Below are positions 1-64,000 of a stretch of 64,000 nt of DNA, one piece after another. Numbering within the stretch: the stretch's first letter is position 1; every line of letters begins with the position of its first letter. The stretch is taken from IMG/VR virus record IMGVR_UViG_3300035208_002115; one strand, written 5' to 3'. The position numbers and the translations under genes were made by a program. A model generated the notes under the pieces. It searched no databases and was not told the origin of the DNA. It worked only from the letters and a program-made list of their open reading frames with translations. This DNA comes from a virus. Taxonomy: Duplodnaviria > Caudoviricetes.

Positions 1-41
1 TGATAAATAATATAGAACATTGTTTATTTCTTAATAATGAT

Positions 42-332
42 ATGTATTGTATCGAGGTGGAGATAAAAAAAGATTTAAAAATAAAAATATCTTTACCACA
101 AGAAACAATAGCTGCAAAACGACAATACATAAAAGATAATTCAGGTGGATATGCCATTGATTATTCTGTAAGTAAACATGAAAAAGATGTTGAAATGTAT
201 GATAAGATTGAGAAATCTATATTAAGACAAATAAAAATAAAAACCTTAACAGAAGAATTCAGATTAGTGTCTACTATCACCCACAAATACATAGAAAGTG
301 ATTTAATATATAATGAAAAAGGAGAACTTTAA
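42..332 (+). CDS. hypothetical protein
   Basis: 96 aa ORF; internal LRQIKIKTL resembles the C-tag but is not terminal. Confidence 0.6.
   Translation: MYCIEVEIKKDLKIKISLPQETIAAKRQYIKDNSGGYAIDYSVSKHEKDVEMYDKIEKSILRQIKIKTLTEEFRLVSTITHKYIESDLIYNEKGEL
305..312 (+). promoter_or_regulatory. putative late promoter AATATATA
   Basis: Octamer 22 nt upstream of the CTS-like gene at 335; recurs in similar positions before many such genes. Confidence 0.4.
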
Positions 333-334
333 TT

Positions 335-712
335 ATGACACATGTTAAAACATTTGAAAACCATTCTGGGGAATCTTCCAATAGTATAAAATGGGAAACT
401 ATAAAAAAACATGTAGCAAATCAATTACGTAATTTGTTACAACCAAGGGATATCATCATAAAAGAAGCTGGCAAAATATTAACATATCTTGTTAAAAGAA
501 GAATTAATAACGAAAAAGAATTGACATTCACTCAGACATGGGATGTATTCAAAGAAGTTAAAAATGATTTAATCAGTATTGTGGATAATTGGGATATTAG
601 AATGTGTGACAAATTGATAGAACTATATCCAAAAGGTGTTCCTTCTTTCGTTAAAAATAAAAAATATAAAGCCGAATTAACTGATGATGGATGGATTTTA
701 GTGAAAACTTAA
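335..712 (+). CDS. putative internal head protein (CTS-like leader)
   Basis: N-terminus MTHVKTFENHSGES. Confidence 0.6.
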   Translation: MTHVKTFENHSGESSNSIKWETIKKHVANQLRNLLQPRDIIIKEAGKILTYLVKRRINNEKELTFTQTWDVFKEVKNDLISIVDNWDIRMCDKLIELYPKGVPSFVKNKKYKAELTDDGWILVKT

Positions 713-723
713 TCGATTAATAT

Positions 724-755
724 TTTGGTAGTTATTTAAAATATGCGTACCTTTG
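724..755 (+). promoter_or_regulatory. Bacteroidota-type sigma-A promoter (TTTG-N20-TACCTTTG)
   Basis: TTTG 724-727 and TAnnTTTG 748-755 with a 20 nt spacer, upstream of ORF 781. Confidence 0.7.
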
Positions 756-780
756 CACCCTTATTTTAAATAACATAACA

Positions 781-1149
781 ATGCGTACCAAAAGAGATGA
801 TATTAAAAGAAAATATAATAGTATTTTCAAGGATTTCGCCACTAATTTTAATACAGAAATTGAGACATCAGATAAACCATTAATTTCCATGTTCAATGGA
901 TATAATGATGAAATATTTCACAATTTTCATTTTCAATTTAAAAATGGTATTAAATTTTATACTATAATAAGTGATGATACTAAAAAAATCACTTATCTAA
1001 GTGTTAGGATTCCAGACCCGTCTACAAGAAAAAAGTTACCAGAATATCTAAAATACATAAATCAAAAGATGAATGTACCAATAGTGGAAGGCTTTGTAGA
1101 AAATGATGTATCCAACCCTATTAAATTAGAACCAGTCGATGCTGAATAA
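781..1149 (+). CDS. hypothetical protein
   Basis: 122 aa ORF flanked by a promoter and a terminator. Confidence 0.7.
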   Translation: MRTKRDDIKRKYNSIFKDFATNFNTEIETSDKPLISMFNGYNDEIFHNFHFQFKNGIKFYTIISDDTKKITYLSVRIPDPSTRKKLPEYLKYINQKMNVPIVEGFVENDVSNPIKLEPVDAE

Positions 1150-1158
1150 ATAAAATTC

Positions 1159-1184
1159 AATCCCACAAAATAGTGGGATTTTTT
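1159..1184 (+). terminator. intrinsic terminator
   Basis: AATCCCAC/GTGGGATT stem followed by a T run. Confidence 0.7.
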
Positions 1185-1213
1185 ATTTAATATAATAATT
1201 AAAAATATTACAT

Positions 1214-1423
1214 TTGTTAGTAATAAAAATAATACCTATGAATGGTCAGAAATTAATAGATTATATCGAAAAACATAACATGAAGGATAAAGAAGTTATG
1301 GTTGTAGTTCCCATCAATGGTTGGTGTAGAGCTTACGATATAAAAGACATTGGTAACGAAGCCGATGATAATACGGTTTTTATTTCAATTGAAAATATAA
1401 TATATAAAAATGAAGAAATATGA
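1214..1423 (+). CDS. hypothetical protein
   Basis: ORF with ATGA overlap into the next gene; true start may be a downstream ATG. Confidence 0.6.
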   Translation: MLVIKIIPMNGQKLIDYIEKHNMKDKEVMVVVPINGWCRAYDIKDIGNEADDNTVFISIENIIYKNEEI

Positions 1424-2193
1424 AAATTAGAAAATTGATTTTTAAGTGGTTGACAGGATGTACTGTTGAAGAATTAAATTCTGGTCGAAGACCAGTTACA
1501 TATGAAAACGGGCGTATTCATATAGCACCATCAAGTGGTAATTCTGAGTTACAGGATAATTATCTATTTGATTTCAAAAATTATGCGAGTCAATATAACT
1601 CTTTTGGTGGTGGTAATATTTCTGTTCCAACTGAAGGAAATATTGTAAGTGGTGGAGAAACTTATAAACCCACTCAGAAAATAAAAATTAAACCCATCGA
1701 GGTTTTAGAAGAACTTGAAAAAGTCCCAACCCCCTTTTCGATTACTCTTTTAGATGAAAAAATTGAAATGTTAAAAGATAAAGAAAAATTGATTGCTCAG
1801 TCATATGCCAAACGGGAAATATCTGCTCTGTTAGAACGATTAGAAAATAGAAAATATTACGTAGATAATAAAAATTTCTTCGATAGTTTTCAAAATACGA
1901 CTGATGAAAAAATTCAGATTTTATTGGATAAATATGAATTGGTTATGAAAACGTCAGACATATTTGTTCCAGAGTTCCCCAAGGAAGCTATTGAGATTAT
2001 GAAAAATTATACCAAACTGGTTGGAAAGATTTGTAATAAGAAACCCTATTATTATGTGATTGCCACATCTGATAATTTCAATGAAGTTGATAAAAAAAGA
2101 GACCCGATTTTATTGGTTCAAAGTCCGTTCGGTTTCTTCTGGCAAATTTTGGGAGCTTGGGATAAAGAAATGTTAATATTATCCGAATTATAA
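1420..2193 (+). CDS. hypothetical protein
   Basis: 257 aa ORF; conserved-looking C-terminus DPILLVQSPFGFFWQILGAWD. Confidence 0.75.
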   Translation: MKIRKLIFKWLTGCTVEELNSGRRPVTYENGRIHIAPSSGNSELQDNYLFDFKNYASQYNSFGGGNISVPTEGNIVSGGETYKPTQKIKIKPIEVLEELEKVPTPFSITLLDEKIEMLKDKEKLIAQSYAKREISALLERLENRKYYVDNKNFFDSFQNTTDEKIQILLDKYELVMKTSDIFVPEFPKEAIEIMKNYTKLVGKICNKKPYYYVIATSDNFNEVDKKRDPILLVQSPFGFFWQILGAWDKEMLILSEL

Positions 2194-2372
2194 TGAAAAA
2201 AATATTTTCACTTACTCAATTAGTTGATATAATAGAACATAAAGAAAATGTTTATCAGGAAATTGGTGGTAAAATGTATGAGATAAATTTCATACTTATT
2301 TTACAAAAACCATTAATCGAGTTGATAACATCTGTGAGAGACGGCATCTTATATTACAACTCTGAATACTAA
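2193..2372 (+). CDS. small hypothetical protein (59 aa, not in ORF track)
   Basis: MKKIFSLTQL...YYNSEY; TAATG coupling to the upstream gene, fills the gap. Confidence 0.6.
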   Translation: MKKIFSLTQLVDIIEHKENVYQEIGGKMYEINFILILQKPLIELITSVRDGILYYNSEY

Positions 2373-2378
2373 ATTATA

Positions 2379-3308
2379 ATGACTACTGAAGATATAAAAT
2401 TAAAAGCGTTCGAATTACATCATATGGCTAATAAGTTATATGCTGGGCAACCATATTCATTTCATTTGGAAATGGTATATGATTTTTATAAAAAATATGA
2501 ACGTTATTTAACTACCGAACAACGAATAATAGTAGAAAATGCTTTGTGGTTTCATGATGTTGAAGAAGATTGTGGAATGAGTTATCATGAGATTTCTAAA
2601 ATAATTGGGGAAGAATCTGCTGACATCGTTTTTAATGTTACTAATGAACAAGGTAAATCCAGAAAAGAAAAAATTCTTAAAACGTTATATAAAACATCCA
2701 CAGCATATGAATCTATATTTTTAAAATTGTGTGATAGGCTGGCGAATATGACTTTTTCTTTCACAGAAAAACTTAAAAATGAACAATCTGATATGTATGA
2801 TACATATGTGAATGAATATTATGTTTTAAGATATACATTAAATCGCAACGGTTGGTTCAAAGATATGTGGGTAGAATTGGATAGTTTAGCTGGATACTAT
2901 AAAGGTATTATTTATCCAAACAAAAATTATATTGAGCATCTTGTCAAAGAAAGAAGTGAATTATGGGATATGTATCAGAAATCTTTCGACCCATCAATAG
3001 GCGAATATGGTGATTATGCTATACCTGAACCAAAAGAAATTGATATACTTGGTGATAGGATTTATAAAATGGTTAAAGCAAAATCTGACCAATTACCTTT
3101 TGATTTCATCATAGAGACTTTAACCAGCCTTGGACAAGCACCTAATTTATTATATGATGATAATGGTCATTTCTGTTTAACAAGTGAAAGCTTCCAGAGT
3201 GTGTCAGCAGGTGATGAACCTTCGGACACTGAAATTAATATATTTGTATCCAAACATCAATGGAAAAATAATATTAAAGATGCCCTGAAAGAATATTTAA
3301 AAGATTAA
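2379..3308 (+). CDS. RelA/SpoT/Mesh1-type HD hydrolase with extra C-terminal domain
   Basis: GQPYSFH, FHDVEED and LKLCDRLANM motifs of the (p)ppGpp hydrolase HD family. Confidence 0.8.
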   Translation: MTTEDIKLKAFELHHMANKLYAGQPYSFHLEMVYDFYKKYERYLTTEQRIIVENALWFHDVEEDCGMSYHEISKIIGEESADIVFNVTNEQGKSRKEKILKTLYKTSTAYESIFLKLCDRLANMTFSFTEKLKNEQSDMYDTYVNEYYVLRYTLNRNGWFKDMWVELDSLAGYYKGIIYPNKNYIEHLVKERSELWDMYQKSFDPSIGEYGDYAIPEPKEIDILGDRIYKMVKAKSDQLPFDFIIETLTSLGQAPNLLYDDNGHFCLTSESFQSVSAGDEPSDTEINIFVSKHQWKNNIKDALKEYLKD

Positions 3309-3313
3309 ACCGT

Positions 3314-3547
3314 ATGAAATTTTATATGTGGCAGATTTTAATATTTAAAATTTTATATAAAAAATATTGTAAATTAATATGTCATTGGAGTGGTCATATA
3401 TATACCGCATTCTGTAATAACGGTATTATTTTCAACGATGAGGTTTATCCATCAATTTTTTATGTTTGTTCAAGATGTAATAATTCATTATCACCAGAAG
3501 AATATAAACAGTATGAACGTAAACAAAAAATAAAAACAATCCTATAA
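3314..3547 (+). CDS. C-tag protein, Zn-binding (CxxxGH...CxxC)
   Basis: Ends ERKQKIKTIL; paralog of 3553. Confidence 0.7.
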   Translation: MKFYMWQILIFKILYKKYCKLICHWSGHIYTAFCNNGIIFNDEVYPSIFYVCSRCNNSLSPEEYKQYERKQKIKTIL

Positions 3548-3552
3548 TATTT

Positions 3553-3822
3553 ATGTTCAATGTTCCCCCACATAAAGAATTTTCACATAAGTTCACTTTT
3601 AAAATTATATGTGACTGGTTAAAATATAATTTCGTTATCCTTAGAATAAAATATAATTGTTCTATTCATGGACATAAATATAAATTACTTTATGAAAAAG
3701 GTAATTTTGGAAAAATATCATTGAAAGACGACATATATCAATGTTCAGTTTGTCAAAAAAGAATAATGGGAAATGACCTTTTAATGGAAGAACGAAAAAG
3801 AAAAATAAAAAGCATACTATGA
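3553..3822 (+). CDS. C-tag protein, Zn-binding (CxxxGH...CxxC)
   Basis: Ends ERKRKIKSIL. Confidence 0.7.
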   Translation: MFNVPPHKEFSHKFTFKIICDWLKYNFVILRIKYNCSIHGHKYKLLYEKGNFGKISLKDDIYQCSVCQKRIMGNDLLMEERKRKIKSIL

Positions 3823-4307
3823 TAGTAATATACAAAGAAAATGATTACCCTATTAAGTCATTAAAAAATGAACAGAAATATTTAATTAAAACTATCACTG
3901 ATGATAATGTTGAATTGTTTAACATCCGAGGGATATTTAATAAATCTAATTTTTTAGATGAAGACGGGAATGAGATAAAGAGCGAAAAATATACCAATAA
4001 ATATATCATCACTAAAAAAAATACAGAACGTGGTGACAGGGTATTGTGTGTTGATAATTTTGGTGATATGCGATTAGGTGTAGGTAGTGTTTATAAAGTA
4101 GAAGATGTTGTACATTACATGGATAAATCATTTAAATTAGATTTAGTACATGATACAGATTTTATACCACAGTCAGGCTGGATATATACTACCATGAGAG
4201 GTGCTGAATTTAATCCAAATGCATTTATTAAGTTCAATAAAGAAACAGAACGATATATAAAATGTTTGAAAATTTTTGATGATATAAACGTTTTAAAATT
4301 GGAATAA
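3819..4307 (+). CDS. C-tag protein with GDxVxC beta domain
   Basis: GDRVLCVD...YKV; ERYIKCLKIF near the C-terminus. Confidence 0.65.
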   Translation: MIVIYKENDYPIKSLKNEQKYLIKTITDDNVELFNIRGIFNKSNFLDEDGNEIKSEKYTNKYIITKKNTERGDRVLCVDNFGDMRLGVGSVYKVEDVVHYMDKSFKLDLVHDTDFIPQSGWIYTTMRGAEFNPNAFIKFNKETERYIKCLKIFDDINVLKLE

Positions 4308-4308
4308 T

Positions 4309-4590
4309 ATGAATGAACTGGAAGAAATGAAATCAGCTAAAGCTGAATATGACCGTATATGTCAAATTCATGAAGATTTCATAAAAGAACATACAAACCA
4401 AACACATTCCGATGTCGATGCTGTTTCTAATATGATGTCACGTTCTTCCATTGAAAATATGTCAACCATTGAAATTAAAACCATTGAAGATGTTATTCAA
4501 TGGAAAGAGATAGAAAATAAACGTTTAGAATATCATAAGAAATATGTAGATTTGTATATCAAAGCTAAACAAAAAGGGTTAATACAATGA
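4309..4590 (+). CDS. hypothetical protein
   Basis: 93 aa helical ORF within the operon. Confidence 0.65.
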   Translation: MNELEEMKSAKAEYDRICQIHEDFIKEHTNQTHSDVDAVSNMMSRSSIENMSTIEIKTIEDVIQWKEIENKRLEYHKKYVDLYIKAKQKGLIQ

Positions 4591-4961
4591 GTATATTTTT
4601 TGATGTTGAGAAAGGTAGCATTCTTCATAAAAAAATGCTAATATGGAGTTCTTTTTCAGTATTATTTGCATTAATTGTTAATACTATTATATTGTGGTGT
4701 TTGACTTTTCATAATGGTATGGATAAAAAACCATCTTCTACAAACAGCACAATAGTCGGAATATACTGTATATGGTTTTTTTATAGTTTATTCACAATAA
4801 AAGAGATAAATAAAAAATCATTATTAACACATGCGCCATTGACTATACCAATTTATACTTTCTTATTCTTTATTTACAGATACCTACGTAATAAATATCC
4901 ATGTGTAGGTGATATAAACATTAAACGTAAAATATTAATAAAAAGATGGGGATTAAAATAA
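4587..4961 (+). CDS. membrane protein (paralog of 4946)
   Basis: About 3 hydrophobic segments; shared xGSxLxxK and RNKYP motifs. Confidence 0.7.
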   Translation: MSIFFDVEKGSILHKKMLIWSSFSVLFALIVNTIILWCLTFHNGMDKKPSSTNSTIVGIYCIWFFYSLFTIKEINKKSLLTHAPLTIPIYTFLFFIYRYLRNKYPCVGDINIKRKILIKRWGLK

Positions 4962-5323
4962 AACAAATAAAAGAGGGAAGTGAACTATTTCATAAGATAA
5001 ATAGTTATACCGTAAAAACATTCTACCTATCAATTTTAATTCAATTTATAGGCATTATTGTCTCTTTATTAATAATACACAACGTATATTATTTTATCGC
5101 AAGTGTATCGTATTTTATATGGATAATAATGTCACTGGTTTTAATAAATAAAGTAGTGGCAAATTTTTCTTTTATAAATTTAAAATTTTTTCCCGTAATA
5201 ATAATAGTTATACCAATTTTATATTTTTATTATTTTTTATTTAGAAATAAATACCCAGCATCAAAAGATGCTGATTATTTAAAGAATTTTTATAGGATGA
5301 GAAAGATAAAAGATATCTTATGA
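4946..5323 (+). CDS. membrane protein with C-tag
   Basis: Hydrophobic segments, RNKYP, ends YRMRKIKDIL. Confidence 0.7.
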   Translation: MGIKIKQIKEGSELFHKINSYTVKTFYLSILIQFIGIIVSLLIIHNVYYFIASVSYFIWIIMSLVLINKVVANFSFINLKFFPVIIIVIPILYFYYFLFRNKYPASKDADYLKNFYRMRKIKDIL

Positions 5324-5324
5324 T

Positions 5325-6182
5325 ATGAGTACAAAAATATATGATGGTATGATTTTCGAATCAGATAATCTATCAAAATTTCACAAAGTCATAAAACAAT
5401 TGCATTCTGAAGCATCAATTATCAAAGATGAGTTAGCCCTTAAACTTATAGCCTATAAATATCAAACATATTTCGATAATAAAACCAGAAAAGAAGAAAT
5501 AGCAAATGATTTTAAAAGAAAATTAGATGAAAAGACTGTCAATTTTATTTTAAACAACAATTATGTATTTATTAATATCCTAACAGAATTAATAAATAAA
5601 CGCTGCAAATCTGTATTAAATTCAATTGAAAGAGATATATCATATGATTTAGATTTAGTGGTAAACTTTGCGCCAGTAAATAAAAGAATATTAATATATC
5701 CATATTATGAACAAAAGGAATATGGCATTTTATTGAATAAATATTTTAAACAATTCGGGTATTGGAACAACACAGATAAACCAGATAATGTATTGGGTCG
5801 GGATTGGACTATTAGAAAAAAAATGTGGGATAAAGTAGTGGATGAGAAGATGTTAAAATACACACTCATTAACTCTAATGATATTATAATATCTTATCCG
5901 TATTCATTCGATAATTTTAATGATTTCTCAACTAAATTAATATCATATTTCTCACCCTTACCAGAGAGAGCTTCTGAATACGCTAAAAAGAAATATATCG
6001 AAGAATTTATAAAGAATAATCAAGACTCAGAAACAACAGGTTTCGAAAGCGTTTTTAGTGCCATAGATTCTTTGAAAGAAGAAAAGGTGAAAGTCACCAT
6101 CAAGAGATACACAGAAGAAATATTAGCTACTCTACAAGAAATAGATGTTGATATATTAAACCATTATCGGCTGGAAAAATAA
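5325..6182 (+). CDS. hypothetical protein
   Basis: 285 aa ORF; MSTKIYDG start and YWNNTDKPD..W..R...W motif. Confidence 0.75.
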   Translation: MSTKIYDGMIFESDNLSKFHKVIKQLHSEASIIKDELALKLIAYKYQTYFDNKTRKEEIANDFKRKLDEKTVNFILNNNYVFINILTELINKRCKSVLNSIERDISYDLDLVVNFAPVNKRILIYPYYEQKEYGILLNKYFKQFGYWNNTDKPDNVLGRDWTIRKKMWDKVVDEKMLKYTLINSNDIIISYPYSFDNFNDFSTKLISYFSPLPERASEYAKKKYIEEFIKNNQDSETTGFESVFSAIDSLKEEKVKVTIKRYTEEILATLQEIDVDILNHYRLEK

Positions 6183-6186
6183 TTAG

Positions 6187-6447
6187 ATGAAACATAATAT
6201 TCCCAACCCACATAGAGATTATCTAAATGATTATTTAATATATTTCAAAACAGAAAAAGGTTTCGAATTATATTACGAAGCTTATGCTTTATATTTTGAA
6301 CAAAGTCCTAATCAATTTAGATGGACATTTCCAACATTTATTAGAAACCCCACTGGTTCTGAACGTGATAAGTATCTGAATTTAGTTAAATTAAAACATA
6401 GAAAAGAAAAAATTGAAGATATATTAGATGAAACCCCCACAACTTGA
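6187..6447 (+). CDS. C-tag protein, LYxxAYxxY family
   Basis: ELYYEAYALY...TFPTFI...HRKEKIEDIL. Confidence 0.7.
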   Translation: MKHNIPNPHRDYLNDYLIYFKTEKGFELYYEAYALYFEQSPNQFRWTFPTFIRNPTGSERDKYLNLVKLKHRKEKIEDILDETPTT

Positions 6448-6652
6448 TTATTATGATAGTAAAGGCACTCTTATTGACTATGACCTTTATTGGATGGCGT
6501 ACCATAATTATATTTACGAATGTAAAATGGGTGAGCATGTTTATTCTTTTACATATTTTATTAATAATGGTGTAAGTGATAAATATATTATAAATACCAA
6601 ACAAACTCACAGGAAATTAAAAATAAAAGAAATATTTAGTGATATAGAATAA
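6428..6652 (+). CDS. C-tag protein, LYxxAYxxY family
   Basis: DLYWMAYHNY...SFTYFI...HRKLKIKEIF. Confidence 0.7.
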   Translation: MKPPQLDYYDSKGTLIDYDLYWMAYHNYIYECKMGEHVYSFTYFINNGVSDKYIINTKQTHRKLKIKEIFSDIE

Positions 6653-6686
6653 TCAATTATAATTTTTTTCTTATTTAATTATTGAT

Positions 6687-6694
6687 TATTTTTG
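6687..6694 (+). promoter_or_regulatory. Bacteroidota-type -7 element TATTTTTG
   Basis: TAnnTTTG 17 nt upstream of ATG 6712. Confidence 0.45.
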
Positions 6695-6711
6695 TTTAAA
6701 ATATTATAAAA

Positions 6712-8085
6712 ATGTTACAATTAGAAGGTAAAATAAATAAGGACTGTCAAATATTTATAGATGATGTTTAGCCACAAGCCATATCGACTATAATGAATAT
6801 TTTGAACAACTCATTGACAGAAAATGTTCCGATTCGTATTATGCCTGATTGCCATGAAGGTAAAGGTATTGTAATAGGATTTACTATGCCACTCAATAAA
6901 GGTGTCATACCCAATTGGATTGGGGTTGATATTGGATGTGGTGTGCTTGTATCAAGTTTTCCCAAATCTACAAAAATGAGTTTGGAAAAAGTAAATGCTA
7001 AAATAATCGAAACTGTCCCAACAGGTGTAAATATTCATCAGGAAAACATTTTTGGTGATATACCGTTCAATATACCACAACGCATTGCTGATTTATTCAC
7101 TGTTGAATTCAATAAAAAATTTGGAACTACTTATAAAGCACCAGTATACAATCAGGATTGGTTAGACCAAAAAATGAATGATATTGGTATATCTGATTTG
7201 ATTTTTTACAATTCCATTGGAACGCTCGGTGGTGGAAATCATTTCATTGAAATTGGTGCTGGTTCTAAAGATTATTGGGTGACAATTCACTCAGGAAGTC
7301 GTAATTTTGGTTTAAAGATTGCTAATTACTGGACAAAAGTTGCTGAAGACTCGATATCCAAACCAACAAAAGATTATAATAAGAAATTGGATGATATCAT
7401 TCAAAATACAAACGATAAAAAGTTGATACCAGAAAAAATAAAAGAATTAAAAAAATCTTTCAACATGGGTATCAATAGAAATGATGCATTCTTATCTGGA
7501 GATAATATGATGGGGTATTTATATGATATGATATTCGCCCAATTATACGCTTCATGGAGTCGTAAAACTATGTTGGGTATTATTCAAAAGATTCTTAAAG
7601 TAAAGCAGTTTTCAGAATCATTCGAAACAATACACAATTATATTGATTTTAATGACTTCATTATGCGTAAGGGTGCAATATCCTCATATGAAGGTAAAAA
7701 GATGATTATACCTCTTAATATGCGTGATGGTGTCCTTTTATGTGAAGGTAAGTCCAATGCCGACTGGAATTTTTCTGCACCGCATGGTGCAGGTAGAATA
7801 ATGTCAAGAGGTGAAGCCAAACAAAAGGTTGATTTGAAAAAATTCCAAGAAACAATGAAAGGGGTTTACTCGACCACAGTATGTAAGGAAACATTGGATG
7901 AATCACCATTTGCTTACAAGAAATCATCGGTGATAGAAGCTGCTATTGAGCCGACTGCTATCATATTGGATAAAATTAAGCCAATACTGAACATAAAAGA
8001 TGCAGGTAAACAAATGTCTTGGAAAGAAATACGAGAAGAAAAAAAACATCGTAAAGCTACTCAATATGAAAGAAAACGTAGATAA
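6712..8085 (+). CDS. rtcB: RtcB RNA ligase (in-frame TAG at 6769-6771)
   Basis: MPDCH, GVDIGCG, GTLGGGNHF, HSGSR, HNY, RKGA, SAPHGAGR, DESPFAYK; upstream in-frame MLQLEGKINKDCQIFIDDV* resembles the usual RtcB N-terminus. Confidence 0.92.
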
Positions 8086-8272
8086 TATCACCGTAGAAAT
8101 TAATGAGAGAGCCATAGTTGAAGTTATCAACTTTGATGAAAATACATCTTGGATTAGATGGTATCTACCAGATTTTTCAGATAATGGTAATATAGATTTA
8201 CCTAAAGGTGGTAATTATCAACTGAAAGAGAGAATAGGCAACATAGTTACTGTTGAATATTTGGTAAAATAA
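8066..8272 (+). CDS. hypothetical protein
   Basis: Likely start MKENVDNI at 8066 rather than 8000. Confidence 0.55.
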   Translation: MKENVDNITVEINERAIVEVINFDENTSWIRWYLPDFSDNGNIDLPKGGNYQLKERIGNIVTVEYLVK

Positions 8273-8279
8273 TACGAAT

Positions 8280-8612
8280 GTGATTAAAGTAGACTGGGAT
8301 AATCTAAACAAAGATGATAAGGAATTGATGTTAAAATTCCGTTATATTATTGATGCGTATGATGATGAATCGATTGATTCCACTAAAATAACTGAAGAAA
8401 AACGTGAATTTGTTACAGCCATTCACGATTTTTTAAATTATATACAAAGTTTCGAAAAGGCTCATGATGATGTTATTGGTCACATTTTAAAGTATCAAAG
8501 GCATATTATTGAAAATTTTGTTGTAAAATTCTATACAACTATTGATTTGAAAATATTCCGAAAGAAAAAACTTGATAATATATTCAATGAAGAATTTGAT
8601 ATTATTAAATAA
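8280..8612 (+). CDS. C-tag protein
   Basis: FRKKKLDNIF near the C-terminus. Confidence 0.7.
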   Translation: MIKVDWDNLNKDDKELMLKFRYIIDAYDDESIDSTKITEEKREFVTAIHDFLNYIQSFEKAHDDVIGHILKYQRHIIENFVVKFYTTIDLKIFRKKKLDNIFNEEFDIIK

Positions 8613-9387
8613 ATTTGTTAAATTGTTTAATGATAAATTCAAAGTCGTTATAGATATGAATTTTGATTTTAAAAATGAATATCATAAAGATAATACGACT
8701 TTTTATATTACATATGGACTTGATTATAACTATAACCCAGTTGCTGTTAATAAGATAAATGAATATGAAAGATATATTGATAAGCATCTTATGAATTTCA
8801 ATATTGATGAAACAGAAAATCAACCGCTTCAAGATGAAATAAATGAGGTTTATAAAAAAATACATTCAATATTAATTGAATATGGTTATCTTTCATTTCA
8901 AAAAACTCTTGATACATACCAATTAGTACAAAGAAACTGGTTTAGAATATTAAAAGAATATGATTCATATGGTTCTTCATTAATTTATGATGAAGAATTT
9001 AAAATTGCATATTCTATTTATAATAATTATGATGATATAGCATGTATTAACCGAGATAAATTAACTATCTACACTTTATTCATCATTCGGGAAGATTGGG
9101 TGTGTGAAGTTGGAGACGTTTGCTATAATATAGATAAGCAACAATTTTATTTGAATAATTATAACACATTTTATTTCCCAGAAGAATTAAGAAAAATTCC
9201 TTTAGATGTTTTTTCTGGAAAAGCTGCATTTTATTACCATCCTGAAATAAATACTGTTGTATTAAAATGTGATGATTTTACAGTCACAAAAATACCGTCT
9301 TCAATTATTCATTCCAATGGTTATATTAACTTGGTGTATGATAAATCTTTATTGAGAAAAATAAAAATAGAAAATATTAATATTTAA
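8587..9387 (+). CDS. C-tag protein
   Basis: Ends LLRKIKIENINI; ATG start at 8587 preferred. Confidence 0.7.
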   Translation: MKNLILLNKFVKLFNDKFKVVIDMNFDFKNEYHKDNTTFYITYGLDYNYNPVAVNKINEYERYIDKHLMNFNIDETENQPLQDEINEVYKKIHSILIEYGYLSFQKTLDTYQLVQRNWFRILKEYDSYGSSLIYDEEFKIAYSIYNNYDDIACINRDKLTIYTLFIIREDWVCEVGDVCYNIDKQQFYLNNYNTFYFPEELRKIPLDVFSGKAAFYYHPEINTVVLKCDDFTVTKIPSSIIHSNGYINLVYDKSLLRKIKIENINI

Positions 9388-9466
9388 TTGGTGTTTTATA
9401 AAAAAAGGTATACCTTTCCATTAATTTAAATTTCATATTTAAATTCAAAAATAATGTATAAAAGAT

Positions 9467-9922
9467 ATGGAATGTTTAACAGTAGATAAATATGATTATA
9501 AAATCAATTGGTATAATTCTGAGTTAAAAACCTTAAAAAATAAAATAATAGATACTCGCACAGATAATATTATTAAAGAATATTTATACAAGCCACTTTA
9601 TTTAACTTTAAATATTTATCCAAAACATTTAATAGACGTAATTCATAAGACTTGTATAGAAAATAATAATACTGATGTTTCTATTTCTGAATACAAGAAA
9701 CTATATCAACCTTTTAAAATAAAAATAAAAGATGATTCTAAATATGTAATTAAGAGAACCTATTTAGTTAATGAAAGATTTAGAGTAGAAGAATATAACA
9801 CCAATGTTTTATTTATCATCGAAGATGTAATAAAAGAAATTACTTCGATGTTCGTTAACAGTGAACAAATAATAAAAGTCGTAAAACCACAACTTTATCT
9901 TCGTATGGCTACTTTGAATTAG
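9467..9922 (+). CDS. hypothetical protein
   Basis: 151 aa ORF. Confidence 0.65.
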   Translation: MECLTVDKYDYKINWYNSELKTLKNKIIDTRTDNIIKEYLYKPLYLTLNIYPKHLIDVIHKTCIENNNTDVSISEYKKLYQPFKIKIKDDSKYVIKRTYLVNERFRVEEYNTNVLFIIEDVIKEITSMFVNSEQIIKVVKPQLYLRMATLN

Positions 9923-9956
9923 TTATTTTAACTTAAAAAAATATTATTTATTTTTT

Positions 9957-9964
9957 AATATATA
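9957..9964 (+). promoter_or_regulatory. putative late promoter AATATATA
   Basis: 19 nt upstream of CTS-like gene 9984. Confidence 0.5.
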
Positions 9965-9983
9965 AAGAAAAATAATATTTTAT

Positions 9984-10472
9984 ATGAGCCATATATTAAA
10001 CTTTAACAATTTCCGTATACATGAATCTAAATTCGATAAATCTGAATTTGATTCAGTAACAGAAGATATTAAAAATATCCTTAATATGAACTTTTCTCCA
10101 GCTAAAAATATCTTTTATAAAGTTGGTGAAGAATTTTTAGATTACCCCAAATACTTAGCAACCAAAATTATTCCAACAGCCGTGCGTTTCAATGTGACTG
10201 ACCAAGATTTTAAATATACAGACCCAGATGATGAATTACGGAACGAATATACGGAAGGGGTTCTTTCAAAAAGAGCCAATGATATTGGGTTAATGCCTGT
10301 TGATAAATATGAAGAAAATGGTAAATTTTTTATGGAATATGAGGTTATTCTACATGATGTAGATTTAAACCGAGCTGTTAAATATGGGGATGATGATGAC
10401 GAAGAATCTTTTGATGGTAAATACTCTGACGATAATGAAGATGATGGAGAAGGTTTAAAAGGAGTTTTTTAA
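9984..10472 (+). CDS. putative internal head protein (CTS-like leader, acidic tail)
   Basis: MSHILNFNNFRIHES; D/E-rich C-terminus. Confidence 0.65.
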   Translation: MSHILNFNNFRIHESKFDKSEFDSVTEDIKNILNMNFSPAKNIFYKVGEEFLDYPKYLATKIIPTAVRFNVTDQDFKYTDPDDELRNEYTEGVLSKRANDIGLMPVDKYEENGKFFMEYEVILHDVDLNRAVKYGDDDDEESFDGKYSDDNEDDGEGLKGVF

Positions 10473-10497
10473 TATATTTTTTTCCAATCTTATTTTT

Positions 10498-10529
10498 CCC
10501 AAGTTGTATATAACGACTTGGGTTTTTTT
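10498..10529 (+). terminator. intrinsic terminator
   Basis: CCCAAGTTGT/ACGACTTGGG stem plus T7. Confidence 0.75.
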
Positions 10530-10548
10530 ATTATATTTGTAATAAAAA

Positions 10549-10803
10549 ATGTTAGACAAGAAAGTAAAGTCCATATTAAAATTCTACTCTGAACAACAAG
10601 ATTTAAAAAAATCTTACGAAAGTTATATCGAAACTCTCAAAAGACGGGTTAAACAGGAAGAAGATATTAATAAGATTACAGATGACCACAATAAACTTCT
10701 TAAAGCTAAAATAGAACGTTTAGAAGCTACAATTAATAATTTGAATACCCAATTAAAGATGAAAAGTAATCGTGGTTTTTTTTCAAGATTATTAAACCTA
10801 TAA
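10549..10803 (+). CDS. coiled-coil protein with amphipathic C-terminal helix
   Basis: Heptad pattern; ends RGFFSRLLNL; TATATTTG at 10532-10539 upstream. Confidence 0.65.
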   Translation: MLDKKVKSILKFYSEQQDLKKSYESYIETLKRRVKQEEDINKITDDHNKLLKAKIERLEATINNLNTQLKMKSNRGFFSRLLNL

Positions 10804-10812
10804 AAATTATAA

Positions 10813-11160
10813 ATGTTTCATACACCACCTAATAATTTACCCCTATCTCTGCGTGTAGCTGCCCAAACAATTGAATTGGATTATATACAAATTACACCAA
10901 CAACCGTTAAACAAAAATTATACTGGTTTATTATATTCAGACCAATAATATATAAAAAAGAACACAATTTAGTTATTGATTTTACACCATCGCAACATTT
11001 TGAAGAATTCTCAGTTAATAAAACCTCGGATATATTAAACAAAAAAATAAGATTAGCATTACAAAAAAATAAGAACGCTGTTTTTTATGTATATTTAATA
11101 TTTGATATTCAACATTATCCATTTTTTTCCATTATAAAAATGGATTACCAAATTAAATAA
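10813..11160 (+). CDS. hypothetical protein
   Basis: 115 aa ORF. Confidence 0.6.
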   Translation: MFHTPPNNLPLSLRVAAQTIELDYIQITPTTVKQKLYWFIIFRPIIYKKEHNLVIDFTPSQHFEEFSVNKTSDILNKKIRLALQKNKNAVFYVYLIFDIQHYPFFSIIKMDYQIK

Positions 11161-11203
11161 ACGACACTTTTTTTATATATAAGTAAAAAATATGTTGGTT
11201 TAA

Positions 11204-11650
11204 ATGGGTAAATATGTAAAAGGAAAACAATTCGAGAATAATTCCATAACTTCAAATTTATTTAATTTAACTACTCCGAACTCTGGAGAGACTTTATCTG
11301 GGGCAACTAAAGAATATGCTGATGCGTATGGTTCGGGTAGTATTTTTACTCACAATATAGCAAATTTTGATATGTCATCTACTACTACAACGGAAGATGG
11401 TCAATTAGCATGTGATATACCTTTATTATCTGCGCCAAAAAGTCTTGTAAGAGTTATTATTAATGGATTAGAAATTCAGGTAGGTGTAGGTAAAGAATGT
11501 TATTTTTCTGGTGATAATGGTGTTACAGCCCGTGAAAATGGAGAAGAAACTATTGGAGATTATTTATACTGGAATGGTAGTATTGCAGGTTATGAATTAA
11601 GTGTTTCTGATGATGATGAAATAGATTTTGTATATTTGATAGATAAATAA
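11204..11650 (+). CDS. virion fibre/structural protein, paralog family member 1
   Basis: KGKQFENNSIT, ATKEYAD, LACD...NGL...YFSGDNG...GDYLYWNGS...IDFVYL. Confidence 0.6.
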   Translation: MGKYVKGKQFENNSITSNLFNLTTPNSGETLSGATKEYADAYGSGSIFTHNIANFDMSSTTTTEDGQLACDIPLLSAPKSLVRVIINGLEIQVGVGKECYFSGDNGVTARENGEETIGDYLYWNGSIAGYELSVSDDDEIDFVYLIDK

Positions 11651-11666
11651 AAAATAATTTATATTT

Positions 11667-12170
11667 GTGTTTAAGGGTAAACAATTAGAAAACGAGAGTA
11701 TAACGCAAAACAAGTTGAATCTTGAAACAGTATCAACATCGACTGCGTTGGCTACTGTTGAATATGTAAATATAAGTGGTGGTACAAAAAGTTCTTGGTC
11801 ACTTAAAAATTATAATATGTCAGCATCGGTAACACATTATGATAGTGATTTAGCATGTAATACGGAAATTGCTGATGTACCAATATCAACAGTAATTGTC
11901 ACCTTAAATGGTTTAGTATTAAATGTTGATAGTGGTGCAACGGCAGATGCATATTTCTCAGGTAATAGTGGTGCAACGGCAAGGGGGAAAGGTGAAGAAC
12001 AACAAGGTGATTTATTATATTGGAAATATAATAACACTGGTTATCATTTAGAAAATACCGATATCATAGATTTTATTTATTTAACAAAATATAATCAACA
12101 AACGAGTTTAAGTCTGGTTTTCCAGACTGACCAATCAACGAATAAAACAGTGACGTTGACATTAAAATAA
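11667..12170 (+). CDS. virion fibre/structural protein, member 2 (probably continues into 12181 by frameshift)
   Basis: Same motifs as 11204 and 13071, plus about 25 aa beyond the family C-terminus. Confidence 0.6.
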   Translation: MFKGKQLENESITQNKLNLETVSTSTALATVEYVNISGGTKSSWSLKNYNMSASVTHYDSDLACNTEIADVPISTVIVTLNGLVLNVDSGATADAYFSGNSGATARGKGEEQQGDLLYWKYNNTGYHLENTDIIDFIYLTKYNQQTSLSLVFQTDQSTNKTVTLTLK

Positions 12171-12180
12171 TTTAACATGG

Positions 12181-12843
12181 ATGGCTATTAATATTAACTG
12201 GGGTGATTCGACTAATACTGGTACAACATTAAATGGTACAAATTATTTTTATTTATCAAAAACTTATTCTGGTAATTCAACTTATAGCATAACATTAACT
12301 GGGAGTGATTTAACTATGATTAAAGAACTCTCTCTTAGTGGTTCAAACTTAATATCTTGTCCCGATTTTTCAGATATTAGATATGATATAGTTATATTAA
12401 ATTTAGATAATAATTTATTAACTACATTTCCAACGGTTAATTCTAAATTAAGAAATATATATTTGAATAACAATATATTATCTACATCAGCCATTTTAAA
12501 ATTGACTTCTTCAAACTTAGAAATAATAGAAATGACGGAGAATTCTCTTACAGGGAATATACCAGCACCATCGGCATATATAATAGCCTATAATATGTCT
12601 GTAAATTCATTCACTGGTTATACACAAAGGGGGTCAAACTTTAGTGCTTATATACAGGCTTTCAATGATAATAATTTATCATCAACTGAAGTGAATAAAG
12701 TTTTATCTGATAATCAGAATTATAATATATCTGAATCAGGTGTTATAGATTTAACTGGAGCAAACATGGGTGCGCCAAATGGTCAAGGAATAACAGATAA
12801 AGCCAGTTTAATTGCGAGGGGATTTACAATAGTATCAAATTAA
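12181..12843 (+). CDS. PKD-like plus leucine-rich repeat protein
   Basis: INWGD...KTYSG..TYSITL, then LxLxxNxL repeats (LNLDNNLL, IYLNNNIL, FNDNNLS). Confidence 0.7.
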   Translation: MAININWGDSTNTGTTLNGTNYFYLSKTYSGNSTYSITLTGSDLTMIKELSLSGSNLISCPDFSDIRYDIVILNLDNNLLTTFPTVNSKLRNIYLNNNILSTSAILKLTSSNLEIIEMTENSLTGNIPAPSAYIIAYNMSVNSFTGYTQRGSNFSAYIQAFNDNNLSSTEVNKVLSDNQNYNISESGVIDLTGANMGAPNGQGITDKASLIARGFTIVSN

Positions 12844-12856
12844 TAATATATAGAAT

Positions 12857-13078
12857 ATGATAACAATAAAAAATATATTAGTACATCAACTGTGGACATT
12901 AGTTTATGAAGAAAAAACTAAGATAATACATTTAAAAGAATATTTTGAATATAATAATTTAGGTACTAAACATAAGGTTATGTTTTTTGATAATGAAGAA
13001 GAAATGAATGAGAAAATAAAAGAATTAAATCTTATCACATTAAATGAATATTTAAAATTAAACAGATACAATGTCTAA
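12857..13078 (+). CDS. small protein, possible fibre accessory
   Basis: 73 aa ORF between fibre paralogs. Confidence 0.55.
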   Translation: MITIKNILVHQLWTLVYEEKTKIIHLKEYFEYNNLGTKHKVMFFDNEEEMNEKIKELNLITLNEYLKLNRYNV

Positions 13079-13499
13079 AATTAAAGCTAAACAGGTTGAA
13101 AATAATTCAATAACACAAAATAAAATATTTTTATCTATTCCAATTTCATCAACTTCACCAGCATCTGTTGATTATGTTAAGTCAATTAGTGGTAATACAC
13201 TTAAATATTCAATTGTAAATTTGGATATGGTTGCTTTAATAACAGACACAGATGGTGACTTAGCTTGTGACACCGCCATTTTAAATGTTCCTATAAGTGT
13301 TGTAACAGTGAATGTTAATGGATTATTGGTAAATGTTGGTAGTGGAACAACGGCTTCTTGTTTTTTTTCAGGTGATAATGGTTCTACTAAACGTAACATA
13401 GGAGATGAACAACAAGGTGATAAATTATATTGGGTCGGGTCAGTATCTGGATATGAATTAGCCAGTGATGATATAATAGATTTTATTTATTTAAAATAA
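13071..13499 (+). CDS. virion fibre/structural protein, member 3
   Basis: KAKQVENNSITQNK...LACDT...FFSGDNG...GDKLYW...IDFIYLK. Confidence 0.6.
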   Translation: MSKIKAKQVENNSITQNKIFLSIPISSTSPASVDYVKSISGNTLKYSIVNLDMVALITDTDGDLACDTAILNVPISVVTVNVNGLLVNVGSGTTASCFFSGDNGSTKRNIGDEQQGDKLYWVGSVSGYELASDDIIDFIYLK

Positions 13500-13521
13500 A
13501 ATGTCACTTATATTTACTTTT

Positions 13522-13896
13522 TTATTCTTTGCTCCAAATACCTTTTTGAATTGCAACCTCTTTTAATGTAGTTTTGAACTCATATCCTCGGATAGGTTTT
13601 CTAACATGCTCATCAAATATACTATTACCATCCAAATCTTTTACACTTAATGCTGATAAAGCTATAATAACACTATCTGGTTTTTCTTCTCTAATTTTTT
13701 TTGTTGCTTTCCAACCATCTACATCTGGCATCATAATATCCATAATTATAATATCATAATCTTTTTCTAATGCCATATCAATTCCTTCTTGTCCAGATTT
13801 TGCACAAACAATAGTAAAGTCGTTATTATATTTAAAAATGTCACATACTAATCCTCGAAATACTGCATCGTCATCAACGTATAATACATTAATCAT
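13522..13896 (-). CDS. single-domain response regulator (CheY-like receiver)
   Basis: VLYVDDD, MDIMMPDVDG phosphoacceptor, ALSA, RKP. Confidence 0.88.
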   Translation of the reverse strand: MINVLYVDDDAVFRGLVCDIFKYNNDFTIVCAKSGQEGIDMALEKDYDIIIMDIMMPDVDGWKATKKIREEKPDSVIIALSALSVKDLDGNSIFDEHVRKPIRGYEFKTTLKEVAIQKGIWSKE

Positions 13897-13970
13897 TTTA
13901 TATTTTTATTTTTATACCCACTATTTATAACGGTGCAAAAAGCATTCCATTGTACGCCTATATATTAATT

Positions 13971-14192
13971 TTATTTTAGTAAATCATTCATAGTATTTAT
14001 ACACTCAATCTTAGTTTTAAACCAAAATATTTTATTACTATCATCAACTAAAACAAAACCACTTTTTCTAATGGTGTATTCGGAAGTTACTGCAAAATAC
14101 TTATTAATATTTAAATAAATTCCATTCTTAACGTCCTCATTAAATTTCTTAGTTTGAACTTCATTAAATTTTACAACCGACATTATTTTCAT
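13971..14192 (-). CDS. hypothetical protein
   Basis: 73 aa ORF coupled to the upstream gene. Confidence 0.55.
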   Translation of the reverse strand: MKIMSVVKFNEVQTKKFNEDVKNGIYLNINKYFAVTSEYTIRKSGFVLVDDSNKIFWFKTKIECINTMNDLLK

Positions 14193-14473
14193 GATTCTTT
14201 AAATATTTTTTTCAATTTTTCTTTTCTTATTAACCTTTTAATTTCATTTAAATAAATATCAATATCGCTTGTGTGGAGTGTCAAAAACCCATAAAAAGTT
14301 AAACTGGGAATATCCTCATTTTCATTTATATACATAATATAAGCTTTTATATATAAATATATATCACCATCTATACCAGAATTTATGAAAGAATTTTTAT
14401 AGTAATTCATTAATTCATCGGAAATGCTCTTTAAATATAATAAGTTTGTTATTGGGTCTCGGAGAATTTCCAT
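14189..14473 (-). CDS. C-tag protein, LYxxAYxxY family
   Basis: LYIKAYIMY...TFYGFL...IRKEKLKKIF. Confidence 0.7.
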   Translation of the reverse strand: MEILRDPITNLLYLKSISDELMNYYKNSFINSGIDGDIYLYIKAYIMYINENEDIPSLTFYGFLTLHTSDIDIYLNEIKRLIRKEKLKKIFKES

Positions 14474-14727
14474 ATCTCAGTTATTTTTTTCTTCCTCTCA
14501 TAATTTTTAAACTTCTGAATGTATATATTTAGTTTTTCAGATATTAAAAAACCGTAAAAGGTATAATTAAGTTGTTCAAATGCATTTTTCCATTTATAAT
14601 ATTGGTAAGCTTCAACTGATAATACAAAATCTGATTCACTATCAATTAATGAGGTCGTATTATTTTGTTCAATAAAATCAATGAATTCATAACGATATTT
14701 AGCATATTCTATATAATCCAGATTCAT
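14449..14727 (-). CDS. C-tag protein, LYxxAYxxY family
   Basis: EAYQYY...TFYGFL...ERKKKITEIW. Confidence 0.7.
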   Translation of the reverse strand: MNLDYIEYAKYRYEFIDFIEQNNTTSLIDSESDFVLSVEAYQYYKWKNAFEQLNYTFYGFLISEKLNIYIQKFKNYERKKKITEIWKFSETQ

Positions 14728-14927
14728 AATTCATTATTAAATATTTCTTTTAATTTCGATTTACGTAATGACATATTAGCTTTATTGATATCATCTTGTG
14801 ACATAATAGACTCCACATACTTGCTAAATGATGCTGCATCAACTGAACATCTATCTAAATAGATAAAATATGCAGTTTTATAAAGTTCAAAATTATTATA
14901 ATATTTTTTTAAATCAAGATTATCCAT
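14724..14927 (-). CDS. C-tag protein, LYxxAYxxY family
   Basis: LYKTAYFIY...SFSKYV...LRKSKLKEIF. Confidence 0.7.
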   Translation of the reverse strand: MDNLDLKKYYNNFELYKTAYFIYLDRCSVDAASFSKYVESIMSQDDINKANMSLRKSKLKEIFNNEL

Positions 14928-15234
14928 CTAAAATTTGTTCTATTTTAGCTTTTCGAATTAAAAGGTTAGCCTGTTGTAAATAAGGAGACTTGTTTTTTGA
15001 TGTAATAAATCCATAAAAAGAATATCGTCCTGTATCTTTTGCTTTTTCAAAATAAATATCATAAGCAATACGATATATATGATATTGGTCTTTATCATCA
15101 CTGATTCTATCAAAAAAATACTGACGTTCCTCTTTTACAACAACCGCCTTAGAATTTATATATTCGTTTGAATTTTCATCTTTTAAATATCGATAACTAA
15201 AAAGACTATATTGGACACCATTAGTCAATTTCAT
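14920..15234 (-). CDS. C-tag protein, LYxxAYxxY family
   Basis: IYRIAYDIY...SFYGFI...IRKAKIEQIL. Confidence 0.7.
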   Translation of the reverse strand: MKLTNGVQYSLFSYRYLKDENSNEYINSKAVVVKEERQYFFDRISDDKDQYHIYRIAYDIYFEKAKDTGRYSFYGFITSKNKSPYLQQANLLIRKAKIEQILDG

Positions 15235-15503
15235 AATTTTTCCAATTTTTCATTTAACATTTTAATAAATTCTTTTCGATTAATATTAAAAATTGGTTCA
15301 TCATTTATCGTGAAAACGTATCCAATTTTCCTTGGAGTTAAATTTTTTGTTAACATCACATATTTATCCATCATGACATGTTTTCTTCTTTTATCTAAAC
15401 GATGTTTATGATACAACTCTATGTTTCCATTATTAAATTCGGAAACATGTGCGATTGTTATGTTTAATATTTTAGGTTTTCTTTTTGACATTGTTATTGT
15501 CAA
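15231..15503 (-). CDS. hypothetical protein
   Basis: 90 aa ORF in the tandem array; only a degenerate tag. Confidence 0.6.
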   Translation of the reverse strand: MTITMSKRKPKILNITIAHVSEFNNGNIELYHKHRLDKRRKHVMMDKYVMLTKNLTPRKIGYVFTINDEPIFNINRKEFIKMLNEKLEKL

Positions 15504-15520
15504 TTTTTTTATTTAAAAAT

Positions 15521-15778
15521 TTAATCTATCATCATTTTTTCTAATTTTAACTTCCGAAGGATTTTCTTCGCTTCATCAAAAATATCTTTAAAATGAACTT
15601 TCATAGTATTAAAATAATCAGGTTTTAATGCAGTTGAGAAAAAAACTAAACTATTATTATATCTAATGAGATATTTTTTATAAGCATACTGGTTTATAAA
15701 TGATTCATCATCATAATAAAAAATATCAACCAATATACCATCGATATATAAAGCAATATTTTTATTTTCTTTTGCCAA
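15521..15778 (-). CDS. C-tag protein, LYxxAYxxY family (divergent)
   Basis: QYAYKKY...LRKLKLEKM. Confidence 0.65.
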   Translation of the reverse strand: MAKENKNIALYIDGILVDIFYYDDESFINQYAYKKYLIRYNNSLVFFSTALKPDYFNTMKVHFKDIFDEAKKILRKLKLEKMMID

Positions 15779-16130
15779 GGACTTCAGTTTTTACTCTAAT
15801 CATTTCTTGGCGATTATGTTCATCTATTAAAGCTTGTTCTTGCATGTGGATTTCAAATTGTGTGTCGGACATATTTAATAAATCTAATATATCTTTACTA
15901 TAATTTTTTAAACATTCCATATAACCAATTTGGTGTTGATAATTTGTAAGGGCATCTAATTTATAATCTTTGTTTTCACAAATAGTATCGTCTGAAAATT
16001 TAACCCCTGTACAATCATTTGGAAGCTTAACATAATAACCCATTTCCTTTTGACAATTTGCTATATGTTTTTCAGCATATGAGATATTATTTTTTAATTC
16101 TTTCTTTAGATGAATAATACTTTTTGACAT
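15762..16130 (-). CDS. hypothetical protein
   Basis: 122 aa ORF. Confidence 0.65.
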   Translation of the reverse strand: MSKSIIHLKKELKNNISYAEKHIANCQKEMGYYVKLPNDCTGVKFSDDTICENKDYKLDALTNYQHQIGYMECLKNYSKDILDLLNMSDTQFEIHMQEQALIDEHNRQEMIRVKTEVLGKRK

Positions 16131-16148
16131 AATATTATAATTTATTTT

Positions 16149-16832
16149 TTACGTGATGCACGGTGATAATTTATCCCACATCCCCTTTAAAGCAAAAACA
16201 TCACCTTCACAATATTTAACTATTTTTTGAATATTGTCCTCAATCCAATATGTATAGTGAACTTTATCTCCTGATAATTCACCCTTTGGTGATGGTAAAT
16301 CAAGTTCATAAGTTACTTCATCCAATGAACTCCAATATCGACCAGTGGTTTTCCACGCATCAGATAAGTCTAAAACACCAGTTGTCCAAGGTTTTTTATC
16401 AAACAATTGAATATTATATGGAATTCTTAAACCATATTTAATCATTTTTTTATTTATCCAAGGTAAATCGAATAATATAATATTGTAACCACATGGTACA
16501 AAACCAGCTTTACCAGATTTTAGAAATATCTTCTGAACATTTTCTAATATTATCTTTTCGTCCCCAGTGTATGATTGTACTACCCATTTATCGGTTTCGT
16601 CAGTATACCCCAAACTTACACACACTATCTTACCATATTCTGGTATAAGTGGTGACATTCTAAGATATAAATCCTCAATTGTTTCACTACCCCAGCGTTC
16701 TTTATCACCAGAATTTTTAAACTTTTTTTCCAATAATTTAAAAAGTCTTTCATCAGATTTTTTCAACTCATCCGCATCCTGAAATTTTCCGACTGTTTCA
16801 ATATCGAAGAAAAGTAGTTTATTATAATTCAT
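16149..16832 (-). CDS. DEDDy 3'-5' exonuclease (PolB-exo-like, stand-alone)
   Basis: FFDIET (Exo I), GYNIILFDLP (Exo II), YCEGDV (Exo III). Confidence 0.88.
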   Translation of the reverse strand: MNYNKLLFFDIETVGKFQDADELKKSDERLFKLLEKKFKNSGDKERWGSETIEDLYLRMSPLIPEYGKIVCVSLGYTDETDKWVVQSYTGDEKIILENVQKIFLKSGKAGFVPCGYNIILFDLPWINKKMIKYGLRIPYNIQLFDKKPWTTGVLDLSDAWKTTGRYWSSLDEVTYELDLPSPKGELSGDKVHYTYWIEDNIQKIVKYCEGDVFALKGMWDKLSPCIT

Positions 16833-16879
16833 GATGATATAATCTTTTAAATATAGATAGTTAAAACCATATAAAAAGT

Positions 16880-17062
16880 TTAAAAATAGTATGGGTGAGA
16901 ATTAGTTTCTTTAACCTTTTCCAATTTTCCAATTTTAGAATCAATTTCTTCCAATTGCTTTTTATAGAAATTGAATTTATCACGATTTCCAAATTTAAGA
17001 GAATATTCCAAATTTTTAAGAATCGAAGCTCGTCTTTCTGTTAATAAATTTAAATCTTTCAT
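16880..17062 (-). CDS. hypothetical protein
   Basis: 60 aa ORF. Confidence 0.55.
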   Translation of the reverse strand: MKDLNLLTERRASILKNLEYSLKFGNRDKFNFYKKQLEEIDSKIGKLEKVKETNSHPYYF

Positions 17063-17064
17063 TT

Positions 17065-17556
17065 TTAATCGTTTAGAATTTCTTGGATTTTTAATCTCCT
17101 TAATTTAACATTATTCATTGTAAAAACCAATGCGTTGTATGAAAAATGTTGACTTGGTTTTGTTATTTGTATAAGTTTATCTATTTCTTCTCTGTATACA
17201 ATTTCATCATTATTATTAAAACCATGAGTATATCTCATACCTGATTTTTCATCAATAAATATAAATGGTATTAAACAATCAATAATTTCTGATGAAAAAA
17301 CTTTTTCATTAATATAAATAAGATGGTCTTTCATTCTTTCCATTAATAATGTTATATTATCACCCCATGAAAATTTATTATGATGAAAAGAATAAAATGT
17401 GAAATTATTTATTTTAGTTTCTTTTAAATATATCGGAATACCGTAATATTCCATAATTGCTGTTCTTCTTTGTGAGTCAGTTGCATAGAAACCCAATTTT
17501 TTATAAACATAGTTATCTAAACCATATTCAAATAGTGTTTTTTTAATAGTACTCAT
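17065..17556 (-). CDS. C-tag protein
   Basis: Ends LRRLKIQEILND. Confidence 0.7.
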   Translation of the reverse strand: MSTIKKTLFEYGLDNYVYKKLGFYATDSQRRTAIMEYYGIPIYLKETKINNFTFYSFHHNKFSWGDNITLLMERMKDHLIYINEKVFSSEIIDCLIPFIFIDEKSGMRYTHGFNNNDEIVYREEIDKLIQITKPSQHFSYNALVFTMNNVKLRRLKIQEILND

Positions 17557-18023
17557 AAATCAAGAATTTCTTTAATTTTTTCCAGCCGTGCTAAATTAAT
17601 AGGTAATGAATTCAAAAAATCTTCATTAGCTTTTTTATTTGCATCAAGATATTTTTGTTTTTTAATATCACTGAAATACTTTTTGAGAATGATATAATAA
17701 CCAGTTCGTAAATCTTTATTAAACCAAAAATTGAATATGGATAAAAAATGAAATTGTACCCCGATATTTTTACTTACAACTTGTACCTTTCCAAAAATAT
17801 TTCTTTTATGAATCTTAATGACAACCATCGGATATTCAACCATAAGATAATTATAATAAAAAGAATATCCATCACCACTTTGGTATTTATGTTCATATTG
17901 AGAAAAATCCTTATATAAGGATGCTATTAGAATTTTTCGATAAGTACTTTTAGTCTCTTTAGATGGTTTCATATGTTTACTTAATAAAAAGCAAATATAT
18001 GAAATTCCACCCAAAAATGACAA
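17553..18023 (-). CDS. C-tag protein
   Basis: Ends LARLEKIKEILDL. Confidence 0.7.
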   Translation of the reverse strand: MSFLGGISYICFLLSKHMKPSKETKSTYRKILIASLYKDFSQYEHKYQSGDGYSFYYNYLMVEYPMVVIKIHKRNIFGKVQVVSKNIGVQFHFLSIFNFWFNKDLRTGYYIILKKYFSDIKKQKYLDANKKANEDFLNSLPINLARLEKIKEILDL

Positions 18024-18030
18024 TAATTTT

Positions 18031-18210
18031 TTAAGATAATAACAGTGGTATTCTATAACCTTTTTGGGTTTTTATTTCATTTAATTGTTCATCAGTTAAA
18101 TTATCAACATCCCACCCCTTTTTTATTGCATATTGAGATGCAAAGGTTTCTCTTAAAGCTTGTAAGTCTTCAGTTGTAAGACCCGTTTCTTTTATTAATT
18201 GTTCTTCCAT
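18031..18210 (-). CDS. small hypothetical protein (59 aa, not in ORF track)
   Basis: MEEQLIKETGLTTEDLQALRETFASQYAIKKGWD...PLLLS. Confidence 0.65.
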   Translation of the reverse strand: MEEQLIKETGLTTEDLQALRETFASQYAIKKGWDVDNLTDEQLNEIKTQKGYRIPLLLS

Positions 18211-18316
18211 AAAAAAAAAATTATTTTTTACATTCGCATGTTTAATACTTACTTATATATTTATAAAAAGAATTCAACTTTTTCTTTTTTCAATGATATA
18301 AGGATAAAACATAAAA

Positions 18317-19483
18317 TTGATGGACGAATTAAAAACCTATACTCTCGATAAAAGTTATGTGAAAAATAAAATATCTAACATAATTGATAAAGCCCATCGA
18401 AATCCGCAGAAAAAAAATGTCAGGGAACACCACGACAGATTGAATTTTGCTTGTCCTGTTTGTGGGGATTCGGAAAAAATTGCATCCAAGAAAAGAGGAA
18501 ATCTTTATTTCAAGAATTTAATGTACAAATGTTTTAACTGCGGTTATCATGCATCTTTCGTGAAATTATGTGAAACATTCGATATAGAAATTGATATAGA
18601 AAAACGTCTGGAAATGTATGATTATATAGATAATAATACATTTTATAGAAAGGATGATGATTTTGTTCTCACCAAACTTGATAAATTGCTCCCTTTAACT
18701 GACGTGGTAGATTTTTACAACACACATCCAGAACACAAATTAACAAATGTTAGTCCAATTCAACAAGGTGGAGCAGTGTATCAATATCTTTTATTAAATA
18801 GAAACATCAAAAATGACCCAAATCTATATGAAGGAGTTTATCACTTTACTGAAAAATGGAAAGAGCCTGTTGTAATAATCCTTAATAAACACGAGAATTT
18901 ATTACTTGGGATGCAGTTAAGAAATTTAAAAGAAGAAAAAAATAAACGTTTTTATCACATCATCGAATTCAGTGAGATATACAATCTTTTACATCCTGAT
19001 AATATATTAGATGAATTTGAATCAATAGCTTATAATAAATTATCACATTTTATCAATGTATTAAACATTGATTTCAATGAGATAGTTACAATATTTGAGG
19101 GTTACTTCGATTCAATATTTTTTCCAAATAGTATTGGGGTGGTTGGTGTTAATACTGATATTTCTTTTTTATTAAAAGATGAAAATGTGAAAGTGAGAAT
19201 GTTTTATGATAATGATGATGATGGATATAAAAATTCCATTGTGATGTTAAAAGATGGTTATCAGGTATTTTTATGGAAACTATTATTCAAAACTATTTTA
19301 AAGAACAAACCCAATAAATATGAAGCTCAGAAACGTTTAAATAAAATAAAAGATTTGAATAAGTTGGCTATCGAAACTAAAAAATCACCATATGATTTAC
19401 TCAAACTTGAAAATTATTTTTCAAAAGATGTATTTGATATGATATATTTGGATGGAAAGAAAGAAATAATTAATTATTTATAA
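18317..19483 (+). CDS. DNA primase (T4 gp61-like)
   Basis: Zn finger NFACPVCGDS...KCFNCG; TOPRIM FEGYFDS and YDND; KDLN. Confidence 0.88.
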   Translation: MMDELKTYTLDKSYVKNKISNIIDKAHRNPQKKNVREHHDRLNFACPVCGDSEKIASKKRGNLYFKNLMYKCFNCGYHASFVKLCETFDIEIDIEKRLEMYDYIDNNTFYRKDDDFVLTKLDKLLPLTDVVDFYNTHPEHKLTNVSPIQQGGAVYQYLLLNRNIKNDPNLYEGVYHFTEKWKEPVVIILNKHENLLLGMQLRNLKEEKNKRFYHIIEFSEIYNLLHPDNILDEFESIAYNKLSHFINVLNIDFNEIVTIFEGYFDSIFFPNSIGVVGVNTDISFLLKDENVKVRMFYDNDDDGYKNSIVMLKDGYQVFLWKLLFKTILKNKPNKYEAQKRLNKIKDLNKLAIETKKSPYDLLKLENYFSKDVFDMIYLDGKKEIINYL

Positions 19484-19489
19484 TAAACA

Positions 19490-19705
19490 ATGGAAAATCA
19501 ACATGACATCGCACTATCAGTAGTAAAACATCATCTATTAAATAAGAATAGTTTTACATATTCCGAAATTCAACAAGAGGTATTAGAATGTGGCGGTATA
19601 TTACGAATTGGGATTAATTTCACTCTCGGTGAATATATCACAGAACTTGAAGAAGATAATTTAATTAAGTTTAATCCAGTGACCACAAAGTATGATGTTT
19701 ATTAA
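19490..19705 (+). CDS. small protein, possible winged helix
   Basis: 71 aa; FTYSEI...ITELEEDNLI pattern. Confidence 0.55.
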   Translation: MENQHDIALSVVKHHLLNKNSFTYSEIQQEVLECGGILRIGINFTLGEYITELEEDNLIKFNPVTTKYDVY

Positions 19706-19715
19706 AAAATAACAA

Positions 19716-20207
19716 TTGGTTATAAAATTAATACAAAAAATGAAAGAATCGGTTATAAATATTGAAACAGTAATAACTGATGAAACAATCAAAGTTCATA
19801 CTGTATTATGCGCTGCCTTTTGTGGTACTGGTAAAACATACATTTGTGAAAAAACAGTTATTAATGCTGTTGAAATTGAATATTGGAAATATAAAGACGA
19901 AGGAAGACAAAAAGAATATGTTGAGGATATAAAAAAACACTTTGGTAAAGTTGATTATATTTTTATTGCTACTGACCCAGAAGGATTGAAACTTCTACAT
20001 GATGAAGGATTTGATATAACTATTATTTATCCTGAAAATGAATTAAGAAACGAATATCTCGACAGGTATATAGAAAGAGATAGTCCACATGATTTTATTG
20101 GAGTGTTTATGAAATATTGGAATCCTTGGATTAATGAACTAAAAGAACAAACATACTGTAAACATATTATTCTAAAAAGTGGTCAACACTTATGTGATGT
20201 TCTTTAA
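19716..20207 (+). CDS. P-loop NTPase/kinase-like protein
   Basis: Walker A-like AAFCGTGKT; YP......EYLDRYIER. Confidence 0.65.
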   Translation: MVIKLIQKMKESVINIETVITDETIKVHTVLCAAFCGTGKTYICEKTVINAVEIEYWKYKDEGRQKEYVEDIKKHFGKVDYIFIATDPEGLKLLHDEGFDITIIYPENELRNEYLDRYIERDSPHDFIGVFMKYWNPWINELKEQTYCKHIILKSGQHLCDVL

Positions 20208-20382
20208 AAATAAAATAATTATTATGTTTAAAACCAGAGTTAAATTTCGTGTCAGAGGTAAAGATGTATTACAAATAGGATATCTAATTAAGGATAAATC
20301 ATACGGTGGTTTCAAGGTTAAATCTTCTGACAATCTGACTGAATATGGAATTTGCATACTTGATATATTAGAAAGAATATAA
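20179..20382 (+). CDS. hypothetical protein
   Basis: Small ORF; true start probably downstream (MFKTRVKF). Confidence 0.5.
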   Translation: MVNTYVMFFKNKIIIMFKTRVKFRVRGKDVLQIGYLIKDKSYGGFKVKSSDNLTEYGICILDILERI

Positions 20383-21260
20383 TGGGGGAAAAATACGACA
20401 AAATTCTACAAAAAAAGAATAACGAATTAATTTATTATATTTTAGATTGGGATGATAATGTATTATACATGCCTACTAAAGTATTACTTGACAAAAAAGT
20501 CAACAATGAATGGATACCCAGAGATGTTTCAACATTTAAATTCCGAAATATAAAAGACCATGTTGATGCATGGCAATATAAAGAATACGGTGATGATGAT
20601 ACTCTTTATAAATGGAGATTCAGGGACGATGATATTGACATGGCCTTATCATATTTCAGAGATTATGGAAAAAGAGGTAGTTTACAGTTTTTATATGATG
20701 TAAAAAATGCAATCAAGAAAAAAGGATTTGCACCATCTTGGAGCATATTTATAGAAACATTGATTAATGGTCGTATATTTTTAATTTGTACAGCACGAGG
20801 CCATGAACCAGATAGTATACGAAGTGGTGTAGAATACATAATATTTAATTTTCTATCTGAGATGCAGAAAGAAAAGATGTTAGAAAATTTAATGGAGTGG
20901 GAAGATACTGACTGTAATTGTTTTAAAACATTAGTAAAAAATTATTTAGACCACTGTCTATTCATCGGTGTACAATCTGAATATTTTAAAGAAAAATACT
21001 CAGTTGATGGAAGAAATATTAAAGTAGAAGAATCCAAAAAAATAGCTATTATAAGTTTCATAGAATATCTCACAAAAGAATATTTACCTATGTACAATAA
21101 TCCGAAAGCTAAAGTTGGATTTTCAGATGATACAATATCGACACTCCTTAATATAGAAAAATTAATGAGGAACGAATTGTCCCTCATTTACCCTTTAGAT
21201 TTTTATGTTATTGATACGTCCGACCCAATGGTCGATGGTGGTATTAAACGTAAAGTTTAA
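20382..21260 (+). CDS. HAD-superfamily phosphatase-like protein
   Basis: LDWDDN (motif I), CTARGH (II), K (III), GFSDD (IV). Confidence 0.75.
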   Translation: MGEKYDKILQKKNNELIYYILDWDDNVLYMPTKVLLDKKVNNEWIPRDVSTFKFRNIKDHVDAWQYKEYGDDDTLYKWRFRDDDIDMALSYFRDYGKRGSLQFLYDVKNAIKKKGFAPSWSIFIETLINGRIFLICTARGHEPDSIRSGVEYIIFNFLSEMQKEKMLENLMEWEDTDCNCFKTLVKNYLDHCLFIGVQSEYFKEKYSVDGRNIKVEESKKIAIISFIEYLTKEYLPMYNNPKAKVGFSDDTISTLLNIEKLMRNELSLIYPLDFYVIDTSDPMVDGGIKRKV

Positions 21261-21682
21261 TATTTTTCAGTTGCAACCAGAGCTTCTGATATTTCATGGA
21301 TATTTCCTTGGAATCCAGCTCGTTTATTATCTTCGGATGTGTTATCTAACTTATAATCTTCAATCCACAATTCATCAATACCTTCACCAGCATCCCACAC
21401 TTTATAATTTCTATCATTTATTTTAACAGTTGCATATGCACCTTGATAATTATCAAATCCCTCAACATTTATTAGTTCAAATGGAAATCCTTCAGGTAAA
21501 ATTTCTTTTAAATCTTCCATTTGGTCAGCCATATATTTGATACGACTGGTATATTCGTCTACATCATCGGGATTATCCTTAACATATTGCCAATCCAAAT
21601 CAGAAGGCCACTCACCAGTTTCATTTATTTTACCTGTTGTAACATTCTCGTTGAATTTATTGAATTCTTTTAAATATTTCAT
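21257..21682 (-). CDS. putative internal head protein (CTS-like leader)
   Basis: MKYLKEFNKFNEN; AATATATA at 21705-21712 (minus). Confidence 0.65.
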   Translation of the reverse strand: MKYLKEFNKFNENVTTGKINETGEWPSDLDWQYVKDNPDDVDEYTSRIKYMADQMEDLKEILPEGFPFELINVEGFDNYQGAYATVKINDRNYKVWDAGEGIDELWIEDYKLDNTSEDNKRAGFQGNIHEISEALVATEKY

Positions 21683-21713
21683 AATTAATTTTTTATTTTT
21701 AGTGTATATATTT

Positions 21714-22064
21714 TTAATTTTTAATCGGCATTTCCATTTTATTATTTTTAAGTCCTATTGATTTGTCAAATGCATCTCTTTGTTTTGACCATTCATGTTT
21801 ATCATATGGGGTTTTATATGGTAATAAATTTAAAGCTTCTTTTTCTTTGCCTTTAAGTTGAGATAACACAAAATCAACAATTTGTCTTTCATCTCTTTCA
21901 CCATTGTATGGTGATTCAATTAAACCATTTTTTTCTAATTTATCAATGGCACTTTTATTTAAAGACATAGCAGAAGTAGGTTCATCTCTTTTCCATAATA
22001 CATCTTCTATTTCTTTTCTTAAAAAATCTTCATTATAATTTTCAAAAGTTTTTATAAACTTCAT
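21714..22064 (-). CDS. putative internal head protein (CTS-like leader)
   Basis: MKFIKTFENYNED; AATATATA at 22091-22098 (minus). Confidence 0.65.
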   Translation of the reverse strand: MKFIKTFENYNEDFLRKEIEDVLWKRDEPTSAMSLNKSAIDKLEKNGLIESPYNGERDERQIVDFVLSQLKGKEKEALNLLPYKTPYDKHEWSKQRDAFDKSIGLKNNKMEMPIKN

Positions 22065-22424
22065 ATACCTACATTAATTTTTATATTAATTATATATTAA
22101 CATTTTAAAATGAATTTCTTATTAAAAAATTATTCAAAAAAAAATCATTTATAATTCAACAAAATTGTTAAATTATAAATGATTCTTCTATTAATTAAAC
22201 TATTACAATATATCCAGATGGATATAATTATCATATTGAAACGCTTATACTAACTAAATTTAAACAAACGCTTGTTTCTTTTCACTTAAAATTAAGTGAT
22301 ACTTTTTTATAAAGTTTTCCTTAAACGTTTTTTCTTCAATAGTTTTATCAATACTCTTTTCTGAATCAATTTTAGATTTCTCTGTTGAGCTGTCTAATAA
22401 CATCGTTGTTCAAAAAATTATTTT

Positions 22425-22742
22425 TTACTTCTTTTTAGCAAGAATAGCTTTTAACTTTTCCATAAAATTCGAAAAATTAGTATCTAATTCTCCAGCATCT
22501 TTACTTATATCAGCAAGTAATTCTTTCACCATTGGTGTTAATTCTTCAATTTTAGCAAGAATAGCAGCCTTTTCGGTTTCATCTAATTTTTTATCTGATA
22601 ACGCATCTAAGATTACTTTAGAGAATTCTTTGAACTTTTGAGAGATGGCTTTAAATTTATTATAATACATAACTGCGCCAGCAAAACCGCCTAATAAAGC
22701 TATCCCAAAAACCACGATTAAAACAATTGTTAAAATTTCCAT
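22425..22742 (-). CDS. N-terminally anchored membrane protein
   Basis: One TM segment, then a helical region with basic end; AATATATA at 22763-22770. Confidence 0.65.
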   Translation of the reverse strand: MEILTIVLIVVFGIALLGGFAGAVMYYNKFKAISQKFKEFSKVILDALSDKKLDETEKAAILAKIEELTPMVKELLADISKDAGELDTNFSNFMEKLKAILAKKK

Positions 22743-22853
22743 ATTCTAATTTTATTTTTCTCTATATATTAAAATTTTAAGACCTATTTTTTCTTTTTTA
22801 TAAAAAAAGATGATTTTTTACCTAAAAAAACATAAAAAAATAATATATACCAG

Positions 22854-23381
22854 CTAAAGATATGGTACAAGATAGTTCACAAAGCTAAGTGAAACTAACG
22901 TTGTACCAAATTTCTTTTCAGGAATGAAACTATTAGATATCATATTTATATCTTTCATTTCAAAATCCTGAAATCCATTGATATATAATTCATTAAGACT
23001 TTTATGTAATAAATTTTCAATTTCTTCTACTTCATAATTACCATTATGTTCACACACTAATCCACCATATTTATGATTACCTTTATCATATAACCAGCCA
23101 TAAATTATTCCAGCACTTATTATATCTCCACTATTTCCAGTTGAAACCGCCATAATAGATTCTAAAACAGAACCAAAAATCATATTTGTTGGCTGTTTTA
23201 TTAATGTAGCTTCTTTTGGTAATATTGAAGAATAAGTCATAATATTAAATTTTTCAATATTGGCTTCTTTCAAAGCCAAGTGATATGACCCAGCATGAAC
23301 TGTTATATCACTTTCACCCGAACCCTTAGTGATAAAAAAATCCTTTGGTATTCGATTTCCAACAAGAAAGCTTTTATTCAT
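22854..23381 (-). CDS. pyruvoyl-dependent arginine decarboxylase
   Basis: IPKDFFITKGSGES, SYHLAL.EA.I.KFNIMTYSSILP (Ser-Ser self-cleavage site), GGLVCEH. Confidence 0.85.
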   Translation of the reverse strand: MNKSFLVGNRIPKDFFITKGSGESDITVHAGSYHLALKEANIEKFNIMTYSSILPKEATLIKQPTNMIFGSVLESIMAVSTGNSGDIISAGIIYGWLYDKGNHKYGGLVCEHNGNYEVEEIENLLHKSLNELYINGFQDFEMKDINMISNSFIPEKKFGTTLVSLSFVNYLVPYL

Positions 23382-23454
23382 TATTTTAATATTGTTTATT
23401 TTTTGTTAAAAAAGGTATATATTAATTATTGTATCATTTTTTTACTTAATCTGG

Positions 23455-24141
23455 TTAGTTTTTTAAATTAATTCGACCTTCTGGAAAATTACTAAGTATA
23501 TTATATTTTTTTAAAATATCCCGACCATATTTTTTTAAATATCCACACTTAACCACTTCAAAATACCATTTTACTGATTTTAATAATGTGAATATTCTTG
23601 GTTCGAGTGTTCTTATTCTATTTGTAGCATTTATTTCATTAGACCAAGGATTTTCACCTTTACACATACATTTTTTGTAAAATTCACGTTTCCAGAAGCC
23701 CGGGTGATGACTAACCAAAAACCTACTTCTTGTATTATCCAACTGAATATAATTTTCTCCTTCCACATTTGATGTTACACAATAGAACGTATTATGATTT
23801 CTTAGTAATCTTAATGCATCAAAATCATATTTTACAAAATCATAGTAATAACTTTGAATATCTATGGGTTTAATCATCCATATATCTTCTTGAAGATATA
23901 GTAAATTGTTTTCTTTTATTTTATCCAATATAAATAACAACCTGTCCGAAAATTCGTTCTCACCAGTCTTTAACTGTATTATTTTTTCATGTTTAAATGG
24001 TAAATCAATAACCTCGTTACAAAAATATATTTTATATGGTAAATTAAAATCCCAAAATTCATTAAAACTGTGATACCAACCTTCCCAAAACAATTCATAT
24101 TTATCACAAGTTTGAATAACTATCGCTAAATCTTCATCCAT
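23455..24141 (-). CDS. glycosyltransferase-like protein (GT-A fold)
   Basis: IVIQTCDKY...W, FSDRL, LYLQEDIW, PWSNE. Confidence 0.6.
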   Translation of the reverse strand: MDEDLAIVIQTCDKYELFWEGWYHSFNEFWDFNLPYKIYFCNEVIDLPFKHEKIIQLKTGENEFSDRLLFILDKIKENNLLYLQEDIWMIKPIDIQSYYYDFVKYDFDALRLLRNHNTFYCVTSNVEGENYIQLDNTRSRFLVSHHPGFWKREFYKKCMCKGENPWSNEINATNRIRTLEPRIFTLLKSVKWYFEVVKCGYLKKYGRDILKKYNILSNFPEGRINLKN

Positions 24142-24195
24142 ATTTAATTTTTTATTTTTTTTGTTATATATTTCAATTTCTGCATTCCTGAAATT

Positions 24196-24203
24196 AATAT
24201 ATA
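24196..24203 (+). promoter_or_regulatory. putative late promoter AATATATA
   Basis: 23 nt upstream of 24227. Confidence 0.45.
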
Positions 24204-24226
24204 AATAAAAATATTATTAGAAAAGT

Positions 24227-25642
24227 ATGTCTAATTTTTCATCAAAGTATTTAAATGACTTCAATATACTTAAAAATGCTTTTATAGGATTTGAATTTGA
24301 ATTTTTTACCAAAGATAATATATCTTATTATAAATTATTAGAAAAATTAAACAATTCATTCAGAGAATTAAACATACAAGTTCAAGGGTTCAGAAAATAC
24401 CACCCAGAAACAAAACCTACTAATAATAATTATTTAATAACACCAGACTTCTCAGGTGGTAGTTCAATGGTTGAATTTATCACAAGTAAAATAAAATATA
24501 GTTTTGCCAGAATTGTTTTATTAAAATCTTTAGAATTTATTAGAGAAAATGGTTATACTAATGAAAAGTGTTCATTACATATAAATATTTCATTTGACGA
24601 TAACCCAGATGGAAAAACCATTGATAAAGTGAATAGACTAAAATTAATACTTAATGTTGATGAAGAACTCATTTATAAATATTTTCCAGAAAGAAAAGAT
24701 AACTATTACGCCAAATCAATTAAAAGAATTATACCATTCAAACAGTTTAATTATGCAACTGACGGCTTGAATATCTTACAATCGAGTTTAGAATTACCAG
24801 ACAATGATAGATATTACGGTATTAATTTTATGGTTCTTTCTGATGGAAGATTAGAATATAGGTATATTGGTCATAATGATTATGAAAAAAAAACAAATGA
24901 GATATTACAGTTAATGGATTATTTCATAGTATTAACATGGAATTGTATAAATGAACCTCTTACTGATGATGATTTAGATGAATTGGAAGAATATTTAGGT
25001 AAAAATATAAATGTTTATAAAAATTTCAATAGTTTGGATAATTTCATAGGTAGTTTTCCAACTATAAATTTAGAAGTTGATAGAAGCTCATCTATGACTA
25101 CAATAACTGTTCATTATGGTGACATTTATAACGAATTATACGACTTAATATCAAATACTTTCAATTTGAATAATTGTACAATAAATTATAACACAGACAC
25201 AAAAGAATTAGAGTTGGTCGATTCGACTATGACTGGTATTTTTGATATCAGTAACTGGACTATCATAGACAGTACAATAAATGGCGGTGTTTTTGACCAC
25301 TGTAAATTTATAAATTGTACCATTAATAATTCTATGATTAAGAATTCAGAAATATGTATAACAGATGTATTTAATTGTAAAGTGAGTACTTCTACTGCTG
25401 ATAGTGAAACTCTAATATCAATGTCATTTTTTTATGGTGGTATTATGAACGGTGAAATGCCAGATGGCATCCTTAGAATGTCTAAAGTTGGTGAAACTGG
25501 AGTAATTGGAGATGAAGTTAAAGTCGTAAGTGATAATGATGACTTCTTTGGTATTACAAGTCAAAACAACTATGATGAAAAAGATAAGGGGGCTAAAAAA
25601 GGTATATTAATAGATACTACCAAAAAAGGTAAAACATGGTAA
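24227..25642 (+). CDS. putative amidoligase (COOH-NH2 ligase family) with C-terminal beta-repeat region
   Basis: IGFEFEF, D.S....EFIT, TNEKCSLHINISF, RYYGINF, RLEYR; C-terminal 5-residue periodicity (IDSTI, INCTI, KNSEI, FNCKV). Confidence 0.7.
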   Translation: MSNFSSKYLNDFNILKNAFIGFEFEFFTKDNISYYKLLEKLNNSFRELNIQVQGFRKYHPETKPTNNNYLITPDFSGGSSMVEFITSKIKYSFARIVLLKSLEFIRENGYTNEKCSLHINISFDDNPDGKTIDKVNRLKLILNVDEELIYKYFPERKDNYYAKSIKRIIPFKQFNYATDGLNILQSSLELPDNDRYYGINFMVLSDGRLEYRYIGHNDYEKKTNEILQLMDYFIVLTWNCINEPLTDDDLDELEEYLGKNINVYKNFNSLDNFIGSFPTINLEVDRSSSMTTITVHYGDIYNELYDLISNTFNLNNCTINYNTDTKELELVDSTMTGIFDISNWTIIDSTINGGVFDHCKFINCTINNSMIKNSEICITDVFNCKVSTSTADSETLISMSFFYGGIMNGEMPDGILRMSKVGETGVIGDEVKVVSDNDDFFGITSQNNYDEKDKGAKKGILIDTTKKGKTW

Positions 25643-25756
25643 TCCTTTAAATAAGCACAATACAAAAAAATAATTGAAAAAAATATTCTTTTTTCTTGTA
25701 TTATTATAAATCTTTTACATAATTTTACATAAAACAATTTAAAAATAGGCGATTAC

Positions 25757-26152
25757 ATGAAACAACTACTTTTTACCATCCTTTTTTTGGGGTTAACATT
25801 AACTACATTTGGACAGCAATTATTAAACAGTTCTACGAAACAAACAGAAGAATATGCTTACTTAACTATTGAAAGCGAGACAATTATAGTGTCTGGTGAT
25901 GCAGAAAACACACAGTCTAAAACATCCGATATCATATTTAAAGTATATATCACCAATGGCGTTAATACAGAATTTATTACAATAAATAAAAAATTTAATA
26001 GTGAACTTTATTATATAAATCAACTTGCTAAGTTAGGTTGGTTATATGTAGAAAATGTAAATAGGATACAGTTAGAAGAAAGTATAACCTTTGCCACTAC
26101 GGATAAATATACAATTTGTAAAACCTTTTTGTTCAAAAGACACACTGATTAA
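25757..26152 (+). CDS. secreted protein with signal peptide
   Basis: MKQLLFTILFLGLTLTTFG-Q, a Bacteroidota-style signal peptide followed by Gln. Confidence 0.7.
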   Translation: MKQLLFTILFLGLTLTTFGQQLLNSSTKQTEEYAYLTIESETIIVSGDAENTQSKTSDIIFKVYITNGVNTEFITINKKFNSELYYINQLAKLGWLYVENVNRIQLEESITFATTDKYTICKTFLFKRHTD

Positions 26153-26180
26153 ATTCACCTTTAGCATCTATACATAATTT

Positions 26181-26220
26181 AAAAGTGAAAATTCGAAAGG
26201 ATTTTCACTTTTTCTTTTTT
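26181..26220 (+). terminator. intrinsic terminator
   Basis: AAAGTGAAAATTC-GAAA-GGATTTTCACTTT stem plus T run. Confidence 0.75.
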
Positions 26221-26247
26221 ATATATAATAAAAAATAATTTTTATAT

Positions 26248-26859
26248 ATGTTAATTAAGAATTTCAATTCATTCATAGTTAATGAAAGTGCTGAATCTGT
26301 CGTTGAGTTTCTAACAAAAGTTAGAGAAGACTTAGATATAATGGGCGAAGTTAAACCTATTCTAAATTCATCTTTCGAACGTCTTAGTAGTAAGAAAATT
26401 AATACAGTCGATGATTTCAGAGAAGCAATGGAAGATGCAACGGGGGCTGATGCAACTAATTTAAGTGGTTTCGACCTTGATAAGCAACTTGACCTGTGTA
26501 TATATGCAGAAGAAGAAGAAGATGGTAATGATAAAGGATGTCCAGCTTGTTCTTTTGATGATTTAGCTGGTATAATAAATGATAATGCTGTAAATGGTTT
26601 GAATTATATAGTAAATAGTTATTTACATCCACTTTTAGATAGAATTGAATCTTTCATGAATAATAATAATTTATCATATAGTAATATTCATCGTTTTGAA
26701 CAATATGATATGTTAGCACCATTATCACAAAAAACAATAGTAAATGGTTCTTATTCAATATATCAAGAAGCTAAAGAAGACCCCAAATTCGCAGAATATA
26801 ACTATATAGATGAAGAACTTGGGACTGAATTCTATATTACAAAAATGAATATTAAATAA
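26248..26859 (+). CDS. putative internal head protein (CTS-like leader)
   Basis: MLIKNFNSFIVNES; acidic. Confidence 0.65.
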   Translation: MLIKNFNSFIVNESAESVVEFLTKVREDLDIMGEVKPILNSSFERLSSKKINTVDDFREAMEDATGADATNLSGFDLDKQLDLCIYAEEEEDGNDKGCPACSFDDLAGIINDNAVNGLNYIVNSYLHPLLDRIESFMNNNNLSYSNIHRFEQYDMLAPLSQKTIVNGSYSIYQEAKEDPKFAEYNYIDEELGTEFYITKMNIK

Positions 26860-27479
26860 TGTCAATAAAATCGTATAATTATTTTCTGACCAATGATAAT
26901 AAATCAATTATAGAAAATTATAATAAATTAATATCAGAGGGTGTAGAAGTTGATGATGCTTTATTAGAAACTGCCCAGAAATTTAATAAAGATAAAAAGT
27001 CTATCAATAAAATCGTTATTGGTGTATTATACGAAAACACATATGCGAAGAAATTTGAAGATTATATAGGTAGTACTCCACACATTAATAGAGAAGATAT
27101 AGGTTTAAAACCTGAAGGTGGGGAAGAAAATGAGGAAGAAGAAACACAAACATCTACTGATAAACAAGACCAAGATATTATACACTTCGGAGAATATAGA
27201 AAAGGGTCTGATAAATGGGGTTCAATGATAACTAAGATTATGGAATGGTTACGCCTTAAAAAAGATGAAATGAAAAAAGAGTTGGATAATATTCAAATAA
27301 ATGTTGATGATTTTCAAAGTGAAACAAATATACCATTAACTGAACTTGAAGATTTCGTTAAAGATAAAATTTCAAAAGGTTTATATAATTTTGAAATAGT
27401 CATTGATTATGATAATAACTCAATTAAGTTTTATAACTTATCTGATAGAAACACATTACAAATTGAACAAAATAAGTAA
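26859..27479 (+). CDS. putative internal head protein (CTS-like leader)
   Basis: MSIKSYNYFL...IENYNKLISEG; acidic. Confidence 0.6.
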   Translation: MSIKSYNYFLTNDNKSIIENYNKLISEGVEVDDALLETAQKFNKDKKSINKIVIGVLYENTYAKKFEDYIGSTPHINREDIGLKPEGGEENEEEETQTSTDKQDQDIIHFGEYRKGSDKWGSMITKIMEWLRLKKDEMKKELDNIQINVDDFQSETNIPLTELEDFVKDKISKGLYNFEIVIDYDNNSIKFYNLSDRNTLQIEQNK

Positions 27480-27483
27480 AAAT

Positions 27484-27801
27484 ATGAAAAAACATATATC
27501 AACTTTTAATAATTTTTCAAATGAGTCTCTAACAAATATTGGGAACTTGAAAAATACAGTACAAGTATTCAATTGGATTGATATTGATGCGAATAATAAA
27601 TTAAGAGAACTTATATTAAATTTTTATAGGAGTGATTTAAATGGAAGTGATACTTATATAAGATATTACCCAAATGATAATGATTATGACTATATGAACC
27701 AAGAACTACAAACACTCTTAAATGAATATCTTATTAATGATGGATATTACATTGATAAAAATGATGAATACTTTTATATTCTATTAAGAATCGATTGGTA
27801 A
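27484..27801 (+). CDS. putative internal head protein (CTS-like leader)
   Basis: Likely start 27484: MKKHISTFNNFSNES. Confidence 0.65.
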   Translation: MKKHISTFNNFSNESLTNIGNLKNTVQVFNWIDIDANNKLRELILNFYRSDLNGSDTYIRYYPNDNDYDYMNQELQTLLNEYLINDGYYIDKNDEYFYILLRIDW

Positions 27802-27834
27802 ATAACCATATTTACATTTAATATTTTATTTTTT

Positions 27835-27842
27835 AATATATA
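27835..27842 (+). promoter_or_regulatory. putative late promoter AATATATA
   Basis: 25 nt upstream of the neck gene. Confidence 0.5.
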
Positions 27843-27867
27843 GAATTATAAAATAAAATCTTAAATT

Positions 27868-28623
27868 ATGGCAAGAATTCCATTGGAACAATTAATTGAT
27901 ATCGTTCAAGCTGATTTAACCTTTTCAGGTGCAATACCAAAAGTTCTTCCTGATAAAGAAGTAAAACGTGTAATAAAAGAACATTGTATAGAATATTTTT
28001 ATAAGAATTATCAATTTGCCTTATTAAAAACCTATTATAAGTTAAATAGAAGCTGTTTAACTCAACTTCAATGTACAGGTGAACAATTCATTCAATTACC
28101 AGAAGAAGTCGAAGGACTTGTTCGTATTATGAATATTGATGACCCATCATTGTTCCGAATTGGGATTCAAGCCCCAAACCTATCTATAAACTTTGGTGTA
28201 ACAAACCAACCGTTTTTAACATCATTTGTTACTAATGTTGGCGAGTTAGCTACATATCGTCAAATATTAAGTGCATTTTCAGATGAGGTGAATAAATTAG
28301 CAAGAAACTTCACAAAGTTCCATTATAACCACGTTAATAAAAGATTAACTATACTGGATGACCTTAGAAATGATTTAATGTTAGAACTGTGGGTGAGAAT
28401 TGAACAGGAAGCATTATTCGACAATCAATTATTTAAAGATTATGTTATTGCATCTTCACAAAAAAGAATGGGTGAATTATTAGGAAGATACACATTCAAC
28501 ATGCCAGGTTCGTTTCAATACAACGCTTCTGATATTATATCTAACGCTGATGCAAAAATAACAGAGATTAAGGAAAAAATAGATAAAGAATCTAAGGTTA
28601 CATGGTTCTACATGAGTAAATAA
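27868..28623 (+). CDS. neck/head-completion protein (T4 gp13-like)
   Basis: C-terminal FKDYVIA...MGELLGRY.FNMPG.FQYN...I...A pattern recalled from gp13-like adaptors. Confidence 0.65.
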   Translation: MARIPLEQLIDIVQADLTFSGAIPKVLPDKEVKRVIKEHCIEYFYKNYQFALLKTYYKLNRSCLTQLQCTGEQFIQLPEEVEGLVRIMNIDDPSLFRIGIQAPNLSINFGVTNQPFLTSFVTNVGELATYRQILSAFSDEVNKLARNFTKFHYNHVNKRLTILDDLRNDLMLELWVRIEQEALFDNQLFKDYVIASSQKRMGELLGRYTFNMPGSFQYNASDIISNADAKITEIKEKIDKESKVTWFYMSK

Positions 28624-28634
28624 TAAGATTAAAT

Positions 28635-29312
28635 ATGATTCTTAAATATAATAAATTCTTAAATGAATCCTTAGACTTTAAATTGAATAATCCTGAATTT
28701 TGGGAAGATTATAAAAATTTATTAAAAAAACTAAATAATCAAGATAACTTTTCATCTTACTGGGAATTTAAAGAAAAGTGGGTAGGTGTTGTATTAGAAG
28801 AAAAACAACTTGAAAATGCTTATAATAAATTATATGTTGATTTACACAATAAAAATATAATTCCTGTCGGAATAACATTCAGTGAAAATATTTACATGTA
28901 CGCATATGGATGGCGAGATATTACTAAATTCTTAAAAAAAGAATATAATATTAATATAGATGACCCCTTTGATTTTATTAAAAATAAATCAGTTAAAATC
29001 TTCAGAGGTGTACCAAAAACTCAATATGAAAATCTTGAATACTTATCTGAAAATAAATTTAAATCTTTTACATTAGACAAAGAATTGGCAATTCGATTTA
29101 CACAATTAGGTTATGTTAGTGGGAGCTGGAAAGATGAATCGCAAAAAAACGGGTTTATTATAGAAACAGATATAACATTAAATGATATTTATATATACAA
29201 CCCAGAAGGTCACGAACACGAATGTATAGTTCGAGGTGAGTTAAATTATAAAAAAATCCATATTGTTGAAAATGGCAAAATTACAGAAGTTGCAAAAATT
29301 ACAGAATTATAA
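28635..29312 (+). CDS. CTS-leader protein with ADP-ribosyltransferase-like domain (R-S-E type)
   Basis: MILKYNKFLNES; IFRGV...KSFTLDKELAIRF...HEHECIV. Confidence 0.65.
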   Translation: MILKYNKFLNESLDFKLNNPEFWEDYKNLLKKLNNQDNFSSYWEFKEKWVGVVLEEKQLENAYNKLYVDLHNKNIIPVGITFSENIYMYAYGWRDITKFLKKEYNINIDDPFDFIKNKSVKIFRGVPKTQYENLEYLSENKFKSFTLDKELAIRFTQLGYVSGSWKDESQKNGFIIETDITLNDIYIYNPEGHEHECIVRGELNYKKIHIVENGKITEVAKITEL

Positions 29313-30138
29313 AAGTTTTATTAATGAAGATTTAGGATTAATGGAACATGATGGCATATTAATTATAGTCGATGTTCAAAAAGAATTTGGTGATTACATC
29401 CCCGATGATATGGTTAAAGAATTGTTTGAATATTGTAAAGAATTTCATGATGTATATCAAATTTGGGATGCTCATGATGCTGCTACTCCGACTTTTAAAT
29501 TTCCCAATCAGAAGTTATCTATAAAAAAGCAATTCGGTAAAAAATTCTTAGAAAAAGATATTCAAAGTAAATTGGAAAAATTAAAAAATGGTAGTATTGA
29601 AGGTCAACAAATACAAATCGATTCGGATGACATTTTCGTTCGAGTTAAAAATAACCACGATTGGTTTTTTATAAACGAAGAATTATTAAAACTATTTAAT
29701 GAATTAAAAGGTAAAAAGGTTATAATGGTAGGTGGTGCTGACTTTGAATGTTTAAAAGATGTGTTTATTGCATGTAAATCTATGGGTGTTAAGGCCATGT
29801 TAAATCATAAATATATTTACAGTGCCGAAACTAAAAAGGAAGAAATATCCGAAAGTGTTGTATTTAAAGTTAACAATAACACTCCTGAAATTTTTCAAAG
29901 AACCATTTATAGATTACCAACTACAAAAGAATTAGAAAATGTAAATAAATTCAAGTTATCAGAAGAAAAAATTTTAAATGGATTTGTTTATACCATTATT
30001 GGTAGAGGTATTAAAGATTCTAAAAATAAACAAATAATAATAGAATCCATATCAATATTATGTGAATTATATCCAGATAATGAAACATATAAAAAAGCAC
30101 TCATTTTAGCTAAAAATCTGTCATTAAAAAGATTTTAA
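29272..30138 (+). CDS. CTS-leader protein with isochorismatase/nicotinamidase-like cysteine hydrolase domain
   Basis: LQNYKSFINED; LIIVDVQKEF, WDAHD, K, VIMVGGADFECL. Confidence 0.65.
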   Translation: MAKLQKLQKLQNYKSFINEDLGLMEHDGILIIVDVQKEFGDYIPDDMVKELFEYCKEFHDVYQIWDAHDAATPTFKFPNQKLSIKKQFGKKFLEKDIQSKLEKLKNGSIEGQQIQIDSDDIFVRVKNNHDWFFINEELLKLFNELKGKKVIMVGGADFECLKDVFIACKSMGVKAMLNHKYIYSAETKKEEISESVVFKVNNNTPEIFQRTIYRLPTTKELENVNKFKLSEEKILNGFVYTIIGRGIKDSKNKQIIIESISILCELYPDNETYKKALILAKNLSLKRF

Positions 30139-30168
30139 AAATTAATATATAAAAATAAAAACATCAAT

Positions 30169-30567
30169 ATGAAATACTTGAAAATATATGAGTCATATAG
30201 CAGTAATAAGTCTGAAAATTTTTATGCCAAATTTTGGATAACTGCATTATCGAATGCATTTAATAGTATTGCTGAAGTTGATAAAAGTCAGAAAATAAAA
30301 CCATTATATGGTGGGGGTGATTATATATTTGTCGGATACAAAATACCAATCCCAGATATAGAAAAAATATCTTATATTATAATAGAAGGTGTTCAAATTA
30401 ATGGTGTTATAGTTAATCCGTCAATAATAGTTTTCGATGAACAAAATATGGGAATGAGTCATGGTGCATTGCATACTACATATACATTCAAAAAGTTACA
30501 TAATGAAAATATAATTGAGGTTATAGAAGCAGCTAAAGATTATATAAAAAAATATTCATCAAATTAA
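30169..30567 (+). CDS. putative internal head protein (CTS-like leader)
   Basis: MKYLKIYES; AATATATA at 30144-30151. Confidence 0.65.
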   Translation: MKYLKIYESYSSNKSENFYAKFWITALSNAFNSIAEVDKSQKIKPLYGGGDYIFVGYKIPIPDIEKISYIIIEGVQINGVIVNPSIIVFDEQNMGMSHGALHTTYTFKKLHNENIIEVIEAAKDYIKKYSSN

Positions 30568-30600
30568 ATACATTAAAATTAAAAATTAATATATAATGTT

Positions 30601-30747
30601 ATGACCGATGTACTGATGAATATTAGTGAAGAACATAAAAAAATATTAATAACTAAAATAGAATCAATATTTGAAAATGACCCATTGGTTAGGAAGGCCA
30701 AATTAAAAAAAATATTTAACGAAGATGGCATTAGACTTATCGACTGA
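30601..30747 (+). CDS. minimal C-tag protein (48 aa, not in ORF track)
   Basis: MTDVLMNISEEHKKILITKIESIFENDPLVRKAKLKKIFNEDGIRLID. Confidence 0.6.
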   Translation: MTDVLMNISEEHKKILITKIESIFENDPLVRKAKLKKIFNEDGIRLID

Positions 30748-31210
30748 AAAAAGAGAAATCCTAATATACATAACAGTTATCTTGTGGATAGTGTTTGGTG
30801 TAGCAACAGCATTTTATACTGTTACTTATGCTCAAATGGCTGTATACTTCTTATCTCTAACTGGATTTGTTTCGGCTTACATATGGGGAGAAAGTGTTAG
30901 AAAATCTACATCAACATCAATTTTCTTCAAAGGTAGAACGTCTTCAAGAGAAAAGATGATTTATGTAACTGTATTTTTATGGACTGTATTGGGTGTTACT
31001 GGTTTATTGACAAACGCTGATTTTATAAATCTTTCAGCATACTTTGGGGCTTTAACACCATTTGTGTCTGCTTATATTTTGGGTAAGGCATATATGCCTA
31101 ATGGTGATGAAACACCAGATTCCGAAACACCAAATTCTGGTTCTACTTCAGGTATAGTTGTAACACCAGTTGTTCCGACTGTAAATAAACCAGATAGTGA
31201 ATTAGGTTAA
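30725..31210 (+). CDS. 4-TM membrane protein with internal duplication (holin candidate)
   Basis: Two repeats RE..IY.TV.LW...YF..LT.FVSAYI.G. Confidence 0.7.
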   Translation: MALDLSTEKREILIYITVILWIVFGVATAFYTVTYAQMAVYFLSLTGFVSAYIWGESVRKSTSTSIFFKGRTSSREKMIYVTVFLWTVLGVTGLLTNADFINLSAYFGALTPFVSAYILGKAYMPNGDETPDSETPNSGSTSGIVVTPVVPTVNKPDSELG

Positions 31211-31212
31211 TA

Positions 31213-31407
31213 CTATTCATCCATGAAAACTGACATTGCTTCATAAACAGATTTTCCAGCAATTTCTGTTATAACAACTTGCATGTCTAATGTGAATGTT
31301 TCTCTCCAATTCCAAAATAATAACGAGTAAAACAAACTCACTAAGAATAATACAATAAATAGTATCCACCCCATTATAAATTTTAAAATAAACACAAACA
31401 AAGCCAT
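31213..31407 (-). CDS. small membrane protein
   Basis: Hydrophobic N-terminal half. Confidence 0.55.
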   Translation of the reverse strand: MALFVFILKFIMGWILFIVLFLVSLFYSLLFWNWRETFTLDMQVVITEIAGKSVYEAMSVFMDE

Positions 31408-31408
31408 A

Positions 31409-31801
31409 TTATATTTTTTTTAGTAAAGATATTAATTCTTCGTCTAATATAGTATTATGTTTTTTATATTTTTCATATGGAATATCTACTGAGAATGATT
31501 TATCCAGTCTGAAATCCCAAAGAAATGACTCTCTATTTCCCCAGAAAACAACATTATAAGAACTATCTGAATCCATACGTATTGTGATATCTGTATAATA
31601 TGGCAACCCAATACACGTATCTATTTTAAAACCGTGTTCATTTTTATATATCAAAGATACGTGTTCTATGATATATTTCTTACACTTTTTAGTTGAAATT
31701 TCGGTCGTTAATACCAATGATATTATAAACATTGTAAAACCAGTTAAGGCAGCCAATAAACTAAAAATGTTAAATTTAGATAACTTTTTCATGTTTTTCA
31801 T
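31409..31801 (-). CDS. membrane-anchored hypothetical protein
   Basis: N-terminal TM segment. Confidence 0.6.
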   Translation of the reverse strand: MKNMKKLSKFNIFSLLAALTGFTMFIISLVLTTEISTKKCKKYIIEHVSLIYKNEHGFKIDTCIGLPYYTDITIRMDSDSSYNVVFWGNRESFLWDFRLDKSFSVDIPYEKYKKHNTILDEELISLLKKI

Positions 31802-32228
31802 TTTTCATTTTTATAAATTCATCGTATGATGTATTATCCTTTTCAATATTACATTTGTTACAACACTCAATAAAATTCTTACTATCTGTAATATCGTCAC
31901 ATTTATCTTTTGGAACTTTGTGGTCAACTGTTATAAGTTCATTTCTGTTATCTTGATACAATTTATTTCTAACTTGAATCTTATATATTTTTTTTCCACA
32001 ATAATGGCAAACCCAGTGTCCACCGTGTTCTTTTCTTTTCCTTCTTAAAAAAGTTCTTCGAGCAATAAAATAATATCGCCAATCAACATCATTATAATCG
32101 ATATCAATATTTTTATAATAGTTATTTAATAATAATAGTGAAGAATATGTTCTTGGATTTGAAGGTGAACCTTCAAATATTATATGCCTTATTTTCTGAC
32201 ATTTAGATATTTTTTCTTCTACAATCAT
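31776..32228 (-). CDS. HNH endonuclease
   Basis: CHYCG...TVDHKVPK...N...CCNKCNIEK. Confidence 0.85.
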   Translation of the reverse strand: MIVEEKISKCQKIRHIIFEGSPSNPRTYSSLLLLNNYYKNIDIDYNDVDWRYYFIARRTFLRRKRKEHGGHWVCHYCGKKIYKIQVRNKLYQDNRNELITVDHKVPKDKCDDITDSKNFIECCNKCNIEKDNTSYDEFIKMKNEKHEKVI

Positions 32229-32303
32229 TTAACAAAAATATTAAAATGTATTCAAATAAAAAACTTTTGGTTATAAAAAATATATAATTTAAAATATTAA
32301 TTT

Positions 32304-32705
32304 ATGAAATATATTAAAAGGTTCGATGAGCAACATGTTTTATCAGTTAAAAATCCTTGGGCATTTCTTATAGTATCGGGATTAAAAGATGTAGAAAATA
32401 GAAGTTGGAAAACTAATTACCGAGGAAAATTATTAATACATTCCACACAAACACCTATTAAATTCAATAATTATAATGAATTATTTACGCCAGACCAAAT
32501 AAAAGAATTACAGGATAATAATACAAATTTTAATAATTTATCAAATTCGGCTATTATAGGTGAAGTAGACCTTATAAATTGTATTCAAAATAGTGATTCC
32601 ATATGGGCTGAATATGGTCAATGGCACTGGATAATATCTAATCCAAATATTTATATCAACCCCGTTTTAAATGTAAAAGGTTCTCTTTCAATCTGGAAAT
32701 ATTAA
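32304..32705 (+). CDS. ASCH domain protein with CTS-like leader
   Basis: MKYIKRFDE; LSVKNPWAFLIVSGLKDVENRSW, AIIGEV, KGSLSIW. Confidence 0.88.
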   Translation: MKYIKRFDEQHVLSVKNPWAFLIVSGLKDVENRSWKTNYRGKLLIHSTQTPIKFNNYNELFTPDQIKELQDNNTNFNNLSNSAIIGEVDLINCIQNSDSIWAEYGQWHWIISNPNIYINPVLNVKGSLSIWKY

Positions 32706-32898
32706 TATATAAAAAAACTTATTGCAATGAATAAAGGAATAAAAAAGAAGTATAAAGGCTGAATTCTATAACAAAACGGGTTAAAATAGCTAATAAATTA
32801 ATTGATAAGTTAGATGAAAATGGTGAACCATTTTTTGATAAACAGTGGGTATTAAATAATATAATTCGCACATAAAAATATAAAATATATAATATATA

Positions 32899-33432
32899 AT
32901 GAAAAAATTCACTGAAATAATAAACGAACAATTAACATACGATTATGGGTGTGTTATGATTAATTTCGATATTCCAAATTGGAATGACATAATAAAAGAG
33001 ATTGAAAAAGATGATATTTATGATGAAGATGGGTTTGGTCTCGAAAAAGAATCACATATAACACTACTTTTTGGTTACCCTAAAGAAATAGCTGTAAAAG
33101 ATATAAAAAATATCATCGGTAATTTGGATAGTTTTTATATTGAAATGCAAGAAACGTCATTATTCCAAAATGATAATTATGATGTTCTCAAATTTGATGT
33201 GAATCATGACACACTACATGCATTAAATGACTCATTAAAACAATTACCCAACACTTCCACCTTCCCAGATTATCATCCGCATATGACTATCTCATACATC
33301 AAAAAAGGTAGGGGAATTAAATATATAAAAAAATATGATAATTTGATAGTAGCAAAACCGTTAGAAATTGTGTATAGTTTACCTACTGGAACAAAGGAGA
33401 AAAAACAAGTCACCCTTCTTAAATTTAAATAA
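32899..33432 (+). CDS. 2H phosphoesterase (T4 gp57B/Acb1-like) with CTS-like leader
   Basis: MKKFTEIINE; two HxT motifs, HITLLFG and HPHMTISY. Confidence 0.8.
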   Translation: MKKFTEIINEQLTYDYGCVMINFDIPNWNDIIKEIEKDDIYDEDGFGLEKESHITLLFGYPKEIAVKDIKNIIGNLDSFYIEMQETSLFQNDNYDVLKFDVNHDTLHALNDSLKQLPNTSTFPDYHPHMTISYIKKGRGIKYIKKYDNLIVAKPLEIVYSLPTGTKEKKQVTLLKFK

Positions 33433-33437
33433 AAATA

Positions 33438-33824
33438 ATGTCTTATAAAATAAAAACATATAATCGATATGTAAATGAAGATAATTACATATATCACGGA
33501 ACTGGTAAAGGTCAGGCTTTAAATATTCAACGAGACGGTTTTATGAAACCAAATAATACTGGTGAAGAATTACCATCAATATCATTTACTAATGATTTAG
33601 ATTATGCTAAATATTACGCCAAATCAAAAGGAGGAATAGATAAAATGATAATTTTAAGAACAAAATTAAATAATGATTTTAAACTTTCTCCGAGAATAAG
33701 AAAAAATAAAGGAGATGAATATATTACATTTAATGAAATTCCATCATCTAAATTAGAAATATTGACGGGTTCTGAATGGTGTCTTTTAAATAAATGGAAT
33801 GTGATATTTGATGAACCTTTGTAA
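33438..33824 (+). CDS. CTS-leader protein with ADP-ribosyltransferase-like fold
   Basis: KIKTYNRYVNED; YHGT...I...G...ISFTNDLDYAKYYA...DEY.....IP. Confidence 0.65.
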   Translation: MSYKIKTYNRYVNEDNYIYHGTGKGQALNIQRDGFMKPNNTGEELPSISFTNDLDYAKYYAKSKGGIDKMIILRTKLNNDFKLSPRIRKNKGDEYITFNEIPSSKLEILTGSEWCLLNKWNVIFDEPL

Positions 33825-33848
33825 TGAAATAATTTATACATTTGTGGT

Positions 33849-34016
33849 ATGCCAAATAAGAATAAAATAATAATAACATTTAATCCAGTAGATTCTTCTA
33901 TATATGATTACATGGATAGCTGGAGAAATTATATAAATGATGAAAATAAAAAACGGCTTGAAAAATTAAGAGCTGAAAGAAAAGCTAAAATAAAAGAAAT
34001 TTTTAAAAATATATAA
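33849..34016 (+). CDS. C-tag mini-protein (55 aa, not in ORF track)
   Basis: MPNKNKIIITFNPVD...RAERKAKIKEIFKNI; TACATTTG at 33837-33844. Confidence 0.7.
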   Translation: MPNKNKIIITFNPVDSSIYDYMDSWRNYINDENKKRLEKLRAERKAKIKEIFKNI

Positions 34017-34037
34017 ACCTAAAAGGTTTATGTATTT

Positions 34038-34193
34038 GTGGAAGAAGAATATTTAAAAACATATAATAAAAGAACCAGTAAAATATTTTCTAATTTAAAA
34101 GAATATTATCGTTCAGATGAAAAATCCTTCAAAATAATTATTTTATTAGAACGATATTTAAAGTTAAAAAGTATTTTCAAAAATTTTGATTAA
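34038..34193 (+). CDS. C-tag mini-protein (51 aa, GTG start, not in ORF track)
   Basis: VEEEYLKHII...LLERYLKLKSIFKNFD. Confidence 0.6.
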   Translation: MEEEYLKTYNKRTSKIFSNLKEYYRSDEKSFKIIILLERYLKLKSIFKNFD

Positions 34194-34198
34194 TTTTT

Positions 34199-34363
34199 AT
34201 GCCAGCATTAATAAGACTTTCAGATTTACAATCTGTCCAACCATTATCAAAACCGAGTGGACATTTACATTATATAGATTTTTTTTATGAAACTATATCA
34301 GAAAAAAGGAAGAAGAAATTAAACGAAATATTTCCAGAATTTAAAAATGAAAACAAAAAGTAA
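34199..34363 (+). CDS. major-capsid-fragment mini-protein with C-tag (54 aa, not in ORF track)
   Basis: MPALIRLSDLQSVQPLSKPSGHLHYIDFFYETISEKRKKKLNEIFPEFKNENKK. Confidence 0.7.
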   Translation: MPALIRLSDLQSVQPLSKPSGHLHYIDFFYETISEKRKKKLNEIFPEFKNENKK

Positions 34364-34556
34364 ATCTAAATTACAACAAATAAATAATTCAATTAATACA
34401 ACAGTGTCAATACCAACTGAACATTTTAATGTTACAGTTAGAGCAATTTATCCTTATGATTATCCAGATTTTAATTATTTTAAAAGAAAAGAAAAACGTG
34501 AACAACGATTAAAAAAATTAAGTGGATTATTCCCAGATTTTAAAGAAAATGTTTAG
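34347..34556 (+). CDS. C-tag mini-protein
   Basis: KREQRLKKLSGLFPDF. Confidence 0.7.
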   Translation: MKTKSKSKLQQINNSINTTVSIPTEHFNVTVRAIYPYDYPDFNYFKRKEKREQRLKKLSGLFPDFKENV

Positions 34557-34836
34557 TCACGAATTATATAATTCAGTTATATCACAGATTGGGGACACTC
34601 CGATTGACGGAGGTGTATATTTACCACTTGATACTTTTTCAGATGTTGATTTTAATAGTATAATTTTTCCAGTGGCGATGAAAATTGCTGCTCAAACAAT
34701 AGGTCTGAATTTAATATCAGTTCAGCCTATGGAACATGGGGTTGATTATGAAAAAATAAAACGAGAAAGAGTACGTGAACAACGAAAGAAAAAAATAGAA
34801 GAAATATTTCCTGAAATGAAAAAACATGAAAAGTAA
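34549..34836 (+). CDS. major-capsid-fragment mini-protein with C-tag
   Basis: FPVAMKIAAQTIGLNLISVQPM, then REQRKKKIEEIFPEM; ATG at 34549 preferred. Confidence 0.72.
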   Translation: MFSHELYNSVISQIGDTPIDGGVYLPLDTFSDVDFNSIIFPVAMKIAAQTIGLNLISVQPMEHGVDYEKIKRERVREQRKKKIEEIFPEMKKHEK

Positions 34837-35014
34837 TTTCACTCTTAATATAATACAAAAAGCTATCCGAGATGGATTTACAACTTTAACAATTGATTGT
34901 GAATTAAATTATGACCAACTATGGTTAAAAGTAAAACGGGAAATTATTCAGGAACATAGAAAACAAAAAATAGAAGAACTATTTCCAGATATAAAAAATA
35001 ATAATAAACTATGA
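34826..35014 (+). CDS. C-tag mini-protein
   Basis: QEHRKQKIEELFPDI. Confidence 0.7.
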   Translation: MKSNFTLNIIQKAIRDGFTTLTIDCELNYDQLWLKVKREIIQEHRKQKIEELFPDIKNNNKL

Positions 35015-35289
35015 AAACATTGAGAAAATTAATTATTAAATTCTTCGCTGGTTACTATCAAATCGGTAAAGGAACTATTCCAAGAGCATCAGCCATCATT
35101 TTTCCGTCATTAATGATACCTATAATACTCGAAATAATTTTCGCACCAACCCCAGTGTTGTGGCATTTTATTCCATTTTTCATATTTGTGTTGATAAGTT
35201 TTGGGTATCTACAATTCTATCCAGCTAAACCAGAAGAATTGGATGCAGCTCAGAAAAAACAATATGATGATTTAACAAAAAACAAATAA
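35011..35289 (+). CDS. 2-TM membrane protein
   Basis: Two hydrophobic segments. Confidence 0.65.
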   Translation: MKTLRKLIIKFFAGYYQIGKGTIPRASAIIFPSLMIPIILEIIFAPTPVLWHFIPFFIFVLISFGYLQFYPAKPEELDAAQKKQYDDLTKNK

Positions 35290-35294
35290 TTGAT

Positions 35295-35564
35295 ATGGAA
35301 GCATCGAAAGTTAATTTTATTCAATTGGATACAGAAAAATTGGTATATCTATTAGATTATTTAGGATTTGAAAATTTTCTCAGAGTAGCAGGTAGTCATA
35401 AGAAAATTATGAATGATGACTGTGTTACCGAAATTAAATATTCGGATGGTTATGATATATTAATTGTCAAACCTAATACTATTTCGTTTATTAATGACCC
35501 ATATCCAGAGAAGGTGTTTTTCACGGCTGAAAATTATGCAAAACTTTGGAAAGTTTTTAATTAA
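35295..35564 (+). CDS. hypothetical protein
   Basis: 89 aa ORF. Confidence 0.6.
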   Translation: MEASKVNFIQLDTEKLVYLLDYLGFENFLRVAGSHKKIMNDDCVTEIKYSDGYDILIVKPNTISFINDPYPEKVFFTAENYAKLWKVFN

Positions 35565-35645
35565 TTTTTTAATTATATCAGCAATGTACATTTTTTAATT
35601 AATTTTGGACATACTTATAATTTATGTACAGTTTTAAAATAAATA

Positions 35646-35873
35646 GTGATGTTATCAAATATGACTGGTGAAAAAAAACTGGTAGATAAAATAGCCAATA
35701 TATTATCTATTAGACCATCTGAATATGAACGGGAGTTTATTGACGTTGTAATATACGGTGGAAAAAGTGACCCAAGTGAAAAGGCAAGTGTAATATGTTG
35801 TTTTTTCGAAAAGGATAATGAAGAAAATAGAAAAGCTATATATGATATATTAACCTCACACTGGGAAAAATAA
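35646..35873 (+). CDS. hypothetical protein
   Basis: 75 aa ORF. Confidence 0.6.
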   Translation: MMLSNMTGEKKLVDKIANILSIRPSEYEREFIDVVIYGGKSDPSEKASVICCFFEKDNEENRKAIYDILTSHWEK

Positions 35874-35877
35874 TATT

Positions 35878-36156
35878 ATGAAAAAATTTATCGATTTTAC
35901 AGTAAATTTAGAAGACAAAAGCAAAGACCAAGGACGATTTTTCTGGAAGAAAAGGTGGATTTCGTTTTGCAGTAGACATAAGAAGTATCAAAGATATTGT
36001 GATATTTGTAATTCTGGTAGATGGGAAAATGTGTGGGTTATGTGGTTTAGTGGAAAAGTTTATGATTACTTTCCTAAATTCTGGATATGGTGGGTTAATT
36101 TTCCAAAATATATAATAAATTTCAAAAAAATAAAAGATTTACATGAGAATTTTTAA
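35878..36156 (+). CDS. Trp-rich Zn-binding small protein
   Basis: CSRH....CDIC. Confidence 0.6.
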   Translation: MKKFIDFTVNLEDKSKDQGRFFWKKRWISFCSRHKKYQRYCDICNSGRWENVWVMWFSGKVYDYFPKFWIWWVNFPKYIINFKKIKDLHENF

Positions 36157-36460
36157 ATGCAGACCATTCGGGGATTTTGATGTTGATTTAGACGACCCAA
36201 AGACTTACGAATATCTACCAGATACAACTAAAGAATTAAGACAAATCATGCTTAGTGAAATAGGATATAGTCATTGTTATTTAAACTACTGGCATAAAGA
36301 TGATGGTTTTGGTAATCGTAAAACTAACGGAAACCAAATAAGAAGAATTGAATCTTTAATTAAAAATTTCACTGAAAATGAACGTGATAATTACAATAAT
36401 GTGATGTGGTATAAAGAACAGATATTCTTATTCCAAGATGAAATAGAAAATATGTGTTAA
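36143..36460 (+). CDS. hypothetical protein
   Basis: 105 aa ORF. Confidence 0.65.
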   Translation: MRIFKCRPFGDFDVDLDDPKTYEYLPDTTKELRQIMLSEIGYSHCYLNYWHKDDGFGNRKTNGNQIRRIESLIKNFTENERDNYNNVMWYKEQIFLFQDEIENMC

Positions 36461-36675
36461 TCATGAGAGGTAATATGAGTTTACAAACTAAGATTGAAAA
36501 TAATAAAAACCAATTAATTAAAGAAAACATCACTGAAACTTATATCGATGATAGATATTTTTGTGGAACTTGTGGTAACATAGGCAAATGTCATCCAATA
36601 ACAGGTATGTGTTTCATATGTGGTGATGACAACTGGAAAACCGTTGAAGGTAAAGAAAATGAAATCGGATATTAA
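36454..36675 (+). CDS. Zn-finger small protein
   Basis: CGTC...CHP...CFIC. Confidence 0.6.
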   Translation: MLIMRGNMSLQTKIENNKNQLIKENITETYIDDRYFCGTCGNIGKCHPITGMCFICGDDNWKTVEGKENEIGY

Positions 36676-36687
36676 AACATTATATTC

Positions 36688-36867
36688 ATGAAAGACATTT
36701 ATAAATTAGCCAAGGAAGCCCATATCGAAGAAGAATTCAAAGCATATTCTATTAGATGGGTATGTCAAAAAGGTCACACCAATCACCAAACTATATTATG
36801 GAAAGATTCCACCCAACATGATGTGTGTCTCAAATGTGGTGAGCATTACGAATATAAAGTTGAATAA
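36688..36867 (+). CDS. Zn-ribbon small protein (59 aa, not in ORF track)
   Basis: WVCQKGH...VCLKCG. Confidence 0.65.
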   Translation: MKDIYKLAKEAHIEEEFKAYSIRWVCQKGHTNHQTILWKDSTQHDVCLKCGEHYEYKVE

Positions 36868-36923
36868 TAACGTTCAATAAAATAACGATGTTCAAGTTCG
36901 CTGAACATTCAAATATATTGAAC

Positions 36924-36957
36924 AAAAAACCACAACAAGTAGCGAATTTGTTGTGGT
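36924..36957 (-). terminator. hairpin/terminator-like element in a structured intergenic region
   Basis: ACCACAACAA/TTGTTGTGGT stem, followed by a T run on the minus strand. Confidence 0.55.
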
Positions 36958-37069
36958 GAGCCGAAACGATAACAGTCCTTTTATTACGGCAATATCATAA
37001 ATATAACAATTTCTTGTATTATATATTAATTTTTTTATTATTTTTGATGCACATTTAAAATAAAAAAAA

Positions 37070-37531
37070 ATGAAATTCAATTTAATTAATAAAATAACAT
37101 TGGGAATTCTTATAGCATCGATAGTATTTGTGTTTATATTTTTCCCAATACAATATAAAAATTTAGTACATAAAAACTATCTGAAAATAGAAAAACATAC
37201 AGATACGATATCTATCAATCAGAATACATATGTGTGTTATAAATTAGATGATGGTAAAACCTATCTATTAAACATTGAAGATAAAGAAACTAACAGGATT
37301 CAAATACTTAAAGATGTTTTGTTTGAAACTTATCTTCAAAAAGATGAGATAGAAATAAAAAACATAACCATCAAAAGTGCTATACAAAGAGCCGAAACTA
37401 ACGAAAAGCCCGACCAATTAAATAATGATGATGAATATATTAAATTAAAATATTTAAATATATACAACGAAGCCCAAGCAGATACATTAAGAGCTTTTAT
37501 TGGGAGTCTAAAAAAAGAATTACTAAAATGA
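37070..37531 (+). CDS. membrane-anchored hypothetical protein
   Basis: N-terminal TM; TATTTTTG at 37039-37046 upstream. Confidence 0.7.
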   Translation: MKFNLINKITLGILIASIVFVFIFFPIQYKNLVHKNYLKIEKHTDTISINQNTYVCYKLDDGKTYLLNIEDKETNRIQILKDVLFETYLQKDEIEIKNITIKSAIQRAETNEKPDQLNNDDEYIKLKYLNIYNEAQADTLRAFIGSLKKELLK

Positions 37532-37725
37532 CAAAACGTTGTATAGTTTGTGGTAAGGAACTTGAAGTGTTATATCCAGATGATGGTAACAATAATCGCT
37601 TAATAAAAGATGGGTTAACTGAAATAATTAGTGCATCCTATGGTAGTAAATTTGATGGGGTGATGCTTGAAATAACTATCTGTGATGATTGTATACAAGA
37701 AAAAATAGATAACAAAATCATTTAG
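37528..37725 (+). CDS. Zn-finger small protein
   Basis: CIVCG...YGSKFDG...ICDDC. Confidence 0.65.
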   Translation: MTKRCIVCGKELEVLYPDDGNNNRLIKDGLTEIISASYGSKFDGVMLEITICDDCIQEKIDNKII

Positions 37726-38218
37726 GAATTTTAAAGAAAAAATCATCGTTCTTATCACGCATTTCTTTTTTAAATATATGTTCAATCTTAGCCTTTCGAG
37801 AATACGTTTTAGATTCATGTTCGGTTAGTACTCTGAATGGTGAAGATGTTGTTTCGTGATAAATTCCGTCTATATAAATATCAATTTTTCTATCATCTAT
37901 TTTATTTAAAAAATAGAAAGGTTTAGCTTCATAAAGCGTACCAGCTTTTATTTTATCACCAACATCGACTAAAGCCAATACAGTTTTATATTTAAGTAAG
38001 TCATCACTATCAAAACGATTGAACCGATATCGATTTGGATATGTTTTATATTCTTTATTTTCTAAAGGTGAAAACCATTGCTGCTTAAAATACCCCGATT
38101 TACCAATAAATGATATTTTTTTATTTAAATTATCAATATATGCAACCGTATGTGTAGAGAAATATTCTATTTCTTTATATTTACGAACTAAACACTTGAC
38201 TTTAAATATAAATTCCAT
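37718..38218 (-). CDS. C-tag protein
   Basis: YSRKAKIEHIF near the C-terminus. Confidence 0.7.
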   Translation of the reverse strand: MEFIFKVKCLVRKYKEIEYFSTHTVAYIDNLNKKISFIGKSGYFKQQWFSPLENKEYKTYPNRYRFNRFDSDDLLKYKTVLALVDVGDKIKAGTLYEAKPFYFLNKIDDRKIDIYIDGIYHETTSSPFRVLTEHESKTYSRKAKIEHIFKKEMRDKNDDFFFKIPK

Positions 38219-38226
38219 AATTTTAA

Positions 38227-39027
38227 TTAAAAAGAATCTTCTAAACTCATTATAAGTTTCTGCATATTAGCTCTGTAAAACCCAGCACAATTTATACATC
38301 CACATTCAACTATTTTATATTCACCGTTCACCAGACACAAATCCATAACAAAAGCATCATTTAATTGGAAAATATTCACCATTTTCTTACAGAAATCATA
38401 AGCTGGTTGGTCAATATTTTCATTTAAACAATATCTTCCACCTAATCTATATTGACTGGCTGTAACGACTTCACCTTTCACAATCCAGAACCGTATTTCT
38501 TGCTGTATGTTTTTAATAGAAGAAATTTGTATTTCAGTATCAACATTTAATAAATTTGATATTTGAATAGTAGTACCATCGTCAAAAGTGACAGTTGAAT
38601 TATCATTATTCAAAACACTTTCTTTAAAGTTTCTCCACTGTTCCATATCAAAGATTTTACCCGTAAACACTTTAGTATCCTTGGTTGGCCTTGCAAAAAA
38701 TATTTCTTTACTGAAAAACTCATCACCAAACCGATATACTTTAGAATCCCAGTTTAATAGCTTTTCTCTATAATATTCACGGTATACTAAATAATCATGA
38801 TTGTCGTTCATCTGCGACCCAGGTCTCCATCCGAGACCCTTTGATACCCTCGCCAGTTTCATAGAGCCAAACGGAAATATATCTTTTCTTTTAGTTTTAA
38901 TCTTTATATCATCAATAAATGGTAAAACTTTAACAACTTCATAGGGTAATTTCAACCTGTCTAAAGCTATTATTAAATTATTATAATTTTCTTCTTTAAA
39001 CGTATTCTCTTGAACAATATAATACAT
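38227..39027 (-). CDS. ATP-grasp protein (R2K/DUF4343-like)
   Basis: FGS, FARP..DTKVFTG, EIRFWIV.G.VVTASQY, FVMDL, KIVE....N.AGFY. Confidence 0.8.
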   Translation of the reverse strand: MYYIVQENTFKEENYNNLIIALDRLKLPYEVVKVLPFIDDIKIKTKRKDIFPFGSMKLARVSKGLGWRPGSQMNDNHDYLVYREYYREKLLNWDSKVYRFGDEFFSKEIFFARPTKDTKVFTGKIFDMEQWRNFKESVLNNDNSTVTFDDGTTIQISNLLNVDTEIQISSIKNIQQEIRFWIVKGEVVTASQYRLGGRYCLNENIDQPAYDFCKKMVNIFQLNDAFVMDLCLVNGEYKIVECGCINCAGFYRANMQKLIMSLEDSF

Positions 39028-39032
39028 AATAT

Positions 39033-40370
39033 TTATTTTATACCTGTTGAACCAAATCCACTTTCACCACGTTCTGTTTCATTAACATCAAAACTATCAA
39101 CTTCGTCCCATTCAAAATGGACAATATGTTTCGGTATTATTTGAACTAATTTCATCGGTAAAACTAAGTCTGGTGCAGATTCATCAATTTTAATCAATGC
39201 TACCATGATATTACCTAAATATGTTCTATCTATAATACCAATTGAATTTGCCAGCATATAACCTGTTTTACTTATTGAACTTCTTGGTACTAATTCAAAA
39301 TAATATCCAAATTTAGGTTTAACTTTTATACCAGTATCATAAAATTCTACCTTACCAACTGTTTTTATTTTTTCTAATAAAACTAAATCATACCCAGAAT
39401 CAGATGCCCGTACTTTTGATGGCGGTATTGCATCTTTTCTTGTTTTAGACCATTGACAATGTTCATTTTTATAGTATTTACTGTATGATACAGATGGTAT
39501 CCAAGTTGATATATCTAAATAAATTTCATATTTTCTAATTAATCTATATTTAGATTGACTGCTATATAATTTATTTAAAAAATCAAGAGCATTATTACCA
39601 TACCAACTTAAATCTATACCGTTTTCAGAACAGGGAATTTTACAGAAATCAATTATAGCTTTTCGCATTTCAATCGAACTGGATGTAATTTTACATTCTG
39701 GGTTACAATGTTCATCATCGATGTTATGAATTGAACCATCACCATCAAATAAACCTCTTAAAAAAACCCACTTTAATTCATCATTTTCTAAATCAGGAAA
39801 GCATACAACATGTGACTTTTTTTCTGGTTTAATATTTAAAAGTTTACATACATCATTTGAAATTGTTTTTGAATTAATTGAAAATGAAACCAAATCTTCC
39901 TTTGGATTACTTATTGGTAGTTCACAACAAATAATATCTCTTAATATTTCCAGACATTTCACATCTTTTTTATGGATAGCTATTGTTATAGTACTTGGTG
40001 TAATTGAACCATCACTTGCAATCCAACCTAACAAATAAGCTTTTTCTTCATTATTGACTTCTTTAAAAAAATTATCATCTAAATTATATTTAGAATTCGG
40101 ATTATTTCTTCCCATATACATTTTTTCTTTTATTTTATTTGAACAAATTTTTGAACATGTAATACCATATTCATTTTTAATTCTTTTTAATCTTTTAGGT
40201 TTAACATGAAAATCTTTTCCACATACATAGCATTTTGCATTATTTTCAGCCGATTTATATTTTCCTAAACATTCTTTTGAACAAGTTTTATATCTTTTTA
40301 CTCTACTAAGAAAAATAAACTCTTTTTTTCCACAAACTTCACATTGAACTTCTATTTTCATATATACCAT
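39033..40370 (-). CDS. dut: dUTPase fused to N-terminal Zn-ribbon repeats and LAGLIDADG homing endonuclease
   Basis: SGYDL, PRSS, GIIDRTY.G, RGESGFGSTG; AYLLGWIASDG and FLRGLFDGDG; two CxxCGK...TCSxxC repeats. Confidence 0.88.
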   Translation of the reverse strand: MVYMKIEVQCEVCGKKEFIFLSRVKRYKTCSKECLGKYKSAENNAKCYVCGKDFHVKPKRLKRIKNEYGITCSKICSNKIKEKMYMGRNNPNSKYNLDDNFFKEVNNEEKAYLLGWIASDGSITPSTITIAIHKKDVKCLEILRDIICCELPISNPKEDLVSFSINSKTISNDVCKLLNIKPEKKSHVVCFPDLENDELKWVFLRGLFDGDGSIHNIDDEHCNPECKITSSSIEMRKAIIDFCKIPCSENGIDLSWYGNNALDFLNKLYSSQSKYRLIRKYEIYLDISTWIPSVSYSKYYKNEHCQWSKTRKDAIPPSKVRASDSGYDLVLLEKIKTVGKVEFYDTGIKVKPKFGYYFELVPRSSISKTGYMLANSIGIIDRTYLGNIMVALIKIDESAPDLVLPMKLVQIIPKHIVHFEWDEVDSFDVNETERGESGFGSTGIK

Positions 40371-40409
40371 TTTTATAGTATATATAAAAATCTATCGTTC
40401 CCGTATAAT

Positions 40410-40724
40410 TTATTTTAGAATATCTTCTATCTTTGCTTTTCTTGTTGCATTTTTATCCAAAATAAAACGTTCGGCTATGAAAATTTTATCTGGGAATTCT
40501 TTTAAACTTATGATTTGAGGTGTATCAAGATGTTTATTATTGGATAATATTCTTATTTCAAATGCTTTTAATATTTCATCATCACAAGAACAATCTCGTA
40601 ATACTGTATAATTATCACACCATGACAAACACTTATAATCATCATATATTACATAGAAACGATTTTCAGCATAACCAGCCATAGTAGAAAATGTTATTAT
40701 ATCACCAACTTTAAATTCTTGCAT
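40410..40724 (-). CDS. C-tag protein, FKVGD family
   Basis: FKVGDII...AERFILD...TRKAKIEDILK. Confidence 0.7.
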   Translation of the reverse strand: MQEFKVGDIITFSTMAGYAENRFYVIYDDYKCLSWCDNYTVLRDCSCDDEILKAFEIRILSNNKHLDTPQIISLKEFPDKIFIAERFILDKNATRKAKIEDILK

Positions 40725-41038
40725 TATAATATATCTAAACTATTAATTTTTTTCTTTCTTGTTTCAGTCACATTTAATACAAATCTATCAGCTTTGAATA
40801 TATGTTTTGTAAAGAATGCGTTAATATCTACAACAAGTAATTCTTCTAAAGTGATAATTTCAAAAATAGCTACATCATGTATTTGTTTATGAATTGACAA
40901 TACTGTATAATTTTCACCCAAGGTTAATAAAACATAATTATCAGGTATTGGAATTTTATATTGATGTGTTACAGGATTATAAAAACCATGTTCTTCAGCA
41001 CAATCTATACATGTTACAACATCACCAATCTGAAACAT
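40724..41038 (-). CDS. C-tag protein, GDxVxC family
   Basis: MFQIGDVVTCID...LTLGENYTV...ADRFVL...TRKKKINSL. Confidence 0.7.
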   Translation of the reverse strand: MFQIGDVVTCIDCAEEHGFYNPVTHQYKIPIPDNYVLLTLGENYTVLSIHKQIHDVAIFEIITLEELLVVDINAFFTKHIFKADRFVLNVTETRKKKINSLDIL

Positions 41039-41042
41039 AAAA

Positions 41043-41219
41043 TTAAATTTTAATAACAAGCCAACCAATCACATACTCAGTGATAATTTCACCATCATCA
41101 GTTCGCCAGTCATGTCCATCAAATACTGCAATAACATATCCCAGATAGCAATAATCGGGACACTGAACAATACACGGGTCAGTCACGGGTTTTTTCGGAT
41201 TTAATAATTTAAATTTCAT
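41043..41219 (-). CDS. small hypothetical protein (58 aa, not in ORF track)
   Basis: MKFKLLNPKKP...IAVFDGHDW...VIGW. Confidence 0.6.
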   Translation of the reverse strand: MKFKLLNPKKPVTDPCIVQCPDYCYLGYVIAVFDGHDWRTDDGEIITEYVIGWLVIKI

Positions 41220-41223
41220 AATT

Positions 41224-41445
41224 TTAATGCTTTATAATTTCATTTGCGTAAAATTCACAAACATATCTTTGATATTTTGGACGAACATAAATATAAAAAC
41301 CGTCAATACTAATTATTCTTCCGAGTATTGGACTTGGATTATTTTTTAAATCGAATGGAATATTTCCTATAATTTCTATTATATCACCAACTCTAAATCG
41401 AGGTCGGTATGGAATTATATTGACTAAATAAGAATCAATCTCCAT
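41224..41445 (-). CDS. small SH3/KOW-like protein
   Basis: FRVGDII...GRIISIDG..IYV. Confidence 0.6.
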   Translation of the reverse strand: MEIDSYLVNIIPYRPRFRVGDIIEIIGNIPFDLKNNPSPILGRIISIDGFYIYVRPKYQRYVCEFYANEIIKH

Positions 41446-41653
41446 ACAAAATTTCTTTTATTTTAAGCATTCTCTGATGTTGTAATTGTAATTTTTTAGA
41501 ATTGTTAATCAAAAAGTCTGTTTCTTTTTTCATTATATCATATAAACAATAATGACAGACGTATTCTCCACGTCTTTTGACTAAATTATATTCTGTCCCA
41601 CAATTACAGCAAGTTTTCATATCATCGTTCTGTTTTACTCCCACATCTTTCAC
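41435..41653 (-). CDS. C-tag Zn-finger protein
   Basis: CCNCG...CHYC; QRMLKIKEIL. Confidence 0.65.
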   Translation of the reverse strand: MKDVGVKQNDDMKTCCNCGTEYNLVKRRGEYVCHYCLYDIMKKETDFLINNSKKLQLQHQRMLKIKEILYGD

Positions 41654-41762
41654 AAAAATTTATTTCAATTAAATCACCTTCCCACGTTTCTTCCAAACCC
41701 CATTCATCATCATATTCGTGATATCCTAACCAAGATAATATATTACCTATTTTTCTTTTCAT
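41622..41762 (-). CDS. small protein (46 aa, not in ORF track)
   Basis: MKRKIGNILSWLGYH...FCERCG. Confidence 0.55.
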   Translation of the reverse strand: MKRKIGNILSWLGYHEYDDEWGLEETWEGDLIEINFCERCGSKTER

Positions 41763-41763
41763 A

Positions 41764-41988
41764 TTATTGATAAGTTACAGAAACATACTTTACTGATTGT
41801 CCTTTATAATCGAATTCCCAGCGATTAATTACATATTCATGTTCGGCCTTAGATTTACCATAATACATCTCATATTTCTGTTCCCAGAAACCGTCTGGTT
41901 TTTGAAACCAAAATTTAACCTCATATGATTCTGAGTAGAGAACATGTTCGTTCTTCTTTATCTCATCGTATTTAAGTATTTTTCCCAT
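41764..41988 (-). CDS. hypothetical protein
   Basis: 74 aa ORF. Confidence 0.6.
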   Translation of the reverse strand: MGKILKYDEIKKNEHVLYSESYEVKFWFQKPDGFWEQKYEMYYGKSKAEHEYVINRWEFDYKGQSVKYVSVTYQ

Positions 41989-42018
41989 AGACTTGTGTTT
42001 ATATCAAAGGAATATATA

Positions 42019-42261
42019 TTATTCCAAAATACCAAGACTCTTTATCTTTTTTTTCCTAAGATTTGGTATAAGTTGTTTATGACAATCTGGACAAAAAACA
42101 CCTGATTCTATTTCAACATATTGCATGAGTTCAAAATGATTTAGTGGTGTGTCACAGTATTTACATCTCCAATTTCTATCCAATGACGATAATGTCATAT
42201 TCTTACCGTAATCTGGTAATTCATTAACTCGCCAACTATGGTCACCAAGTCTACTCATCAA
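42019..42261 (-). CDS. C-tag Zn-finger protein
   Basis: CKYC...CPDC; LRKKKIKSL. Confidence 0.7.
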   Translation of the reverse strand: MMSRLGDHSWRVNELPDYGKNMTLSSLDRNWRCKYCDTPLNHFELMQYVEIESGVFCPDCHKQLIPNLRKKKIKSLGILE

Positions 42262-42466
42262 AAAGTTCTTTAAGTTTTAAATATCTTTCGTGTAATTTTG
42301 TGAGTGTTGCACTAAAAATTGTCCAACCATTATTATAATAAATAAACATGGTTTGTGTATGCAATTCATAATACACATCATATTCTTGTGGAAAATCTGG
42401 TTTATGATGATGCCATTTAAAGCCACCATTATCAAGAAGTGAATCAATATGATTTTTATTACCCAT
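42251..42466 (-). CDS. C-tag protein
   Basis: Ends ERYLKLKELFDE. Confidence 0.7.
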   Translation of the reverse strand: MGNKNHIDSLLDNGGFKWHHHKPDFPQEYDVYYELHTQTMFIYYNNGWTIFSATLTKLHERYLKLKELFDE

Positions 42467-42752
42467 TAAATCCAGTTATCCTTGTGTATTTCTGTTGATA
42501 CCTGATAGAAATTGCCTTATATTTTATGTAGTCCGTACCACTCTCATATTCCCAATAAGCACCACCAGCATTTTTTATTTTACCAATACAAGCTTCGTAG
42601 ATTAAATGATAGCTGGTGTTAACAATCTGTTCAGCTTCAATTATAGTGTTAAACCTTATAGACTTGTCCTTAAAATGTGCTATTACAGGCACATTATATT
42701 TTCGCTGTTTTTTAACTGCGACAGTTTTTGAATTAATAACTTTACTTTTCAT
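42459..42752 (-). CDS. NUMOD1-like DNA-binding protein
   Basis: PV.......FNTIIEAE.......I..AC.G..KNAGG.YWEY. Confidence 0.65.
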   Translation of the reverse strand: MKSKVINSKTVAVKKQRKYNVPVIAHFKDKSIRFNTIIEAEQIVNTSYHLIYEACIGKIKNAGGAYWEYESGTDYIKYKAISIRYQQKYTRITGFNG

Positions 42753-42775
42753 ATAATATTCATTTACTCTATATA

Positions 42776-43042
42776 TTACAAATCATCAAAAATGTTTAAT
42801 AATTTTTGTTTGCGAAATTTGACTAATGAAATAAAATGTTTTTTACTATGAAAATTACTGGTTTCTTCTAACATAACTATATTTTCTAACGCATTATATG
42901 TTACATCGGGATTATCTTCTTCACTAAAATCAACTCTAATTGTGTATATTTCATGTAATTTAATATATTTATTAGGTTTATCTTTGTCCCGTTCTTCTTC
43001 TTCTTTTATACAAACTACTTTATCACCAACTTTATATTTCAT
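42776..43042 (-). CDS. C-tag protein, GDKVVCI family
   Basis: YKVGDKVVCI...IYTI...HFISL.KFRKQKLLNIF. Confidence 0.72.
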   Translation of the reverse strand: MKYKVGDKVVCIKEEEERDKDKPNKYIKLHEIYTIRVDFSEEDNPDVTYNALENIVMLEETSNFHSKKHFISLVKFRKQKLLNIFDDL

Positions 43043-43269
43043 TTTAGAATTTCATTTATTTTCAATTTCCTAAATTCTTCCATAGTAATAAATCGTTCTT
43101 TAGAACAAATATCATTTACACCATGAAGAAACAATCCAGTAATCTCAATATCACGAAAATTAAACAATATATTTGTATCTACTGTGTAAATTTTATACAA
43201 TTCCAACGACATTTCACCATAAAATTTTGGTTCAATACAAACTATTTTATCCCCCTCATTAAAAATCAT
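43039..43269 (-). CDS. C-tag protein, GDKVVCI family
   Basis: GDKIVCI...LELYKIYTV...RFIT..EFRKLKINEIL. Confidence 0.72.
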   Translation of the reverse strand: MIFNEGDKIVCIEPKFYGEMSLELYKIYTVDTNILFNFRDIEITGLFLHGVNDICSKERFITMEEFRKLKINEILK

Positions 43270-43513
43270 TTAATATATTCTTTATTTTCTGCATTCTGAA
43301 TTCATTAATTGAAATAAAATGTTCTTTACACCATAAACTACTTTGATATCTTATCGAATTATTATGTGTATATTTCGCTTTTATGGTTAAACATCCAGCT
43401 ATAACACCTTCAACTATATAAATCTTATTTAATTCCAATTCTATTTCTGGTATAGAATCAGATAATTTACAAGCATCAACAGAAACTACTTTATCACCTT
43501 TTTTAAAAATCAT
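43259..43513 (-). CDS. C-tag protein, GDKVVCI family
   Basis: MIFKKGDKVVSV...LELNKIYIV...HFIS..EFRMQKIKNIL. Confidence 0.72.
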   Translation of the reverse strand: MIFKKGDKVVSVDACKLSDSIPEIELELNKIYIVEGVIAGCLTIKAKYTHNNSIRYQSSLWCKEHFISINEFRMQKIKNILNDF

Positions 43514-43731
43514 ATAAACAATCTTTTCCACCAAGGTAATAAAAACTTATCACCCAGTTTATTGTTTATTCGAATGATAGAACTCCTATAATCACAGTTT
43601 ATATCTAAACAATCAAAAGAATGTTCATCCGCTATGTGTAACATACATCCCAAACTTTCTCTCATGATTCTACCCCTTGGAGTTTTAATCAAACTTTCTT
43701 TCTTACATTTCGGACATTTTTCTAAACTCAT
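43510..43731 (-). CDS. Zn-ribbon small protein
   Basis: CPKC...C....C; ends PWWKRLF. Confidence 0.6.
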   Translation of the reverse strand: MSLEKCPKCKKESLIKTPRGRIMRESLGCMLHIADEHSFDCLDINCDYRSSIIRINNKLGDKFLLPWWKRLFI

Positions 43732-43736
43732 AATTA

Positions 43737-44864
43737 TTACTTTTTAAAATCTTCTTTATCAACACTCACATGCCACACTTTAAAATACTTTTCATAAATA
43801 TCGAATATATCATCATATTTAATATTATCAATATAATTTTCAACATTCCAGTTTTCAGGCATATAACAATGTTCTACATTCTTATATCTTTCTATTTTTT
43901 CCCTTTTAAACTTAGTCATCAGAGAATCTTTAACAACATCAAAACGTTCTGTTGTTAAATATTTTTTTGGATTGTTTAATATCTCATCTAATGTTTCCGT
44001 TAATTCTTTAACATTATTATTAGAGGTTAATGTATGAATATACATGAACCCACAAGAATCCGTCATTTTTTCTATATCACTCTGAACAAAATAAACCAAT
44101 CCACGTTTCTCTCGTAATTCAGAATATAATGGAGATTGTAGTCCAAACCCAAGCATTTTTAAAATGAATGTTACTTGGTAAAAATCATCCAATAAAACAT
44201 TTGAAAAATAAATAATAGATGTTTTTTCTTTAAATGTGTTAGATTTCTGACGAATAAAACTTTTATTATTCAATATTAAATCATAATAAGTATAATACTT
44301 ATCAGCATCTTCAGCAAATTTTATATTTTTATTTTCATATTTCTTACTTTTGGAAACATTGATTATTAAACTTGGATACTTAAATTGTATTTCAAAATAA
44401 TTCTTACAATCTTCATACGTAAGTTTCTTTAAATCAGATAAATCACCAATCGGGCCATAATTATCAAAATATTTTCTGGTTAAATTATAAAAATGGGCAA
44501 CTGGTTGTTCATTGAAGGTATCTCGATATTCTTCAATAACTATTTTCTTTTCATTCTCATATTCTTCTTTAGTAATATTAAACACTGATAAACGGTCAAT
44601 TATTTTATCTCTATATTTATCAAGTTTTTCTTCGAGACCTTGGAATTCAAATGTTATAATATCATTAGTAGTAAATGCATTCCATTCGATATCATCCCTA
44701 CTAAAATCGTCAAAAAACTCATCAACACCTTTACAAACTAAATGTTCCATTAGATGACTTATACCCCGTATACCTTGTTTCTCATTTAAGGTTGAGCCAC
44801 GATGTACTATATAAAAACCTGATAAATCCGTTTCATTTGGCAAATTAATAATTTGATTTTTCAT
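43737..44864 (-). CDS. M16 family zinc metallopeptidase
   Basis: GS..E.....GISHLMEHL (HxxEH), NAFT, EKKIVIEE, SPLYSELREKRGLVY. Confidence 0.9.
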   Translation of the reverse strand: MKNQIINLPNETDLSGFYIVHRGSTLNEKQGIRGISHLMEHLVCKGVDEFFDDFSRDDIEWNAFTTNDIITFEFQGLEEKLDKYRDKIIDRLSVFNITKEEYENEKKIVIEEYRDTFNEQPVAHFYNLTRKYFDNYGPIGDLSDLKKLTYEDCKNYFEIQFKYPSLIINVSKSKKYENKNIKFAEDADKYYTYYDLILNNKSFIRQKSNTFKEKTSIIYFSNVLLDDFYQVTFILKMLGFGLQSPLYSELREKRGLVYFVQSDIEKMTDSCGFMYIHTLTSNNNVKELTETLDEILNNPKKYLTTERFDVVKDSLMTKFKREKIERYKNVEHCYMPENWNVENYIDNIKYDDIFDIYEKYFKVWHVSVDKEDFKK

Positions 44865-44882
44865 TAAAAATATCTTTATTTT

Positions 44883-45128
44883 TTAAACATTATTAATGTT
44901 TAGATTTTCATCAACAGTACCATTATCATTGAGCCTAATTATTTCATTGACTATTTGCATGTTTACACCATGATGACCTTTATATTCCTCTCTTAACTCA
45001 TTTATATCATCACAATAAACTGGATAATCGTCATAATCAAACGTATCACATACTGAAATTATGAATTTAGAACCGTGAGCTTTAGCGGTTTCAATCCATC
45101 TGTCCACATCTTCTCTTGTTGCTGCCAT
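44883..45128 (-). CDS. hypothetical protein
   Basis: 81 aa; VCDTFDYDDYPVY. Confidence 0.7.
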   Translation of the reverse strand: MAATREDVDRWIETAKAHGSKFIISVCDTFDYDDYPVYCDDINELREEYKGHHGVNMQIVNEIIRLNDNGTVDENLNINNV

Positions 45129-45139
45129 TTTTTGTATTT

Positions 45140-45730
45140 TTATTTTAATATATCTCCGAAAATTTCTATTATTTTTTCTTTTCTGAGAATTCCTTTCATA
45201 TTCACGAAATCATTTAATGTTAAATAATGTAATATTAAATTTTTATTATTTAATATATTATTATATATTCTCTTAATTTCAATGAATTTTTTATCTTCCT
45301 TTGTTTCTAAAAAAACACATTTAACATTATTATCATATAATGGTTTAATATCATCTGGGAATTTATATTTAGAAGAAAAATTATCGAATATAAATATTGA
45401 TATCCCTAAATTTTTATATCCATATAATATTTCATTATATTTATCTGTTATATAAATGGTATTACCATTATTCCTGATAACATTTTTTCTATAAGTTACC
45501 CAGCCATACCAATCAATATATCTTTTACATAAAATTTCATCACTCTGTCTTCCATCAGGTGTGAGATATACGCCATTGGTTTTATTATCACTACAAAATT
45601 TAAGTATATAATTTATACCACAGGTAGTCATACCAACTTGTCTTGGTGTGAAGAACCAATGATTCCCATTTGTTACAACGTTTATAAAATATTGGTAAAA
45701 ATCTGTATATGATATGTTTATATCGTCCAT
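45140..45730 (-). CDS. degenerate terminase-ATPase-like domain with C-tag
   Basis: FYQ...PRQVGMTT (cf. gp17 YQ and SRQLGKT), IFIFDN (cf. Walker B hhhhDE), ends LRKEKIIEIF. Confidence 0.6.
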   Translation of the reverse strand: MDDINISYTDFYQYFINVVTNGNHWFFTPRQVGMTTCGINYILKFCSDNKTNGVYLTPDGRQSDEILCKRYIDWYGWVTYRKNVIRNNGNTIYITDKYNEILYGYKNLGISIFIFDNFSSKYKFPDDIKPLYDNNVKCVFLETKEDKKFIEIKRIYNNILNNKNLILHYLTLNDFVNMKGILRKEKIIEIFGDILK

Positions 45731-45737
45731 ATTAAAA

Positions 45738-45770
45738 CAAAAAGGTTCTCTTTTTAAGGGAGAACCTTTT
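45738..45770 (-). terminator. intrinsic terminator (possibly bidirectional)
   Basis: AAAAGGTTCTC/GAGAACCTTTT inverted repeat downstream of the 45775 gene. Confidence 0.7.
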
Positions 45771-45774
45771 CATA

Positions 45775-45906
45775 TTATTTCTTTTTCCCCTTTTTAGAAG
45801 CTAATTTTCCCTTTAAGTTATTAGCTTTTTTAGGATTGGTTTTTTCAAACTCTTTGATGTTGTGTTCCAACTTCTTAATCTGTTTTTCTTTTTTGTCTTT
45901 TCCCAT
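45775..45906 (-). CDS. very basic 43 aa protein (not in ORF track)
   Basis: MGKDKKEKQIKKLEHNIKEFEKTNPKKANNLKGKLASKKGKKK; own AATATATA (45925-45932) and terminator. Confidence 0.65.
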   Translation of the reverse strand: MGKDKKEKQIKKLEHNIKEFEKTNPKKANNLKGKLASKKGKKK

Positions 45907-45937
45907 TTTAATGAATTTTTATTGTATATATTTAAAA

Positions 45938-46225
45938 TTAATGATTTCCTAATACTTTCTTAATTAGTTCCTCCCTTGTGTGAAATACAAACTCGGCATC
46001 AATCTCAATTTTTCTTCCAAATTCTCCAGCAGTTTCAACAATATCATATGATGTTATAAATACACCACCGAATTGACCATGACAAGAAAATCCACTTATT
46101 TTACCATTGTGTATAGTATTATTATCCATAAAATATACTTCATCACCCCAACTATATGGTAAAGTTATTACAATAGGTTCTTTTTTTAATTCATTTACAT
46201 TTGGTGTTTTTATATCTTCTTCCAT
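45938..46225 (-). CDS. hypothetical protein
   Basis: YSWGDEVYFM..N.I...VFHTREELI. Confidence 0.65.
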   Translation of the reverse strand: MEEDIKTPNVNELKKEPIVITLPYSWGDEVYFMDNNTIHNGKISGFSCHGQFGGVFITSYDIVETAGEFGRKIEIDAEFVFHTREELIKKVLGNH

Positions 46226-46234
46226 ATAATATAT

Positions 46235-46897
46235 TTATTTTTTATGTTCATAATTATCTATTACCTTTCTTATTGTAATGGTATACCCAAACATACTTAA
46301 AACTTCTAATAATTTATTTAAAATTATATTAGATTTACCTTGTTCTATCTTTCTTAATACAATAAATGCAATCCCTGTTTTATTTGCGAAAACTTCTTGG
46401 GTAAGACCAGTTAATTTTCTTCTTTCAGAAATAAATCGACCAATTTCAAAATATCCGTTTGAATTGTCAACCTTTATTAAATCATCTAAATCTGGTCGTA
46501 TAGTTGCAGGGAGTATTAAATTTTCATTTAAAAGAATGCACCCTTCTTCAATACATTTGCTAATCCAAAATTTTTCACGAATACCAATATCCAAGTAATC
46601 TTGAACTACTTCTAAGATTTCAATAACTGGTTTATGATTTAATATTTTTAAATCATTCACCCACTCTTTAATTTTATTAGAATGAGAATTTGATAAATGT
46701 TCCATTGGTCTTAACATCCCCCGTGTTGATTTACCAATATAATGTATTCTATTAGTGACAGGACATTTTAAGCAATATATTATTTTTTCCATAAAAATAT
46801 TTAGGTCTTCTGACTCCCTGAATTTTTTGATTATGTCTAATGTATCATTCAATATTTTTTTCATTGAATAATTTTTCCAATTTAAGAAGTCTTTCAC
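46235..46897 (-). CDS. GIY-YIG nuclease fused to XRE-type HTH
   Basis: IIYCL...YIGKS...R...H...E..WI...LLN; RRKLTGLTQEVFA..TGI......KIEQG; start may be 46792. Confidence 0.8.
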   Translation of the reverse strand: MKDFLNWKNYSMKKILNDTLDIIKKFRESEDLNIFMEKIIYCLKCPVTNRIHYIGKSTRGMLRPMEHLSNSHSNKIKEWVNDLKILNHKPVIEILEVVQDYLDIGIREKFWISKCIEEGCILLNENLILPATIRPDLDDLIKVDNSNGYFEIGRFISERRKLTGLTQEVFANKTGIAFIVLRKIEQGKSNIILNKLLEVLSMFGYTITIRKVIDNYEHKK

Positions 46898-47285
46898 CTT
46901 GAATACCGATGTCAGATATCATCTCGTCAAACGCTTGTTTTTTTAATTTTTTATACACATCCTCAGAACTATAATCAAAATGAGACCTAACTACGGCCTC
47001 TAATGCAACAGATAATACTTCTGATTTTACTATTTTAATTTCTTCACCCAACTCATTATACCAAAATATACCATTTTCTTTAATAACTAATTTCACATTA
47101 TCTTTTATACTGAAAATTATTTGATTTTTTTCACATAAAATAGGTGCGCCAATATTTATTTGGTCGTCTACATATGACTTAGTGACGGGTGATGAAAATA
47201 AAGCGTTTGATGCTAATAATCCTGAAATTCCACCCCAGTCTTCCACACATTCATTATACCAATTTTCAAATGAATTTTCACTCAT
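46845..47285 (-). CDS. C-tag protein
   Basis: ERLLKLEKLF near the C-terminus; internal PVTKSYVD. Confidence 0.65.
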   Translation of the reverse strand: MSENSFENWYNECVEDWGGISGLLASNALFSSPVTKSYVDDQINIGAPILCEKNQIIFSIKDNVKLVIKENGIFWYNELGEEIKIVKSEVLSVALEAVVRSHFDYSSEDVYKKLKKQAFDEMISDIGIQGERLLKLEKLFNEKNIE

Positions 47286-47356
47286 ATTTCGAAAGTAATT
47301 ATAATTACTATAATGTATAAAATTAATAAAGAAAAGTTTTAATTTTTATGAAAAAT

Positions 47357-47737
47357 TTATTCCTTTGTAATGTGATACATATTACTGACAAAAGGATTTA
47401 TTTCTCTATTCATCCAAACTGTTCGTTCAGGATATATTTTTATTATACTATTATTAAAACATTCTCTAACTACTTCTTTTATTAATGCACGGCTTTCATA
47501 TTCATTGAGATTATATTTTTTTTCTATAACATGTTGTAAGTTTTCTAAACTATACATCAAATAATTTTCTTCTTTGACATAATTGAAATAAACTTTATCA
47601 TCTATTTTAAAAATAGATATGTTTTTATCATATTTAGATTCGCTTATTTTTAATTTTTTAATAATATTCCAGATAAAAGTTCTCGGACTTCTGGCTTCCT
47701 GAATCTTATAAATAATATCAAGTATATCTTCTTCCAT
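47357..47737 (-). CDS. hypothetical protein
   Basis: 126 aa ORF coupled to the upstream gene. Confidence 0.65.
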   Translation of the reverse strand: MEEDILDIIYKIQEARSPRTFIWNIIKKLKISESKYDKNISIFKIDDKVYFNYVKEENYLMYSLENLQHVIEKKYNLNEYESRALIKEVVRECFNNSIIKIYPERTVWMNREINPFVSNMYHITKE

Positions 47738-50700
47738 TACACAAGAGTCAAAGTGGATACACCTTCTTCATCCTTTGCAACTTCTATTAATGCATCATAA
47801 GGTATTGGATGATTATGTTCAATAATAATCAACTTACCTATATTCTTTGAAATATCAGTTAAAAATTCAATAAACTGGTCTACTGAATTATTTAACAGTT
47901 TACCCATGATTTCATCAAAAATAATAAAATCGCATTTGCTATTAGTATTAATTTTTCGCAGTGCAATCTTTAATGCAACGGCAATAAAAGTTCTTTCCTT
48001 ACCAGAAGATTCAATCGCATTCTGGGAAACATCCAAACGATTTTTTGTGGATAATCTAAGTTTTAATTCATCATCGAAAAATACAGTGAAATCAACATTG
48101 GTTAATAAATTATTTAAATCGGTATTTAACAATTCAATAGATTTCTTTAATAAGAACGTTGGTATACCATCACGATGAACAGCTTTTAAATATGCATTAC
48201 TTATTTCATCTTTACGAATCTGTTCTTTATATTTTTCTATATTTTTCTCAATATTACTAATATTAAGTTCAACCAAAGGTATGTCTTTTATTACATCATC
48301 TCTCTGTGTATTGAAACTTTCAATAATAACATCATCAGCAGCCATTTTTTCTTCGATAGCATCTATTAACAATTGAATAGATTCATTTTCAAGTATATTA
48401 CCTTTCTGGCTGTTATATTTATCAATTAACATCTTATCATTTTTTGTTTTTAATGATAAATTGTCATTTTCTAATGCCAGTTTTTCTTTGGTATTTACTT
48501 TATCTTTTCGGCTTTCAAAGTTTTCCTTTGTTATTTTTAATTTTTCAACTTCTTCTTTTAGTGTATTAGATTCAGTGGTCAACTTTACACCTTCTTCAGT
48601 TTTTGTATTTTTAGAGGCGGTTAATTCGGTTAATTTAGTACGATAAGTGTTTTCGTTATCTTTGATTGATTTAATTTTCTGTTGAATATCATCAAACGAC
48701 TCCAGTAAATTCTGGTTTAATAATTCGATGTCAGTATTATGTTTTTTAATTATTTCTTCATTTTTATTTATAAACAATAATGCATTATCATATTCAACTT
48801 TCAATACTTCATCATCTTCGAAGTTCTTGTTCTTTATTTTTTCTGATTTTTCAAGGATATATTTACTCTTATCACGATAAGGTTTTTTATTTGTTTCCAG
48901 AAGATTATATTGGTCTTGTAATTTAGTTAAATCTTCTTTGATTTTATTAACACGTTCCCTAATATGCTCAATATGTTCAGGTTCAAGACTATCTAATGGT
49001 CTACCACAGGTAATACAATTTTTGGAATTTTCCAAATCAGATATTTCATCTTTTAATTTGGTAGCGTTTTCTTTAAGTGAATCCTGTTTAGTAGTAAGGT
49101 TTTGAATCTCATTACCACAAGTTTGTAATTCAGCTTTCAAATCAGCCATGTTATCTTTTACTAACTGTATAACATCTTTTTTCTTATTTTCGATGTTGTT
49201 AGTAATTTTTGCAATCTCTGTATTTATTTCAGTTACCTTTTCCTTAACAATATTTGAAATTTTCTCATCAATTTGTGAAAGATTAGTTTCATATGTTTTT
49301 ATAGAAGAACCCAATTCTGTCACCTCTATTCGAAGTGTAGTTATTTTATTTTTTTTATCATCATAATCAGCCGATTTTTTATTGAAAGACTCGTGGTCAA
49401 ATGTGGACGGTAAACCAGTTATTTCAGTATCTATTTTAATTATAGAATCTTTGTTTTCCTGAATTTTGGTATTGTTGAAAACAATATTTTTATTTAATGT
49501 TTCAATATTGATGCCCTGAAGGTCTTCATCAACTTTATGAAGTTCCTTAATTTTAGATTCTTTTTCTTTATTACGCTGGTCTTTAAATCCTTTAACTTCT
49601 ATTATTTTAGAATCAATTTCATCTTTAGACTTAGTTAATTCTGCTATCTGGTTATTATATGTTTCAATCTTAGTTTCTTCTTCAAGAACATTGATAGTAA
49701 CACGTTCATCTTTTTCTTCTTTCTGAATACTCTTGTATTCACTCATTTTCGTTTCGAAAATATCATATCCAGCATCTTTTATTAAACTATCTACAAAAAT
49801 ACTTCTATCAACAGACAATAAATCATTTAAATTATCGGCAGTTGTTAAAGCCAAACGGATGAAATCTTTAAAATTACCCAGAGCATCATTTATTAACTTT
49901 TGGGTATCCTTATCTTGTTCACCATTAATTAAATTTTCGGGTTTCATTTCAGTACCTCTATAAAATTCTAATATAGAATTTATAGAACCTATACCATCTG
50001 CTTTATTTCTTTTCCACTTTCTTTCGGTTTTTCTAAACATAGTGTATTTTTCACCATTTATATTTAAAACCGAACCACCCTTACAATAATCCAAATCCCT
50101 TTTATTATTTATAAATCTATTGTCTCCAAATTTTTCCTCTTTAGTGGTAGATGTAGTTATACCATATAAAATATATGTTATTGCATCCAATATAGTTGTT
50201 TTTCCTTGTTGATTTTCACCATGAATCTGAATAATACCATTTATATAATTCCAGTCAATAATATTACCATCGCCATACGATTTGAAATTATCAAACCAAA
50301 AACTTTCAATTCTCCATTCAATTTGAACACGCTCACTATTAACATCCAGTCTCGAATTAACTAAATCGTCAATTTTTAAAACTTCTTTTATAAAATCAAC
50401 ATCATATCCATTCGCTTTAAGATATTCTTCAAATATGGCTCTTTGTACAGATAAATCGTTTACATTTATACCTTCATTTACCATCTGAATATCGGAAATG
50501 TTAGTATAAATAGGAAAACGTTCCACTACTAATTTATCCAGACCATATTTTTCCTTAATATACTTCCGAATCTTTATTTCATTATCACGATTAACATTAG
50601 CTTTTATATCTCGCCACTTAACTTTGATTTCTGGCTCAGATTTGATATATTTTGAGCTTAAATTGAGGTTGTCGTAATCCGTATTTTCACTTAATTCAAA

Positions 50701-51438
50701 ATTAATATAGGTATGTTCATTCGTTATCTCAATGAAATCGTGTGTTTTCGACACAATATCCCACATTACATAACCATGACCATAAGGATGTTCACCAAAA
50801 TTTTGTTGAATCAAAGAAGACGGATAAACTACATTATCCAATTTCCCAAACTTTTGATAAAGGTGAATATCTCCCATCATTGTAAAATCACCTTTAAAAT
50901 CACTAACACTGAAATAATTCAGGTCTTTCATAGGTTCACCATTATGCGATAAACAACCTGATATCGGGTCGTGAAATAAATCTATATATATTTGATTCTT
51001 ATCCTTAATATGTGTTTTATCTTCCCAAGGATTTCTTAATTCTCTATCCCTATGATTCCACACTGCAAATGTAATATTGTCATATTGATAAAATCCAGTC
51101 TTATTATAATAAGTTATTTTTGGATTATTAATCATTTGTGTCACTGTCTGTATGACATCAACACGAGAAAGATTCTTTTTTTGTAAATCGTGATTACCTC
51201 TGGTGATTACAACTGGTGCAATTCGAGTAAGATTATTAAGAAAACTCGCCATTAATAATTGGGCTTCTCCTGATAAATCTATATAATCATGGTATAAATC
51301 ACCAGCTATTGTAATTAAGTCTGGTTTATTTTTTCTTAAATCATCATACAACAAATTGAATTGTCTGACATACATTTCATGTAATACAGGAGATTTTCTA
51401 ATATGAATATCAGCAAGGTGAGCTATTTTACGAATCAT
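47737..51438 (-). CDS. fused Mre11/SbcD nuclease and Rad50/SbcC ATPase (gp47-gp46 fusion)
   Basis: ADIH, AGDL, GNHD, GDIH; NFKSYG, GENQQGKTT, CITC hook, SSGKE, IIFDE, IIEH. Confidence 0.92.
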   Translation of the reverse strand: MIRKIAHLADIHIRKSPVLHEMYVRQFNLLYDDLRKNKPDLITIAGDLYHDYIDLSGEAQLLMASFLNNLTRIAPVVITRGNHDLQKKNLSRVDVIQTVTQMINNPKITYYNKTGFYQYDNITFAVWNHRDRELRNPWEDKTHIKDKNQIYIDLFHDPISGCLSHNGEPMKDLNYFSVSDFKGDFTMMGDIHLYQKFGKLDNVVYPSSLIQQNFGEHPYGHGYVMWDIVSKTHDFIEITNEHTYINFELSENTDYDNLNLSSKYIKSEPEIKVKWRDIKANVNRDNEIKIRKYIKEKYGLDKLVVERFPIYTNISDIQMVNEGINVNDLSVQRAIFEEYLKANGYDVDFIKEVLKIDDLVNSRLDVNSERVQIEWRIESFWFDNFKSYGDGNIIDWNYINGIIQIHGENQQGKTTILDAITYILYGITTSTTKEEKFGDNRFINNKRDLDYCKGGSVLNINGEKYTMFRKTERKWKRNKADGIGSINSILEFYRGTEMKPENLINGEQDKDTQKLINDALGNFKDFIRLALTTADNLNDLLSVDRSIFVDSLIKDAGYDIFETKMSEYKSIQKEEKDERVTINVLEEETKIETYNNQIAELTKSKDEIDSKIIEVKGFKDQRNKEKESKIKELHKVDEDLQGINIETLNKNIVFNNTKIQENKDSIIKIDTEITGLPSTFDHESFNKKSADYDDKKNKITTLRIEVTELGSSIKTYETNLSQIDEKISNIVKEKVTEINTEIAKITNNIENKKKDVIQLVKDNMADLKAELQTCGNEIQNLTTKQDSLKENATKLKDEISDLENSKNCITCGRPLDSLEPEHIEHIRERVNKIKEDLTKLQDQYNLLETNKKPYRDKSKYILEKSEKIKNKNFEDDEVLKVEYDNALLFINKNEEIIKKHNTDIELLNQNLLESFDDIQQKIKSIKDNENTYRTKLTELTASKNTKTEEGVKLTTESNTLKEEVEKLKITKENFESRKDKVNTKEKLALENDNLSLKTKNDKMLIDKYNSQKGNILENESIQLLIDAIEEKMAADDVIIESFNTQRDDVIKDIPLVELNISNIEKNIEKYKEQIRKDEISNAYLKAVHRDGIPTFLLKKSIELLNTDLNNLLTNVDFTVFFDDELKLRLSTKNRLDVSQNAIESSGKERTFIAVALKIALRKINTNSKCDFIIFDEIMGKLLNNSVDQFIEFLTDISKNIGKLIIIEHNHPIPYDALIEVAKDEEGVSTLTLV

Positions 51439-51502
51439 GTTATTAAATTATTTTTAAATAATATATTCATTAAAACGATTTTTGTTTATAATAGTTAATA
51501 AA

Positions 51503-52516
51503 TTAATCACCAAAACCCAACAATCGTAATTTAATATATCGATTACCTTTTCTGACTAACTCATCACCATCACAATCCAAAAAATAATAAGTGTCAGATT
51601 TTAACTGGAACAACAATTTTTCCAAGTCCTCATCATTCTTTAGTGCAACGGCAGTCTTTCCACATTTATAACATCTTTTGAATTCTTTGATATTATTTTG
51701 TTTTAAAAGGTCTTTAATAAAAAAATCATCTTTAATTTCTTTATAATCCCAATAATCATCCTCACCTTTATTTTTTAACATGATATATTCTTCATTCATA
51801 TAAACGATGATGTAATTATATTCTTTGGTCTCCAGATAATCTTTGAATAATTTTCTGGCAGATTCTCCGAATTTATATGTAATACCTTTCAATAACATAG
51901 ATTGTTTATAGTATTCATTAACATTAAAATCCAGTTTTATTGGATTCTTTTTATCCTTATTGATGTATTTCATAACAAACATTTCCTTAGTATCTTCCTC
52001 ATTAACATGAATATCAGTATATCCAATATATTCACTTCGGTGTTCAATCTCAGGATTTTCATCTTTATATTTTTTATATGTATCCCAATTATCATCAAAA
52101 TATGGAAACATAATCAATAAAGAAGATTTTACTTTACCCATATCGGCAAAATATTTCATTTTAATGGGTTTGTCACCTTTAAATATTTTATATTGAATAA
52201 TATCAGGGTGTGTCATTATTTCACCGTATTCTTTAGTGCAACATCTTAAACTTGTAATGCTTGAACTGAATTTACTACCATTATAAACTGTTCTTATCTT
52301 TTGAAATTTATCATCAAATATATCAGTATTATTATTAAATTTCAAAACAACAGTACCGTTGTCCTTTTTATCTACAACTGTTAAAATAACATCTTTTTCC
52401 AAATATTCACCCCATTTAATATTTAAAGCAAATTTAGTTTCATAATAACTAACACTTTTGTCAACAAGGGTTATCAATTGTTGTCCGACTTGTAGTTCTT
52501 TTAATGAAAGTTTCAT
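51503..52516 (-). CDS. hypothetical protein with C-tag
   Basis: Likely start 52516 (MKLSLKEL); ends NRYIKLRLLGFGD. Confidence 0.7.
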   Translation of the reverse strand: MKLSLKELQVGQQLITLVDKSVSYYETKFALNIKWGEYLEKDVILTVVDKKDNGTVVLKFNNNTDIFDDKFQKIRTVYNGSKFSSSITSLRCCTKEYGEIMTHPDIIQYKIFKGDKPIKMKYFADMGKVKSSLLIMFPYFDDNWDTYKKYKDENPEIEHRSEYIGYTDIHVNEEDTKEMFVMKYINKDKKNPIKLDFNVNEYYKQSMLLKGITYKFGESARKLFKDYLETKEYNYIIVYMNEEYIMLKNKGEDDYWDYKEIKDDFFIKDLLKQNNIKEFKRCYKCGKTAVALKNDEDLEKLLFQLKSDTYYFLDCDGDELVRKGNRYIKLRLLGFGD

Positions 52517-52649
52517 AATGAATAGTTTAATGTAATAGAGTGTAAAAATAAGAAAAAAAAATATAATATATAATATATAATATATCATTAAGTTGTACCT
52601 TTCGAACATATGTTGATATTTAAAAATGTTATTTGGAAATTTACTTTTT

Positions 52650-52657
52650 AATATATA
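52650..52657 (+). promoter_or_regulatory. putative late promoter AATATATA
   Basis: 30 nt upstream of fibre-like gene 52688. Confidence 0.45.
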
Positions 52658-52687
52658 AACAATATAGAAAAAATTAATTGTTTTTAA

Positions 52688-54145
52688 ATGACCCAAAAGA
52701 TAAAGAATAAACAAATAAATATTGCGACACCTTTTGATTTTAATAATCAAAGATTATATAATTTAGCATCACCTACTGGTTCAACTGATGCTACTAATAA
52801 AGAATATGTTGATAGTAATGCAATAAATTATTCTCTTGGTACAGGTTTATATTCAGGGGGAATCGTAACAATTGATGATAATACACATTTTTCGATAACA
52901 TCTGGTGTTGGATATATTGTTGATTCGATTACTAAATATGCAATCATTGTTAAATTTACAGCTAAAAGCGGTGTTACATTAATGGATATTGGTGAAACAG
53001 ATATCACAGTCTCAATAGCAATTGATATAAATGGTGATGTATTTCAACAAGTTCCAGTATTTACACCAATACAAAGAAGAAATTATATTGTATTAGGTGA
53101 ATTATTTGTAAACCCATTAACACAAAATTTATCAGCCGTTTGGTATAGACCTGTTTTTAGTTGGGATACATCAACAATTGTTGACTGTGAATATTTAGCA
53201 AAATGTAAATCAATAATTGGTAATTCAATATCACCTAATGGTTCAAATTTATTATTGGATGTTTCTTCTGGGGAAATGCAAGGATATTCTATTAATGCTA
53301 TAAATTCATTTACGAACCCAAATTATATGACATTTACTGGTGAAACCGCATTTAGTTTTATAACTTCATTTCATAATGGAACAGAATGGGTATTTCAAAC
53401 TGAAATTAATCAAATAGAACCCCAATATTATTCTAATGGTAGCACATCTTTACAGTCAGTTGCAAATAATAAATGGAGTATTAGATTATTAATGAGGGGT
53501 GCTATCACAGGAAAATTGTATTTATCTTATCCAACTCATCCAAGTGTATATAACGATTCCTCAACAGCCAAGGCTGATTTAATTAATTTAATTTATTTAA
53601 TACCAGATGAATTATCAACTGTTGTTGTACCATGTATGTTTTTAATTGTAAGAGGTGCTGCAATTGATTTATCAATAACTACTGATGCGGTATTTGTTCC
53701 AGTGCAAGCTATTAATTTTACGGCTGGAGCTTCGGCATCAGTGTTAGCATATGATGTTGTTTTTGATAATTCTGGTTCAACAAATTTAGTTTCAGTTGAT
53801 GCCCAAAATGTTATTAATGAAATAAATAATAAAATAGAAAATTTAAATTATTCATCTGATGTAAACATGGTTGCTAATTCTGGTGTATCTGGGATATATT
53901 TGGCTTGTAATACGGGTATTACTGCTGAACCAGCTACAAGAGTCGGGGTGTTTCTAAATTCAATTGAAGTGCCTGTTGGTAACGGGACTACATCGGAAGT
54001 ATGTTATTTTAGTTCGGATAGTGGTGTTACAGCTAAAGCATGGAATAATATAACACTTGGTGACCATTTATACTGGAATGGTAGTATTGCACCGTTTCAA
54101 TTAGAAACCACAGATGGTTTATCATTTGAATATTTAATAATATAA
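52688..54145 (+). CDS. tail-fibre-like protein, paralog family member 4 (with large insert)
   Basis: KIKNKQ, NLASPT..TDATNKEYVD; C-terminal LACNT...YFSSDSG...GDHLYWNGS...FEYL shared with 11204, 11667 and 13071. Confidence 0.65.
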   Translation: MTQKIKNKQINIATPFDFNNQRLYNLASPTGSTDATNKEYVDSNAINYSLGTGLYSGGIVTIDDNTHFSITSGVGYIVDSITKYAIIVKFTAKSGVTLMDIGETDITVSIAIDINGDVFQQVPVFTPIQRRNYIVLGELFVNPLTQNLSAVWYRPVFSWDTSTIVDCEYLAKCKSIIGNSISPNGSNLLLDVSSGEMQGYSINAINSFTNPNYMTFTGETAFSFITSFHNGTEWVFQTEINQIEPQYYSNGSTSLQSVANNKWSIRLLMRGAITGKLYLSYPTHPSVYNDSSTAKADLINLIYLIPDELSTVVVPCMFLIVRGAAIDLSITTDAVFVPVQAINFTAGASASVLAYDVVFDNSGSTNLVSVDAQNVINEINNKIENLNYSSDVNMVANSGVSGIYLACNTGITAEPATRVGVFLNSIEVPVGNGTTSEVCYFSSDSGVTAKAWNNITLGDHLYWNGSIAPFQLETTDGLSFEYLII

Positions 54146-54796
54146 TTATATAATATCTTTAGGTTCAGATGGTTCAGCAGAGTCTGGTTCACCCTCAACA
54201 TCGTTATCATCATCTAACATTTTATGACGTTCTTCGATAGACTGTGTAATCATATCTTCAAACCACTTCCAAGCTGCCTTTTTATCATCATCTGTGATTT
54301 TGATGTTTTTTCCTTCATCACCCGTTATATCTTCATCTGTATATGCTCTCCAACCCTTTTCATATTTTACCAGTTTGTTACCAGCCTCAACAGGTGGTAT
54401 AGCTATATAACATTTAGATAAACTTTTATCTTCCTGATTTAAATCCCATATATATTTGGGATTACTTTCATAATCACTTCTTACTAACCCATAATCTGAA
54501 GTAAGTTCAAATTTAATATACATGACAGGATGTTCCCAGTCACCACCAGCCATCCATAAATCAGCATTTATCTCATATTTCACAGGTTGGTCTTTTCGTA
54601 AATTTTTTGTTATATAAAAAGTTTTCTTTTGCCCTGTTGAATCATCATTCTCCAAATCAAAATGTGTTTTATAATAATTCTGACCGAATTTAACAATTTT
54701 ATGCCATGCATTACTCACAATTGTTTTATAATTAAAAATTTCATCATTCTTTTTTCTATTGATGACTGATTCGTTAAATGTGTATAAGTATTTCAT
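54146..54796 (-). CDS. putative internal head protein (CTS-like leader)
   Basis: MKYLYTFNES. Confidence 0.65.
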   Translation of the reverse strand: MKYLYTFNESVINRKKNDEIFNYKTIVSNAWHKIVKFGQNYYKTHFDLENDDSTGQKKTFYITKNLRKDQPVKYEINADLWMAGGDWEHPVMYIKFELTSDYGLVRSDYESNPKYIWDLNQEDKSLSKCYIAIPPVEAGNKLVKYEKGWRAYTDEDITGDEGKNIKITDDDKKAAWKWFEDMITQSIEERHKMLDDDNDVEGEPDSAEPSEPKDII

Positions 54797-54798
54797 TT

Positions 54799-55395
54799 TT
54801 ATTTATAGGTTTTTAATATATTAATGATTTTTCCAATAGTTTCTTTATCTAATTGAGACAATCTTACCCATTCAAATAAGTTTTTATATGTAGCTCTATC
54901 TTTCCATGCACCATAATCAAGTAATAACTCAATAACATCCAATTTACCTTTAACAACAGCAATATACAATGCGGTATAACCGAATTTATTTTTACTAAAA
55001 ATGTTTATACCTGCATCAAGAAGTATATCTATTATAGGTAATTGGTCTTCTGATGGTTTAATAAATGAGTGTCCTATTGCAATCAATAATGCATTATTTT
55101 TCTTTTTATCATTTATGTTAAGGTCAGCACCTTTTTCAACTAAATATTCAACTAATGCCTTATTGCTACTCAAAACAGCATACATTAATGGTGTATATCC
55201 TTCAGAACTGCTTCTAACATTAATATCAGCACCTCTATCCAATGCAAGTTCAATGCCCCTTATATAACCATTATCAGCACATTTTAATATCATATCATCT
55301 GGTGTTAAATCTTTTAATGAATCCAAGATTTCATCTTCCGTTTTAGGAATCATTTTATCTTTTAAAGATTCGTTGAATGATTTTAAGTGTTTCAT
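54799..55395 (-). CDS. ankyrin repeat protein with CTS-like leader
   Basis: MKHLKSFNES; GYTPLMYA...LVEKGAD.N, NNALLIA, GYTALYIA. Confidence 0.88.
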   Translation of the reverse strand: MKHLKSFNESLKDKMIPKTEDEILDSLKDLTPDDMILKCADNGYIRGIELALDRGADINVRSSSEGYTPLMYAVLSSNKALVEYLVEKGADLNINDKKKNNALLIAIGHSFIKPSEDQLPIIDILLDAGINIFSKNKFGYTALYIAVVKGKLDVIELLLDYGAWKDRATYKNLFEWVRLSQLDKETIGKIINILKTYK

Positions 55396-55883
55396 TATTT
55401 TAATTCTGAGTTTACATAATTTTTAAATTCTTCAATAATTTCATCCATATATAAAGAATAATTATAGAATTTCTTAGCTATCACTTCATTTTGATATCTT
55501 TCTTTCCCGTGTATTTCAGTCTTCTGAGCTTTTAATTCAAGGTGAACAGTATATGTTCTACCATATTCACCTTCTACTTTCACTCCAACTGGATTTATAC
55601 CAGTTTCTATCCACACCATAGCATTACCATTTATAGTATCATATTGTTCTTCATTATCAATTTTAATTTCATCCTTACTCACTCTGTAAATAGAAGTTGC
55701 TCCATATCCTAAATAGTCTTGAAATTTGTTCTTTTCGAATTCTTGTAAATGTAATAACGAACCAATTTCTGATTCAAATTTTTCAGAAAAGTCTGATATC
55801 AATCTCATATCATCTATTTTATCTTGTTTAGTGTGAATATAATTTTCGTTTAAAAAATTACTAAAGTCTTTTAATATTTTCAT
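55395..55883 (-). CDS. putative internal head protein (CTS-like leader)
   Basis: MKILKDFSNFLNEN; AATATATA at 55905-55912. Confidence 0.65.
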   Translation of the reverse strand: MKILKDFSNFLNENYIHTKQDKIDDMRLISDFSEKFESEIGSLLHLQEFEKNKFQDYLGYGATSIYRVSKDEIKIDNEEQYDTINGNAMVWIETGINPVGVKVEGEYGRTYTVHLELKAQKTEIHGKERYQNEVIAKKFYNYSLYMDEIIEEFKNYVNSELK

Positions 55884-55924
55884 TTCTATAAGTTATTTTT
55901 TGTTTATATATTAAATAATTAAAA

Positions 55925-56800
55925 TTATTTCGAAATTTTATCCAGATATCGGATAAATGAGAATACGGGTTTATGAGTTTGACTTATAATATCACCTTTT
56001 ATATAGGGTAAAATCTTAACTGTATATTTTTCTTTCAGTCTATCTATATATTTTTTAAGTATTTCATCTTGATTTCTGTATGTGTACGACTCAGGATGAT
56101 TTTCTTTAATGAAAATAAATGTATCATCTGGAATGATGAATCTATTATTTTTAATTAAAATTTCCCCCTCATTCTTAAATACTGAAGCAAATGCTAATAT
56201 GATAAATTGAAACATGATGTCCAATTCATCTCGTTTATATTTTGGTTTTTCTTTATTTAATATTTGAAGGGATTTATCTAATAATTCTTGGTAATTTTTG
56301 ATTTTTAAATCACCGATTTTATGTATATCTCTTTCATCTAATTCACGAAACAAATCATACATTTGTCCATTAATTTGTCTATATAATTTTAATAAATTAT
56401 TATCGATATTTTTTTTATAATTTTCAAAATATTCGGTCTTTCTGATGCCCTGATATAGTAAACTCCCAGTCGAATAATCATCATCAACTTGATATAACCT
56501 TCTTAAAACTTTCATATTATCCTTAGTTAAATATACTAAATCATCATAACGAACCTTTTCTATTTCATTTAATGTTTGAACAGATTCTTTTTTCATAACC
56601 AATAAAATATCCCGAATATCGAAATACCCATTAATTATATTGATATTATCAGATATACCAATAAGATTTTTTAGTTCTCCAGATAATAAATTTTTTATAG
56701 TTTCCTCATTAAATTTTAACACGAGATAATAATACTTGTCATAGTTTTCAGTAGACAAATTATATTCGTTTATCTCACTATATGTGTTTAAATATTTCAT
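55925..56800 (-). CDS. putative internal head protein (CTS-like leader)
   Basis: MKYLNTYSEINEY; IGISD...NEGEILI faintly ART-like. Confidence 0.6.
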   Translation of the reverse strand: MKYLNTYSEINEYNLSTENYDKYYYLVLKFNEETIKNLLSGELKNLIGISDNINIINGYFDIRDILLVMKKESVQTLNEIEKVRYDDLVYLTKDNMKVLRRLYQVDDDYSTGSLLYQGIRKTEYFENYKKNIDNNLLKLYRQINGQMYDLFRELDERDIHKIGDLKIKNYQELLDKSLQILNKEKPKYKRDELDIMFQFIILAFASVFKNEGEILIKNNRFIIPDDTFIFIKENHPESYTYRNQDEILKKYIDRLKEKYTVKILPYIKGDIISQTHKPVFSFIRYLDKISK

Positions 56801-56803
56801 AAT

Positions 56804-57526
56804 TTATGGTTCTATGTAATCTTTTATTGGAACATCTCCCAATATTCTAATTTCATGTGTATCCGTTCCTGTTATAACAGGTGTATTTTTATTTATGTCA
56901 TTTTTATTTATTACAAATATTATTACATTATTAATATCAACTGTTTTTAATCTTTCAATACCGCCAATTATAACGGGGTCGTTCAATCTCACATCAATAT
57001 TAGCACCCGTATAACACATCATTCTTCTGGCATTTTCAACCGATTCAATGAATGGTTCATTGTGTGATAATTTTTGTCTTGAATCAAAATCATCAAAGAA
57101 AACGAGTTTCATTTTATCAATATTCTTACCAACTCGTTTTTCTTGTATTTTTAACCATTCATCAATTAGTTTTTCTAAATCCTCTCTTGTTTTAGCTTTA
57201 GATAATAGAACAGCCAAATATATACCCCAATAATATGTATAAGCAAGTTCTATATCAGATGTGACACTTATACCCTCTATTCTTCCCCCACCAAAACCAG
57301 CACCCCATTTTTGTGCTTTTAAAAAACCGTCAGATAATATTTTATTTTTAAATATGGATACATGATATAATTTATCTGGTAAATTTTCATGTTCAATAAC
57401 TTTACTATTAACATATTCACCATTAATTTCTAATCCACCCGATTCGCCACCCCAACCTTTAAGAACTTTTATATCACTATGTTCATATTCCAATATAAGG
57501 TTTTCAAATGTTTTCAAATATTTCAT
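56804..57526 (-). CDS. CTS-leader protein with ADP-ribosyltransferase-like fold
   Basis: MKYLKTFENLILE; LYHVS...IL..G...GISVTSDIELA...HEIRI.GDVP. Confidence 0.6.
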   Translation of the reverse strand: MKYLKTFENLILEYEHSDIKVLKGWGGESGGLEINGEYVNSKVIEHENLPDKLYHVSIFKNKILSDGFLKAQKWGAGFGGGRIEGISVTSDIELAYTYYWGIYLAVLLSKAKTREDLEKLIDEWLKIQEKRVGKNIDKMKLVFFDDFDSRQKLSHNEPFIESVENARRMMCYTGANIDVRLNDPVIIGGIERLKTVDINNVIIFVINKNDINKNTPVITGTDTHEIRILGDVPIKDYIEP

Positions 57527-57535
57527 ATTTATACT

Positions 57536-58045
57536 TTAATTTATAATACTTTTTGTATCAAATAAAACATAGTTTCTTGCATCAGTAGTCCATTTATCCA
57601 TGAAGGTATTCCCGATATAACCAAGGTTTTTTAAAAACAAAGAAGCTTCTTTTTCTCCACCCAGTACATAGGCCAACCAATCATATGCTTGTTTATTAGA
57701 AACATCACCATAATCGAGAAAATCAGATTGAAATTCTTCTATCACATCTTCATCTATATCCTGTCTATTCAAAGCACTTTTTATTCTTTCACCGTCTTCA
57801 ATGACTGCATCTAAATCGAAATAATTTCCGTTTTTAATTTCATGTTCTCGAACAAAACCATGTGTAGTATAATATCTTTGGCTGACTTCTTCTTTGTCAC
57901 TAAAATATATCCCCCAACCACCCATACTTTTACCATCACCAGTACCAACTTTTGTCATATCGAATTCATCAAACTTTCTATCACTGCCATGATAAACTTG
58001 AATTCCCTCAAATATTAAACTTTCAAATGTTTTTAAATATTTCAT
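57536..58045 (-). CDS. CTS-leader protein with ART-PolyVal-like ADP-ribosyltransferase domain
   Basis: MKYLKTFESLIFEG; VYHGS..KFDEFD......G....GWGIYFSD...GY.G...NYVLFD. Confidence 0.72.
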   Translation of the reverse strand: MKYLKTFESLIFEGIQVYHGSDRKFDEFDMTKVGTGDGKSMGGWGIYFSDKEEVSQRYYTTHGFVREHEIKNGNYFDLDAVIEDGERIKSALNRQDIDEDVIEEFQSDFLDYGDVSNKQAYDWLAYVLGGEKEASLFLKNLGYIGNTFMDKWTTDARNYVLFDTKSIIN

Positions 58046-58053
58046 ATTAAAAA

Positions 58054-58458
58054 TTATTGTATTTCTTCTTCATCTCTTTCTATTGCTGGACTCGATGGAT
58101 TAGACTCATCATATGGGAATACATATTTCATATAAATATCATCATATTCTTTTTCAGAAACATTCTCAATTTTATAGAAAAAACGTTTTGCTATAAAATA
58201 CATATCATTAACTGGTTCGTCTGAAATAGTTGTGTTACCACCAGTTGGATGTAATGATATAGATGCTTCATTAAAATCGAAATTATCTATAATCCATTGT
58301 GGCTTTCTGTCTGGAGAACCACCCATATACGGTGTTAATGGATAAATAAAAGAACCTTTTATATCATTCATAAATTCTATAAACTTTTCTTTACTTATTA
58401 TATAAGCATCTGCGTATGTTAATACTGCTTCGTTTGTAAAAGATTTAAAGGTTTTCAT
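58054..58458 (-). CDS. putative internal head protein (CTS-like leader)
   Basis: MKTFKSFTNEA, the closest match to the T4 IP leader; AATATATA at 58486-58493. Confidence 0.7.
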   Translation of the reverse strand: MKTFKSFTNEAVLTYADAYIISKEKFIEFMNDIKGSFIYPLTPYMGGSPDRKPQWIIDNFDFNEASISLHPTGGNTTISDEPVNDMYFIAKRFFYKIENVSEKEYDDIYMKYVFPYDESNPSSPAIERDEEEIQ

Positions 58459-58493
58459 TGTTTTGTATTATTTTTAATTATCATTTATATATT

Positions 58494-59294
58494 TTATACT
58501 AATGATTTTAACATATCAATTAATTCAGTTTGTGGGTGACAATCGCTCTTATCAGTACGATAAGATATATGACTATAAATACCAGATTTGCCAGATAAAG
58601 CATTCTTTGATACATCCCACATATCTTCATTGTATACTTTAGATATATTAAATTTATCACACCAATATACTAATAATTTTCTTACAGATTCAATCTGAGC
58701 ATCTGTATATTTTTCAAATCCATAAAATCCTCGGTAACCATTTGGATATTCTTGTACATTTATAACTTGACCAGCTCTAATATTTGCTACGAATTTTCCT
58801 GTTGTTTCATCTGTTTTTGCTGGATACCACAAACCCTTACTTTTTATTAAACCACCCCATGCATCTATTTCAATACCAATAGATTGTTCATTTAACATTT
58901 TATTTCTGGTTGCATAATCACTGAAACCTTTTGATTTCAAAAAATCTGATTTACATCCGATATGGTGACCCCAATATTTTGTTGAAAAACATTGATATAT
59001 ACCCCCTTTGAAATCGACAATAACTGCTGTTGCGATTCGGTCGGCTGTACTACGCCAATAATTAATATCACCGTTTACACCCTGACCAGATACAGTATGG
59101 TGCAACACTATTTGTTTTTTAATTGTTTCTAATTTATAATATTGGTTATCAGGAAAATCTACCTGTATTAAATCTTTTTGAAGGTCTAACGCTGCATATT
59201 GTTTTAACTCAGTGTCTTTATGTACTGCTGCTGTCGATTTGGTATCTTGTATAGTTCCAAATGTCCATTTTGATAGTGGGAATGTAAATGCCAT
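58494..59294 (-). CDS. N-acetylmuramoyl-L-alanine amidase (endolysin, Amidase_2)
   Basis: IVLHHT, GHHIG, N..SIGIEI, YTDAQIES, YSH......KSDCHP. Confidence 0.85.
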   Translation of the reverse strand: MAFTFPLSKWTFGTIQDTKSTAAVHKDTELKQYAALDLQKDLIQVDFPDNQYYKLETIKKQIVLHHTVSGQGVNGDINYWRSTADRIATAVIVDFKGGIYQCFSTKYWGHHIGCKSDFLKSKGFSDYATRNKMLNEQSIGIEIDAWGGLIKSKGLWYPAKTDETTGKFVANIRAGQVINVQEYPNGYRGFYGFEKYTDAQIESVRKLLVYWCDKFNISKVYNEDMWDVSKNALSGKSGIYSHISYRTDKSDCHPQTELIDMLKSLV

Positions 59295-59393
59295 AATATT
59301 TTCCTTTGTTTTTATTATATATTAAAATAAAAAAATAATATATACAGATGTAAAAAACTAATATATACAAATACAAAAAATAAAAATTGACAT

Positions 59394-59930
59394 ATGAAAT
59401 ATGTAAAGACTTTCGAAACGTATAACCAAGAAATAATCCAAGAAAAAACTGGATATAAAAAAACATATTATCAACAAGATAATATTGGAAAAGCAAAATA
59501 TACTATCAGCTATCATGATGGTGTTGATACACATAAAGACGGAAGTCCATTTTTTGGTATTAGAACTTTCAAGAATAAAGAGAAAATGAATAAATTTGTT
59601 GATGAATTAAAGAAAAAAGGATATATCGAATCTCTTAATCCTATAAAAGAAAGTAAAACTGAATATAAATCTATAAAAAAAGAAGCTGATTTTTTTAAAT
59701 TAGCTGGTGAAATAGATAAAAAATATTTCCCTGATGTGAAGTATTACAGGGATGATAAAGATGATACGGCTGTGCATTATGCAATCGAAATATTTAATAA
59801 TGGTATATCTGGTTATGACACCCTGATAAATAAATTAGCAAAACATTGTAAAGATACTAAAGAAAATATTCACAATATTGTGAAAAAACACATTGAGGAT
59901 TTTGGTGATTATGAATATGAAGTAAAATAA
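59394..59930 (+). CDS. putative internal head protein (CTS-like leader, two modules)
   Basis: MKYVKTFETYNQE; internal IESLNPIKES; AATATATA at 59337-59344 and 59360-59367. Confidence 0.65.
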   Translation: MKYVKTFETYNQEIIQEKTGYKKTYYQQDNIGKAKYTISYHDGVDTHKDGSPFFGIRTFKNKEKMNKFVDELKKKGYIESLNPIKESKTEYKSIKKEADFFKLAGEIDKKYFPDVKYYRDDKDDTAVHYAIEIFNNGISGYDTLINKLAKHCKDTKENIHNIVKKHIEDFGDYEYEVK

Positions 59931-59934
59931 AATA

Positions 59935-60318
59935 TTATTTTTTCTCTATTGTTTTATTTTCTATATTATATATAATATAATGAGTATTCATTGGTGCGTG
60001 TGCAGCAGCATTAGTTACAAATTTTAAATCAACGCCTATATTTTTTGCCTTTTTCACAACTTCAGAAGATAGTGGATTTTCAATAATTCTATTAGCTTTA
60101 TTATATCTCCAACTGTCAACTACAATTATAACATCCCAATACTGTGGTTTATCATAATATTCAACTATTATTTTTTTCAATTTTTCCGATTTATCACCAA
60201 ATTTGTTTTCAACCCATCTACTTAAATCATTATATTTTTTAATTACAAATGGTATTAATTCGCTTATAATTAATTCATAATCTCTGTCTGCGTTGAATTC
60301 TTCATATAATTTAACCAT
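59935..60318 (-). CDS. putative internal head protein (CTS-like leader)
   Basis: MVKLYEEFN; AATATATA at 60344-60351. Confidence 0.6.
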   Translation of the reverse strand: MVKLYEEFNADRDYELIISELIPFVIKKYNDLSRWVENKFGDKSEKLKKIIVEYYDKPQYWDVIIVVDSWRYNKANRIIENPLSSEVVKKAKNIGVDLKFVTNAAAHAPMNTHYIIYNIENKTIEKK

Positions 60319-60420
60319 AAATAATTACGTCTATATTTTTATTTATATATTAAAAAAGTAGCTGTAATTTTTTTATCCTATTATTTTTTATTTATATTTG
60401 TTCTATTATTTTTAATAAAA

Positions 60421-60687
60421 ATGGGACACGACATTACATTACAAACGACCAACGGAAAGAAATTTCTTTATTGGATAAGATTCGGATGTGATGTATATCC
60501 AGACCTTTATAAAATAATGGGTGTTGAAAGAGAATGTGGTGAAGTTGATTTTACCAGAGAACAGATAGAATCTTTCATAAACGTTTTTAAAAAGGATGAA
60601 GAAAAATACTGGCAAGAACTTGAAATGCTGTCTAAAGCTGAAGGGTTCTATAACAAAGAAGGAATAATAACAATAATATTTGAATAA
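60421..60687 (+). CDS. hypothetical protein
   Basis: 88 aa; TATATTTG at 60393-60400 upstream. Confidence 0.65.
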   Translation: MGHDITLQTTNGKKFLYWIRFGCDVYPDLYKIMGVERECGEVDFTREQIESFINVFKKDEEKYWQELEMLSKAEGFYNKEGIITIIFE

Positions 60688-60914
60688 TGGGAAAACTGAA
60701 AAATATAAATCATTGGATTGCTGAACTTAGGTCGATAGCTTATAAAACTGAATTGTATGACATTGATGATGACGAAGTTCACATAATACCAGATTTTAGC
60801 AAGAAAATATTGTTCTCTAAAGAACGATTTAAAGATGCTTTTGAACGTGGTCTTATACCCCAAGAAGCTTTCGATGAAGAAATGGAAGCTTGGGCTGATG
60901 CACAATTAACTTAA
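60687..60914 (+). CDS. hypothetical protein
   Basis: 75 aa, TAATG-coupled. Confidence 0.65.
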   Translation: MGKLKNINHWIAELRSIAYKTELYDIDDDEVHIIPDFSKKILFSKERFKDAFERGLIPQEAFDEEMEAWADAQLT

Positions 60915-61134
60915 TAGGGTATATATGGAAACATTTATAAGAAGATTTTTTACTATATTAGTATTCATTGTAGTTTTAATTAGCCCGATTATAGCTATTG
61001 AATCGATTTTATATTTTTTTAGATTTACTTTCACTGGTGTAAGTTTTCCTAAAGACCCGTATAGTTTTGTTTTATTAAAAAGAATGTGGAAATAATATAT
61101 TGATGTTTGGTAACCAATAAATATAAAAAAATAT

Positions 61135-61344
61135 ATGGACAGATTTAATGAATTATTACAGAAACGCAAAAACATGACCGCCAATATTTTTGAGGAAGAA
61201 GAACTCATTGAGTTGGCTAAGTCCATGAGTGAAGAACAACTAAAAGATGTTGATAAGAAATTGTTAACGTATTCCAATGATGAACGTCTCGATTCATTGA
61301 ATGCATCGTTTGACAAATTATTGGCTGCTTTAGATAAAAAATGA
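61135..61344 (+). CDS. hypothetical protein
   Basis: 69 aa helical ORF. Confidence 0.6.
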   Translation: MDRFNELLQKRKNMTANIFEEEELIELAKSMSEEQLKDVDKKLLTYSNDERLDSLNASFDKLLAALDKK

Positions 61345-61348
61345 TATT

Positions 61349-61561
61349 ATGAAAATAACCGAATTTTTAAGAGCAGCCCAGTACAGCAGGTTAACTGTTG
61401 GGTATAGGTGGTTATTTGCGGATGGTAAAGACACATACACTGTCTGTGAAAGATTACCAAGAAAAAGAACTACAACCATACTTATTTCAAAAGCAGCAGA
61501 AGATGATGCTGTTAAATTATTAATAGAAGGTGAAGAATTATATTCAGACCTTTTAGATTAA
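61349..61561 (+). CDS. hypothetical protein
   Basis: 70 aa ORF. Confidence 0.6.
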   Translation: MKITEFLRAAQYSRLTVGYRWLFADGKDTYTVCERLPRKRTTTILISKAAEDDAVKLLIEGEELYSDLLD

Positions 61562-61616
61562 ACTTAATTTTAATTCAAATAAACAACATAATTTTTAAAT
61601 TTTAAACAATACAAAA

Positions 61617-63371
61617 ATGAGAACAAAAGATGTTTTTATGTTTATAGTCATGGGATTCTTTCTATGGCTTGTATTTTTCTTTGGTATGCCCATTCTAAGT
61701 TACGGGTGGGTTGGTTGGCCTATTACATTAATAATTATTGGAATCCTATTTTTAGTTTTTGATGTCCGAAATGAACAATCAGAAGGGAGTTGGAGAATGT
61801 ACGCAGGTATATTTTCACTTGTTATTGGGTTATTATTTTTTGTTATTCTTCCAATTGGTTCGATGCATATTTTTAATGCCGATAATTATCGAAATCTTAT
61901 TGGCGAAGTTGAACAAAAAACATATTCCAATGATATCAGCCCTATTGACCCGACACGTATAGTTTTAATTGACTATGATGTCGCTGCCAAACTCGGTGAT
62001 AAAAAACTTTCCGATGTTGAAAATATGGCTCTCGGTAGCCAAACATCAGTTGGAAAATATACCCATCAGAAAATAGGTACTGACCTTTACTATGCTGCAC
62101 CTTTGAATCATTCTGGTTTTTTGAAATGGCGAAAACATAAACAAGGTACATGTGGATATATTCTTGTTAATGCACATAACCAAAAAGATGTTCGTCTTGT
62201 AAAAGATGTTAATGGTAAAGAATTACATTTAAAATATCAAGAAGGTGGTTGTTTTGATGATTATCTTCCACGACATATTTATAGAGCATATAGGAAATAT
62301 GACCAAGGAGATATAGAATTCGAAATTGATGATGATTTAAATCCTTGGTATGTTGTAGCATTATATGATAAAGTAATAGGTTATGGTGGTAAGCAGGTTG
62401 TGAAATGTCTTGTTATTAATCCAGAAACTGGTAAAATTGATGAATATAAACCCGAAGATGTACCAGCATGGGTAGACAGAGTTTATCCAAAAACTCTTAT
62501 GAATAAACAATTTGATTTGTGGGGTGACCTTGTACATGGTTGGTGGAATTTTAGTAATCAGGATAAAGTTAAATTAAGTCAGGAAACCCAACTTGTTTAT
62601 GGTACAGATGGTAAATGTTATTTATTCAGTGGTGTGACTTCAGTTGGGTCTGATGATGCAAGTGTTGGATTTATAATGGTGGATGCAAGAACAAAACATA
62701 CTATATTTTATCACGCCAGTGGTGCTATTGAAACAGCAGCCCAAGCATCAGCAGAAGGTAGGGTACAGGAAAAGGAATATAAATCATCACAACCTCGTCC
62801 CTATAATATTAATGGTGTATGGACATATGTAATGGCACTTAAAGATAAAGAAGGACTTATTAAAAGTATCGCTATGGTTTCTTATGCTAATTATGAAATT
62901 GTTGGTATAGGTGAAACTATACAAGATGCTATTCGAAATTATAAAGCTGCCCTTAATAATAAAGGTGATATAATGGTCGCATCAAATGAACATTCAAAAT
63001 CAACTTTAGTAGGACAGTTAGTTCGGGTAGGTTCTGATAATAAAGATGGTCAGACATATTATTATTTGGTTTTTAAAGAGTCAGCTAATATTTTATTCGT
63101 AGGTACATCAGCACTATCAAATGAACTTCCATTGACCCAAATAGGTGATGAAATTAAAATAACATTTGAAGCTGGGGAAGAAGGTGAAGTGTTTATTGAA
63201 ACCTTTGATAATCACAACCTCAACTTTGTTAAAAGTACAGAACAAGTAAAGGCTGATTCTGTTTCTGCTACCGTAGAGAAAAGAATAAATTCTGATAACC
63301 TTGACCTGAGATTGAAATCTAAAATGGAAACAATGACTCCAGAGGAAAAGGAAAAATTATTGGAAAAATAA
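61617..63371 (+). CDS. large membrane protein (3 N-terminal TMs plus extracytoplasmic domain)
   Basis: 584 aa; hydrophobic N-terminus; YAAPL, FEIDD...PWYV, WVDRVYP, GVTSVGSD motifs. Confidence 0.8.
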   Translation: MRTKDVFMFIVMGFFLWLVFFFGMPILSYGWVGWPITLIIIGILFLVFDVRNEQSEGSWRMYAGIFSLVIGLLFFVILPIGSMHIFNADNYRNLIGEVEQKTYSNDISPIDPTRIVLIDYDVAAKLGDKKLSDVENMALGSQTSVGKYTHQKIGTDLYYAAPLNHSGFLKWRKHKQGTCGYILVNAHNQKDVRLVKDVNGKELHLKYQEGGCFDDYLPRHIYRAYRKYDQGDIEFEIDDDLNPWYVVALYDKVIGYGGKQVVKCLVINPETGKIDEYKPEDVPAWVDRVYPKTLMNKQFDLWGDLVHGWWNFSNQDKVKLSQETQLVYGTDGKCYLFSGVTSVGSDDASVGFIMVDARTKHTIFYHASGAIETAAQASAEGRVQEKEYKSSQPRPYNINGVWTYVMALKDKEGLIKSIAMVSYANYEIVGIGETIQDAIRNYKAALNNKGDIMVASNEHSKSTLVGQLVRVGSDNKDGQTYYYLVFKESANILFVGTSALSNELPLTQIGDEIKITFEAGEEGEVFIETFDNHNLNFVKSTEQVKADSVSATVEKRINSDNLDLRLKSKMETMTPEEKEKLLEK

Positions 63372-63393
63372 AAATATAAAAATTTGATATTGT

Positions 63394-63422
63394 AAAAGCC
63401 ACTCGTTTTGGGTGGCTTTTTT
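63394..63422 (+). terminator. intrinsic terminator
   Basis: AAAAGCCAC/GTGGCTTTT stem plus T run. Confidence 0.75.
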
Positions 63423-63465
63423 ATTTGTTAAAATTAATATATACTGGAAAATAAAAATATTTTTC

Positions 63466-63954
63466 ATGAAACAAATATTCAAATTCCACGAATTTCTTTA
63501 TGAGAATATGGAAGCTATTTCAAGAGATGATATCAATATATTTGATACAATCGATTATTATTACAATAATATTGATACAACTAATTTCAATGAACTTTTA
63601 CAGGATTTGCAGATTTATAAAGAAGATATGACCCAAGAAGAACTTGATGGTTATCTTGAAAAATATAAACAATTACTTGCCGATGTTGTAGGTGGTAAAA
63701 TTGAAAATAAAGTTACATTCGCTAAAGGATATGGTTATTGGGATGTTACTAAATATCCATATGGGGGCGATTTTAAAAGGTTTGTGGACAATGAATCGGG
63801 TAAAGTAATAGCTGGTACTGTAAAATACCCATACGAGACAAGAGTTGCATTAGATGATGGTAGAACTATCGTTGTTAAAAATGATGCGATTACTAATATG
63901 TATAATTTTATGATGAAAGCTCTCAATAAAAAAATAGGGGTTAAACCAGTTTAA
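63466..63954 (+). CDS. putative internal head protein (CTS-like leader)
   Basis: Likely start 63466, MKQIFKFHEFLYEN; AATATATA at 63436-63443. Confidence 0.65.
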   Translation: MKQIFKFHEFLYENMEAISRDDINIFDTIDYYYNNIDTTNFNELLQDLQIYKEDMTQEELDGYLEKYKQLLADVVGGKIENKVTFAKGYGYWDVTKYPYGGDFKRFVDNESGKVIAGTVKYPYETRVALDDGRTIVVKNDAITNMYNFMMKALNKKIGVKPV

Positions 63955-64000
63955 TTCTTAAATACTTTCCCAATCGGATGCACCACACCAACGGCTGGAA

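Follow-up and report, generated by a model that had tools for sequence, protein, structure and literature searches.

A short N-terminal leader on about a tenth of the proteins of an uncultured 676-kb phage suggests a T4-type capsid-targeting system

A peptide of ten residues suffices in phage T4 to load any protein into the head and deliver it into the cell, and to our knowledge known phages use a leader of the T4 type for a few proteins only. Encapsulin cargo-loading peptides are also short and portable and bring unrelated cargo into an HK97-fold shell; they are C-terminal, bind the shell itself and remain uncleaved, and their cargo is not ejected. The T4 capsid-targeting sequence (CTS) is carried by IPI, IPII, IPIII and Alt and is removed by the prohead protease gp21, whose cleavage motif is [LI]-x-E (PMC9026906, PMC3012670), and mutagenesis of the leader traced targeting to its residues 4 and 7 (Y4, F7) (summarised in PMC9026906). 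In phiKZ, 201phi2-1 and SPN3US, ejection or inner-body proteins are processed by the S80 proteases gp175/gp245 (PMC5694885, PMC10052503). Work cited in the jumbo-phage review PMC7824862 suggests that the ART-PolyVal domains of polyvalent proteins, which occur in phages and conjugative elements, enter the host together with the DNA.

About one in ten proteins of the uncultured 676-kb phage analysed here share one short N-terminal peptide, which we consider, with reasonable though limited confidence, to be a T4-type capsid-targeting propeptide specific to the phage's lineage, whose cargo would be freed in the head by the protease and leave with the DNA. When a gapped leader HMM was run genome-wide, as the earlier note had proposed, 104 of the 1127 ORF N-termini (9.2%) in the 675,678-bp genome scored above 8 bits, the threshold for a strong leader. 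The controls gave 0.4-1.1% overall, with 11 of 2583 internal-Met segments (0.4%), 2 of 303 N-termini in the likewise AT-rich Tenacibaculum phage PTm1 (0.7%) and 3 of 265 in T4. Inclusion of a heptapeptide variant enlarges the set to 130 ORFs, giving a genome range of 104 to 130. The expansion from a handful to dozens of proteins that the earlier note had envisaged was therefore set too low: about 100-130 tagged proteins, and no fewer than 100, compare with 3-5 in T4, or 3-4 when exact dialect starts are counted, and with T4-type jumbo phages of 230-295 kb in which the phage's own leader start recurs exactly in just 2-5 copies. No paper describing a leader set of this kind was found in the literature, and we know of no precedent for a cargo amounting to a tenth of a proteome, which counts against the capsid-targeting reading.

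The leader consensus is M-K-[YH]-[LIV]-K-x-F-E-x-F, frequently extended to Phi-N-E, and its best-kept positions are 4 (L/I/V in 80 of 83) and 7 (F/Y in 76 of 83). Like the T4 CTS, it spans about 10-20 aa at the N-terminus of proteins that are otherwise unrelated and has key hydrophobic or aromatic residues at 4 and 7, a likeness that appears to be one of pattern only; the consensus here, MK[YH]LK.FE.F, is unlike that of T4. Neither IPI nor IPIII of T4 reaches 8 bits under the leader HMM (7.9 bits and rank 4 of 265 for IPI, 4.6 bits and rank 10 for IPIII); the likeness to the T4 leader itself thus seems modest, which counts against the capsid-targeting reading, and a 10-aa peptide cannot establish homology. 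T4 gp61.1, which is not known as a packaged protein, also begins MKTFKEFIKE, and this counts against the capsid-targeting reading. The conservation resides in the peptide and not in the DNA, second codon positions being kept while third positions vary and L/I/V at position 4 being reached via different first bases. An element acting in RNA or translation, for example an enhancer of initiation or a repressor site spanning the start codon, is accordingly a very improbable source of the conserved start, although the AT content of the region is very high, the A-run at -18 to -10 is stronger in leader genes, and control of the T4 RegA type works at start regions. Two further observations argue against such an element: late structural genes with the same promoter-like box lack the leader, and leader dialects that are unlike in sequence retain the amphipathic pattern and the Glu.

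In the window, the whole stretch of 64,000 nucleotides that was analysed, the HMM returned 18 strong leaders and 5 weaker ones (5.3-7.9 bits), matching the roughly 23 leader proteins counted previously. The clusters at 21.2-22.1, 26.2-33.8 and 54.1-60.3 kb were recovered as claimed, with single genes additionally at 335, 8587, 9984 and 63466, and all six N-termini quoted in the earlier note coincide with called ORF starts. These six are MKYLKEFNKFNEN... (21257-21682(-), 141 aa, 19.8 bits); MLIKNFNSFIVNES... (26248-26859(+), 203 aa, 10.4 bits), with a V-N-E end and a promoter-like box 27 nt upstream; MILKYNKFLNES... (28635-29312(+), 225 aa, 5.6 bits), in a short register with the heptapeptide YNKFLNE from residue 5; MKHLKSFNES... 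(54799-55395(-), 198 aa, 18.1 bits), with ankyrin repeats (Ank_2 6.6e-21); MKYLKTFESLIFEG (57536-58045(-), 169 aa, 22.0 bits), followed by an ART-PolyVal ADP-ribosyltransferase domain from residue 15 (PF18760 1.9e-8); and MKTFKSFTNEA... (58054-58458(-), 134 aa, 7.9 bits), the nearest in form to T4 IPI (MKTFKEFTST). The remaining member of the first cluster is MKFIKTFENYNED... (21714-22064(-), 116 aa, 21.5 bits). The second cluster further contains, all on the plus strand, the weak MSIKSYNYFLTNDN... (26859-27479, 206 aa, 7.7 bits), a weak, offset leader with NYKSFINED from residue 12 (29272-30138, 288 aa, 7.4 bits), MKYLKIYESY... (30169-30567, 132 aa, 19.9 bits), MKYIKRFDEQ... with an ASCH domain from residue 13 (32304-32705, 133 aa, 15.3 bits; PF04266 1.7e-5), the weak MKKFTEIINEQ... 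(32899-33432, 177 aa, 5.3 bits) and MSYKIKTYNRYVNED... with the heptapeptide YNRYVNE from residue 8 (33438-33824, 128 aa, 8.5 bits). The third is completed by MKYLYTFNES... (54146-54796(-), 216 aa, 16.6 bits), MKILKDFSNFLNEN... with FSNFLNE from residue 7 (55395-55883(-), 162 aa, 18.3 bits), MKYLNTYSEINEY... (55925-56800(-), 291 aa, 15.8 bits), MKYLKTFENLILEY... (56804-57526(-), 240 aa, 22.6 bits), MKYVKTFETYNQE... (59394-59930(+), 178 aa, 21.8 bits) and MVKLYEEFNAD... (59935-60318(-), 127 aa, 9.4 bits). The single genes, all on the plus strand, encode MTHVKTFENH... (335-712, 125 aa, 16.4 bits), MKNLILLNKFVKLF... (8587-9387, 266 aa), MSHILNFNNFRIHES... (9984-10472, 162 aa, 12.5 bits) and, counted from an internal ATG, MKQIFKFHEFLYEN... 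with FHEFLYE from residue 7 (63466-63954, 162 aa, 11.6 bits). About 5 of the 23 are weak or register-shifted, and the ORF at 8587-9387, with just 8.6 bits, is doubtful and may be a chance match.

The description of the domains behind the leader as unrelated was borne out, since 83 leader proteins stripped of their first 16 residues fell into 82 BLAST clusters. Pfam searches of the bodies returned ART-PolyVal, ankyrin, ASCH, topoisomerase IB, cupin or, for about 90% of the leader proteins, no match. These unrelated folds make it improbable that the set is one fast-diverging paralogue family whose N-terminus is its best-kept remnant with no targeting role; tandem gene arrays (54.1-58.5 and 26.2-33.8 kb in the window, and G000 13.4-16.4 kb) and the high share of proteins with no Pfam match would suit such a family, but BLAST detected no body-to-body similarity among the 83 proteins, and orthologous ARTs in other phages stand under different leaders or none. 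The 130 leader proteins have a median length of 162 aa and none has a TM-like segment. Their mature parts are acidic (median pI 5.4), unlike the cargo of T4, which is not expected of a DNA-coating internal protein and counts against the capsid-targeting reading. As with Alt in T4, the cargo includes ADP-ribosyltransferases: all six stand-alone ART-PolyVal genes, encoding proteins of 169-355 aa, begin with the leader or a variant of it. Polyvalent proteins are giant multidomain polypeptides, whereas the domains here occur singly, in small proteins that each have a leader; a polyvalent fusion does not describe the set, as just one ART-PolyVal copy lies within a fusion (828 aa), and that copy has no leader. 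As in encapsulins, a short portable peptide is attached to unrelated cargo, although the leader here is N-terminal.

As in T4, gp20-, gp21- and gp23-type head genes occur together with an [LI]-x-E-rich scaffold. The genome encodes a gp20-like portal, a gp23-like capsid protein and an 801-aa protease-scaffold protein (G000 545023-547428), and the head module gave profile matches to PF07230 (5e-68), PF07068 (3.5e-27) and Peptidase_S80 (above its cut-off). The N-terminus of the 801-aa protein is a gp21-type prohead protease, whose homologues carry PF03420 and/or PF20034, and a fold search with the protease model gave T4 gp21 (5JBL, 2.7e-4) as the sole matches at E<=0.001. Its middle consists of about 15 tandem 14-aa repeats, Y-S-E-Y-[LI]-A-E-N, with [LI]-A-E in each; unlike in T4, protease and repeat scaffold are thus fused in one protein. 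The scaffold contains 30 [LI]xE (13.6 expected) and 9 Phi-N-E (1.9 expected, P = 5e-5), the top density among the 152 proteins of at least 300 aa, and T4 gp22 is enriched likewise (5.9 vs 1.23 per 100 aa). Phages of the phiKZ group are also very large and have a Peptidase_S80-type protease, cutting there after Glu, and they pack dozens of proteins in the head with propeptides thought to target the prohead; these propeptides, unlike the leader here, mostly exceed 100 aa and have no single common short leader, and the motif is S/A/G-x-E. A long-propeptide system of the phiKZ type does not fit this phage, in which the cargo domains begin at residues 11-34 and the scaffold shows no enrichment of [SAG]xE (9 vs 7.3 expected).

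A Glu-ending Phi-x-E, a candidate cleavage site that may correspond to the one in the T4 CTS, lies within residues 4-22 of 78 of the 104 leaders, against 32% of other proteins, and Phi-N-E is found in 33 of the 104 (~32%), against 4%. That no more than about a third of the leaders end in the canonical Phi-N-E counts against the capsid-targeting reading, as does the commonest leader form, which has Glu at 8 and T/K/L at P3 and is not the T4 consensus. A heptapeptide, [FY]xx[FY][LIVM]xE (Ar-x-x-Ar-Phi-x-E), is present in 14 copies in the scaffold, and outside the scaffold 42 of its 95 copies start within the first 12 residues of a protein (P = 3e-24); the corresponding counts near N-termini were 32 of 72 in LR756501 and 2 of 15 in PTm1. 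The heptapeptide matches the T4 ipII/ipIII leader, and its last position falls on T4 gp23 residue 65, the final residue of the 65-residue propeptide. The concentration at N-termini of this heptapeptide, which is common to the T4 leader, the gp23 cut site and the scaffold repeats, argues against the leader being a docking tag for another late-infection partner (tail, baseplate, head-surface site, chaperone or intracellular compartment) that the prohead protease does not cut, as do the over-representation of Phi-N-E in both leaders and scaffold and the T4-like logic of positions 4 and 7. The leader also co-occurs with the protease-scaffold gene: among 80 IMG/VR loci selected by the protease gene alone, leaders were found on 64 of 1379 ORFs, in 52 of the 80 loci. 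We nevertheless leave some room for a docking tag, unlikely as it seems, because modularity, lineage dialects, late promoters and exclusion from the C-terminal tag (C-tag) suit any common reader, most leaders have no canonical [LI]-x-E in a constant position, and an HMM of the full 14-aa scaffold repeat did not pick out the leaders. In a 183-kb IMG/VR contig (rated 84% complete) with several leader genes, the protease was not detected, which counts against a capsid-targeting propeptide.

A promoter-like box, TAATATATA, is found at a distance of 27-33 nt upstream in 38% of leader genes, compared with 4% of C-tag genes and 11% of the remainder, and also precedes the genes for the sheath, a tail protein, the head-tail adaptor and the endolysin. 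The enrichment of leader genes for this late-type box suggests that the leader is made late. The mutual exclusivity of leader and C-tag claimed for the window extends to the whole genome, where no protein has both (8.7 expected, P = 7e-5); in the looser 130-ORF set three proteins do (13.6 expected, P = 2e-4), none of them in the window. This clean split between an N-leader on late genes and a C-tag on other genes suggests an accessory proteome largely sorted by short address labels.

All computational tests that were run, on the head module, positions 4 and 7, Phi-x-E, the promoter box, the cargo and the tag exclusion, are consistent with a T4-type capsid-targeting leader, from which we infer scaffold binding, cleavage, presence in the virion and injection. 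The leader would form a short amphipathic helix, hydrophobic at 4, 7 and 10/11, and the late-made leader protein would dock onto a prohead scaffolding core built from the 801-aa protein. The gp21-type domain would then cleave the scaffold repeats, and probably the leader ends too, behind the Glu of [LI]/Phi-x-E. This would free in the head some 100 small and soluble proteins, most of them novel and six of them ADP-ribosyltransferases, with a type IB topoisomerase and an ankyrin protein also in the set; they would exit with the DNA at infection. Since the leader looks and is placed like the T4 head-loading tag, the packaged, probably injected, cargo may be readable from sequence. If so, tagging with a leader extends to about one-tenth of the genes in an entire clade of the largest phages known, part of the 'dark' genes of megaphages is a first-wave protein payload that includes ADP-ribosyltransferases, a sequence rule lists this payload without culturing the phage, and new orthogonal leader/scaffold/protease sets become available for protein packaging.

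We tentatively suggest, as a possibility short of even odds, that the leader mimics the 14-aa scaffold repeat in a single copy (core Ar-x-x-Ar-Phi-x-E), so that cargo would join the array of repeat helices, the same cut would free the cargo and dismantle the scaffold, and the dialect of each T4-type lineage would match its scaffold. Were this mimicry real, genome sequence could suffice to list the proteins that any uncultured T4-type phage packages and injects. The leader is absent from cultured relatives, which counts against the capsid-targeting reading. In relatives, orthologous cargo is found under different leader dialects: orthologues of the window ART (57536-58045) begin with other leaders, similar in length at 17-23 aa, and retain [LIM]-x-E-[GSN] at the junction. 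The kept Phi-x-E-G before the ART domain could belong to the fold and not to a cut site, which also counts against that reading. The dialect is MIKKF..FINE in LR756501, against MKYLKTFE.. here, and a further one of these dialects, MKIIITESQL..., stands before 48 unrelated body clusters in jumbo phages that have bona fide gp21 and gp23.

The window occupies positions 189370-253369 of the genome G000:C1, a single 675,678-bp IMG/VR virus record of 27% G+C with a completeness rating of 98%. The deposited phage records nearest to it are LR756501/LR756503 (uncultured, 735 kb), followed by the Tenacibaculum phages pT24 and PTm1 and the Chryseobacterium phages MA9V, and they point to a Bacteroidota-infecting megaphage. 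Greedy calling yielded 130 ORFs in the window and 1127 genome-wide. One of them encodes a 1233-aa SbcC-like metallophosphoesterase/DNA-repair exonuclease (window 47737-51438, minus strand) common to Tenacibaculum, Chryseobacterium and Sphingomonas jumbo phages.

Leaders, exemplified by the starts MKYLKTFESLIFEG- and MKILKDFSNFLNEN-, were modelled with a 12-column PSSM extended from strict seeds, giving the consensus M-K-[YH]-[LIV]-K-[TL]-F-E-x-[FY], and with a gapped HMM trained on the present genome and its relatives and used at a cut-off of 8 bits. This HMM retrieved 104 of the 1127 N-termini of the whole genome, versus 11 of 2583 internal-Met segments, 2 of 303 ORFs of PTm1 (30% G+C) and 3 of 265 ORFs of T4 as controls. 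The earlier note had counted about 23 leader proteins in three clusters of the window and called for a genome-wide scan; within the window the HMM returned 18 ORFs above 8 bits plus 5 at 5.3-7.9 bits, falling in those same clusters, and the genome-wide set grew from 104 to 130 leader ORFs when N-termini with the heptapeptide [FY]xx[FY][LIVM]xE were added. The claim that the bodies are unrelated was borne out as well, as 83 leader proteins stripped of their first 16 residues formed 82 BLAST clusters. The leader is thus a portable N-terminal peptide carried by many proteins. Its second codon positions are kept (T at codon 4 in 98%) and the first and third vary, so the leader is selected as a peptide.

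About 90% of the 104 HMM-defined leader ORFs had no Pfam match; the matches comprised four ART-PolyVal ADP-ribosyltransferases (ARTs), one type IB topoisomerase and one each of ankyrin, cupin, GT2 and ASCH, with domains starting at residues 11-34, C-terminal to the leader. The topoisomerase (G000:C1:102689-103696, minus strand; PF01028, 8.8e-26; catalytic core at residues 126-316) starts with MKHLLSFKLFEA. Each of the six ART-PolyVal genes that stand alone encodes a protein with the leader or a variant of it at its start; a seventh copy, inside an 828-aa fusion, is without one. The 130 leader proteins have a median length of 162 aa (maximum 507 aa), are acidic once the leader is removed (median pI 5.4) and include none with a TM-like segment, versus 42 of 882 other proteins.

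Genome-wide, 173 genes have the box TAATATATA (often TTTAATATATAA) 27-33 nt upstream of their ATG; it occupies this position at 38% of leader genes, versus 4% of C-tag genes and 11% of all others. Approximate copies in the window include those at 24194-24202, 26221-26229, 27833-27841 and 52648-52656 on the plus strand and at 59317-59325 on the minus strand. The box, which resembles the T4 late promoter TATAAATA, is probably a late promoter, and leader genes are linked with it. It also precedes the genes for the tail sheath, one tail protein, the head-tail adaptor (window 27868-28623), a fibre or decoration-like protein (window 52688-54145) and an amidase/endolysin (window 58494-59294). The sheath, tail protein, adaptor and fibre or decoration-like genes lack the leader, which is therefore not a general trait of late mRNAs. 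A second common N-terminus, x-[KA]-[GKN]-K-Q-[FLIV]-x-N-x-S-I-T, occurs on the plus strand at window 11204-11650, 11667-12170, 13071-13499 and 52688-54145 and on large late proteins at G000 281850, 312046, 318188 and 323791, and probably serves fibre or decoration proteins as a shared attachment domain.

Leader proteins and C-tagged proteins are mutually exclusive. The earlier note had stated this for the window, and it holds genome-wide: with the C-tag defined as R-x-x-K-[IL]-x-x-[IL]-type ends, none of the 83 strict leader proteins carried it against 8.7 expected (P = 7e-5), and in the loose set it was found on 3 of 130 against 13.6 expected, all three being weak matches. Blocks of small C-tagged ORFs ending in R-K-x-K-[IL]-x-x-[IL]-[FL] lie at window 3314-6652, 13971-18023, 33849-35014 and 40410-45730, separate from the leader blocks and without the late-type box.

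The head module lies outside the window on the minus strand (G000 543309-549634) and encodes a gp23-type capsid protein (PF07068, 3.5e-27) and a gp20-type portal (PF07230, 5e-68). Between these two genes, at the place of T4 genes 21 and 22, is a single 801-aa ORF (L008:4024-6429 in the fetched locus, G000:C1:545023-547428, minus strand). Its residues 39-84 scored above the Peptidase_S80 threshold, and weak matches to Peptidase_S77 (T4 gp21) and, by tblastn, to T4 gene 21 coincide with this region. The AlphaFold model is of low confidence (mean pLDDT 55; N-terminal domain 55-78) and its use was limited to the top fold match; the only matches at E<=0.001 were three chains of T4 gp21 5JBL (2.7e-4, TM 0.56 on target). 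Residues 261-470 consist of about 15 tandem 14-aa repeats, Y-S-E-Y-[LI]-A-E-N-[LV]-D-[KN]-S-I-x (e.g. YSEYLAENLDKNIE), predicted in that model to form a single long helix. The protein contains 30 [LI]-x-E versus 13.6 in shuffles and 9 Phi-N-E versus 1.9 (P = 5e-5), its Phi-N-E density being the highest among 152 proteins of at least 300 aa; the T4 scaffold gp22 is likewise rich in [LI]-x-E (5.9 versus 1.23 per 100 aa). Here, then, a gp21-type protease is joined to a scaffold of [LI]-A-E repeats. T4 gp21 cleaves after L/I-x-E (PMC9026906). We read the 801-aa protein as a putative protease-scaffold fusion that would be chopped at every repeat. This architecture is kept in at least 1477 database proteins, with 62-70% identity across the first 240 residues and, in many, precomputed PF03420 and/or PF20034.

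A 77-aa ORF (G000:C1:415016-415249) consists of scaffold-type repeats (MTYSEYIVEHLDNSIAYAEYITEQ...; 33.9 bits with the repeat HMM) and could represent a small core protein in its own right. Close to the head module, a 428-aa protein (G000:C1:553894-555180, minus strand) ranks second in the genome for Phi-N-E density and is a candidate for a further prohead core protein; the promoter-like box lies about 77 nt upstream of its gene, beyond the usual 27-33 nt.

Comparison with T4 revealed an extended site motif common to leaders and scaffold. The heptapeptide matches residues 4-10 of the start MKTYQEFIAE shared by T4 ipII and ipIII. In T4 gp23, whose propeptide is 65 residues long, it matches FGSFLTE (residues 59-65) and ends exactly where the propeptide does. 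The megaphage scaffold holds 14 copies, and 42 of the 95 non-scaffold copies start in the first 12 residues (expected 6.8%, P = 3e-24), as do 32 of 72 in LR756501 and 2 of 15 in PTm1, the latter not significant. Phi-x-E occurs at residues 4-22 in 75% of HMM leaders versus 32% of other proteins, and Phi-N-E in 32% versus 4%. For the T4 leader, mutagenesis assigned targeting to residues 4 and 7 and processing to residues 8 and 10 (PMC9026906); in the megaphage leader, no hydrophobic positions are better kept than 4 and 7. Mimicry of the full 14-aa repeat was rejected: the repeat HMM, run on all N-termini, gave an enrichment of no more than about 2-fold relative to internal controls, with top matches not dominated by leaders, so scaffold mimicry is supported at the level of the heptapeptide only. 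T4 gp61.1 (54 aa; L147:467-631, minus strand, NC_000866 18966-19130), a hypothetical protein not among the known internal proteins, starts with MKTFKEFIKE and fits the T4 leader heptapeptide, which shows that such a start need not imply packaging.

From these sequence features we infer that the leader helix would bind the scaffold core, that the protease would then take the leader off, and that the trimmed proteins would remain inside the head and pass into the host. This capsid-loading reading has weak points: likeness to the T4 leader is modest, T4 leaders receiving modest scores from the PSSM or HMM of the megaphage; the commonest leader form has its Glu at position 8 but no hydrophobic residue at P3; the cargo proteins are acidic; and packaging a tenth of the proteome would be a large load. 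In the library searched, no paper joined capsid targeting with megaphages or huge phages and none printed these leader strings.

Scanning IMG/VR with the leader core in a single codon version gave at least 119 loci, in which, among the matches listed, 399 of 1605 ORFs carried leaders, many in arrays and on bodies mainly unrelated to those of the present genome. When 80 loci were picked by the protease-scaffold gene alone (43-90% identity), leaders were found on 64 of 1379 ORFs, in 52 of the 80. The exact leader-core pattern had no match in PTm1, pT24 or LR756501. PTm1 is truly without the leader; LR756501, whose protease is 66% identical, has a different flavour, MIK[KT]F..F(INE), with examples such as MIKTFDEFINES very near that of T4. 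A 33-nt leader blastn against isolate phages gave chance matches only, bar the uncultured huge phages LR756504, LR745206, LR756500 and LR756502, and found no cultured carrier. Four of five leader-rich IMG/VR contigs are fragments with completeness ratings of 25-31%, which is why protease and gp23 searches of the five gave weak matches or none.

Among 58 homologues of the window ART, 4 start with MKYLKTFE...; the others mostly have leaders of 17-23 aa (e.g. MNINxIIxEEIQxLFEG and MKIIITESQLKxLIPEG), with almost none on three, and a jackhmmer search found no ART homologues in the fetched loci. Directly N-terminal to the ART domain, [LIM]-x-E-[GSN] is present in 46 of the 56 homologues anchorable on the ART motif; the Phi-x-E-G there might be structural instead of a cut site. 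The dialect MNINxIIxEE was found at only 2 loci, and MKIIITESQ[LF]K.L.x.E (IMG/VR, L305-L424) on at least 99 proteins in at least 48 unrelated body clusters. Four of four near-complete MKIIITESQL genomes (93-100%; 269-295 kb) and one of 233 kb (78%) carry bona fide gp23 (~1e-64) and gp21 (1e-24 to 2e-30), with 2-5 exact MKIIITE starts each. Short Phi-x-E-ending leaders therefore accompany T4-type head genes in lineage dialects, a handful per genome elsewhere, and their numbers have multiplied in the megaphage clade.

Follow-up and report, generated by a model that had tools for sequence, protein, structure and literature searches.

About one gene in six of a 676-kb megaphage of the Mahaphage clade encodes a protein that carries the same short tag toward its C-terminus, with the consensus R-x-x-K-[IL]-x-x-[IL]-[FL] and a conserved span of about 12 residues. 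We count the tag on about 177 of about 1,100 genes, where 1-2 are expected by chance; the gene counts are approximate because the gene caller is a simple codon model. The tag is probably an amphipathic docking helix for one common protein partner, and the best explanation for the whole set, which we hold tentatively, is that the tagged proteins are adaptors that plug into a shared hub.

Enrichment of the tag

When scored with a position weight matrix, 175 of the 1,098 called genes reach at least 8 at their C-termini, far above the 1.2 expected from internal windows and the 2.4 expected from shuffled C-termini, and the distribution of the scores is bimodal. The frequency of the strict pattern is 45 per 1,000 positions three residues before the stop and 0.17 per 1,000 at internal positions, and the overall enrichment at C-termini is about 100-fold. 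Only 6 of 2,526 non-gene ORFs score at least 10, and 3 of those 6 are real genes of the window (the whole stretch of 64,000 nucleotides analysed here, which is part of the megaphage genome) that the gene caller overlooked. R1 and K4 are each conserved at 98%, and an acidic residue is frequent at positions 6-7. The tag itself has no family in Pfam, PHROGs, NCBIfam, PADLOC or PDB sequence searches.

The sequence-only reading had placed about 34 copies in the window. The 11 examples that it quoted are all present at the ORFs given, and the clear copies, on both strands, number 31 (3314 to 47285); the last coordinate of its range falls in an ORF (51503-52609) that fits the tag weakly. The 31 tagged ORFs are given below with position in the window, strand, product and position of the tag; "sister" denotes a tagged orthologue in the sister genome.

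3314..3547, +, 77-aa Cys/His protein, tag 3518-3544; sister
3553..3822, +, 89-aa Cys protein, tag 3793-3819; sister
4946..5323, +, 125-aa protein, tag 5294-5320; sister
6187..6447, +, 86-aa protein, tag 6400-6426
6428..6652, +, 74-aa protein, tag 6611-6637
8328..8612, +, 94-aa protein, tag 8559-8585; sister
8587..9387, +, 266-aa protein, tag 9355-9381; sister
14189..14473, -, 94-aa protein, tag 14201-14227; sister
14449..14727, -, 92-aa protein, tag 14470-14496
14724..14927, -, 67-aa protein, tag 14739-14765
14920..15234, -, 104-aa protein, tag 14929-14955
17065..17556, -, 163-aa protein, tag 17074-17100; sister
17553..17972, -, 139-aa protein, tag 17562-17588; sister
30601..30747, +, 48-aa protein, tag 30691-30717
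33849..34016, +, 55-aa protein, tag 33978-34004; opens a six-gene tagged array; sister
34038..34193, +, 51-aa protein, tag 34152-34178; sister
34199..34363, +, 54-aa protein, tag 34307-34333; by eye, a short segment like the phage's own capsid protein just past residue 128; conserved in the sister genome
34347..34556, +, 69-aa protein, tag 34506-34532
34549..34836, +, 95-aa protein, tag 34783-34809; 27-aa copy of major capsid residues 105-131 (63% identical, E 9e-7)
34826..35014, +, 62-aa protein, tag 34958-34984
37718..38218, -, 166-aa protein, tag 37772-37798, 17 residues ahead of the stop; sister
40410..40724, -, 104-aa protein, tag 40416-40442; sister
40724..41038, -, 104-aa protein, tag 40733-40759 (weaker); sister
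41435..41620, -, 61-aa Zn-finger-like protein, tag 41447-41473
42019..42258, -, 79-aa Cys protein, tag 42031-42057
42251..42466, -, 71-aa protein, tag 42260-42286
42776..43042, -, 88-aa SH3/KOW-like barrel, tag 42788-42814
43039..43269, -, 76-aa SH3/KOW-like barrel, tag 43045-43071; TM 0.62-0.65 to KOW and T4 Y07B clusters
43259..43513, -, 84-aa SH3/KOW-like barrel, tag 43271-43297
45140..45730, -, 196-aa protein, weakly terminase-ATPase-like (E 0.01 to the phage's own terminase, PHROG terminase E 0.012), tag 45158-45184
46845..47285, -, 146-aa protein, tag 46866-46892

A constant tag on variable bodies

The bodies that carry the tag are unrelated to each other (168 of 177 are singletons), as had been claimed from the window. 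Zn fingers and membrane proteins, listed there as classes of their own, are minor and not enriched (a TM-like stretch in 5 of 177 tagged proteins versus 61 of 924). The stated absence from core enzymes is not absolute either: an internal copy lies in a 257-aa protein (genome 453100) and a degenerate copy on an ABC ATPase (145257). The bodies change fast compared with untagged small genes, with dN/dS of 0.33 versus 0.18 and identity of 57% versus 76% (p 3e-18). In the tagged orthologue pairs, R1 and K4 are identical in 91 of 91, a conservation that is partly circular, yet there are only 14 discordant pairs.

The clearest case of a module is a homologue of the anti-CBASS protein Acb3 (genome 636116-636829), which matches PF25187 with E 2.6e-25 and 89.5 bits (gathering cut-off 27) over 20-241 of the 245 model positions and by sequence belongs to that family; it is a putative CD-NTase inhibitor. 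Its tag sits on a C-terminal extension of about 17 residues past the end of the family; 146 of 151 homologues stop short of it, and the tag is therefore a module. Among 150 tagged proteins this is the only match to a known anti-defense family. The tagged library also includes a protein with ankyrin repeats (genome 110900). A library of decoys was considered as a general explanation and rejected: genuine copies of core-protein segments are present, yet such fragments are not enriched (6 of 376 tagged versus 33 of 1,735).

The tag in other genomes

Seven other megaphage genomes carry the tag on 3-12% of their genes, and a 735-kb relative is without it. The capsid protein of our phage is 62% identical to that of LR756501, which is tag-free, and 50-52% identical to those of the other three of the 634-735 kb genomes; the marker gene (and its tree) groups with them. 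In a quick capsid tree the tag-free genomes form a single clade. Three genomes have K at position 2 of the tag in 58-60% of copies, and three others, of similar proteome composition, have D there in 35-50%. This switch is concerted genome-wide, which a single consensus-setting pocket in each lineage would predict. A first exact-pattern scan of viromes was overrun by Ser-codon matches; a second returned 16 true matches, at least 9 of them C-terminal, all on AT-rich contigs.

Candidates for the hub

Which protein could bind the helix? On co-occurrence, the leading candidate, possible but doubtful, is a 373-aa protein (genome 162895-164016, outside the window) predicted to lie in the inner membrane with four TM helices, a periplasmic coiled coil and a cytoplasmic winged helix. 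Among the unknown genes, its gene alone has a full-length homologue in each of the five tag-rich genomes compared and none in LR756501. In records of at least 240 kb it is present in 9 of 9 tag-rich and 0 of 5 tag-poor genomes, two of these five negatives being fragments. LR745206 and LR756504, predicted to be tagged from carrying the gene, have 26 of 287 and 6 of 217 genes tagged. The co-occurrence is effectively one concerted loss plus outgroups because the tag-free genomes are one clade, and LR756501 lacks about 16% of the shared genes anyway. The family is also present in complete 160-180 kb phages without tag expansion, so the 4-TM protein is not sufficient for the expansion.

Searches of Pfam, PHROG and PDB give no match for the 4-TM protein, and no solved fold clearly resembles it. 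In the Atlas it matches unnamed viral clusters, and its C-terminal part matches GntR-type winged helices; the winged helix suggests DNA tethering as an alternative job. A complex prediction with the tag peptide scores 0.00, which carries no weight either way. In smaller phages, 63 of 75 loci link the 4-TM gene to a small protein (phrog_32048) that ends in a tag-like helix, a partial resemblance because position 4 is K in only 18 of 44 and the tag matrix score is below zero.

In the tag-rich genomes examined the 4-TM gene is adjoined by an AAA+ gene, whose product resembles Bcs1/YjoB in five and ClpB in one lineage. For our copy (genome 164883) the top Foldseek matches are all Bcs1, followed by YjoB, at E about 1e-7, with YjoB aligned over 21-334. 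In the predicted structure (pLDDT 60), Bcs1 and YjoB match over the whole length and p97/VAT over the AAA domain only, so the protein appears to combine a Bcs1-like N-domain with an AAA domain. The N-terminal TM helix of the Bcs1 membrane basket is found neither in the sequence nor in the model; the protein is soluble, like YjoB. The AAA+ alone is rejected as the hub, since a homologue is retained in LR756501 and many jumbo phages. Candidates at genome 453100, 572630 and 502144 are rejected as well: none of them occurs in LR756504, which bears tags, and two find matches in Lak, which is tag-free.

Proposed mechanism

From the pattern of conservation, R1 and K4 would form specific salt bridges while residues 5, 8 and 9 pack into a hydrophobic groove of a single partner. 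The phage would add this tag to a big, fast-changing library of early proteins. The N-terminal bodies may each engage a target of their own, to judge from the Acb3 family member, the ankyrin repeats, the SH3/KOW barrels and the capsid-segment copies, so that body plus tag make an adaptor that brings the target to the common hub. The 4-TM protein could then tether tagged proteins and cargo at the membrane, where the neighboring Bcs1/YjoB-like AAA+ might receive them. The sequence-only reading had proposed that the motif serves to dock or address a variable repertoire; Acb3 modularity, invariant R1 and K4 on fast-changing bodies and the concerted consensus switch support it, with a hub that is putative. 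The 4-TM protein, a candidate on co-occurrence, was not among the hubs which that reading named. In the most specific form of the model, which we consider unlikely, freshwater and landfill megaphages would have an adaptor system of their own. In it 50-180 early proteins, some of them immune inhibitors or decoys copied from capsid segments, would plug through one C-terminal helix into a phage-encoded membrane hub with a Bcs1/YjoB-like AAA+, and this hub would sequester or remodel the host defense proteins so bound.

Alternative explanations

A DNA or RNA element (an enhancer of next-gene translation, or a recombination site) could mimic a peptide, and 83 of 177 tagged genes do overlap the start codon of the next gene. 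This reading is largely refuted and, in our judgment, extremely improbable: the motif is frame-specific, the tag core has a dS of 0.89 against 0.85-0.91 for the genome, the distance to the next start ranges from 16 to 106 nt, and 39 tagged genes lack a nearby neighbor in the same direction. All six Arg codons are used and synonymous usage is near the genome's; conservation at the protein level, which had been proposed from differing codons, is confirmed. A signal for virion loading, injection or export is very improbable as well, although such sorting tags exist (T4 CTS, T9SS CTD) and the way tag and CTS leader all but exclude each other could point to another route. This genome has many CTS-like leaders; the tag is absent from all CTS-leader proteins of the window, as first noted, and found on 7 of 308 versus 507 of 3,714 in six related genomes pooled. 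Tagged operons favor host-type promoters and look early, with the Bacteroidota -7 element commoner and the late-type AATATATA element depleted at tagged units in 4 of 5 genomes (for the latter, G001 is the exception). Because tagged units look early and avoid CTS leaders, and because Acb3 acts on cytoplasmic CD-NTases (10.1101/2025.07.23.666291), virion targeting and export, the latter among the roles suggested initially, are disfavored.

More competitive, if somewhat unlikely, is that the tag engages an AAA+ protease or chaperone of the host (ClpX, ClpC/ClpB, Lon, FtsH or an adaptor), as a degron that removes early proteins on schedule or as a hook for phage adaptors that deliver bound host defense proteins to degradation. 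The motif evidence serves it equally, the promoters are of early type, a change of host could bring about a consensus switch across a lineage, motif scans show no evident phage protease beyond an M16 peptidase and the prohead protease, and the spacing is like that of the VBM helix, which binds the p97 N-domain (PMC5389986). The fixed end residues of free-carboxyl degrons (ssrA, Tsp/Prc type) are however not found: the tail past the motif has 0 to more than 15 residues and ends in E, K, L, D, I, F or V, about 10 copies genome-wide are separated from the stop by 15-236 residues, and some proteins have the motif internally or twice. Total loss in LR756501, likewise predicted to infect Bacteroidetes, is also unexpected for a universal host machine. 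A helix with no dedicated hub, which binds membrane lipids, nucleic acid or itself and so concentrates or stabilizes small proteins, as a condensate or compartment signal or a stabilizer by which new mini-genes persist, would suit a basic amphipathic helix on proteins mostly below 200 aa, some barely longer than the tag, whose genes cluster (80 adjacent pairs versus 28 expected). We consider it improbable: R1 and K4 are not swapped for one another, as a generic lipid- or DNA-binding helix would allow, and generic anionic surfaces would select neither acidic residues at 6-7 nor a genome-wide K-to-D change at position 2. Less probable again is a non-proteolytic machine of host or phage, such as RNA polymerase, the ribosome or the sliding clamp. 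Early timing is compatible with host takeover, and the 5-8-9 hydrophobic spacing presumably resembles the PIP-box and T4 clamp-binding ends. Yet one essential site could hardly keep its function with 170 ligands in competition for it, membrane proteins among them, LR756501 has the replication core in common and zero tags, and a nascent-chain signal would not be expected at so variable a distance from the stop.

Significance and comparison with known systems

Most megaphage genes are unannotated, and the tag sorts 3-16% of them into a single functional class. For each genome it yields about 180 candidate host-takeover or anti-defense proteins, among which Acb3 is the anchor, and their study comes down to a single question, what binds the helix, for which tag-free LR756501 and the K- and D-type lineages are natural contrasts. 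The principle of a shared docking motif is known; neither this motif nor one of this scale in a phage is described in the papers searched, with most subscription journals outside that scope, and the genome papers on these phages (including PMC12607003) do not contain the term "C-terminal". If the hub is the phage membrane protein, no counterpart of the system is known; the adaptor-hub model, if true, gives a phage analogue of F-box or VBM adaptor libraries.

The VBM of p97/Cdc48 cofactors (EhRRRRLxhh, PMC5389986) is likewise a short basic helix on unrelated proteins, with basic-then-hydrophobic spacing and one AAA+ hub. It is an analogy only: the VBM is eukaryotic and has Arg where the tag has its invariant Lys, the tag has no Arg run, and the phage AAA+ is like Bcs1/YjoB, not p97, over its length. 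The folded T9SS CTD type of domain (70-80 aa, with a signal peptide) has no Pfam or NCBIfam family among the top matches of 150 tagged proteins. The T4 CTS is also a brief terminal address on many unrelated phage proteins, but it is N-terminal with late-type promoters, whereas the tag is C-terminal with host-type promoters. Poxvirus ANK-PRANC and F-box adaptors similarly join a variable substrate body (including ankyrin repeats) to a constant C-terminal docking module; theirs is an F-box-like folded domain for the host ubiquitin ligase, and their bodies are paralogues rather than singletons. The T4 clamp-binding C-termini (gp43, gp55, gp33) are likewise C-terminal hydrophobic motifs for one phage hub, but they are an acidic motif on three core enzymes as opposed to a basic motif on about 177 accessory proteins. 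The small GLGD...CGC proteins of phrog_32048 are encoded next to the 4-TM gene in smaller phages and end in R-x-x-[K/other]-L-N-x-[LI]-[FV]-P. Unlike the tag, this ending is single-copy with a variable position 4, in a family not found in the megaphages searched; it is a possible origin of the tag.

Occurrence of the tag and its conservation as a peptide

We begin with the C-terminal helix itself, of which the sequence-only reading had counted about 34 copies in the window. Every example quoted there is found at its ORF and the tag is present as described, the count of clear copies being lower, at 31 ORFs. The window covers bases 189,370-253,369 of a 675,678-bp phage contig of 27% GC, in which about 177 of 1,100 genes are tagged, on both strands as claimed; internal or shuffled controls give 1-2 expected, so the proposed C-terminal enrichment holds. 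The consensus is [IEL]-R-K-x-K-[IL]-[KE]-[EK]-[IL]-[FL], with R and K each at 98% and usually 1-7 residues following. The tagged proteins are mostly shorter than 200 aa and their genes are grouped in arrays. No published description of the motif was found in the papers searched.

Is the peptide conserved, or the DNA? Codons had been said to differ between copies, with conservation at the protein level. Both statements are borne out: all six Arg codons occur, synonymous choice resembles that of the genome, the motif is nearly missing from non-gene frames, and in the 91 orthologue pairs tagged in both this phage and its 640-kb sister genome, the synonymous divergence of the tag core (0.89) is at the same level as elsewhere. 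R1 and K4 are unchanged in every pair, and the tag lies at varying distances from the start codon that follows it. The motif is real, selected at the peptide level, modular and clade-wide.

The following loci were also observed (L-handles denote stretches of this or other viral DNA):
L008:1078-6311 (genome 141078-146311), array of about 10 genes for tagged proteins of 106-130 aa, whose ends are a K-L-G-L-type variant; one of them is an ABC ATPase, its tag degenerate
L195:9162-9764, L198:6937-7614, L203:3656-4333, protein family with an internal and a terminal tag
window 43737-44864, M16 family peptidase, HxxEH intact, tagged genes on both sides, sister copy 83% identical
window 47737-51438, 1,233-aa protein, by eye an apparent Mre11/Rad50-type fusion, its N-terminal part bearing a phosphoesterase-like motif and residue 406 marking a Walker A
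L012:804-1847, L013:6921-7571, L023:7287-7862, at least three J-domain proteins (one of them a full DnaJ), by which the phage may steer host DnaK

Bodies that carry the tag

With the tags cut off, 168 of the 177 bodies have no paralogue, in agreement with the claim that they are unrelated. Tagged bodies have diverged more quickly than small proteins without a tag (identity to the sister genome 57% against 76%; dN/dS 0.33 against 0.18), yet are under purifying selection. The few recognisable ones comprise an Acb3 homologue, ankyrin repeats, a receiver domain (tag borderline), pieces of Gp23 and of a family B polymerase, and KOW/SH3-like barrels.

Acb3, reported as a CD-NTase inhibitor (10.1101/2025.07.23.666291), provides the clean test of modularity: among 151 homologues, 146 stop at the family's end and four, from relatives of this phage or of unknown origin, are extended with the tag. 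The tagged anti-CBASS homologue here (L030:16116-16829; genome 636116, minus strand) is followed by three tagged mini-proteins.

Tagged capsid-type fragments form a small class, without enrichment. The copies at window 34199 and 34549, of a segment that may correspond to the T4 Gol region, are both kept in the sister genome, and two further genomes have tags on other capsid segments. An untagged 115-aa protein (window 10813-11160) also holds the segment copied at 34549 (E 1e-4). Nine tagged mini-genes adjoin the capsid gene (L026:998-3260; genome 540998-543260), and several of these bear a short resemblance to motifs of capsid, prohead protease, scaffold or polymerase/helicase.

Promoters and timing

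Tags and CTS leaders are mutually exclusive, as had been noticed. The Bacteroidota -7 promoter element is commoner in tag-bearing units, significantly in 4 of 5 genomes; the AATATATA element, which typifies units with CTS leaders, is rarer in them in 4 of 5 (the exception is G001). From these three patterns we infer that the tagged proteins are early and cytoplasmic. CTS-like leaders are numerous (about 64-74 genes genome-wide; in the window at 335, 21257, 54146-58458 and 59394, for example), and their units mostly have a TATATA element upstream (44/52).

Distribution among megaphages

This phage's T4-type capsid protein shares 62% identity with its counterpart in LR756501 (735 kb) and 50-52% with those in LR756502, LR745206 and LR756504, Mahaphage genomes with Bacteroidetes as predicted hosts (PMC7162821). 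The best read matches come from metagenomes of landfill and groundwater, where the phage may originate. The motif ends 15% of genes in this genome, 12% in G001 and LR756502, 5-8% in G006, G007 and G009, and, in samples of each genome, 9% in LR745206 and 3% in LR756504. LR756501 has it in 2 of 1,019 genes against 1.3 expected, and none was found in the Lak samples. On the capsid tree, the tag occurs in one basal genome and two clades and is missing in one clade, most simply by one loss. The consensus switches throughout one lineage (position 2 from K to D, position 9 from F to L). Few tagged bodies are common to different lineages; each lineage has therefore assembled a library of its own around a shared tag.

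A candidate docking partner

The invariant residues of the tag and its lineage-wide switch are best explained by a single docking partner. Which protein could it be? This phage shares 36 genes with G001 and LR756502 that LR756501 lacks; for one of these, a gene of unknown function, each of the five tag-rich genomes compared has a full-length homologue. Its product combines four TM-like helices, in which polar residues are invariant, with a long coiled-coil hairpin and a winged helix; a profile search confirmed that LR756501 lacks the gene. From its presence, tags were predicted in two further genomes, and both are tagged. Among records of at least 240 kb, it occurs in 9/9 tag-rich and 0/5 tag-poor ones. 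Three rival hub genes were excluded, as they fail this co-occurrence.

In five genomes, the 4-TM gene lies one gene away from a soluble Bcs1/YjoB-like AAA+ (here a conserved operon, L009:2895-6067; genome 162895-166067, minus strand), and in another lineage a ClpB-like AAA+, very short at its N-terminus, stands in for that ATPase and is immediately followed by the 4-TM gene (L329:1959-5119). Bcs1 carries a protein across a membrane in folded form, and YjoB has been proposed as a substrate-specific chaperone (PMC12219900, PMC9565160).

Against this candidate, 160-180 kb phages without a tag library commonly encode members of the family. There, a small protein, phrog_32048, is found in 63 of 75 4-TM loci, often directly upstream, and its end equals the tag at positions 1, 5, 8 and 9, with a partial match at position 4. 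The tag may have spread from this small protein, which would then be the ancestral ligand, or the likeness may be a coincidence in one syntenic clade. These freshwater phages link the 4-TM gene to this GLGD...CGC protein at L400:260-1542 and at about 60 loci like it (L330-L404), where PolA-like, Hsp20-like and GroES-like genes (named by eye) often follow.

The 4-TM membrane protein with its AAA+ is a testable candidate for the partner. The case for it consists of a single evolutionary loss and a single, partial resemblance in the product of a neighbouring gene; a host protease is nearly as likely. Shared docking motifs are a known principle, into which the tag falls; the system would be categorically new only if a phage hub is confirmed.

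Follow-up and report, generated by a model that had tools for sequence, protein, structure and literature searches.

An inherited array of small tagged proteins, including two with capsid-derived heads, in a giant phage genome

Results

Six small tagged ORFs lie head to tail

We analysed a 64,000-nucleotide stretch of virus DNA (hereafter, the window), which corresponds to bases 189370–253369 of a record holding a single virus genome of 675,678 bp with 27% G+C (G000; IMG/VR class, provirus). The standard genetic code reads well in G000, and an alternative code is not needed. At 33849–35014 on the plus strand of the window, six small ORFs of 51–95 aa, named A to F here, follow one another head to tail, and all end in a shared C-terminal helix that we call the tag; the part preceding it is called the head. 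The original prediction, made from the sequence of the window, had reported six back-to-back ORFs with specific endings and three of them missing from the ORF track; all were found as described, and the omission is explained by length, as three are shorter than 60 aa.

Our comparison of the array covers the window and two further loci. One is in G001, a relative with a genome of 639,979 bp (about 640 kb; IMG/VR UViG_3300037067_007156; direct terminal repeats, rated complete) whose capsid protein (MCP) is 93–94% identical to that of G000, and the other is L104, a 1.6-kb metagenome contig. Scans of viral contigs with E, an E alignment, and the membrane protein downstream of the array as queries returned G001 alone as an array-bearing relative, and the matches from a single metagenome scan were mostly MCP genes. 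The features of the locus, in window coordinates, are the following:

32899–33432 (+): 2H phosphoesterase upstream of the array, scoring above threshold in Pfam for 2_5_RNA_ligase2 and also for the anti-CBASS family Acb1
33438–33824 (+): variable slot 5' of the array, holding a 128-aa gene here and an unrelated 368-aa membrane-type gene in G001
33849–34016 (+): gene A, 55 aa; tag core 33978–34004; 57% identical to its G001 orthologue
34007–34037 (+): hairpin between A and B, with 14-nt arms that are 93% complementary; kept in the relative
34038–34193 (+): gene B, 51 aa, opening with GTG (in the relative, with TTG); tag core 34152–34178
34199–34363 (+): gene C, 54 aa; FP[DE]-type tag from 34307
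34223–34294 (+): MCP-derived piece of C, aa 9–32, corresponding to MCP 125–148
34347–34556 (+): gene D, 69 aa, with a 17-nt overlap with the end of C; tag core 34506–34532
34549–34836 (+): gene E, 95 aa from its ATG, the longest frame opening at GTG 34522
34630–34740 (+): putative mimic of the MCP N-terminal arm (N-arm) in E, aa 28–64, corresponding to MCP 99–135
from about 34747 (+): linker and tag helix of E; tag core 34783–34809
34826–35014 (+): gene F, 62 aa; tag core 34958–34984; ATGA overlap with the next gene
34829–34909 (+): possible RecA-like ATPase piece of F, aa 2–28; hhalign 83.4%, E=8.5e-6
34276–34356, 34475–34555, 34752–34832, 34927–35007 (+): four copies of an 81-nt direct repeat, spanning linker, tag and next start of C, D, E, and F
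35011–35289 (+): conserved 92-aa membrane protein, 84% identical in G001, which closes the overlapping gene run

The units are tightly spaced: A is followed by the hairpin and a 21-nt gap to B, B is separated from C by 5 nt, and from there on the genes overlap (C/D by 17 nt, D/E by 8, E/F by 11, and F and the next gene by 4). Given these narrow gaps and overlaps, B to F together with the membrane protein look like one packed unit, and they are probably coupled. A near-identical 15-mer (2 mismatches) lies directly 5' of the A and B starts (window 33833–33847 and 34027–34041) and holds a TAnnTTTG-like box, with three such sites in the window against 0.8 expected.

What the adjoining units C to F share is the 81-nt repeat, which a tandem-paralogue test identified as their common homologous module and whose copies are 62–75% identical. 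This repeat enlarges on the shared core (A/T)TATT(T/C)CC(A/T)GA that had been noted in the last four ORFs: the core is indeed shared, with the next start codon just downstream, but F has C at the first position, and the conserved stretch is longer than claimed, running through linker, tag, and junction. Comparison of head against head gave weak matches for C and E (E=0.009) and for D and E (E=8e-4, driven by the linker), and no match for other pairs. Searches of the six proteins against Pfam and PHROGs gave sub-threshold matches alone.

The tag belongs to a genome-wide class and is selected as peptide

All six ORFs carry an RKxK[IL]xx[IL]F helix (in its general form, [RK]xxK[IL]xx[IL]F) within about 15 residues of the C-terminus. 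B and D deviate at the second position, where B has Y instead of K, and the tags of C to F form a longer FP[DE] subtype with an additional P-[DE]-hydrophobic-K element. The same motif recurs throughout the genome: 80 ORFs of G000 have it at most 15 residues from the C-terminus, whereas 20 shuffles averaged 1.95 such ORFs, with no more than 6 in any of them, and the reversed sequences gave 4; a profile-based count puts the tagged ORFs above 100. Tag enrichment is thus far beyond chance. Loci of unrelated AT-rich phages (31 in number) yielded five loose, off-consensus matches in total, compared with 11 in one 20-kb locus of G001, and G000 has at least 14 places at which three or more tagged ORFs follow one another. 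The motif is nearly always C-terminal: it sits at most 10 residues from the end in 53 of 75 occurrences, and the distance from tag to stop ranges from 0 to 17 residues. Judged from its sequence, the array belongs to a proteome-wide class of proteins built from a variable head and a C-terminal RKxK[IL]xx[IL]F helix.

Within the tags, R, F, P, I, and L stay constant as residues but are encoded by different synonymous codons; between orthologues, pN in the tag is 0.03–0.17 against a pS of 0.30–0.63. Both findings show that the tag is selected as a peptide. Head pN is 0.13–0.38, and head dN/dS is 0.3–0.8, values that are also compatible with weak constraint. The most constrained unit is B, with 78% identity and a dN/dS of 0.19. 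A tag also closes the last unit before the convergent MCP gene, where the neighbouring gene is on the opposite strand.

The heads of E and C correspond to a conserved segment of the capsid protein

The MCP of G000 is a 568-aa protein of the Gp23 family (bases 543309–545015 of G000, minus strand; PF07068 at 3.5e-27). Residues 34–60 of E are 63% identical to MCP residues 105–131. In hhalign comparisons with a profile of 35 MCPs of the clade, a profile of seven E sequences aligned to MCP 99–135 (98.2%, E=3.2e-14) and the C profile to MCP 125–148 (90.3%, E=1.5e-6; P-values for such short profiles are approximate), and C has in addition a weak Pfam match to Gp23. When the E profile was applied to the MCPs of five further genomes of the clade, it matched this N-terminal segment alone. 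We thus regard an origin of the E and C heads as fragments of the virus's own MCP, from its N-terminal arm and first strand, as secure; capsid pieces had been predicted among the heads, and the prediction holds for these two. The claim that the heads are unrelated to one another does not hold for all of them, as C and E are both capsid-derived.

Within the N-terminal half of the clade's MCPs, invariant columns are packed most densely in the copied segment. In an alignment with T4 gp23 (NC_000866), the E core lies opposite residues of about 91–117, and C opposite the strand that follows. A complete HK97-type fold, with P and A domains, is absent from E and C, whose matches span MCP 99–148 of 568 residues. 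The full MCP, searched against the PDB, matches T4 gp23 over its C-terminal part only, and PDB sequence searches with the E profile or the MCP N-terminus gave no match. An AF2 model of E, of modest confidence, has a disordered N-terminus and helices at 39–50 (the mimic core) and 67–91 (linker and tag). The AF2 model of the MCP monomer places a helix and a strand at the corresponding positions, with low confidence, and its residues 63–152 are too poorly modelled for a fold search. Homology between the FP[DE] tag and the MCP strand after the N-arm was also considered and was rejected, as C and the mini-MCPs of distant phages described below hold both elements.

The copies are old. DNA identity to the MCP gene is 67% (82% in the core), with the differences falling at synonymous or third positions, and E lies as far from that gene as from its own orthologues. 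We considered whether E and the MCP gene had recently undergone gene conversion and rejected this, as 47 of 63 nt agree with the MCP gene and with the orthologues alike. There is no near-identical DNA, and the capsid copies in E and C were not recently captured. Across the E family, conservation is 42% in the N-terminus, 67% in the MCP-like core, 50% in the linker, and 82% in the tag; by this measure, two islands alone, the mimic core and the tag, are maintained by selection.

Related designs occur beyond the clade. Distant phages have mini-MCPs of 130–182 aa that combine propeptide and N-arm with a basic, tag-like helix, either inserted or appended, so that the design of a capsid piece plus a basic helix is older than this clade. 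In three such phages, an ORF of 72–76 aa lies directly 3' of the mini-MCP gene (L108 695–913, L111 3640–3858, L151 1354–1584); its N-terminus resembles the start of a tail-sheath protein and it has an internal tag-like basic helix, with no Pfam support. In the window itself, an untagged 115-aa ORF at 10813–11160 (+) opens with a copy of the MCP N-arm motif (E=7e-4 with the E head profile; 44% identity to the MCP over residues 109–142). About 5 kb past the window end, G000 encodes a 264-aa protein (258396–259190, +; also present in G001) that is 59% identical to MCP 70–110, immediately N-terminal to the helix of the N-arm; this protein may represent a second head component built on the same N-terminal segment.

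Few other heads resemble larger proteins

Among the remaining heads, that of F aligned, profile against profile, to residues 74–100 of a RecA/KaiC-type ATPase, just after the P-loop (83.4%, E=8.5e-6). Because F also has competing weak matches to the Pfam FF domain, its assignment as a copy of the P-loop helix–strand of the phage's RecA-like ATPase is only probable. Searches of the A, B, and D heads against the genome detected no parent. Searching the heads against other phage proteins, which the original prediction had called for, thus met with partial success, with matches to the MCP for E and C and probably to a RecA-like ATPase for F, and none for A, B, or D.

To judge how general fragment origin is, we compared 146 tagged heads with 361 long ORFs in a profile test with reversed heads as control. 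At P<1e-4 there were 4 matches for real heads and 0 for reversed ones, and at P<1e-3 there were 18 and 7. With this control, only a minority of heads resemble larger proteins, and the idea that tagged heads are in general fragments of core proteins was downgraded; beyond E and C, a few tagged heads probably arose as fragments, and such an origin is not general in the tag class.

Some other tagged mini-proteins have a best Pfam match just under threshold, namely to Gp23 (an 85-aa unit and its orthologue) and to DNA_pol_B (a 77-aa unit). The 85-aa unit, which belongs to a second array described below, matches Pfam Gp23 at 3.9e-5, but it aligns equally well to a DUF2201 peptidase–VWA protein. At the level of motifs, tagged units resemble the prohead protease and polymerase motif B. 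The family-B DNA polymerase of G000 is itself split into halves about 118 kb apart (539510–540991, +, and 659109–660566, −); one part, of 493 aa, stops after motif A, and the other, of 485 aa, contains motifs B and C. The first polymerase half is followed in G001 by a 294-aa gene of endonuclease-like type. A tagged 196-aa protein in the window (45140–45730, −) weakly resembles the N-terminal ATPase region of a 733-aa putative large terminase (BLAST E=0.01, hhalign P=0.0075, no Pfam match), with its Walker-A lysine replaced.

The array is inherited vertically and changes by whole units

In the relatives, A, B, C, E, and F are orthologous and in the same order, and D has an orthologue in one of them (L104); head and tag are inherited together. 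Array proteins are 47–78% identical to their orthologues and the flanking genes 65–84%, and no relative has a broken frame. The E and F families grew by four or five members each through database searches, to seven and nine sequences, respectively. The conserved order of orthologues shows that the six ORFs are real genes. In G001 the order is ASCH gene, 2H phosphoesterase, A', B', C', E', an F-type pair, membrane protein, and an 89-aa gene; in L104 it is C, D, E, F, membrane protein, and the 89-aa gene. Among the window, G001, and L104 we saw no head swap, that is, no new head beside an old tag, and the proposal that heads are exchanged at the tag boundary across relatives accordingly finds no instance here.

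The differences that do exist involve whole units. D is missing in register from G001, with the junction just after the C tag, such that the start codon which opens D in the window opens E' there; we had considered a hybrid C/D tag in G001, and rejected it, as the tag there is simply that of C, and the start codon following it marks the junction. Precisely one unit has thus been deleted or inserted. G001 has two copies of F, fused in one 114-aa frame, and in another relative the second F copy is a free 61-aa gene. A second array of nine tagged ORFs (G000 540998–543260) lies between the N-terminal half of the split polymerase and the capsid gene; in G001 two to three of its units are absent, and the unit before the gap bears a tag most like that of a lost unit, making it a hybrid of head and tag. 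(Between the MCP gene and this second array, G001 has three large inserted genes of zinc-finger/endonuclease-like type, of 391, 530, and 293 aa, L045 5724–9479; G000 has none.)

As units are lost, duplicated, and fused with junctions in the tag repeat, the 81-nt repeat is evidently a true recombination breakpoint for changes in copy number, and such breakpoints would fit unequal crossing-over or slippage between tag repeats. Taken together, the compared loci point to vertical descent of the array, with change through fast divergence of heads and in-register loss, duplication, and fusion of units. The idea of the tag DNA as a recombination anchor is therefore borne out in that units are gained, lost, and joined at the tag, but not in that heads are swapped between relatives; the tag DNA may also have anchored the original capture of the fragments.

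Discussion

A proposed role as mimics or decoys, and its rivals

Our main reading, to which we assign a probability of roughly 55%, is that the array encodes two-part proteins, vertically inherited, each combining a bait head with a common docking helix and acting as mimics or decoys. The head, as a short bait, would mimic a conserved stretch through which a core phage protein binds its partners, and the tag helix would plug into one common partner. E and C would most likely compete for whatever binds the copied capsid segment, with a host sensor (of the Lit/Gol–EF-Tu kind or the MCP-sensing Avs kind) or the capsid assembly machinery as the candidate target, and their bait would be a segment that becomes ordered in the capsid protein only through contacts with partners.

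In T4, the Gol segment of the capsid protein binds domains II–III of EF-Tu, activates the abortive-infection protease Lit, and is read by it, and we take the exact Gol residues (about 93–122) to coincide with the segment copied here. The Gol region of T4 gp23 comprises 29 residues in the first quarter of the protein, is its most conserved part, and is an EF-Tu-binding element (PMC3014915). Host receptors have likewise been reported for the MCP (one of them together with EF-Tu), for DNA polymerase, and for RecA-type ATPases (bioRxiv 10.64898/2026.01.04.697583). Based on the binding of EF-Tu by the T4 segment, on the reported host sensors, and on the Acb1-like 2H phosphoesterase adjoining the array, we favour competitive mimicry in a conflict with the host or with rival phages, and would place a role in capsid assembly next. 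A segment that is buried, or that plays its part in assembly alone, is not necessarily the one a sensor reads; docking, mimicry, and decoy action are roles that we infer. A broader version, in which the clade keeps tagged mimics of the capsid N-arm, of a RecA-type ATPase, and probably of DNA polymerase as decoys or competitive blockers of a host pattern-recognition immunity that senses these very proteins, all gathered on one hub through the helix, strikes us as unlikely in so full a form.

Other explanations can be set against this one. The tag DNA could be an anchor through which pieces of other genes continue to be taken up and made into new tagged proteins, as would fit the junctions of unit indels, of the fusion, and of the hybrid head/tag gene (all in the tag repeat), the heads that are fragments of larger genes, and the at least 14 runs of three or more tagged ORFs. 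Such active capture sits poorly with the lack of any head replacement among the three loci compared, with fragments that are old and have no near-identical DNA, with the many heads (most of them) that have no detectable parent, and with an array that has no recombinase or structured site associated with it, and we consider it unlikely. E and C could instead help in assembly, by co-assembling with or capping the MCP or scaffold through the N-arm with the tag docked on the scaffold, much as small proteins of a prohead core that help to build or time a very large capsid. The invariance of the copied segment would suit this role, as would its low confidence in the monomer model, which is expected if it is ordered only in the assembly, and the distant phages' mini-MCPs with propeptide, N-arm, and basic helix. 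However, the array lies among small non-structural genes beside the 2H phosphoesterase and far from the head genes, E and C have no propeptide, and the tag is borne by about 80–150 proteins of which most are unlike structural proteins; we consider an assembly role quite improbable.

Two further readings would deny the peptides a function of their own, and to both we give very little weight. If the A-rich tag DNA served to start translation of the following gene, or as its promoter, with the peptide a by-product, one would understand why each tag tail contains the next start codon or is closely followed by it, and why the 81-nt repeat includes that codon; yet the synonymous variation of the R, F, P, I, and L codons around fixed residues, a pN far below pS, the variable tag-to-stop distance, and the tags ending genes with an opposite-strand neighbour (as in the last unit before the MCP gene) all speak for the peptide, making a pure nucleic-acid signal highly improbable. 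Nor do the units look like decaying remnants of duplicated genes. Fast head evolution, with dN/dS up to about 0.8, and the small ORFs annotated in T4 as old partial duplicates of alt would be in keeping with debris, but the frames are intact in all relatives, the E and F families number seven and nine sequences, and constraint is concentrated on mimic core and tag. In addition, C precedes E, an order that is not colinear with the MCP, so these two are not remnants of one broken MCP gene; we see scarcely any room for gene debris as the explanation.

Relation to known systems

The nearest precedents of the array are Gol (the same place in the capsid protein), alt.-1/alt.-2 (the same origin), and portable targeting or docking peptides (the same logic). 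The likeness to Gol is one of position, as judged by alignment, with the E core at gp23 residues of about 91–117 and C at the next strand both falling on the conserved N-terminal segment of gp23; unlike E and C, Gol is part of the full capsid protein rather than a separate gene, and has no tag. T4 alt.-1 and alt.-2, annotated in NC_000866, are likewise small ORFs made from a piece of a larger gene, the virion-associated alt, but they adjoin their parent, share no tag, and come with no evidence of selection on a mimic motif. Like the array tag, the capsid targeting sequence of T4 (on its internal proteins and on Alt) is a short, portable peptide, shared by otherwise unrelated proteins that are thereby sent to one destination; it is N-terminal and is removed by the prohead protease, whereas the tag is C-terminal. 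PIP-box and T4-type clamp-binding peptides resemble the tag in their C-terminal position, hydrophobic residues at i, i+3, and i+4, and basic flank. The tag nevertheless departs from the PIP-box pattern Qxx[ILM]xx[FY][FY], with K for Q, no second aromatic residue, and G, D, N, or P after F, and it differs also in being borne by about 80–150 mostly tiny proteins.

At first glance, the array may also seem to resemble a set of integron cassettes, with short ORFs in the same orientation that each end in a shared repeat and units present or absent between relatives. However, the repeat here is coding and direct and is not an attC hairpin: a search after the array ORFs for attC-type inverted repeats found none, with only the direct coding repeat and chance AT-rich inverted repeats present, and a search of the whole 675,678-bp genome for a tyrosine integrase (PF00589) gave no match, with positive controls. 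We rejected an integron on these two grounds. DSAD1, which acts against DSR2, offers a parallel of another kind, as small phage proteins are thought to bind the sensor of a conserved structural protein, and the array adjoins an Acb1-like gene; known adaptors or decoys of the DSAD1 type are, however, not fragments of the sensed protein itself, and a review of phage countermeasures contained no capsid-fragment decoy.

Our literature searches found no description of tagged core-protein fragments. Portable tags and partial gene duplicates are known in phages; the selected copy of a core segment joined to a proteome-wide docking helix is not described in the literature searched. If the heads are indeed mimics, they would represent a new viral way of handling the sensors or partners of a virus's own conserved proteins, with the tag as handle to a hub. 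In addition, the array gives a direct view of the way in which genes of this kind are multiplied and lost, namely as whole units, in register, at the tag repeat, and this movement would explain the more than a dozen tagged runs in these giant genomes. About 3 kb before the window, G000 (184817–186520, +) encodes a 567-aa DUF2201 protein, combining a putative metallopeptidase with a VWA-like domain, that may be a candidate for reading or processing short peptides.

Follow-up and report, generated by a model that had tools for sequence, protein, structure and literature searches.

Gol, a stretch of 29 residues within the first quarter of phage T4 gp23, is the most conserved part of that capsid protein; the isolated Gol peptide binds domains II/III of EF-Tu and triggers Lit cleavage of EF-Tu (PMC3014915). 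CapRel SJ46 and similar bacterial defences are triggered directly by the major capsid protein (MCP) (PMC9712102; review PMC13728456), so a capsid epitope would be a meaningful bait. In Bodo saltans virus, described in 2018, fragments of the virus's own essential, conserved proteins are fused to a massively repeated module, and the authors propose that these fragments are decoys mimicking the targets of host defence (PMC5871332). That virus is eukaryotic, its module is an ankyrin domain rather than the 11-residue helix described here, its fragments derive from DNA polymerase and MutS rather than from a capsid protein, and no selection analysis accompanies them; by analogy it seems the closest described parallel to the present locus, although a decoy role is a proposal there too. 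SaPI1 CpmB (a satellite's mimic of a scaffold end) and the eukaryotic microProteins are small, consist of an interaction segment only and act by competition. They copy a scaffold or transcription-factor domain and their partners are proven, whereas at the locus described here the parent is the capsid protein and the partner is putative. Finally, the T4 capsid targeting sequence (CTS) is an N-terminal peptide cut off at L-x-E by the head protease.

The locus described here contains, by alignment, the same capsid segment as the T4 Gol/Lit/EF-Tu exclusion system, in both cases the most conserved block of the family (PMC3014915). In T4 this segment lies within the capsid gene, whereas here it is encoded separately, in two genes that each add the shared C-terminal tag. 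Like the CTS, the tag is a short common peptide on many unrelated small phage proteins, but it is C-terminal rather than an N-terminal leader. Inspection of the two proteins, P0002 and P0003, revealed no CTS-type N-terminal leader ending in [LIM]-x-E; the start of P0002 (MFSHELYNS) resembles the MCP motif H-x-[IML]-x-E-N but has no Glu at the cleavage position. In the literature searched, which included a keyword look at a November 2026 countermeasure review (PMC13728456), we found neither a phage-encoded capsid-fragment decoy or inhibitor nor a paper describing a class of tagged capsid N-arm mini-genes.

The window analysed, a stretch of 64,000 nucleotides, corresponds to bases 189370-253369 of the 675,678-bp genome (27% G+C) of an uncultured huge phage. 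Its MCP gene occupies genome positions 543309-545015 on the minus strand and scores 88-96 bits against Pfam Gp23 (PF07068). The frame encodes 568 aa, of which the first 23 codons (544946-545015, minus strand) are probably untranslated; relatives begin at the equivalent of Met24, and the ATG of this codon has an 8-mer motif, AATATATA, 35 nt ahead of it. Among database records the closest are the metagenomic huge phages LR756501/3 (735 kb), with 62% MCP identity, followed by LR756502, LR745206 and LR756504 (634-642 kb), with about 50%; LR756500, Tenacibaculum phage PTm1 and the Lak phages are further off. The MCP profile used below is an 8-member alignment built from the MCPs of this clade, and the MCP block is nearly uniform across the five complete relatives. 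A preliminary description of the window had picked out two ORFs as copies of overlapping parts of the Gol-equivalent segment of a T4-type MCP, each followed by a shared tag. Both ORFs read as described there, with the ATG at 34549 as the start of the 95-aa ORF backed by orthologs, and the homology, the overlap and the common ending were all upheld by the profile comparisons given below. Features of the locus and of the window are collected in Table 1.

Table 1. Features of the mini-gene row and of the window, in window positions
Feature	Position	Strand	Remarks
P0002, 95-aa tagged mini-protein: variable head, copy of MCP N-arm helix and first strand, tag	34549-34836	+	
MCP-like block of P0002, residues 38-62, IFPVAMKIAAQTIGLNLISVQPME, corresponding to MCP 109-133	34660-34734	+	
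C-terminal tag helix of P0002, R72-K95	34762-34833	+	tag HMM; ortholog identity 0.82
P0003, 54-aa tagged mini-protein: copy of MCP beta-hairpin (strand, QPL..PSG turn, strand), tag	34199-34363	+	
MCP-like block of P0003, residues 2-31, corresponding to MCP 118-147	34202-34291	+	
AATATATA, late-type promoter motif	34008-34015	+	22 nt upstream of GTG at 34038
o34038, 51 aa, tag-like end LKLKSIFKNFD; first gene after the motif	34038-34193	+	GTG start uncertain
o34347, 69-aa tagged mini-protein between P0003 and P0002	34347-34556	+	ortholog in contig L004, dN/dS 0.50
o34826, 62-aa tagged mini-protein at the end of the row	34826-35014	+	ortholog in contig L004, dN/dS 0.30
o33849, 55 aa, tag-like end RKAKIKEIFKNI; upstream of the promoter motif	33849-34016	+	
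Third MCP N-arm copy, 115-aa ORF opening with the block NNLPLSLRVAAQTIELDYIQITP	10813-11160	+	no C-terminal tag

Residues 34-60 of P0002 are 63% identical to residues 105-131 of the phage's own MCP (BLASTP E 4e-9), and the P0002 family profile aligns with the MCP profile over 29 columns (hhalign 97.5%, E 5.5e-12). P0003 is more distant: its residues 9-40 share 31% identity with MCP 125-156 (E 3e-4), and its two-member profile matches the MCP profile at 77% (hhalign E 2e-5). The copied MCP spans are adjacent and overlap, at about residues 107-135 for P0002 and 124-148 for P0003. Among the 11,657 ORFs of the genome the best non-self match of P0003 is the MCP, and a tblastn search of 50,697 phage genomes with P0003 gave seven weak matches, all seven inside MCP genes. 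Against Pfam, the sole match of P0003 is Gp23 (14.4 bits, E 0.025, profile positions 17-49; cut-off 24.4 bits), P0002 has no Gp23 match, and relatives of the mini-proteins score 11.8-16.3 bits at Gp23 positions 3-34, again below the cut-off. Gp23 positions 3-49 are the top, sub-threshold Pfam match of P0003, P0008, P0009, a 72-aa ORF of LR756504 and the corresponding piece of the real MCP. This real piece scores just 12.4 bits on the same positions, compared with 96 bits for the whole MCP, so the mini-proteins fit the general T4-type profile as well as a true capsid protein does. The kinship to Gp23 proposed in the preliminary description is thus significant at the level of the clade MCP family but stays below the cut-off in Pfam. 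The mini-proteins are homologous fragments and not capsid proteins, falling short of the curated Gp23 cut-off across the HK97-fold body.

The MCP-family profile is colinear with full-length T4 gp23 (PDB 6uzc, chain 6uzc_a). It places residues ~109-147 of the phage MCP opposite T4 gp23 ~93-134 (...AIPNLIAFDICGVQPMNSPTGQVFALRAVYG), although the N-terminal domain of this alignment is weak alone (10.6 bits). The alignment of the N-arm block is colinear and consistent with the Pfam Gp23 positions. Judged by these alignments, the copied block is positionally equivalent to the Gol region of T4 gp23, which we take to lie at about residues 94-122, and comprises the N-arm helix and the first beta-hairpin. 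On this mapping P0002 corresponds to the N-arm helix with the first ordered strand and P0003 to the next strand-turn-strand. Both proteins lack the MCP propeptide and the remaining HK97 fold, and in the absence of that fold they are unable to build a shell. A resemblance of the MCP block (residues 75-160, L001:2677-2934) to the IF3 N-domain (A..A...GLDLV.V.P.A.PPV, PDB 6o6d) had an E value of 0.6, was not reproduced with the paralog profile and is probably due to chance.

The equivalence with Gol raises the possibility that P0002 and P0003 are EF-Tu adaptors that serve translation control rather than immunity, the tag carrying the EF-Tu-bound block to a tag reader, for example in late translation or MCP folding. 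EF-Tu binding is the sole known activity of the isolated segment and may extend to all hosts (PMC3014915). It has been shown for T4 and E. coli only, however, and neither P0002 nor P0003 contains all 29 residues of Gol. The tagged ORF that copies the MCP spine helix, described below, would moreover be left unexplained, and it does not fit a reading of the mini-proteins by EF-Tu alone. We therefore regard an adaptor role as highly improbable.

Several residues invariant among the MCPs are kept in the mini-proteins. MCP T121, I122, G123, L126 and P131 are also invariant in the P0002 family, and MCP P131, P135, D143 and Y146 correspond to the invariant P15, P19, D27 and Y30 of P0003. At other positions the two differ: the mini-proteins have the T4-type consensus VQPM/L and PSG, whereas all five clade MCPs have VKP[TS] and [SG]P[KRV] (VKPT/SPK). 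AlphaFold2 predicted for P0002 (pLDDT 58) two helices only, at residues 39-50 and 67-94, and for a 126-aa relative (pLDDT 53) likewise helices only, with no tertiary packing to read in either; helix 67-94 of P0002 spans the tag, at low confidence. On these models P0002 and P0003 are predicted to be mostly unfolded peptides with a short basic helix. The retention of MCP-invariant residues in proteins with no fold of their own points to an external partner, and P0002 and P0003 have most likely been selected to be recognised by a partner that recognises the MCP segment as well.

Comparison with orthologs identifies P0002 and P0003 as real genes under selection. The P0002 orthologs P0004-6 and P0008 have 94-98 aa and are 53-57% identical over their full length, and the P0003 ortholog P0007 (L004:8-163) has 51 aa and is 67-69% identical. 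The 1,556-bp metagenome contig L004 carries P0003, o34347, P0002, o34826 and two downstream genes, all intact; gene order and start/stop overlaps are as in the phage. Nei-Gojobori dN/dS against this one contig is 0.29 for P0003 and 0.43 for P0002, with values for o34347 and o34826 given in Table 1, and 0.07-0.14 for the two genes downstream of the row. Jointly, P0002 and P0003 give 0.37 (bootstrap 95% CI 0.22-0.62; L004 only), and no replicate reaches 1. Mean pairwise identity among the P0002 orthologs is 0.71 in the MCP-like block and 0.82 in the tag, compared with 0.32-0.53 in the flanking head and linker. At residues identical to the MCP, the codon is shared in 8 of 16 cases for P0002 and 4 of 10 for P0003. 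The divergence of synonymous codons indicates that the duplication is old and the likeness upheld at the protein level, and this low codon sharing rules out recent gene conversion or a DNA-level copy of the target.

These observations bear on whether the two ORFs are neutral debris of partial capsid-gene duplications that stayed open by chance. The ORFs are short, the P0003 matches are individually weak, and open frames arise easily in an AT-rich genome. Against this, the orthologs are intact and differ by in-frame indels only, gene overlaps are conserved, conservation is block-wise, dN/dS is well defined below 1, and the family recurs in other genomes. Debris, already disfavoured on these grounds, is the least probable of the readings considered here. 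The preliminary description had itself allowed that the ORFs might be unconserved, decaying fragments; the purifying selection found here indicates that they are not decaying.

The five complete relatives were searched with the MCP block, which revealed extra copies besides each MCP gene; the family is found in at least five further genomes. LR756504 encodes a 72-aa ORF consisting of the block and one or two tag-like motifs (hhalign E 1.6e-5). ORFs of 169 and 179 aa are present in LR745206 and LR756502, and a search for representatives added a 126-aa member, P0009. In LR756501 (L003:2056-3426, from the region around 497 kb of that genome) the block lies near the C-terminal part of a 456-aa ORF, which suggests that it can be grafted onto larger proteins. 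The first ~330 residues of this ORF have no Pfam family match, and for this reason we make no claim of a PolB-like N-terminal part, despite its appearance. A longer-protein word search, an IMG/VR scan and the ESM Atlas returned no matches.

The 126-179-aa forms are colinear with MCP 31-149 (hhalign 99.6%, E 7.3e-25) and retain the MCP propeptide (KKW.P..E..G...W.S.YAE.H) together with an I/M-x-E-N motif. The preliminary description had seen no other capsid similarity beyond the overlapping segments; this holds for P0002 and P0003 themselves but not for the family. The longer forms also contain a 47-residue insert placed exactly between ...VKP and the next strand, that is, in the hairpin turn; the P0002 tag can be aligned with this insert (…ENR[DE]GKIDSI…), which is thus a tag-like helix. 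P0002 covers the block and helix of these forms and ends after the helix, while the P0003 sequence PSG-x-L-x-Y-x-D-F-x-Y matches the strand after the insert (hhalign E 7e-5). The longer forms join N-arm block, tag-like helix and hairpin strand in one chain; the present phage encodes these elements in two genes that flank o34347. By these alignments P0002 and P0003 are two halves of one design, each with its own tag, and, on this sequence evidence, halves of an old family of MCP front-end paralogs rather than independent copies.

Three MCP-like copies are present in the window, the third being the untagged ORF of Table 1 (phmmer E 0.011 within the genome; hhalign 90%, E 1.6e-6, 32 columns against the MCP family). 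This third copy is followed closely by ORFs at 11204 and 11667. Next to the MCP gene lies a tagged ORF of 88 aa (genome 542135-542398) with a match to the spine-helix region of Gp23. Two further ORFs of the genome, both outside the window, show similarity to the MCP. One, of 194 aa at 162323-162904 on the minus strand, has an MCP propeptide-like stretch (FKKWSPIIDEL..., ...YAHYHDISES) followed by TTLPVSLKIL, with a weak phmmer match, and may be the counterpart of the 169-179-aa paralogs of LR745206 and LR756502. The other, of 280 aa at 258348-259187 on the plus strand, has the stretch that follows the predicted MCP cleavage site (…GMGAI.S.QPS..PG…GSGDIG…; phmmer E 2.7e-5) and may be another head protein processed in the manner of the MCP.

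The shared tag has the consensus EERKLKIKEIF and was collected by an iterated HMM at 118 of 1,913 ORF C-termini, the median length of these ORFs being 104 aa. P0002 and P0003 both carry the helix pattern R-K-x-K-[IL]-x-x-[IL]-F about 15 residues or less from the C-terminus. Their own scores of 45.4 and 44.7 bits in the tag model are partly circular because both were among its five seeds; the independent support comes from the 118 of 1,913 ends. No parent protein was identified for the head of o34347. A sub-threshold Pfam match of o34826 to the PolC-type DNA polymerase III N-terminus II (22.7 bits, cut-off 26.3; E 1e-4) could mark another core-protein fragment or be a chance match. The tag was also considered as a scaffold-type capsid-binding end, as the C-termini of the protease-scaffold fusions of the phage and its five relatives resemble it by eye (…IMERFKNI compared with …IKEIFKNI). 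This candidate failed, however: the 118-member HMM ranks the scaffold ends 324th or lower among 1,919, at no more than 1.4 bits.

The mini-gene row follows a copy of the AATATATA motif. Within 70 nt before long ORFs this 8-mer was observed 125 times, compared with 13 expected (9.5-fold enrichment), at a modal spacing of ~21-22 nt from the start codon. Genes with the motif upstream include that of the MCP (where it precedes Met24) and those of the head protease-scaffold fusion, the large terminase and a tail fibre. Ten large ORFs that lack it include no structural gene, and the three of them with a named function encode RNR, a CCA-adding enzyme and a PurA-like protein. From the motif at 34008 onwards, o34038, P0003, o34347, P0002, o34826 and o35011 follow one another with gaps of at most 5 nt or with overlaps. 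The row is probably a late operon co-expressed with the MCP, although the sample is small, and AATATATA may represent a late promoter comparable to T4 TATAAATA. Within the window, examples of AATATATA(A) on the plus strand are those at 30144, 30588, 32279, 32884/32891, 34008 and 36107. The motif also stands ahead of several small accessory genes in the window, including an Acb1-type gene. A sigma-70-type promoter scan was uninformative at 27% GC (41 sites compared with 33 expected).

The next operon upstream of the row encodes a 177-aa protein (32899-33432, plus strand) that exceeds the Pfam cut-offs for Acb1 (anti-CBASS; 29.3 bits) and for 2'-5' RNA ligase/2H (32.2 bits). Its gene is preceded by two overlapping late-type motifs, and the same operon encodes an ASCH protein. 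The mini-gene row is 320 kb away from the head module.

The late-type motif ahead of the row makes an assembly role as open as an immune one. Possible partners of P0002 and P0003 are a host factor that sees new MCP, the components with which the phage assembles its own head (scaffold core, portal or neighbouring MCP) and the capsid machinery of competitors. The last of these would make the mini-proteins weapons against co-infecting T4-type phages, acting as dominant-negative N-arm peptides to which the phage's own MCP is insensitive through its differing key positions. The T4-type consensus of the mini-proteins at positions where all five clade MCPs differ would suit such a role, as would the foreign MCPs that are the best matches of P0003 in phage genomes. 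Late expression, by contrast, would come too late for superinfection exclusion, the 169-aa relative has the same VKP as its own MCP, and the poisoning of assembly by free N-arm peptides is without evidence. A role against other phages thus appears quite unlikely, if somewhat less so than that of an EF-Tu adaptor.

The main rival to a host partner is that P0002 and P0003 regulate the assembly of the phage's own giant head or form minor parts of its prohead. A copy of the N-arm would then compete with or replace MCP N-arms at the scaffold core, the portal or capsomer contacts, and so time polymerisation or help set head size. In T4 heads, gp23 is disordered up to residue 105; this part is turned towards the scaffold core until expansion and later forms an N-arm making inter-capsomer contacts. 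The same region holds the head-length mutations A94V and G97S and the portal anchor Met98 (PMC9546572). The 169/179-aa relatives, with their propeptide and cleavage-type motif, and the late-type promoter motif are consistent with an assembly function. On the other hand, the architecture is different in every relative, unlike that of core morphogenetic genes, the row is remote from the head module and adjoins the Acb1-type gene, P0002 and P0003 have no propeptide, and scaffold C-termini are not recognised by the tag HMM. We consider an assembly role possible but doubtful.

Several of these points favour a host partner instead. The architecture of the family varies between relatives (72, 126, 169/179 and 456 aa), as expected for accessory genes in an arms race, and there are several copies per genome. 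The position of the row, remote from the head module and adjacent to a gene of anti-CBASS type, points the same way, as does the retention in the mini-proteins of the T4-type consensus from which the clade MCPs have departed.

The mimicry, its partner and the role of the tag are what we infer from the homology, selection, family, tag and promoter motif described above. We tentatively propose, as the leading reading, that P0002 and P0003 mimic the nascent MCP N-arm as soluble competitors and so occupy a host factor. Probably transcribed from a late-type promoter concurrently with the capsid protein, they would imitate the newly made, unassembled capsid N-arm. The factor that they occupy, in all likelihood one of the host, would be one that recognises this most conserved part of the capsid protein; candidates are a capsid-sensing defence protein or the EF-Tu surface bound by the T4 Gol peptide. 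The tag would then hold the complex of mini-protein and factor on a putative tag reader.

Several considerations weigh against such mimicry. A mimic bound to an abortive-infection sensor could activate the sensor rather than block it. If the MCP has already diverged at the VQPM/PSG positions, a decoy seems less needed. The propeptide and I/M-x-E-N motif of the longer relatives point to the prohead rather than the cytoplasm, and late co-expression fits an assembly role equally well. In an unlikely variant, the mini-proteins would serve counter-defence as free capsid-segment baits, made in step with the MCP and each wired to a proteome-wide docking helix. Whatever seizes the bait, be it a host sensor or a trap of the EF-Tu/Lit type, would be tethered to one phage hub and neutralised.

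A capsid segment of 25-30 residues, which in T4 is the trigger of Lit, is thus found here as separate, selected genes in several huge phages. If the assembly reading were true, these genes would represent new small regulators of giant-head assembly, itself an unexplored field. The mini-genes provide a clonable reagent for finding out which cellular factor recognises the conserved N-arm of the capsid protein and to what the tag docks.
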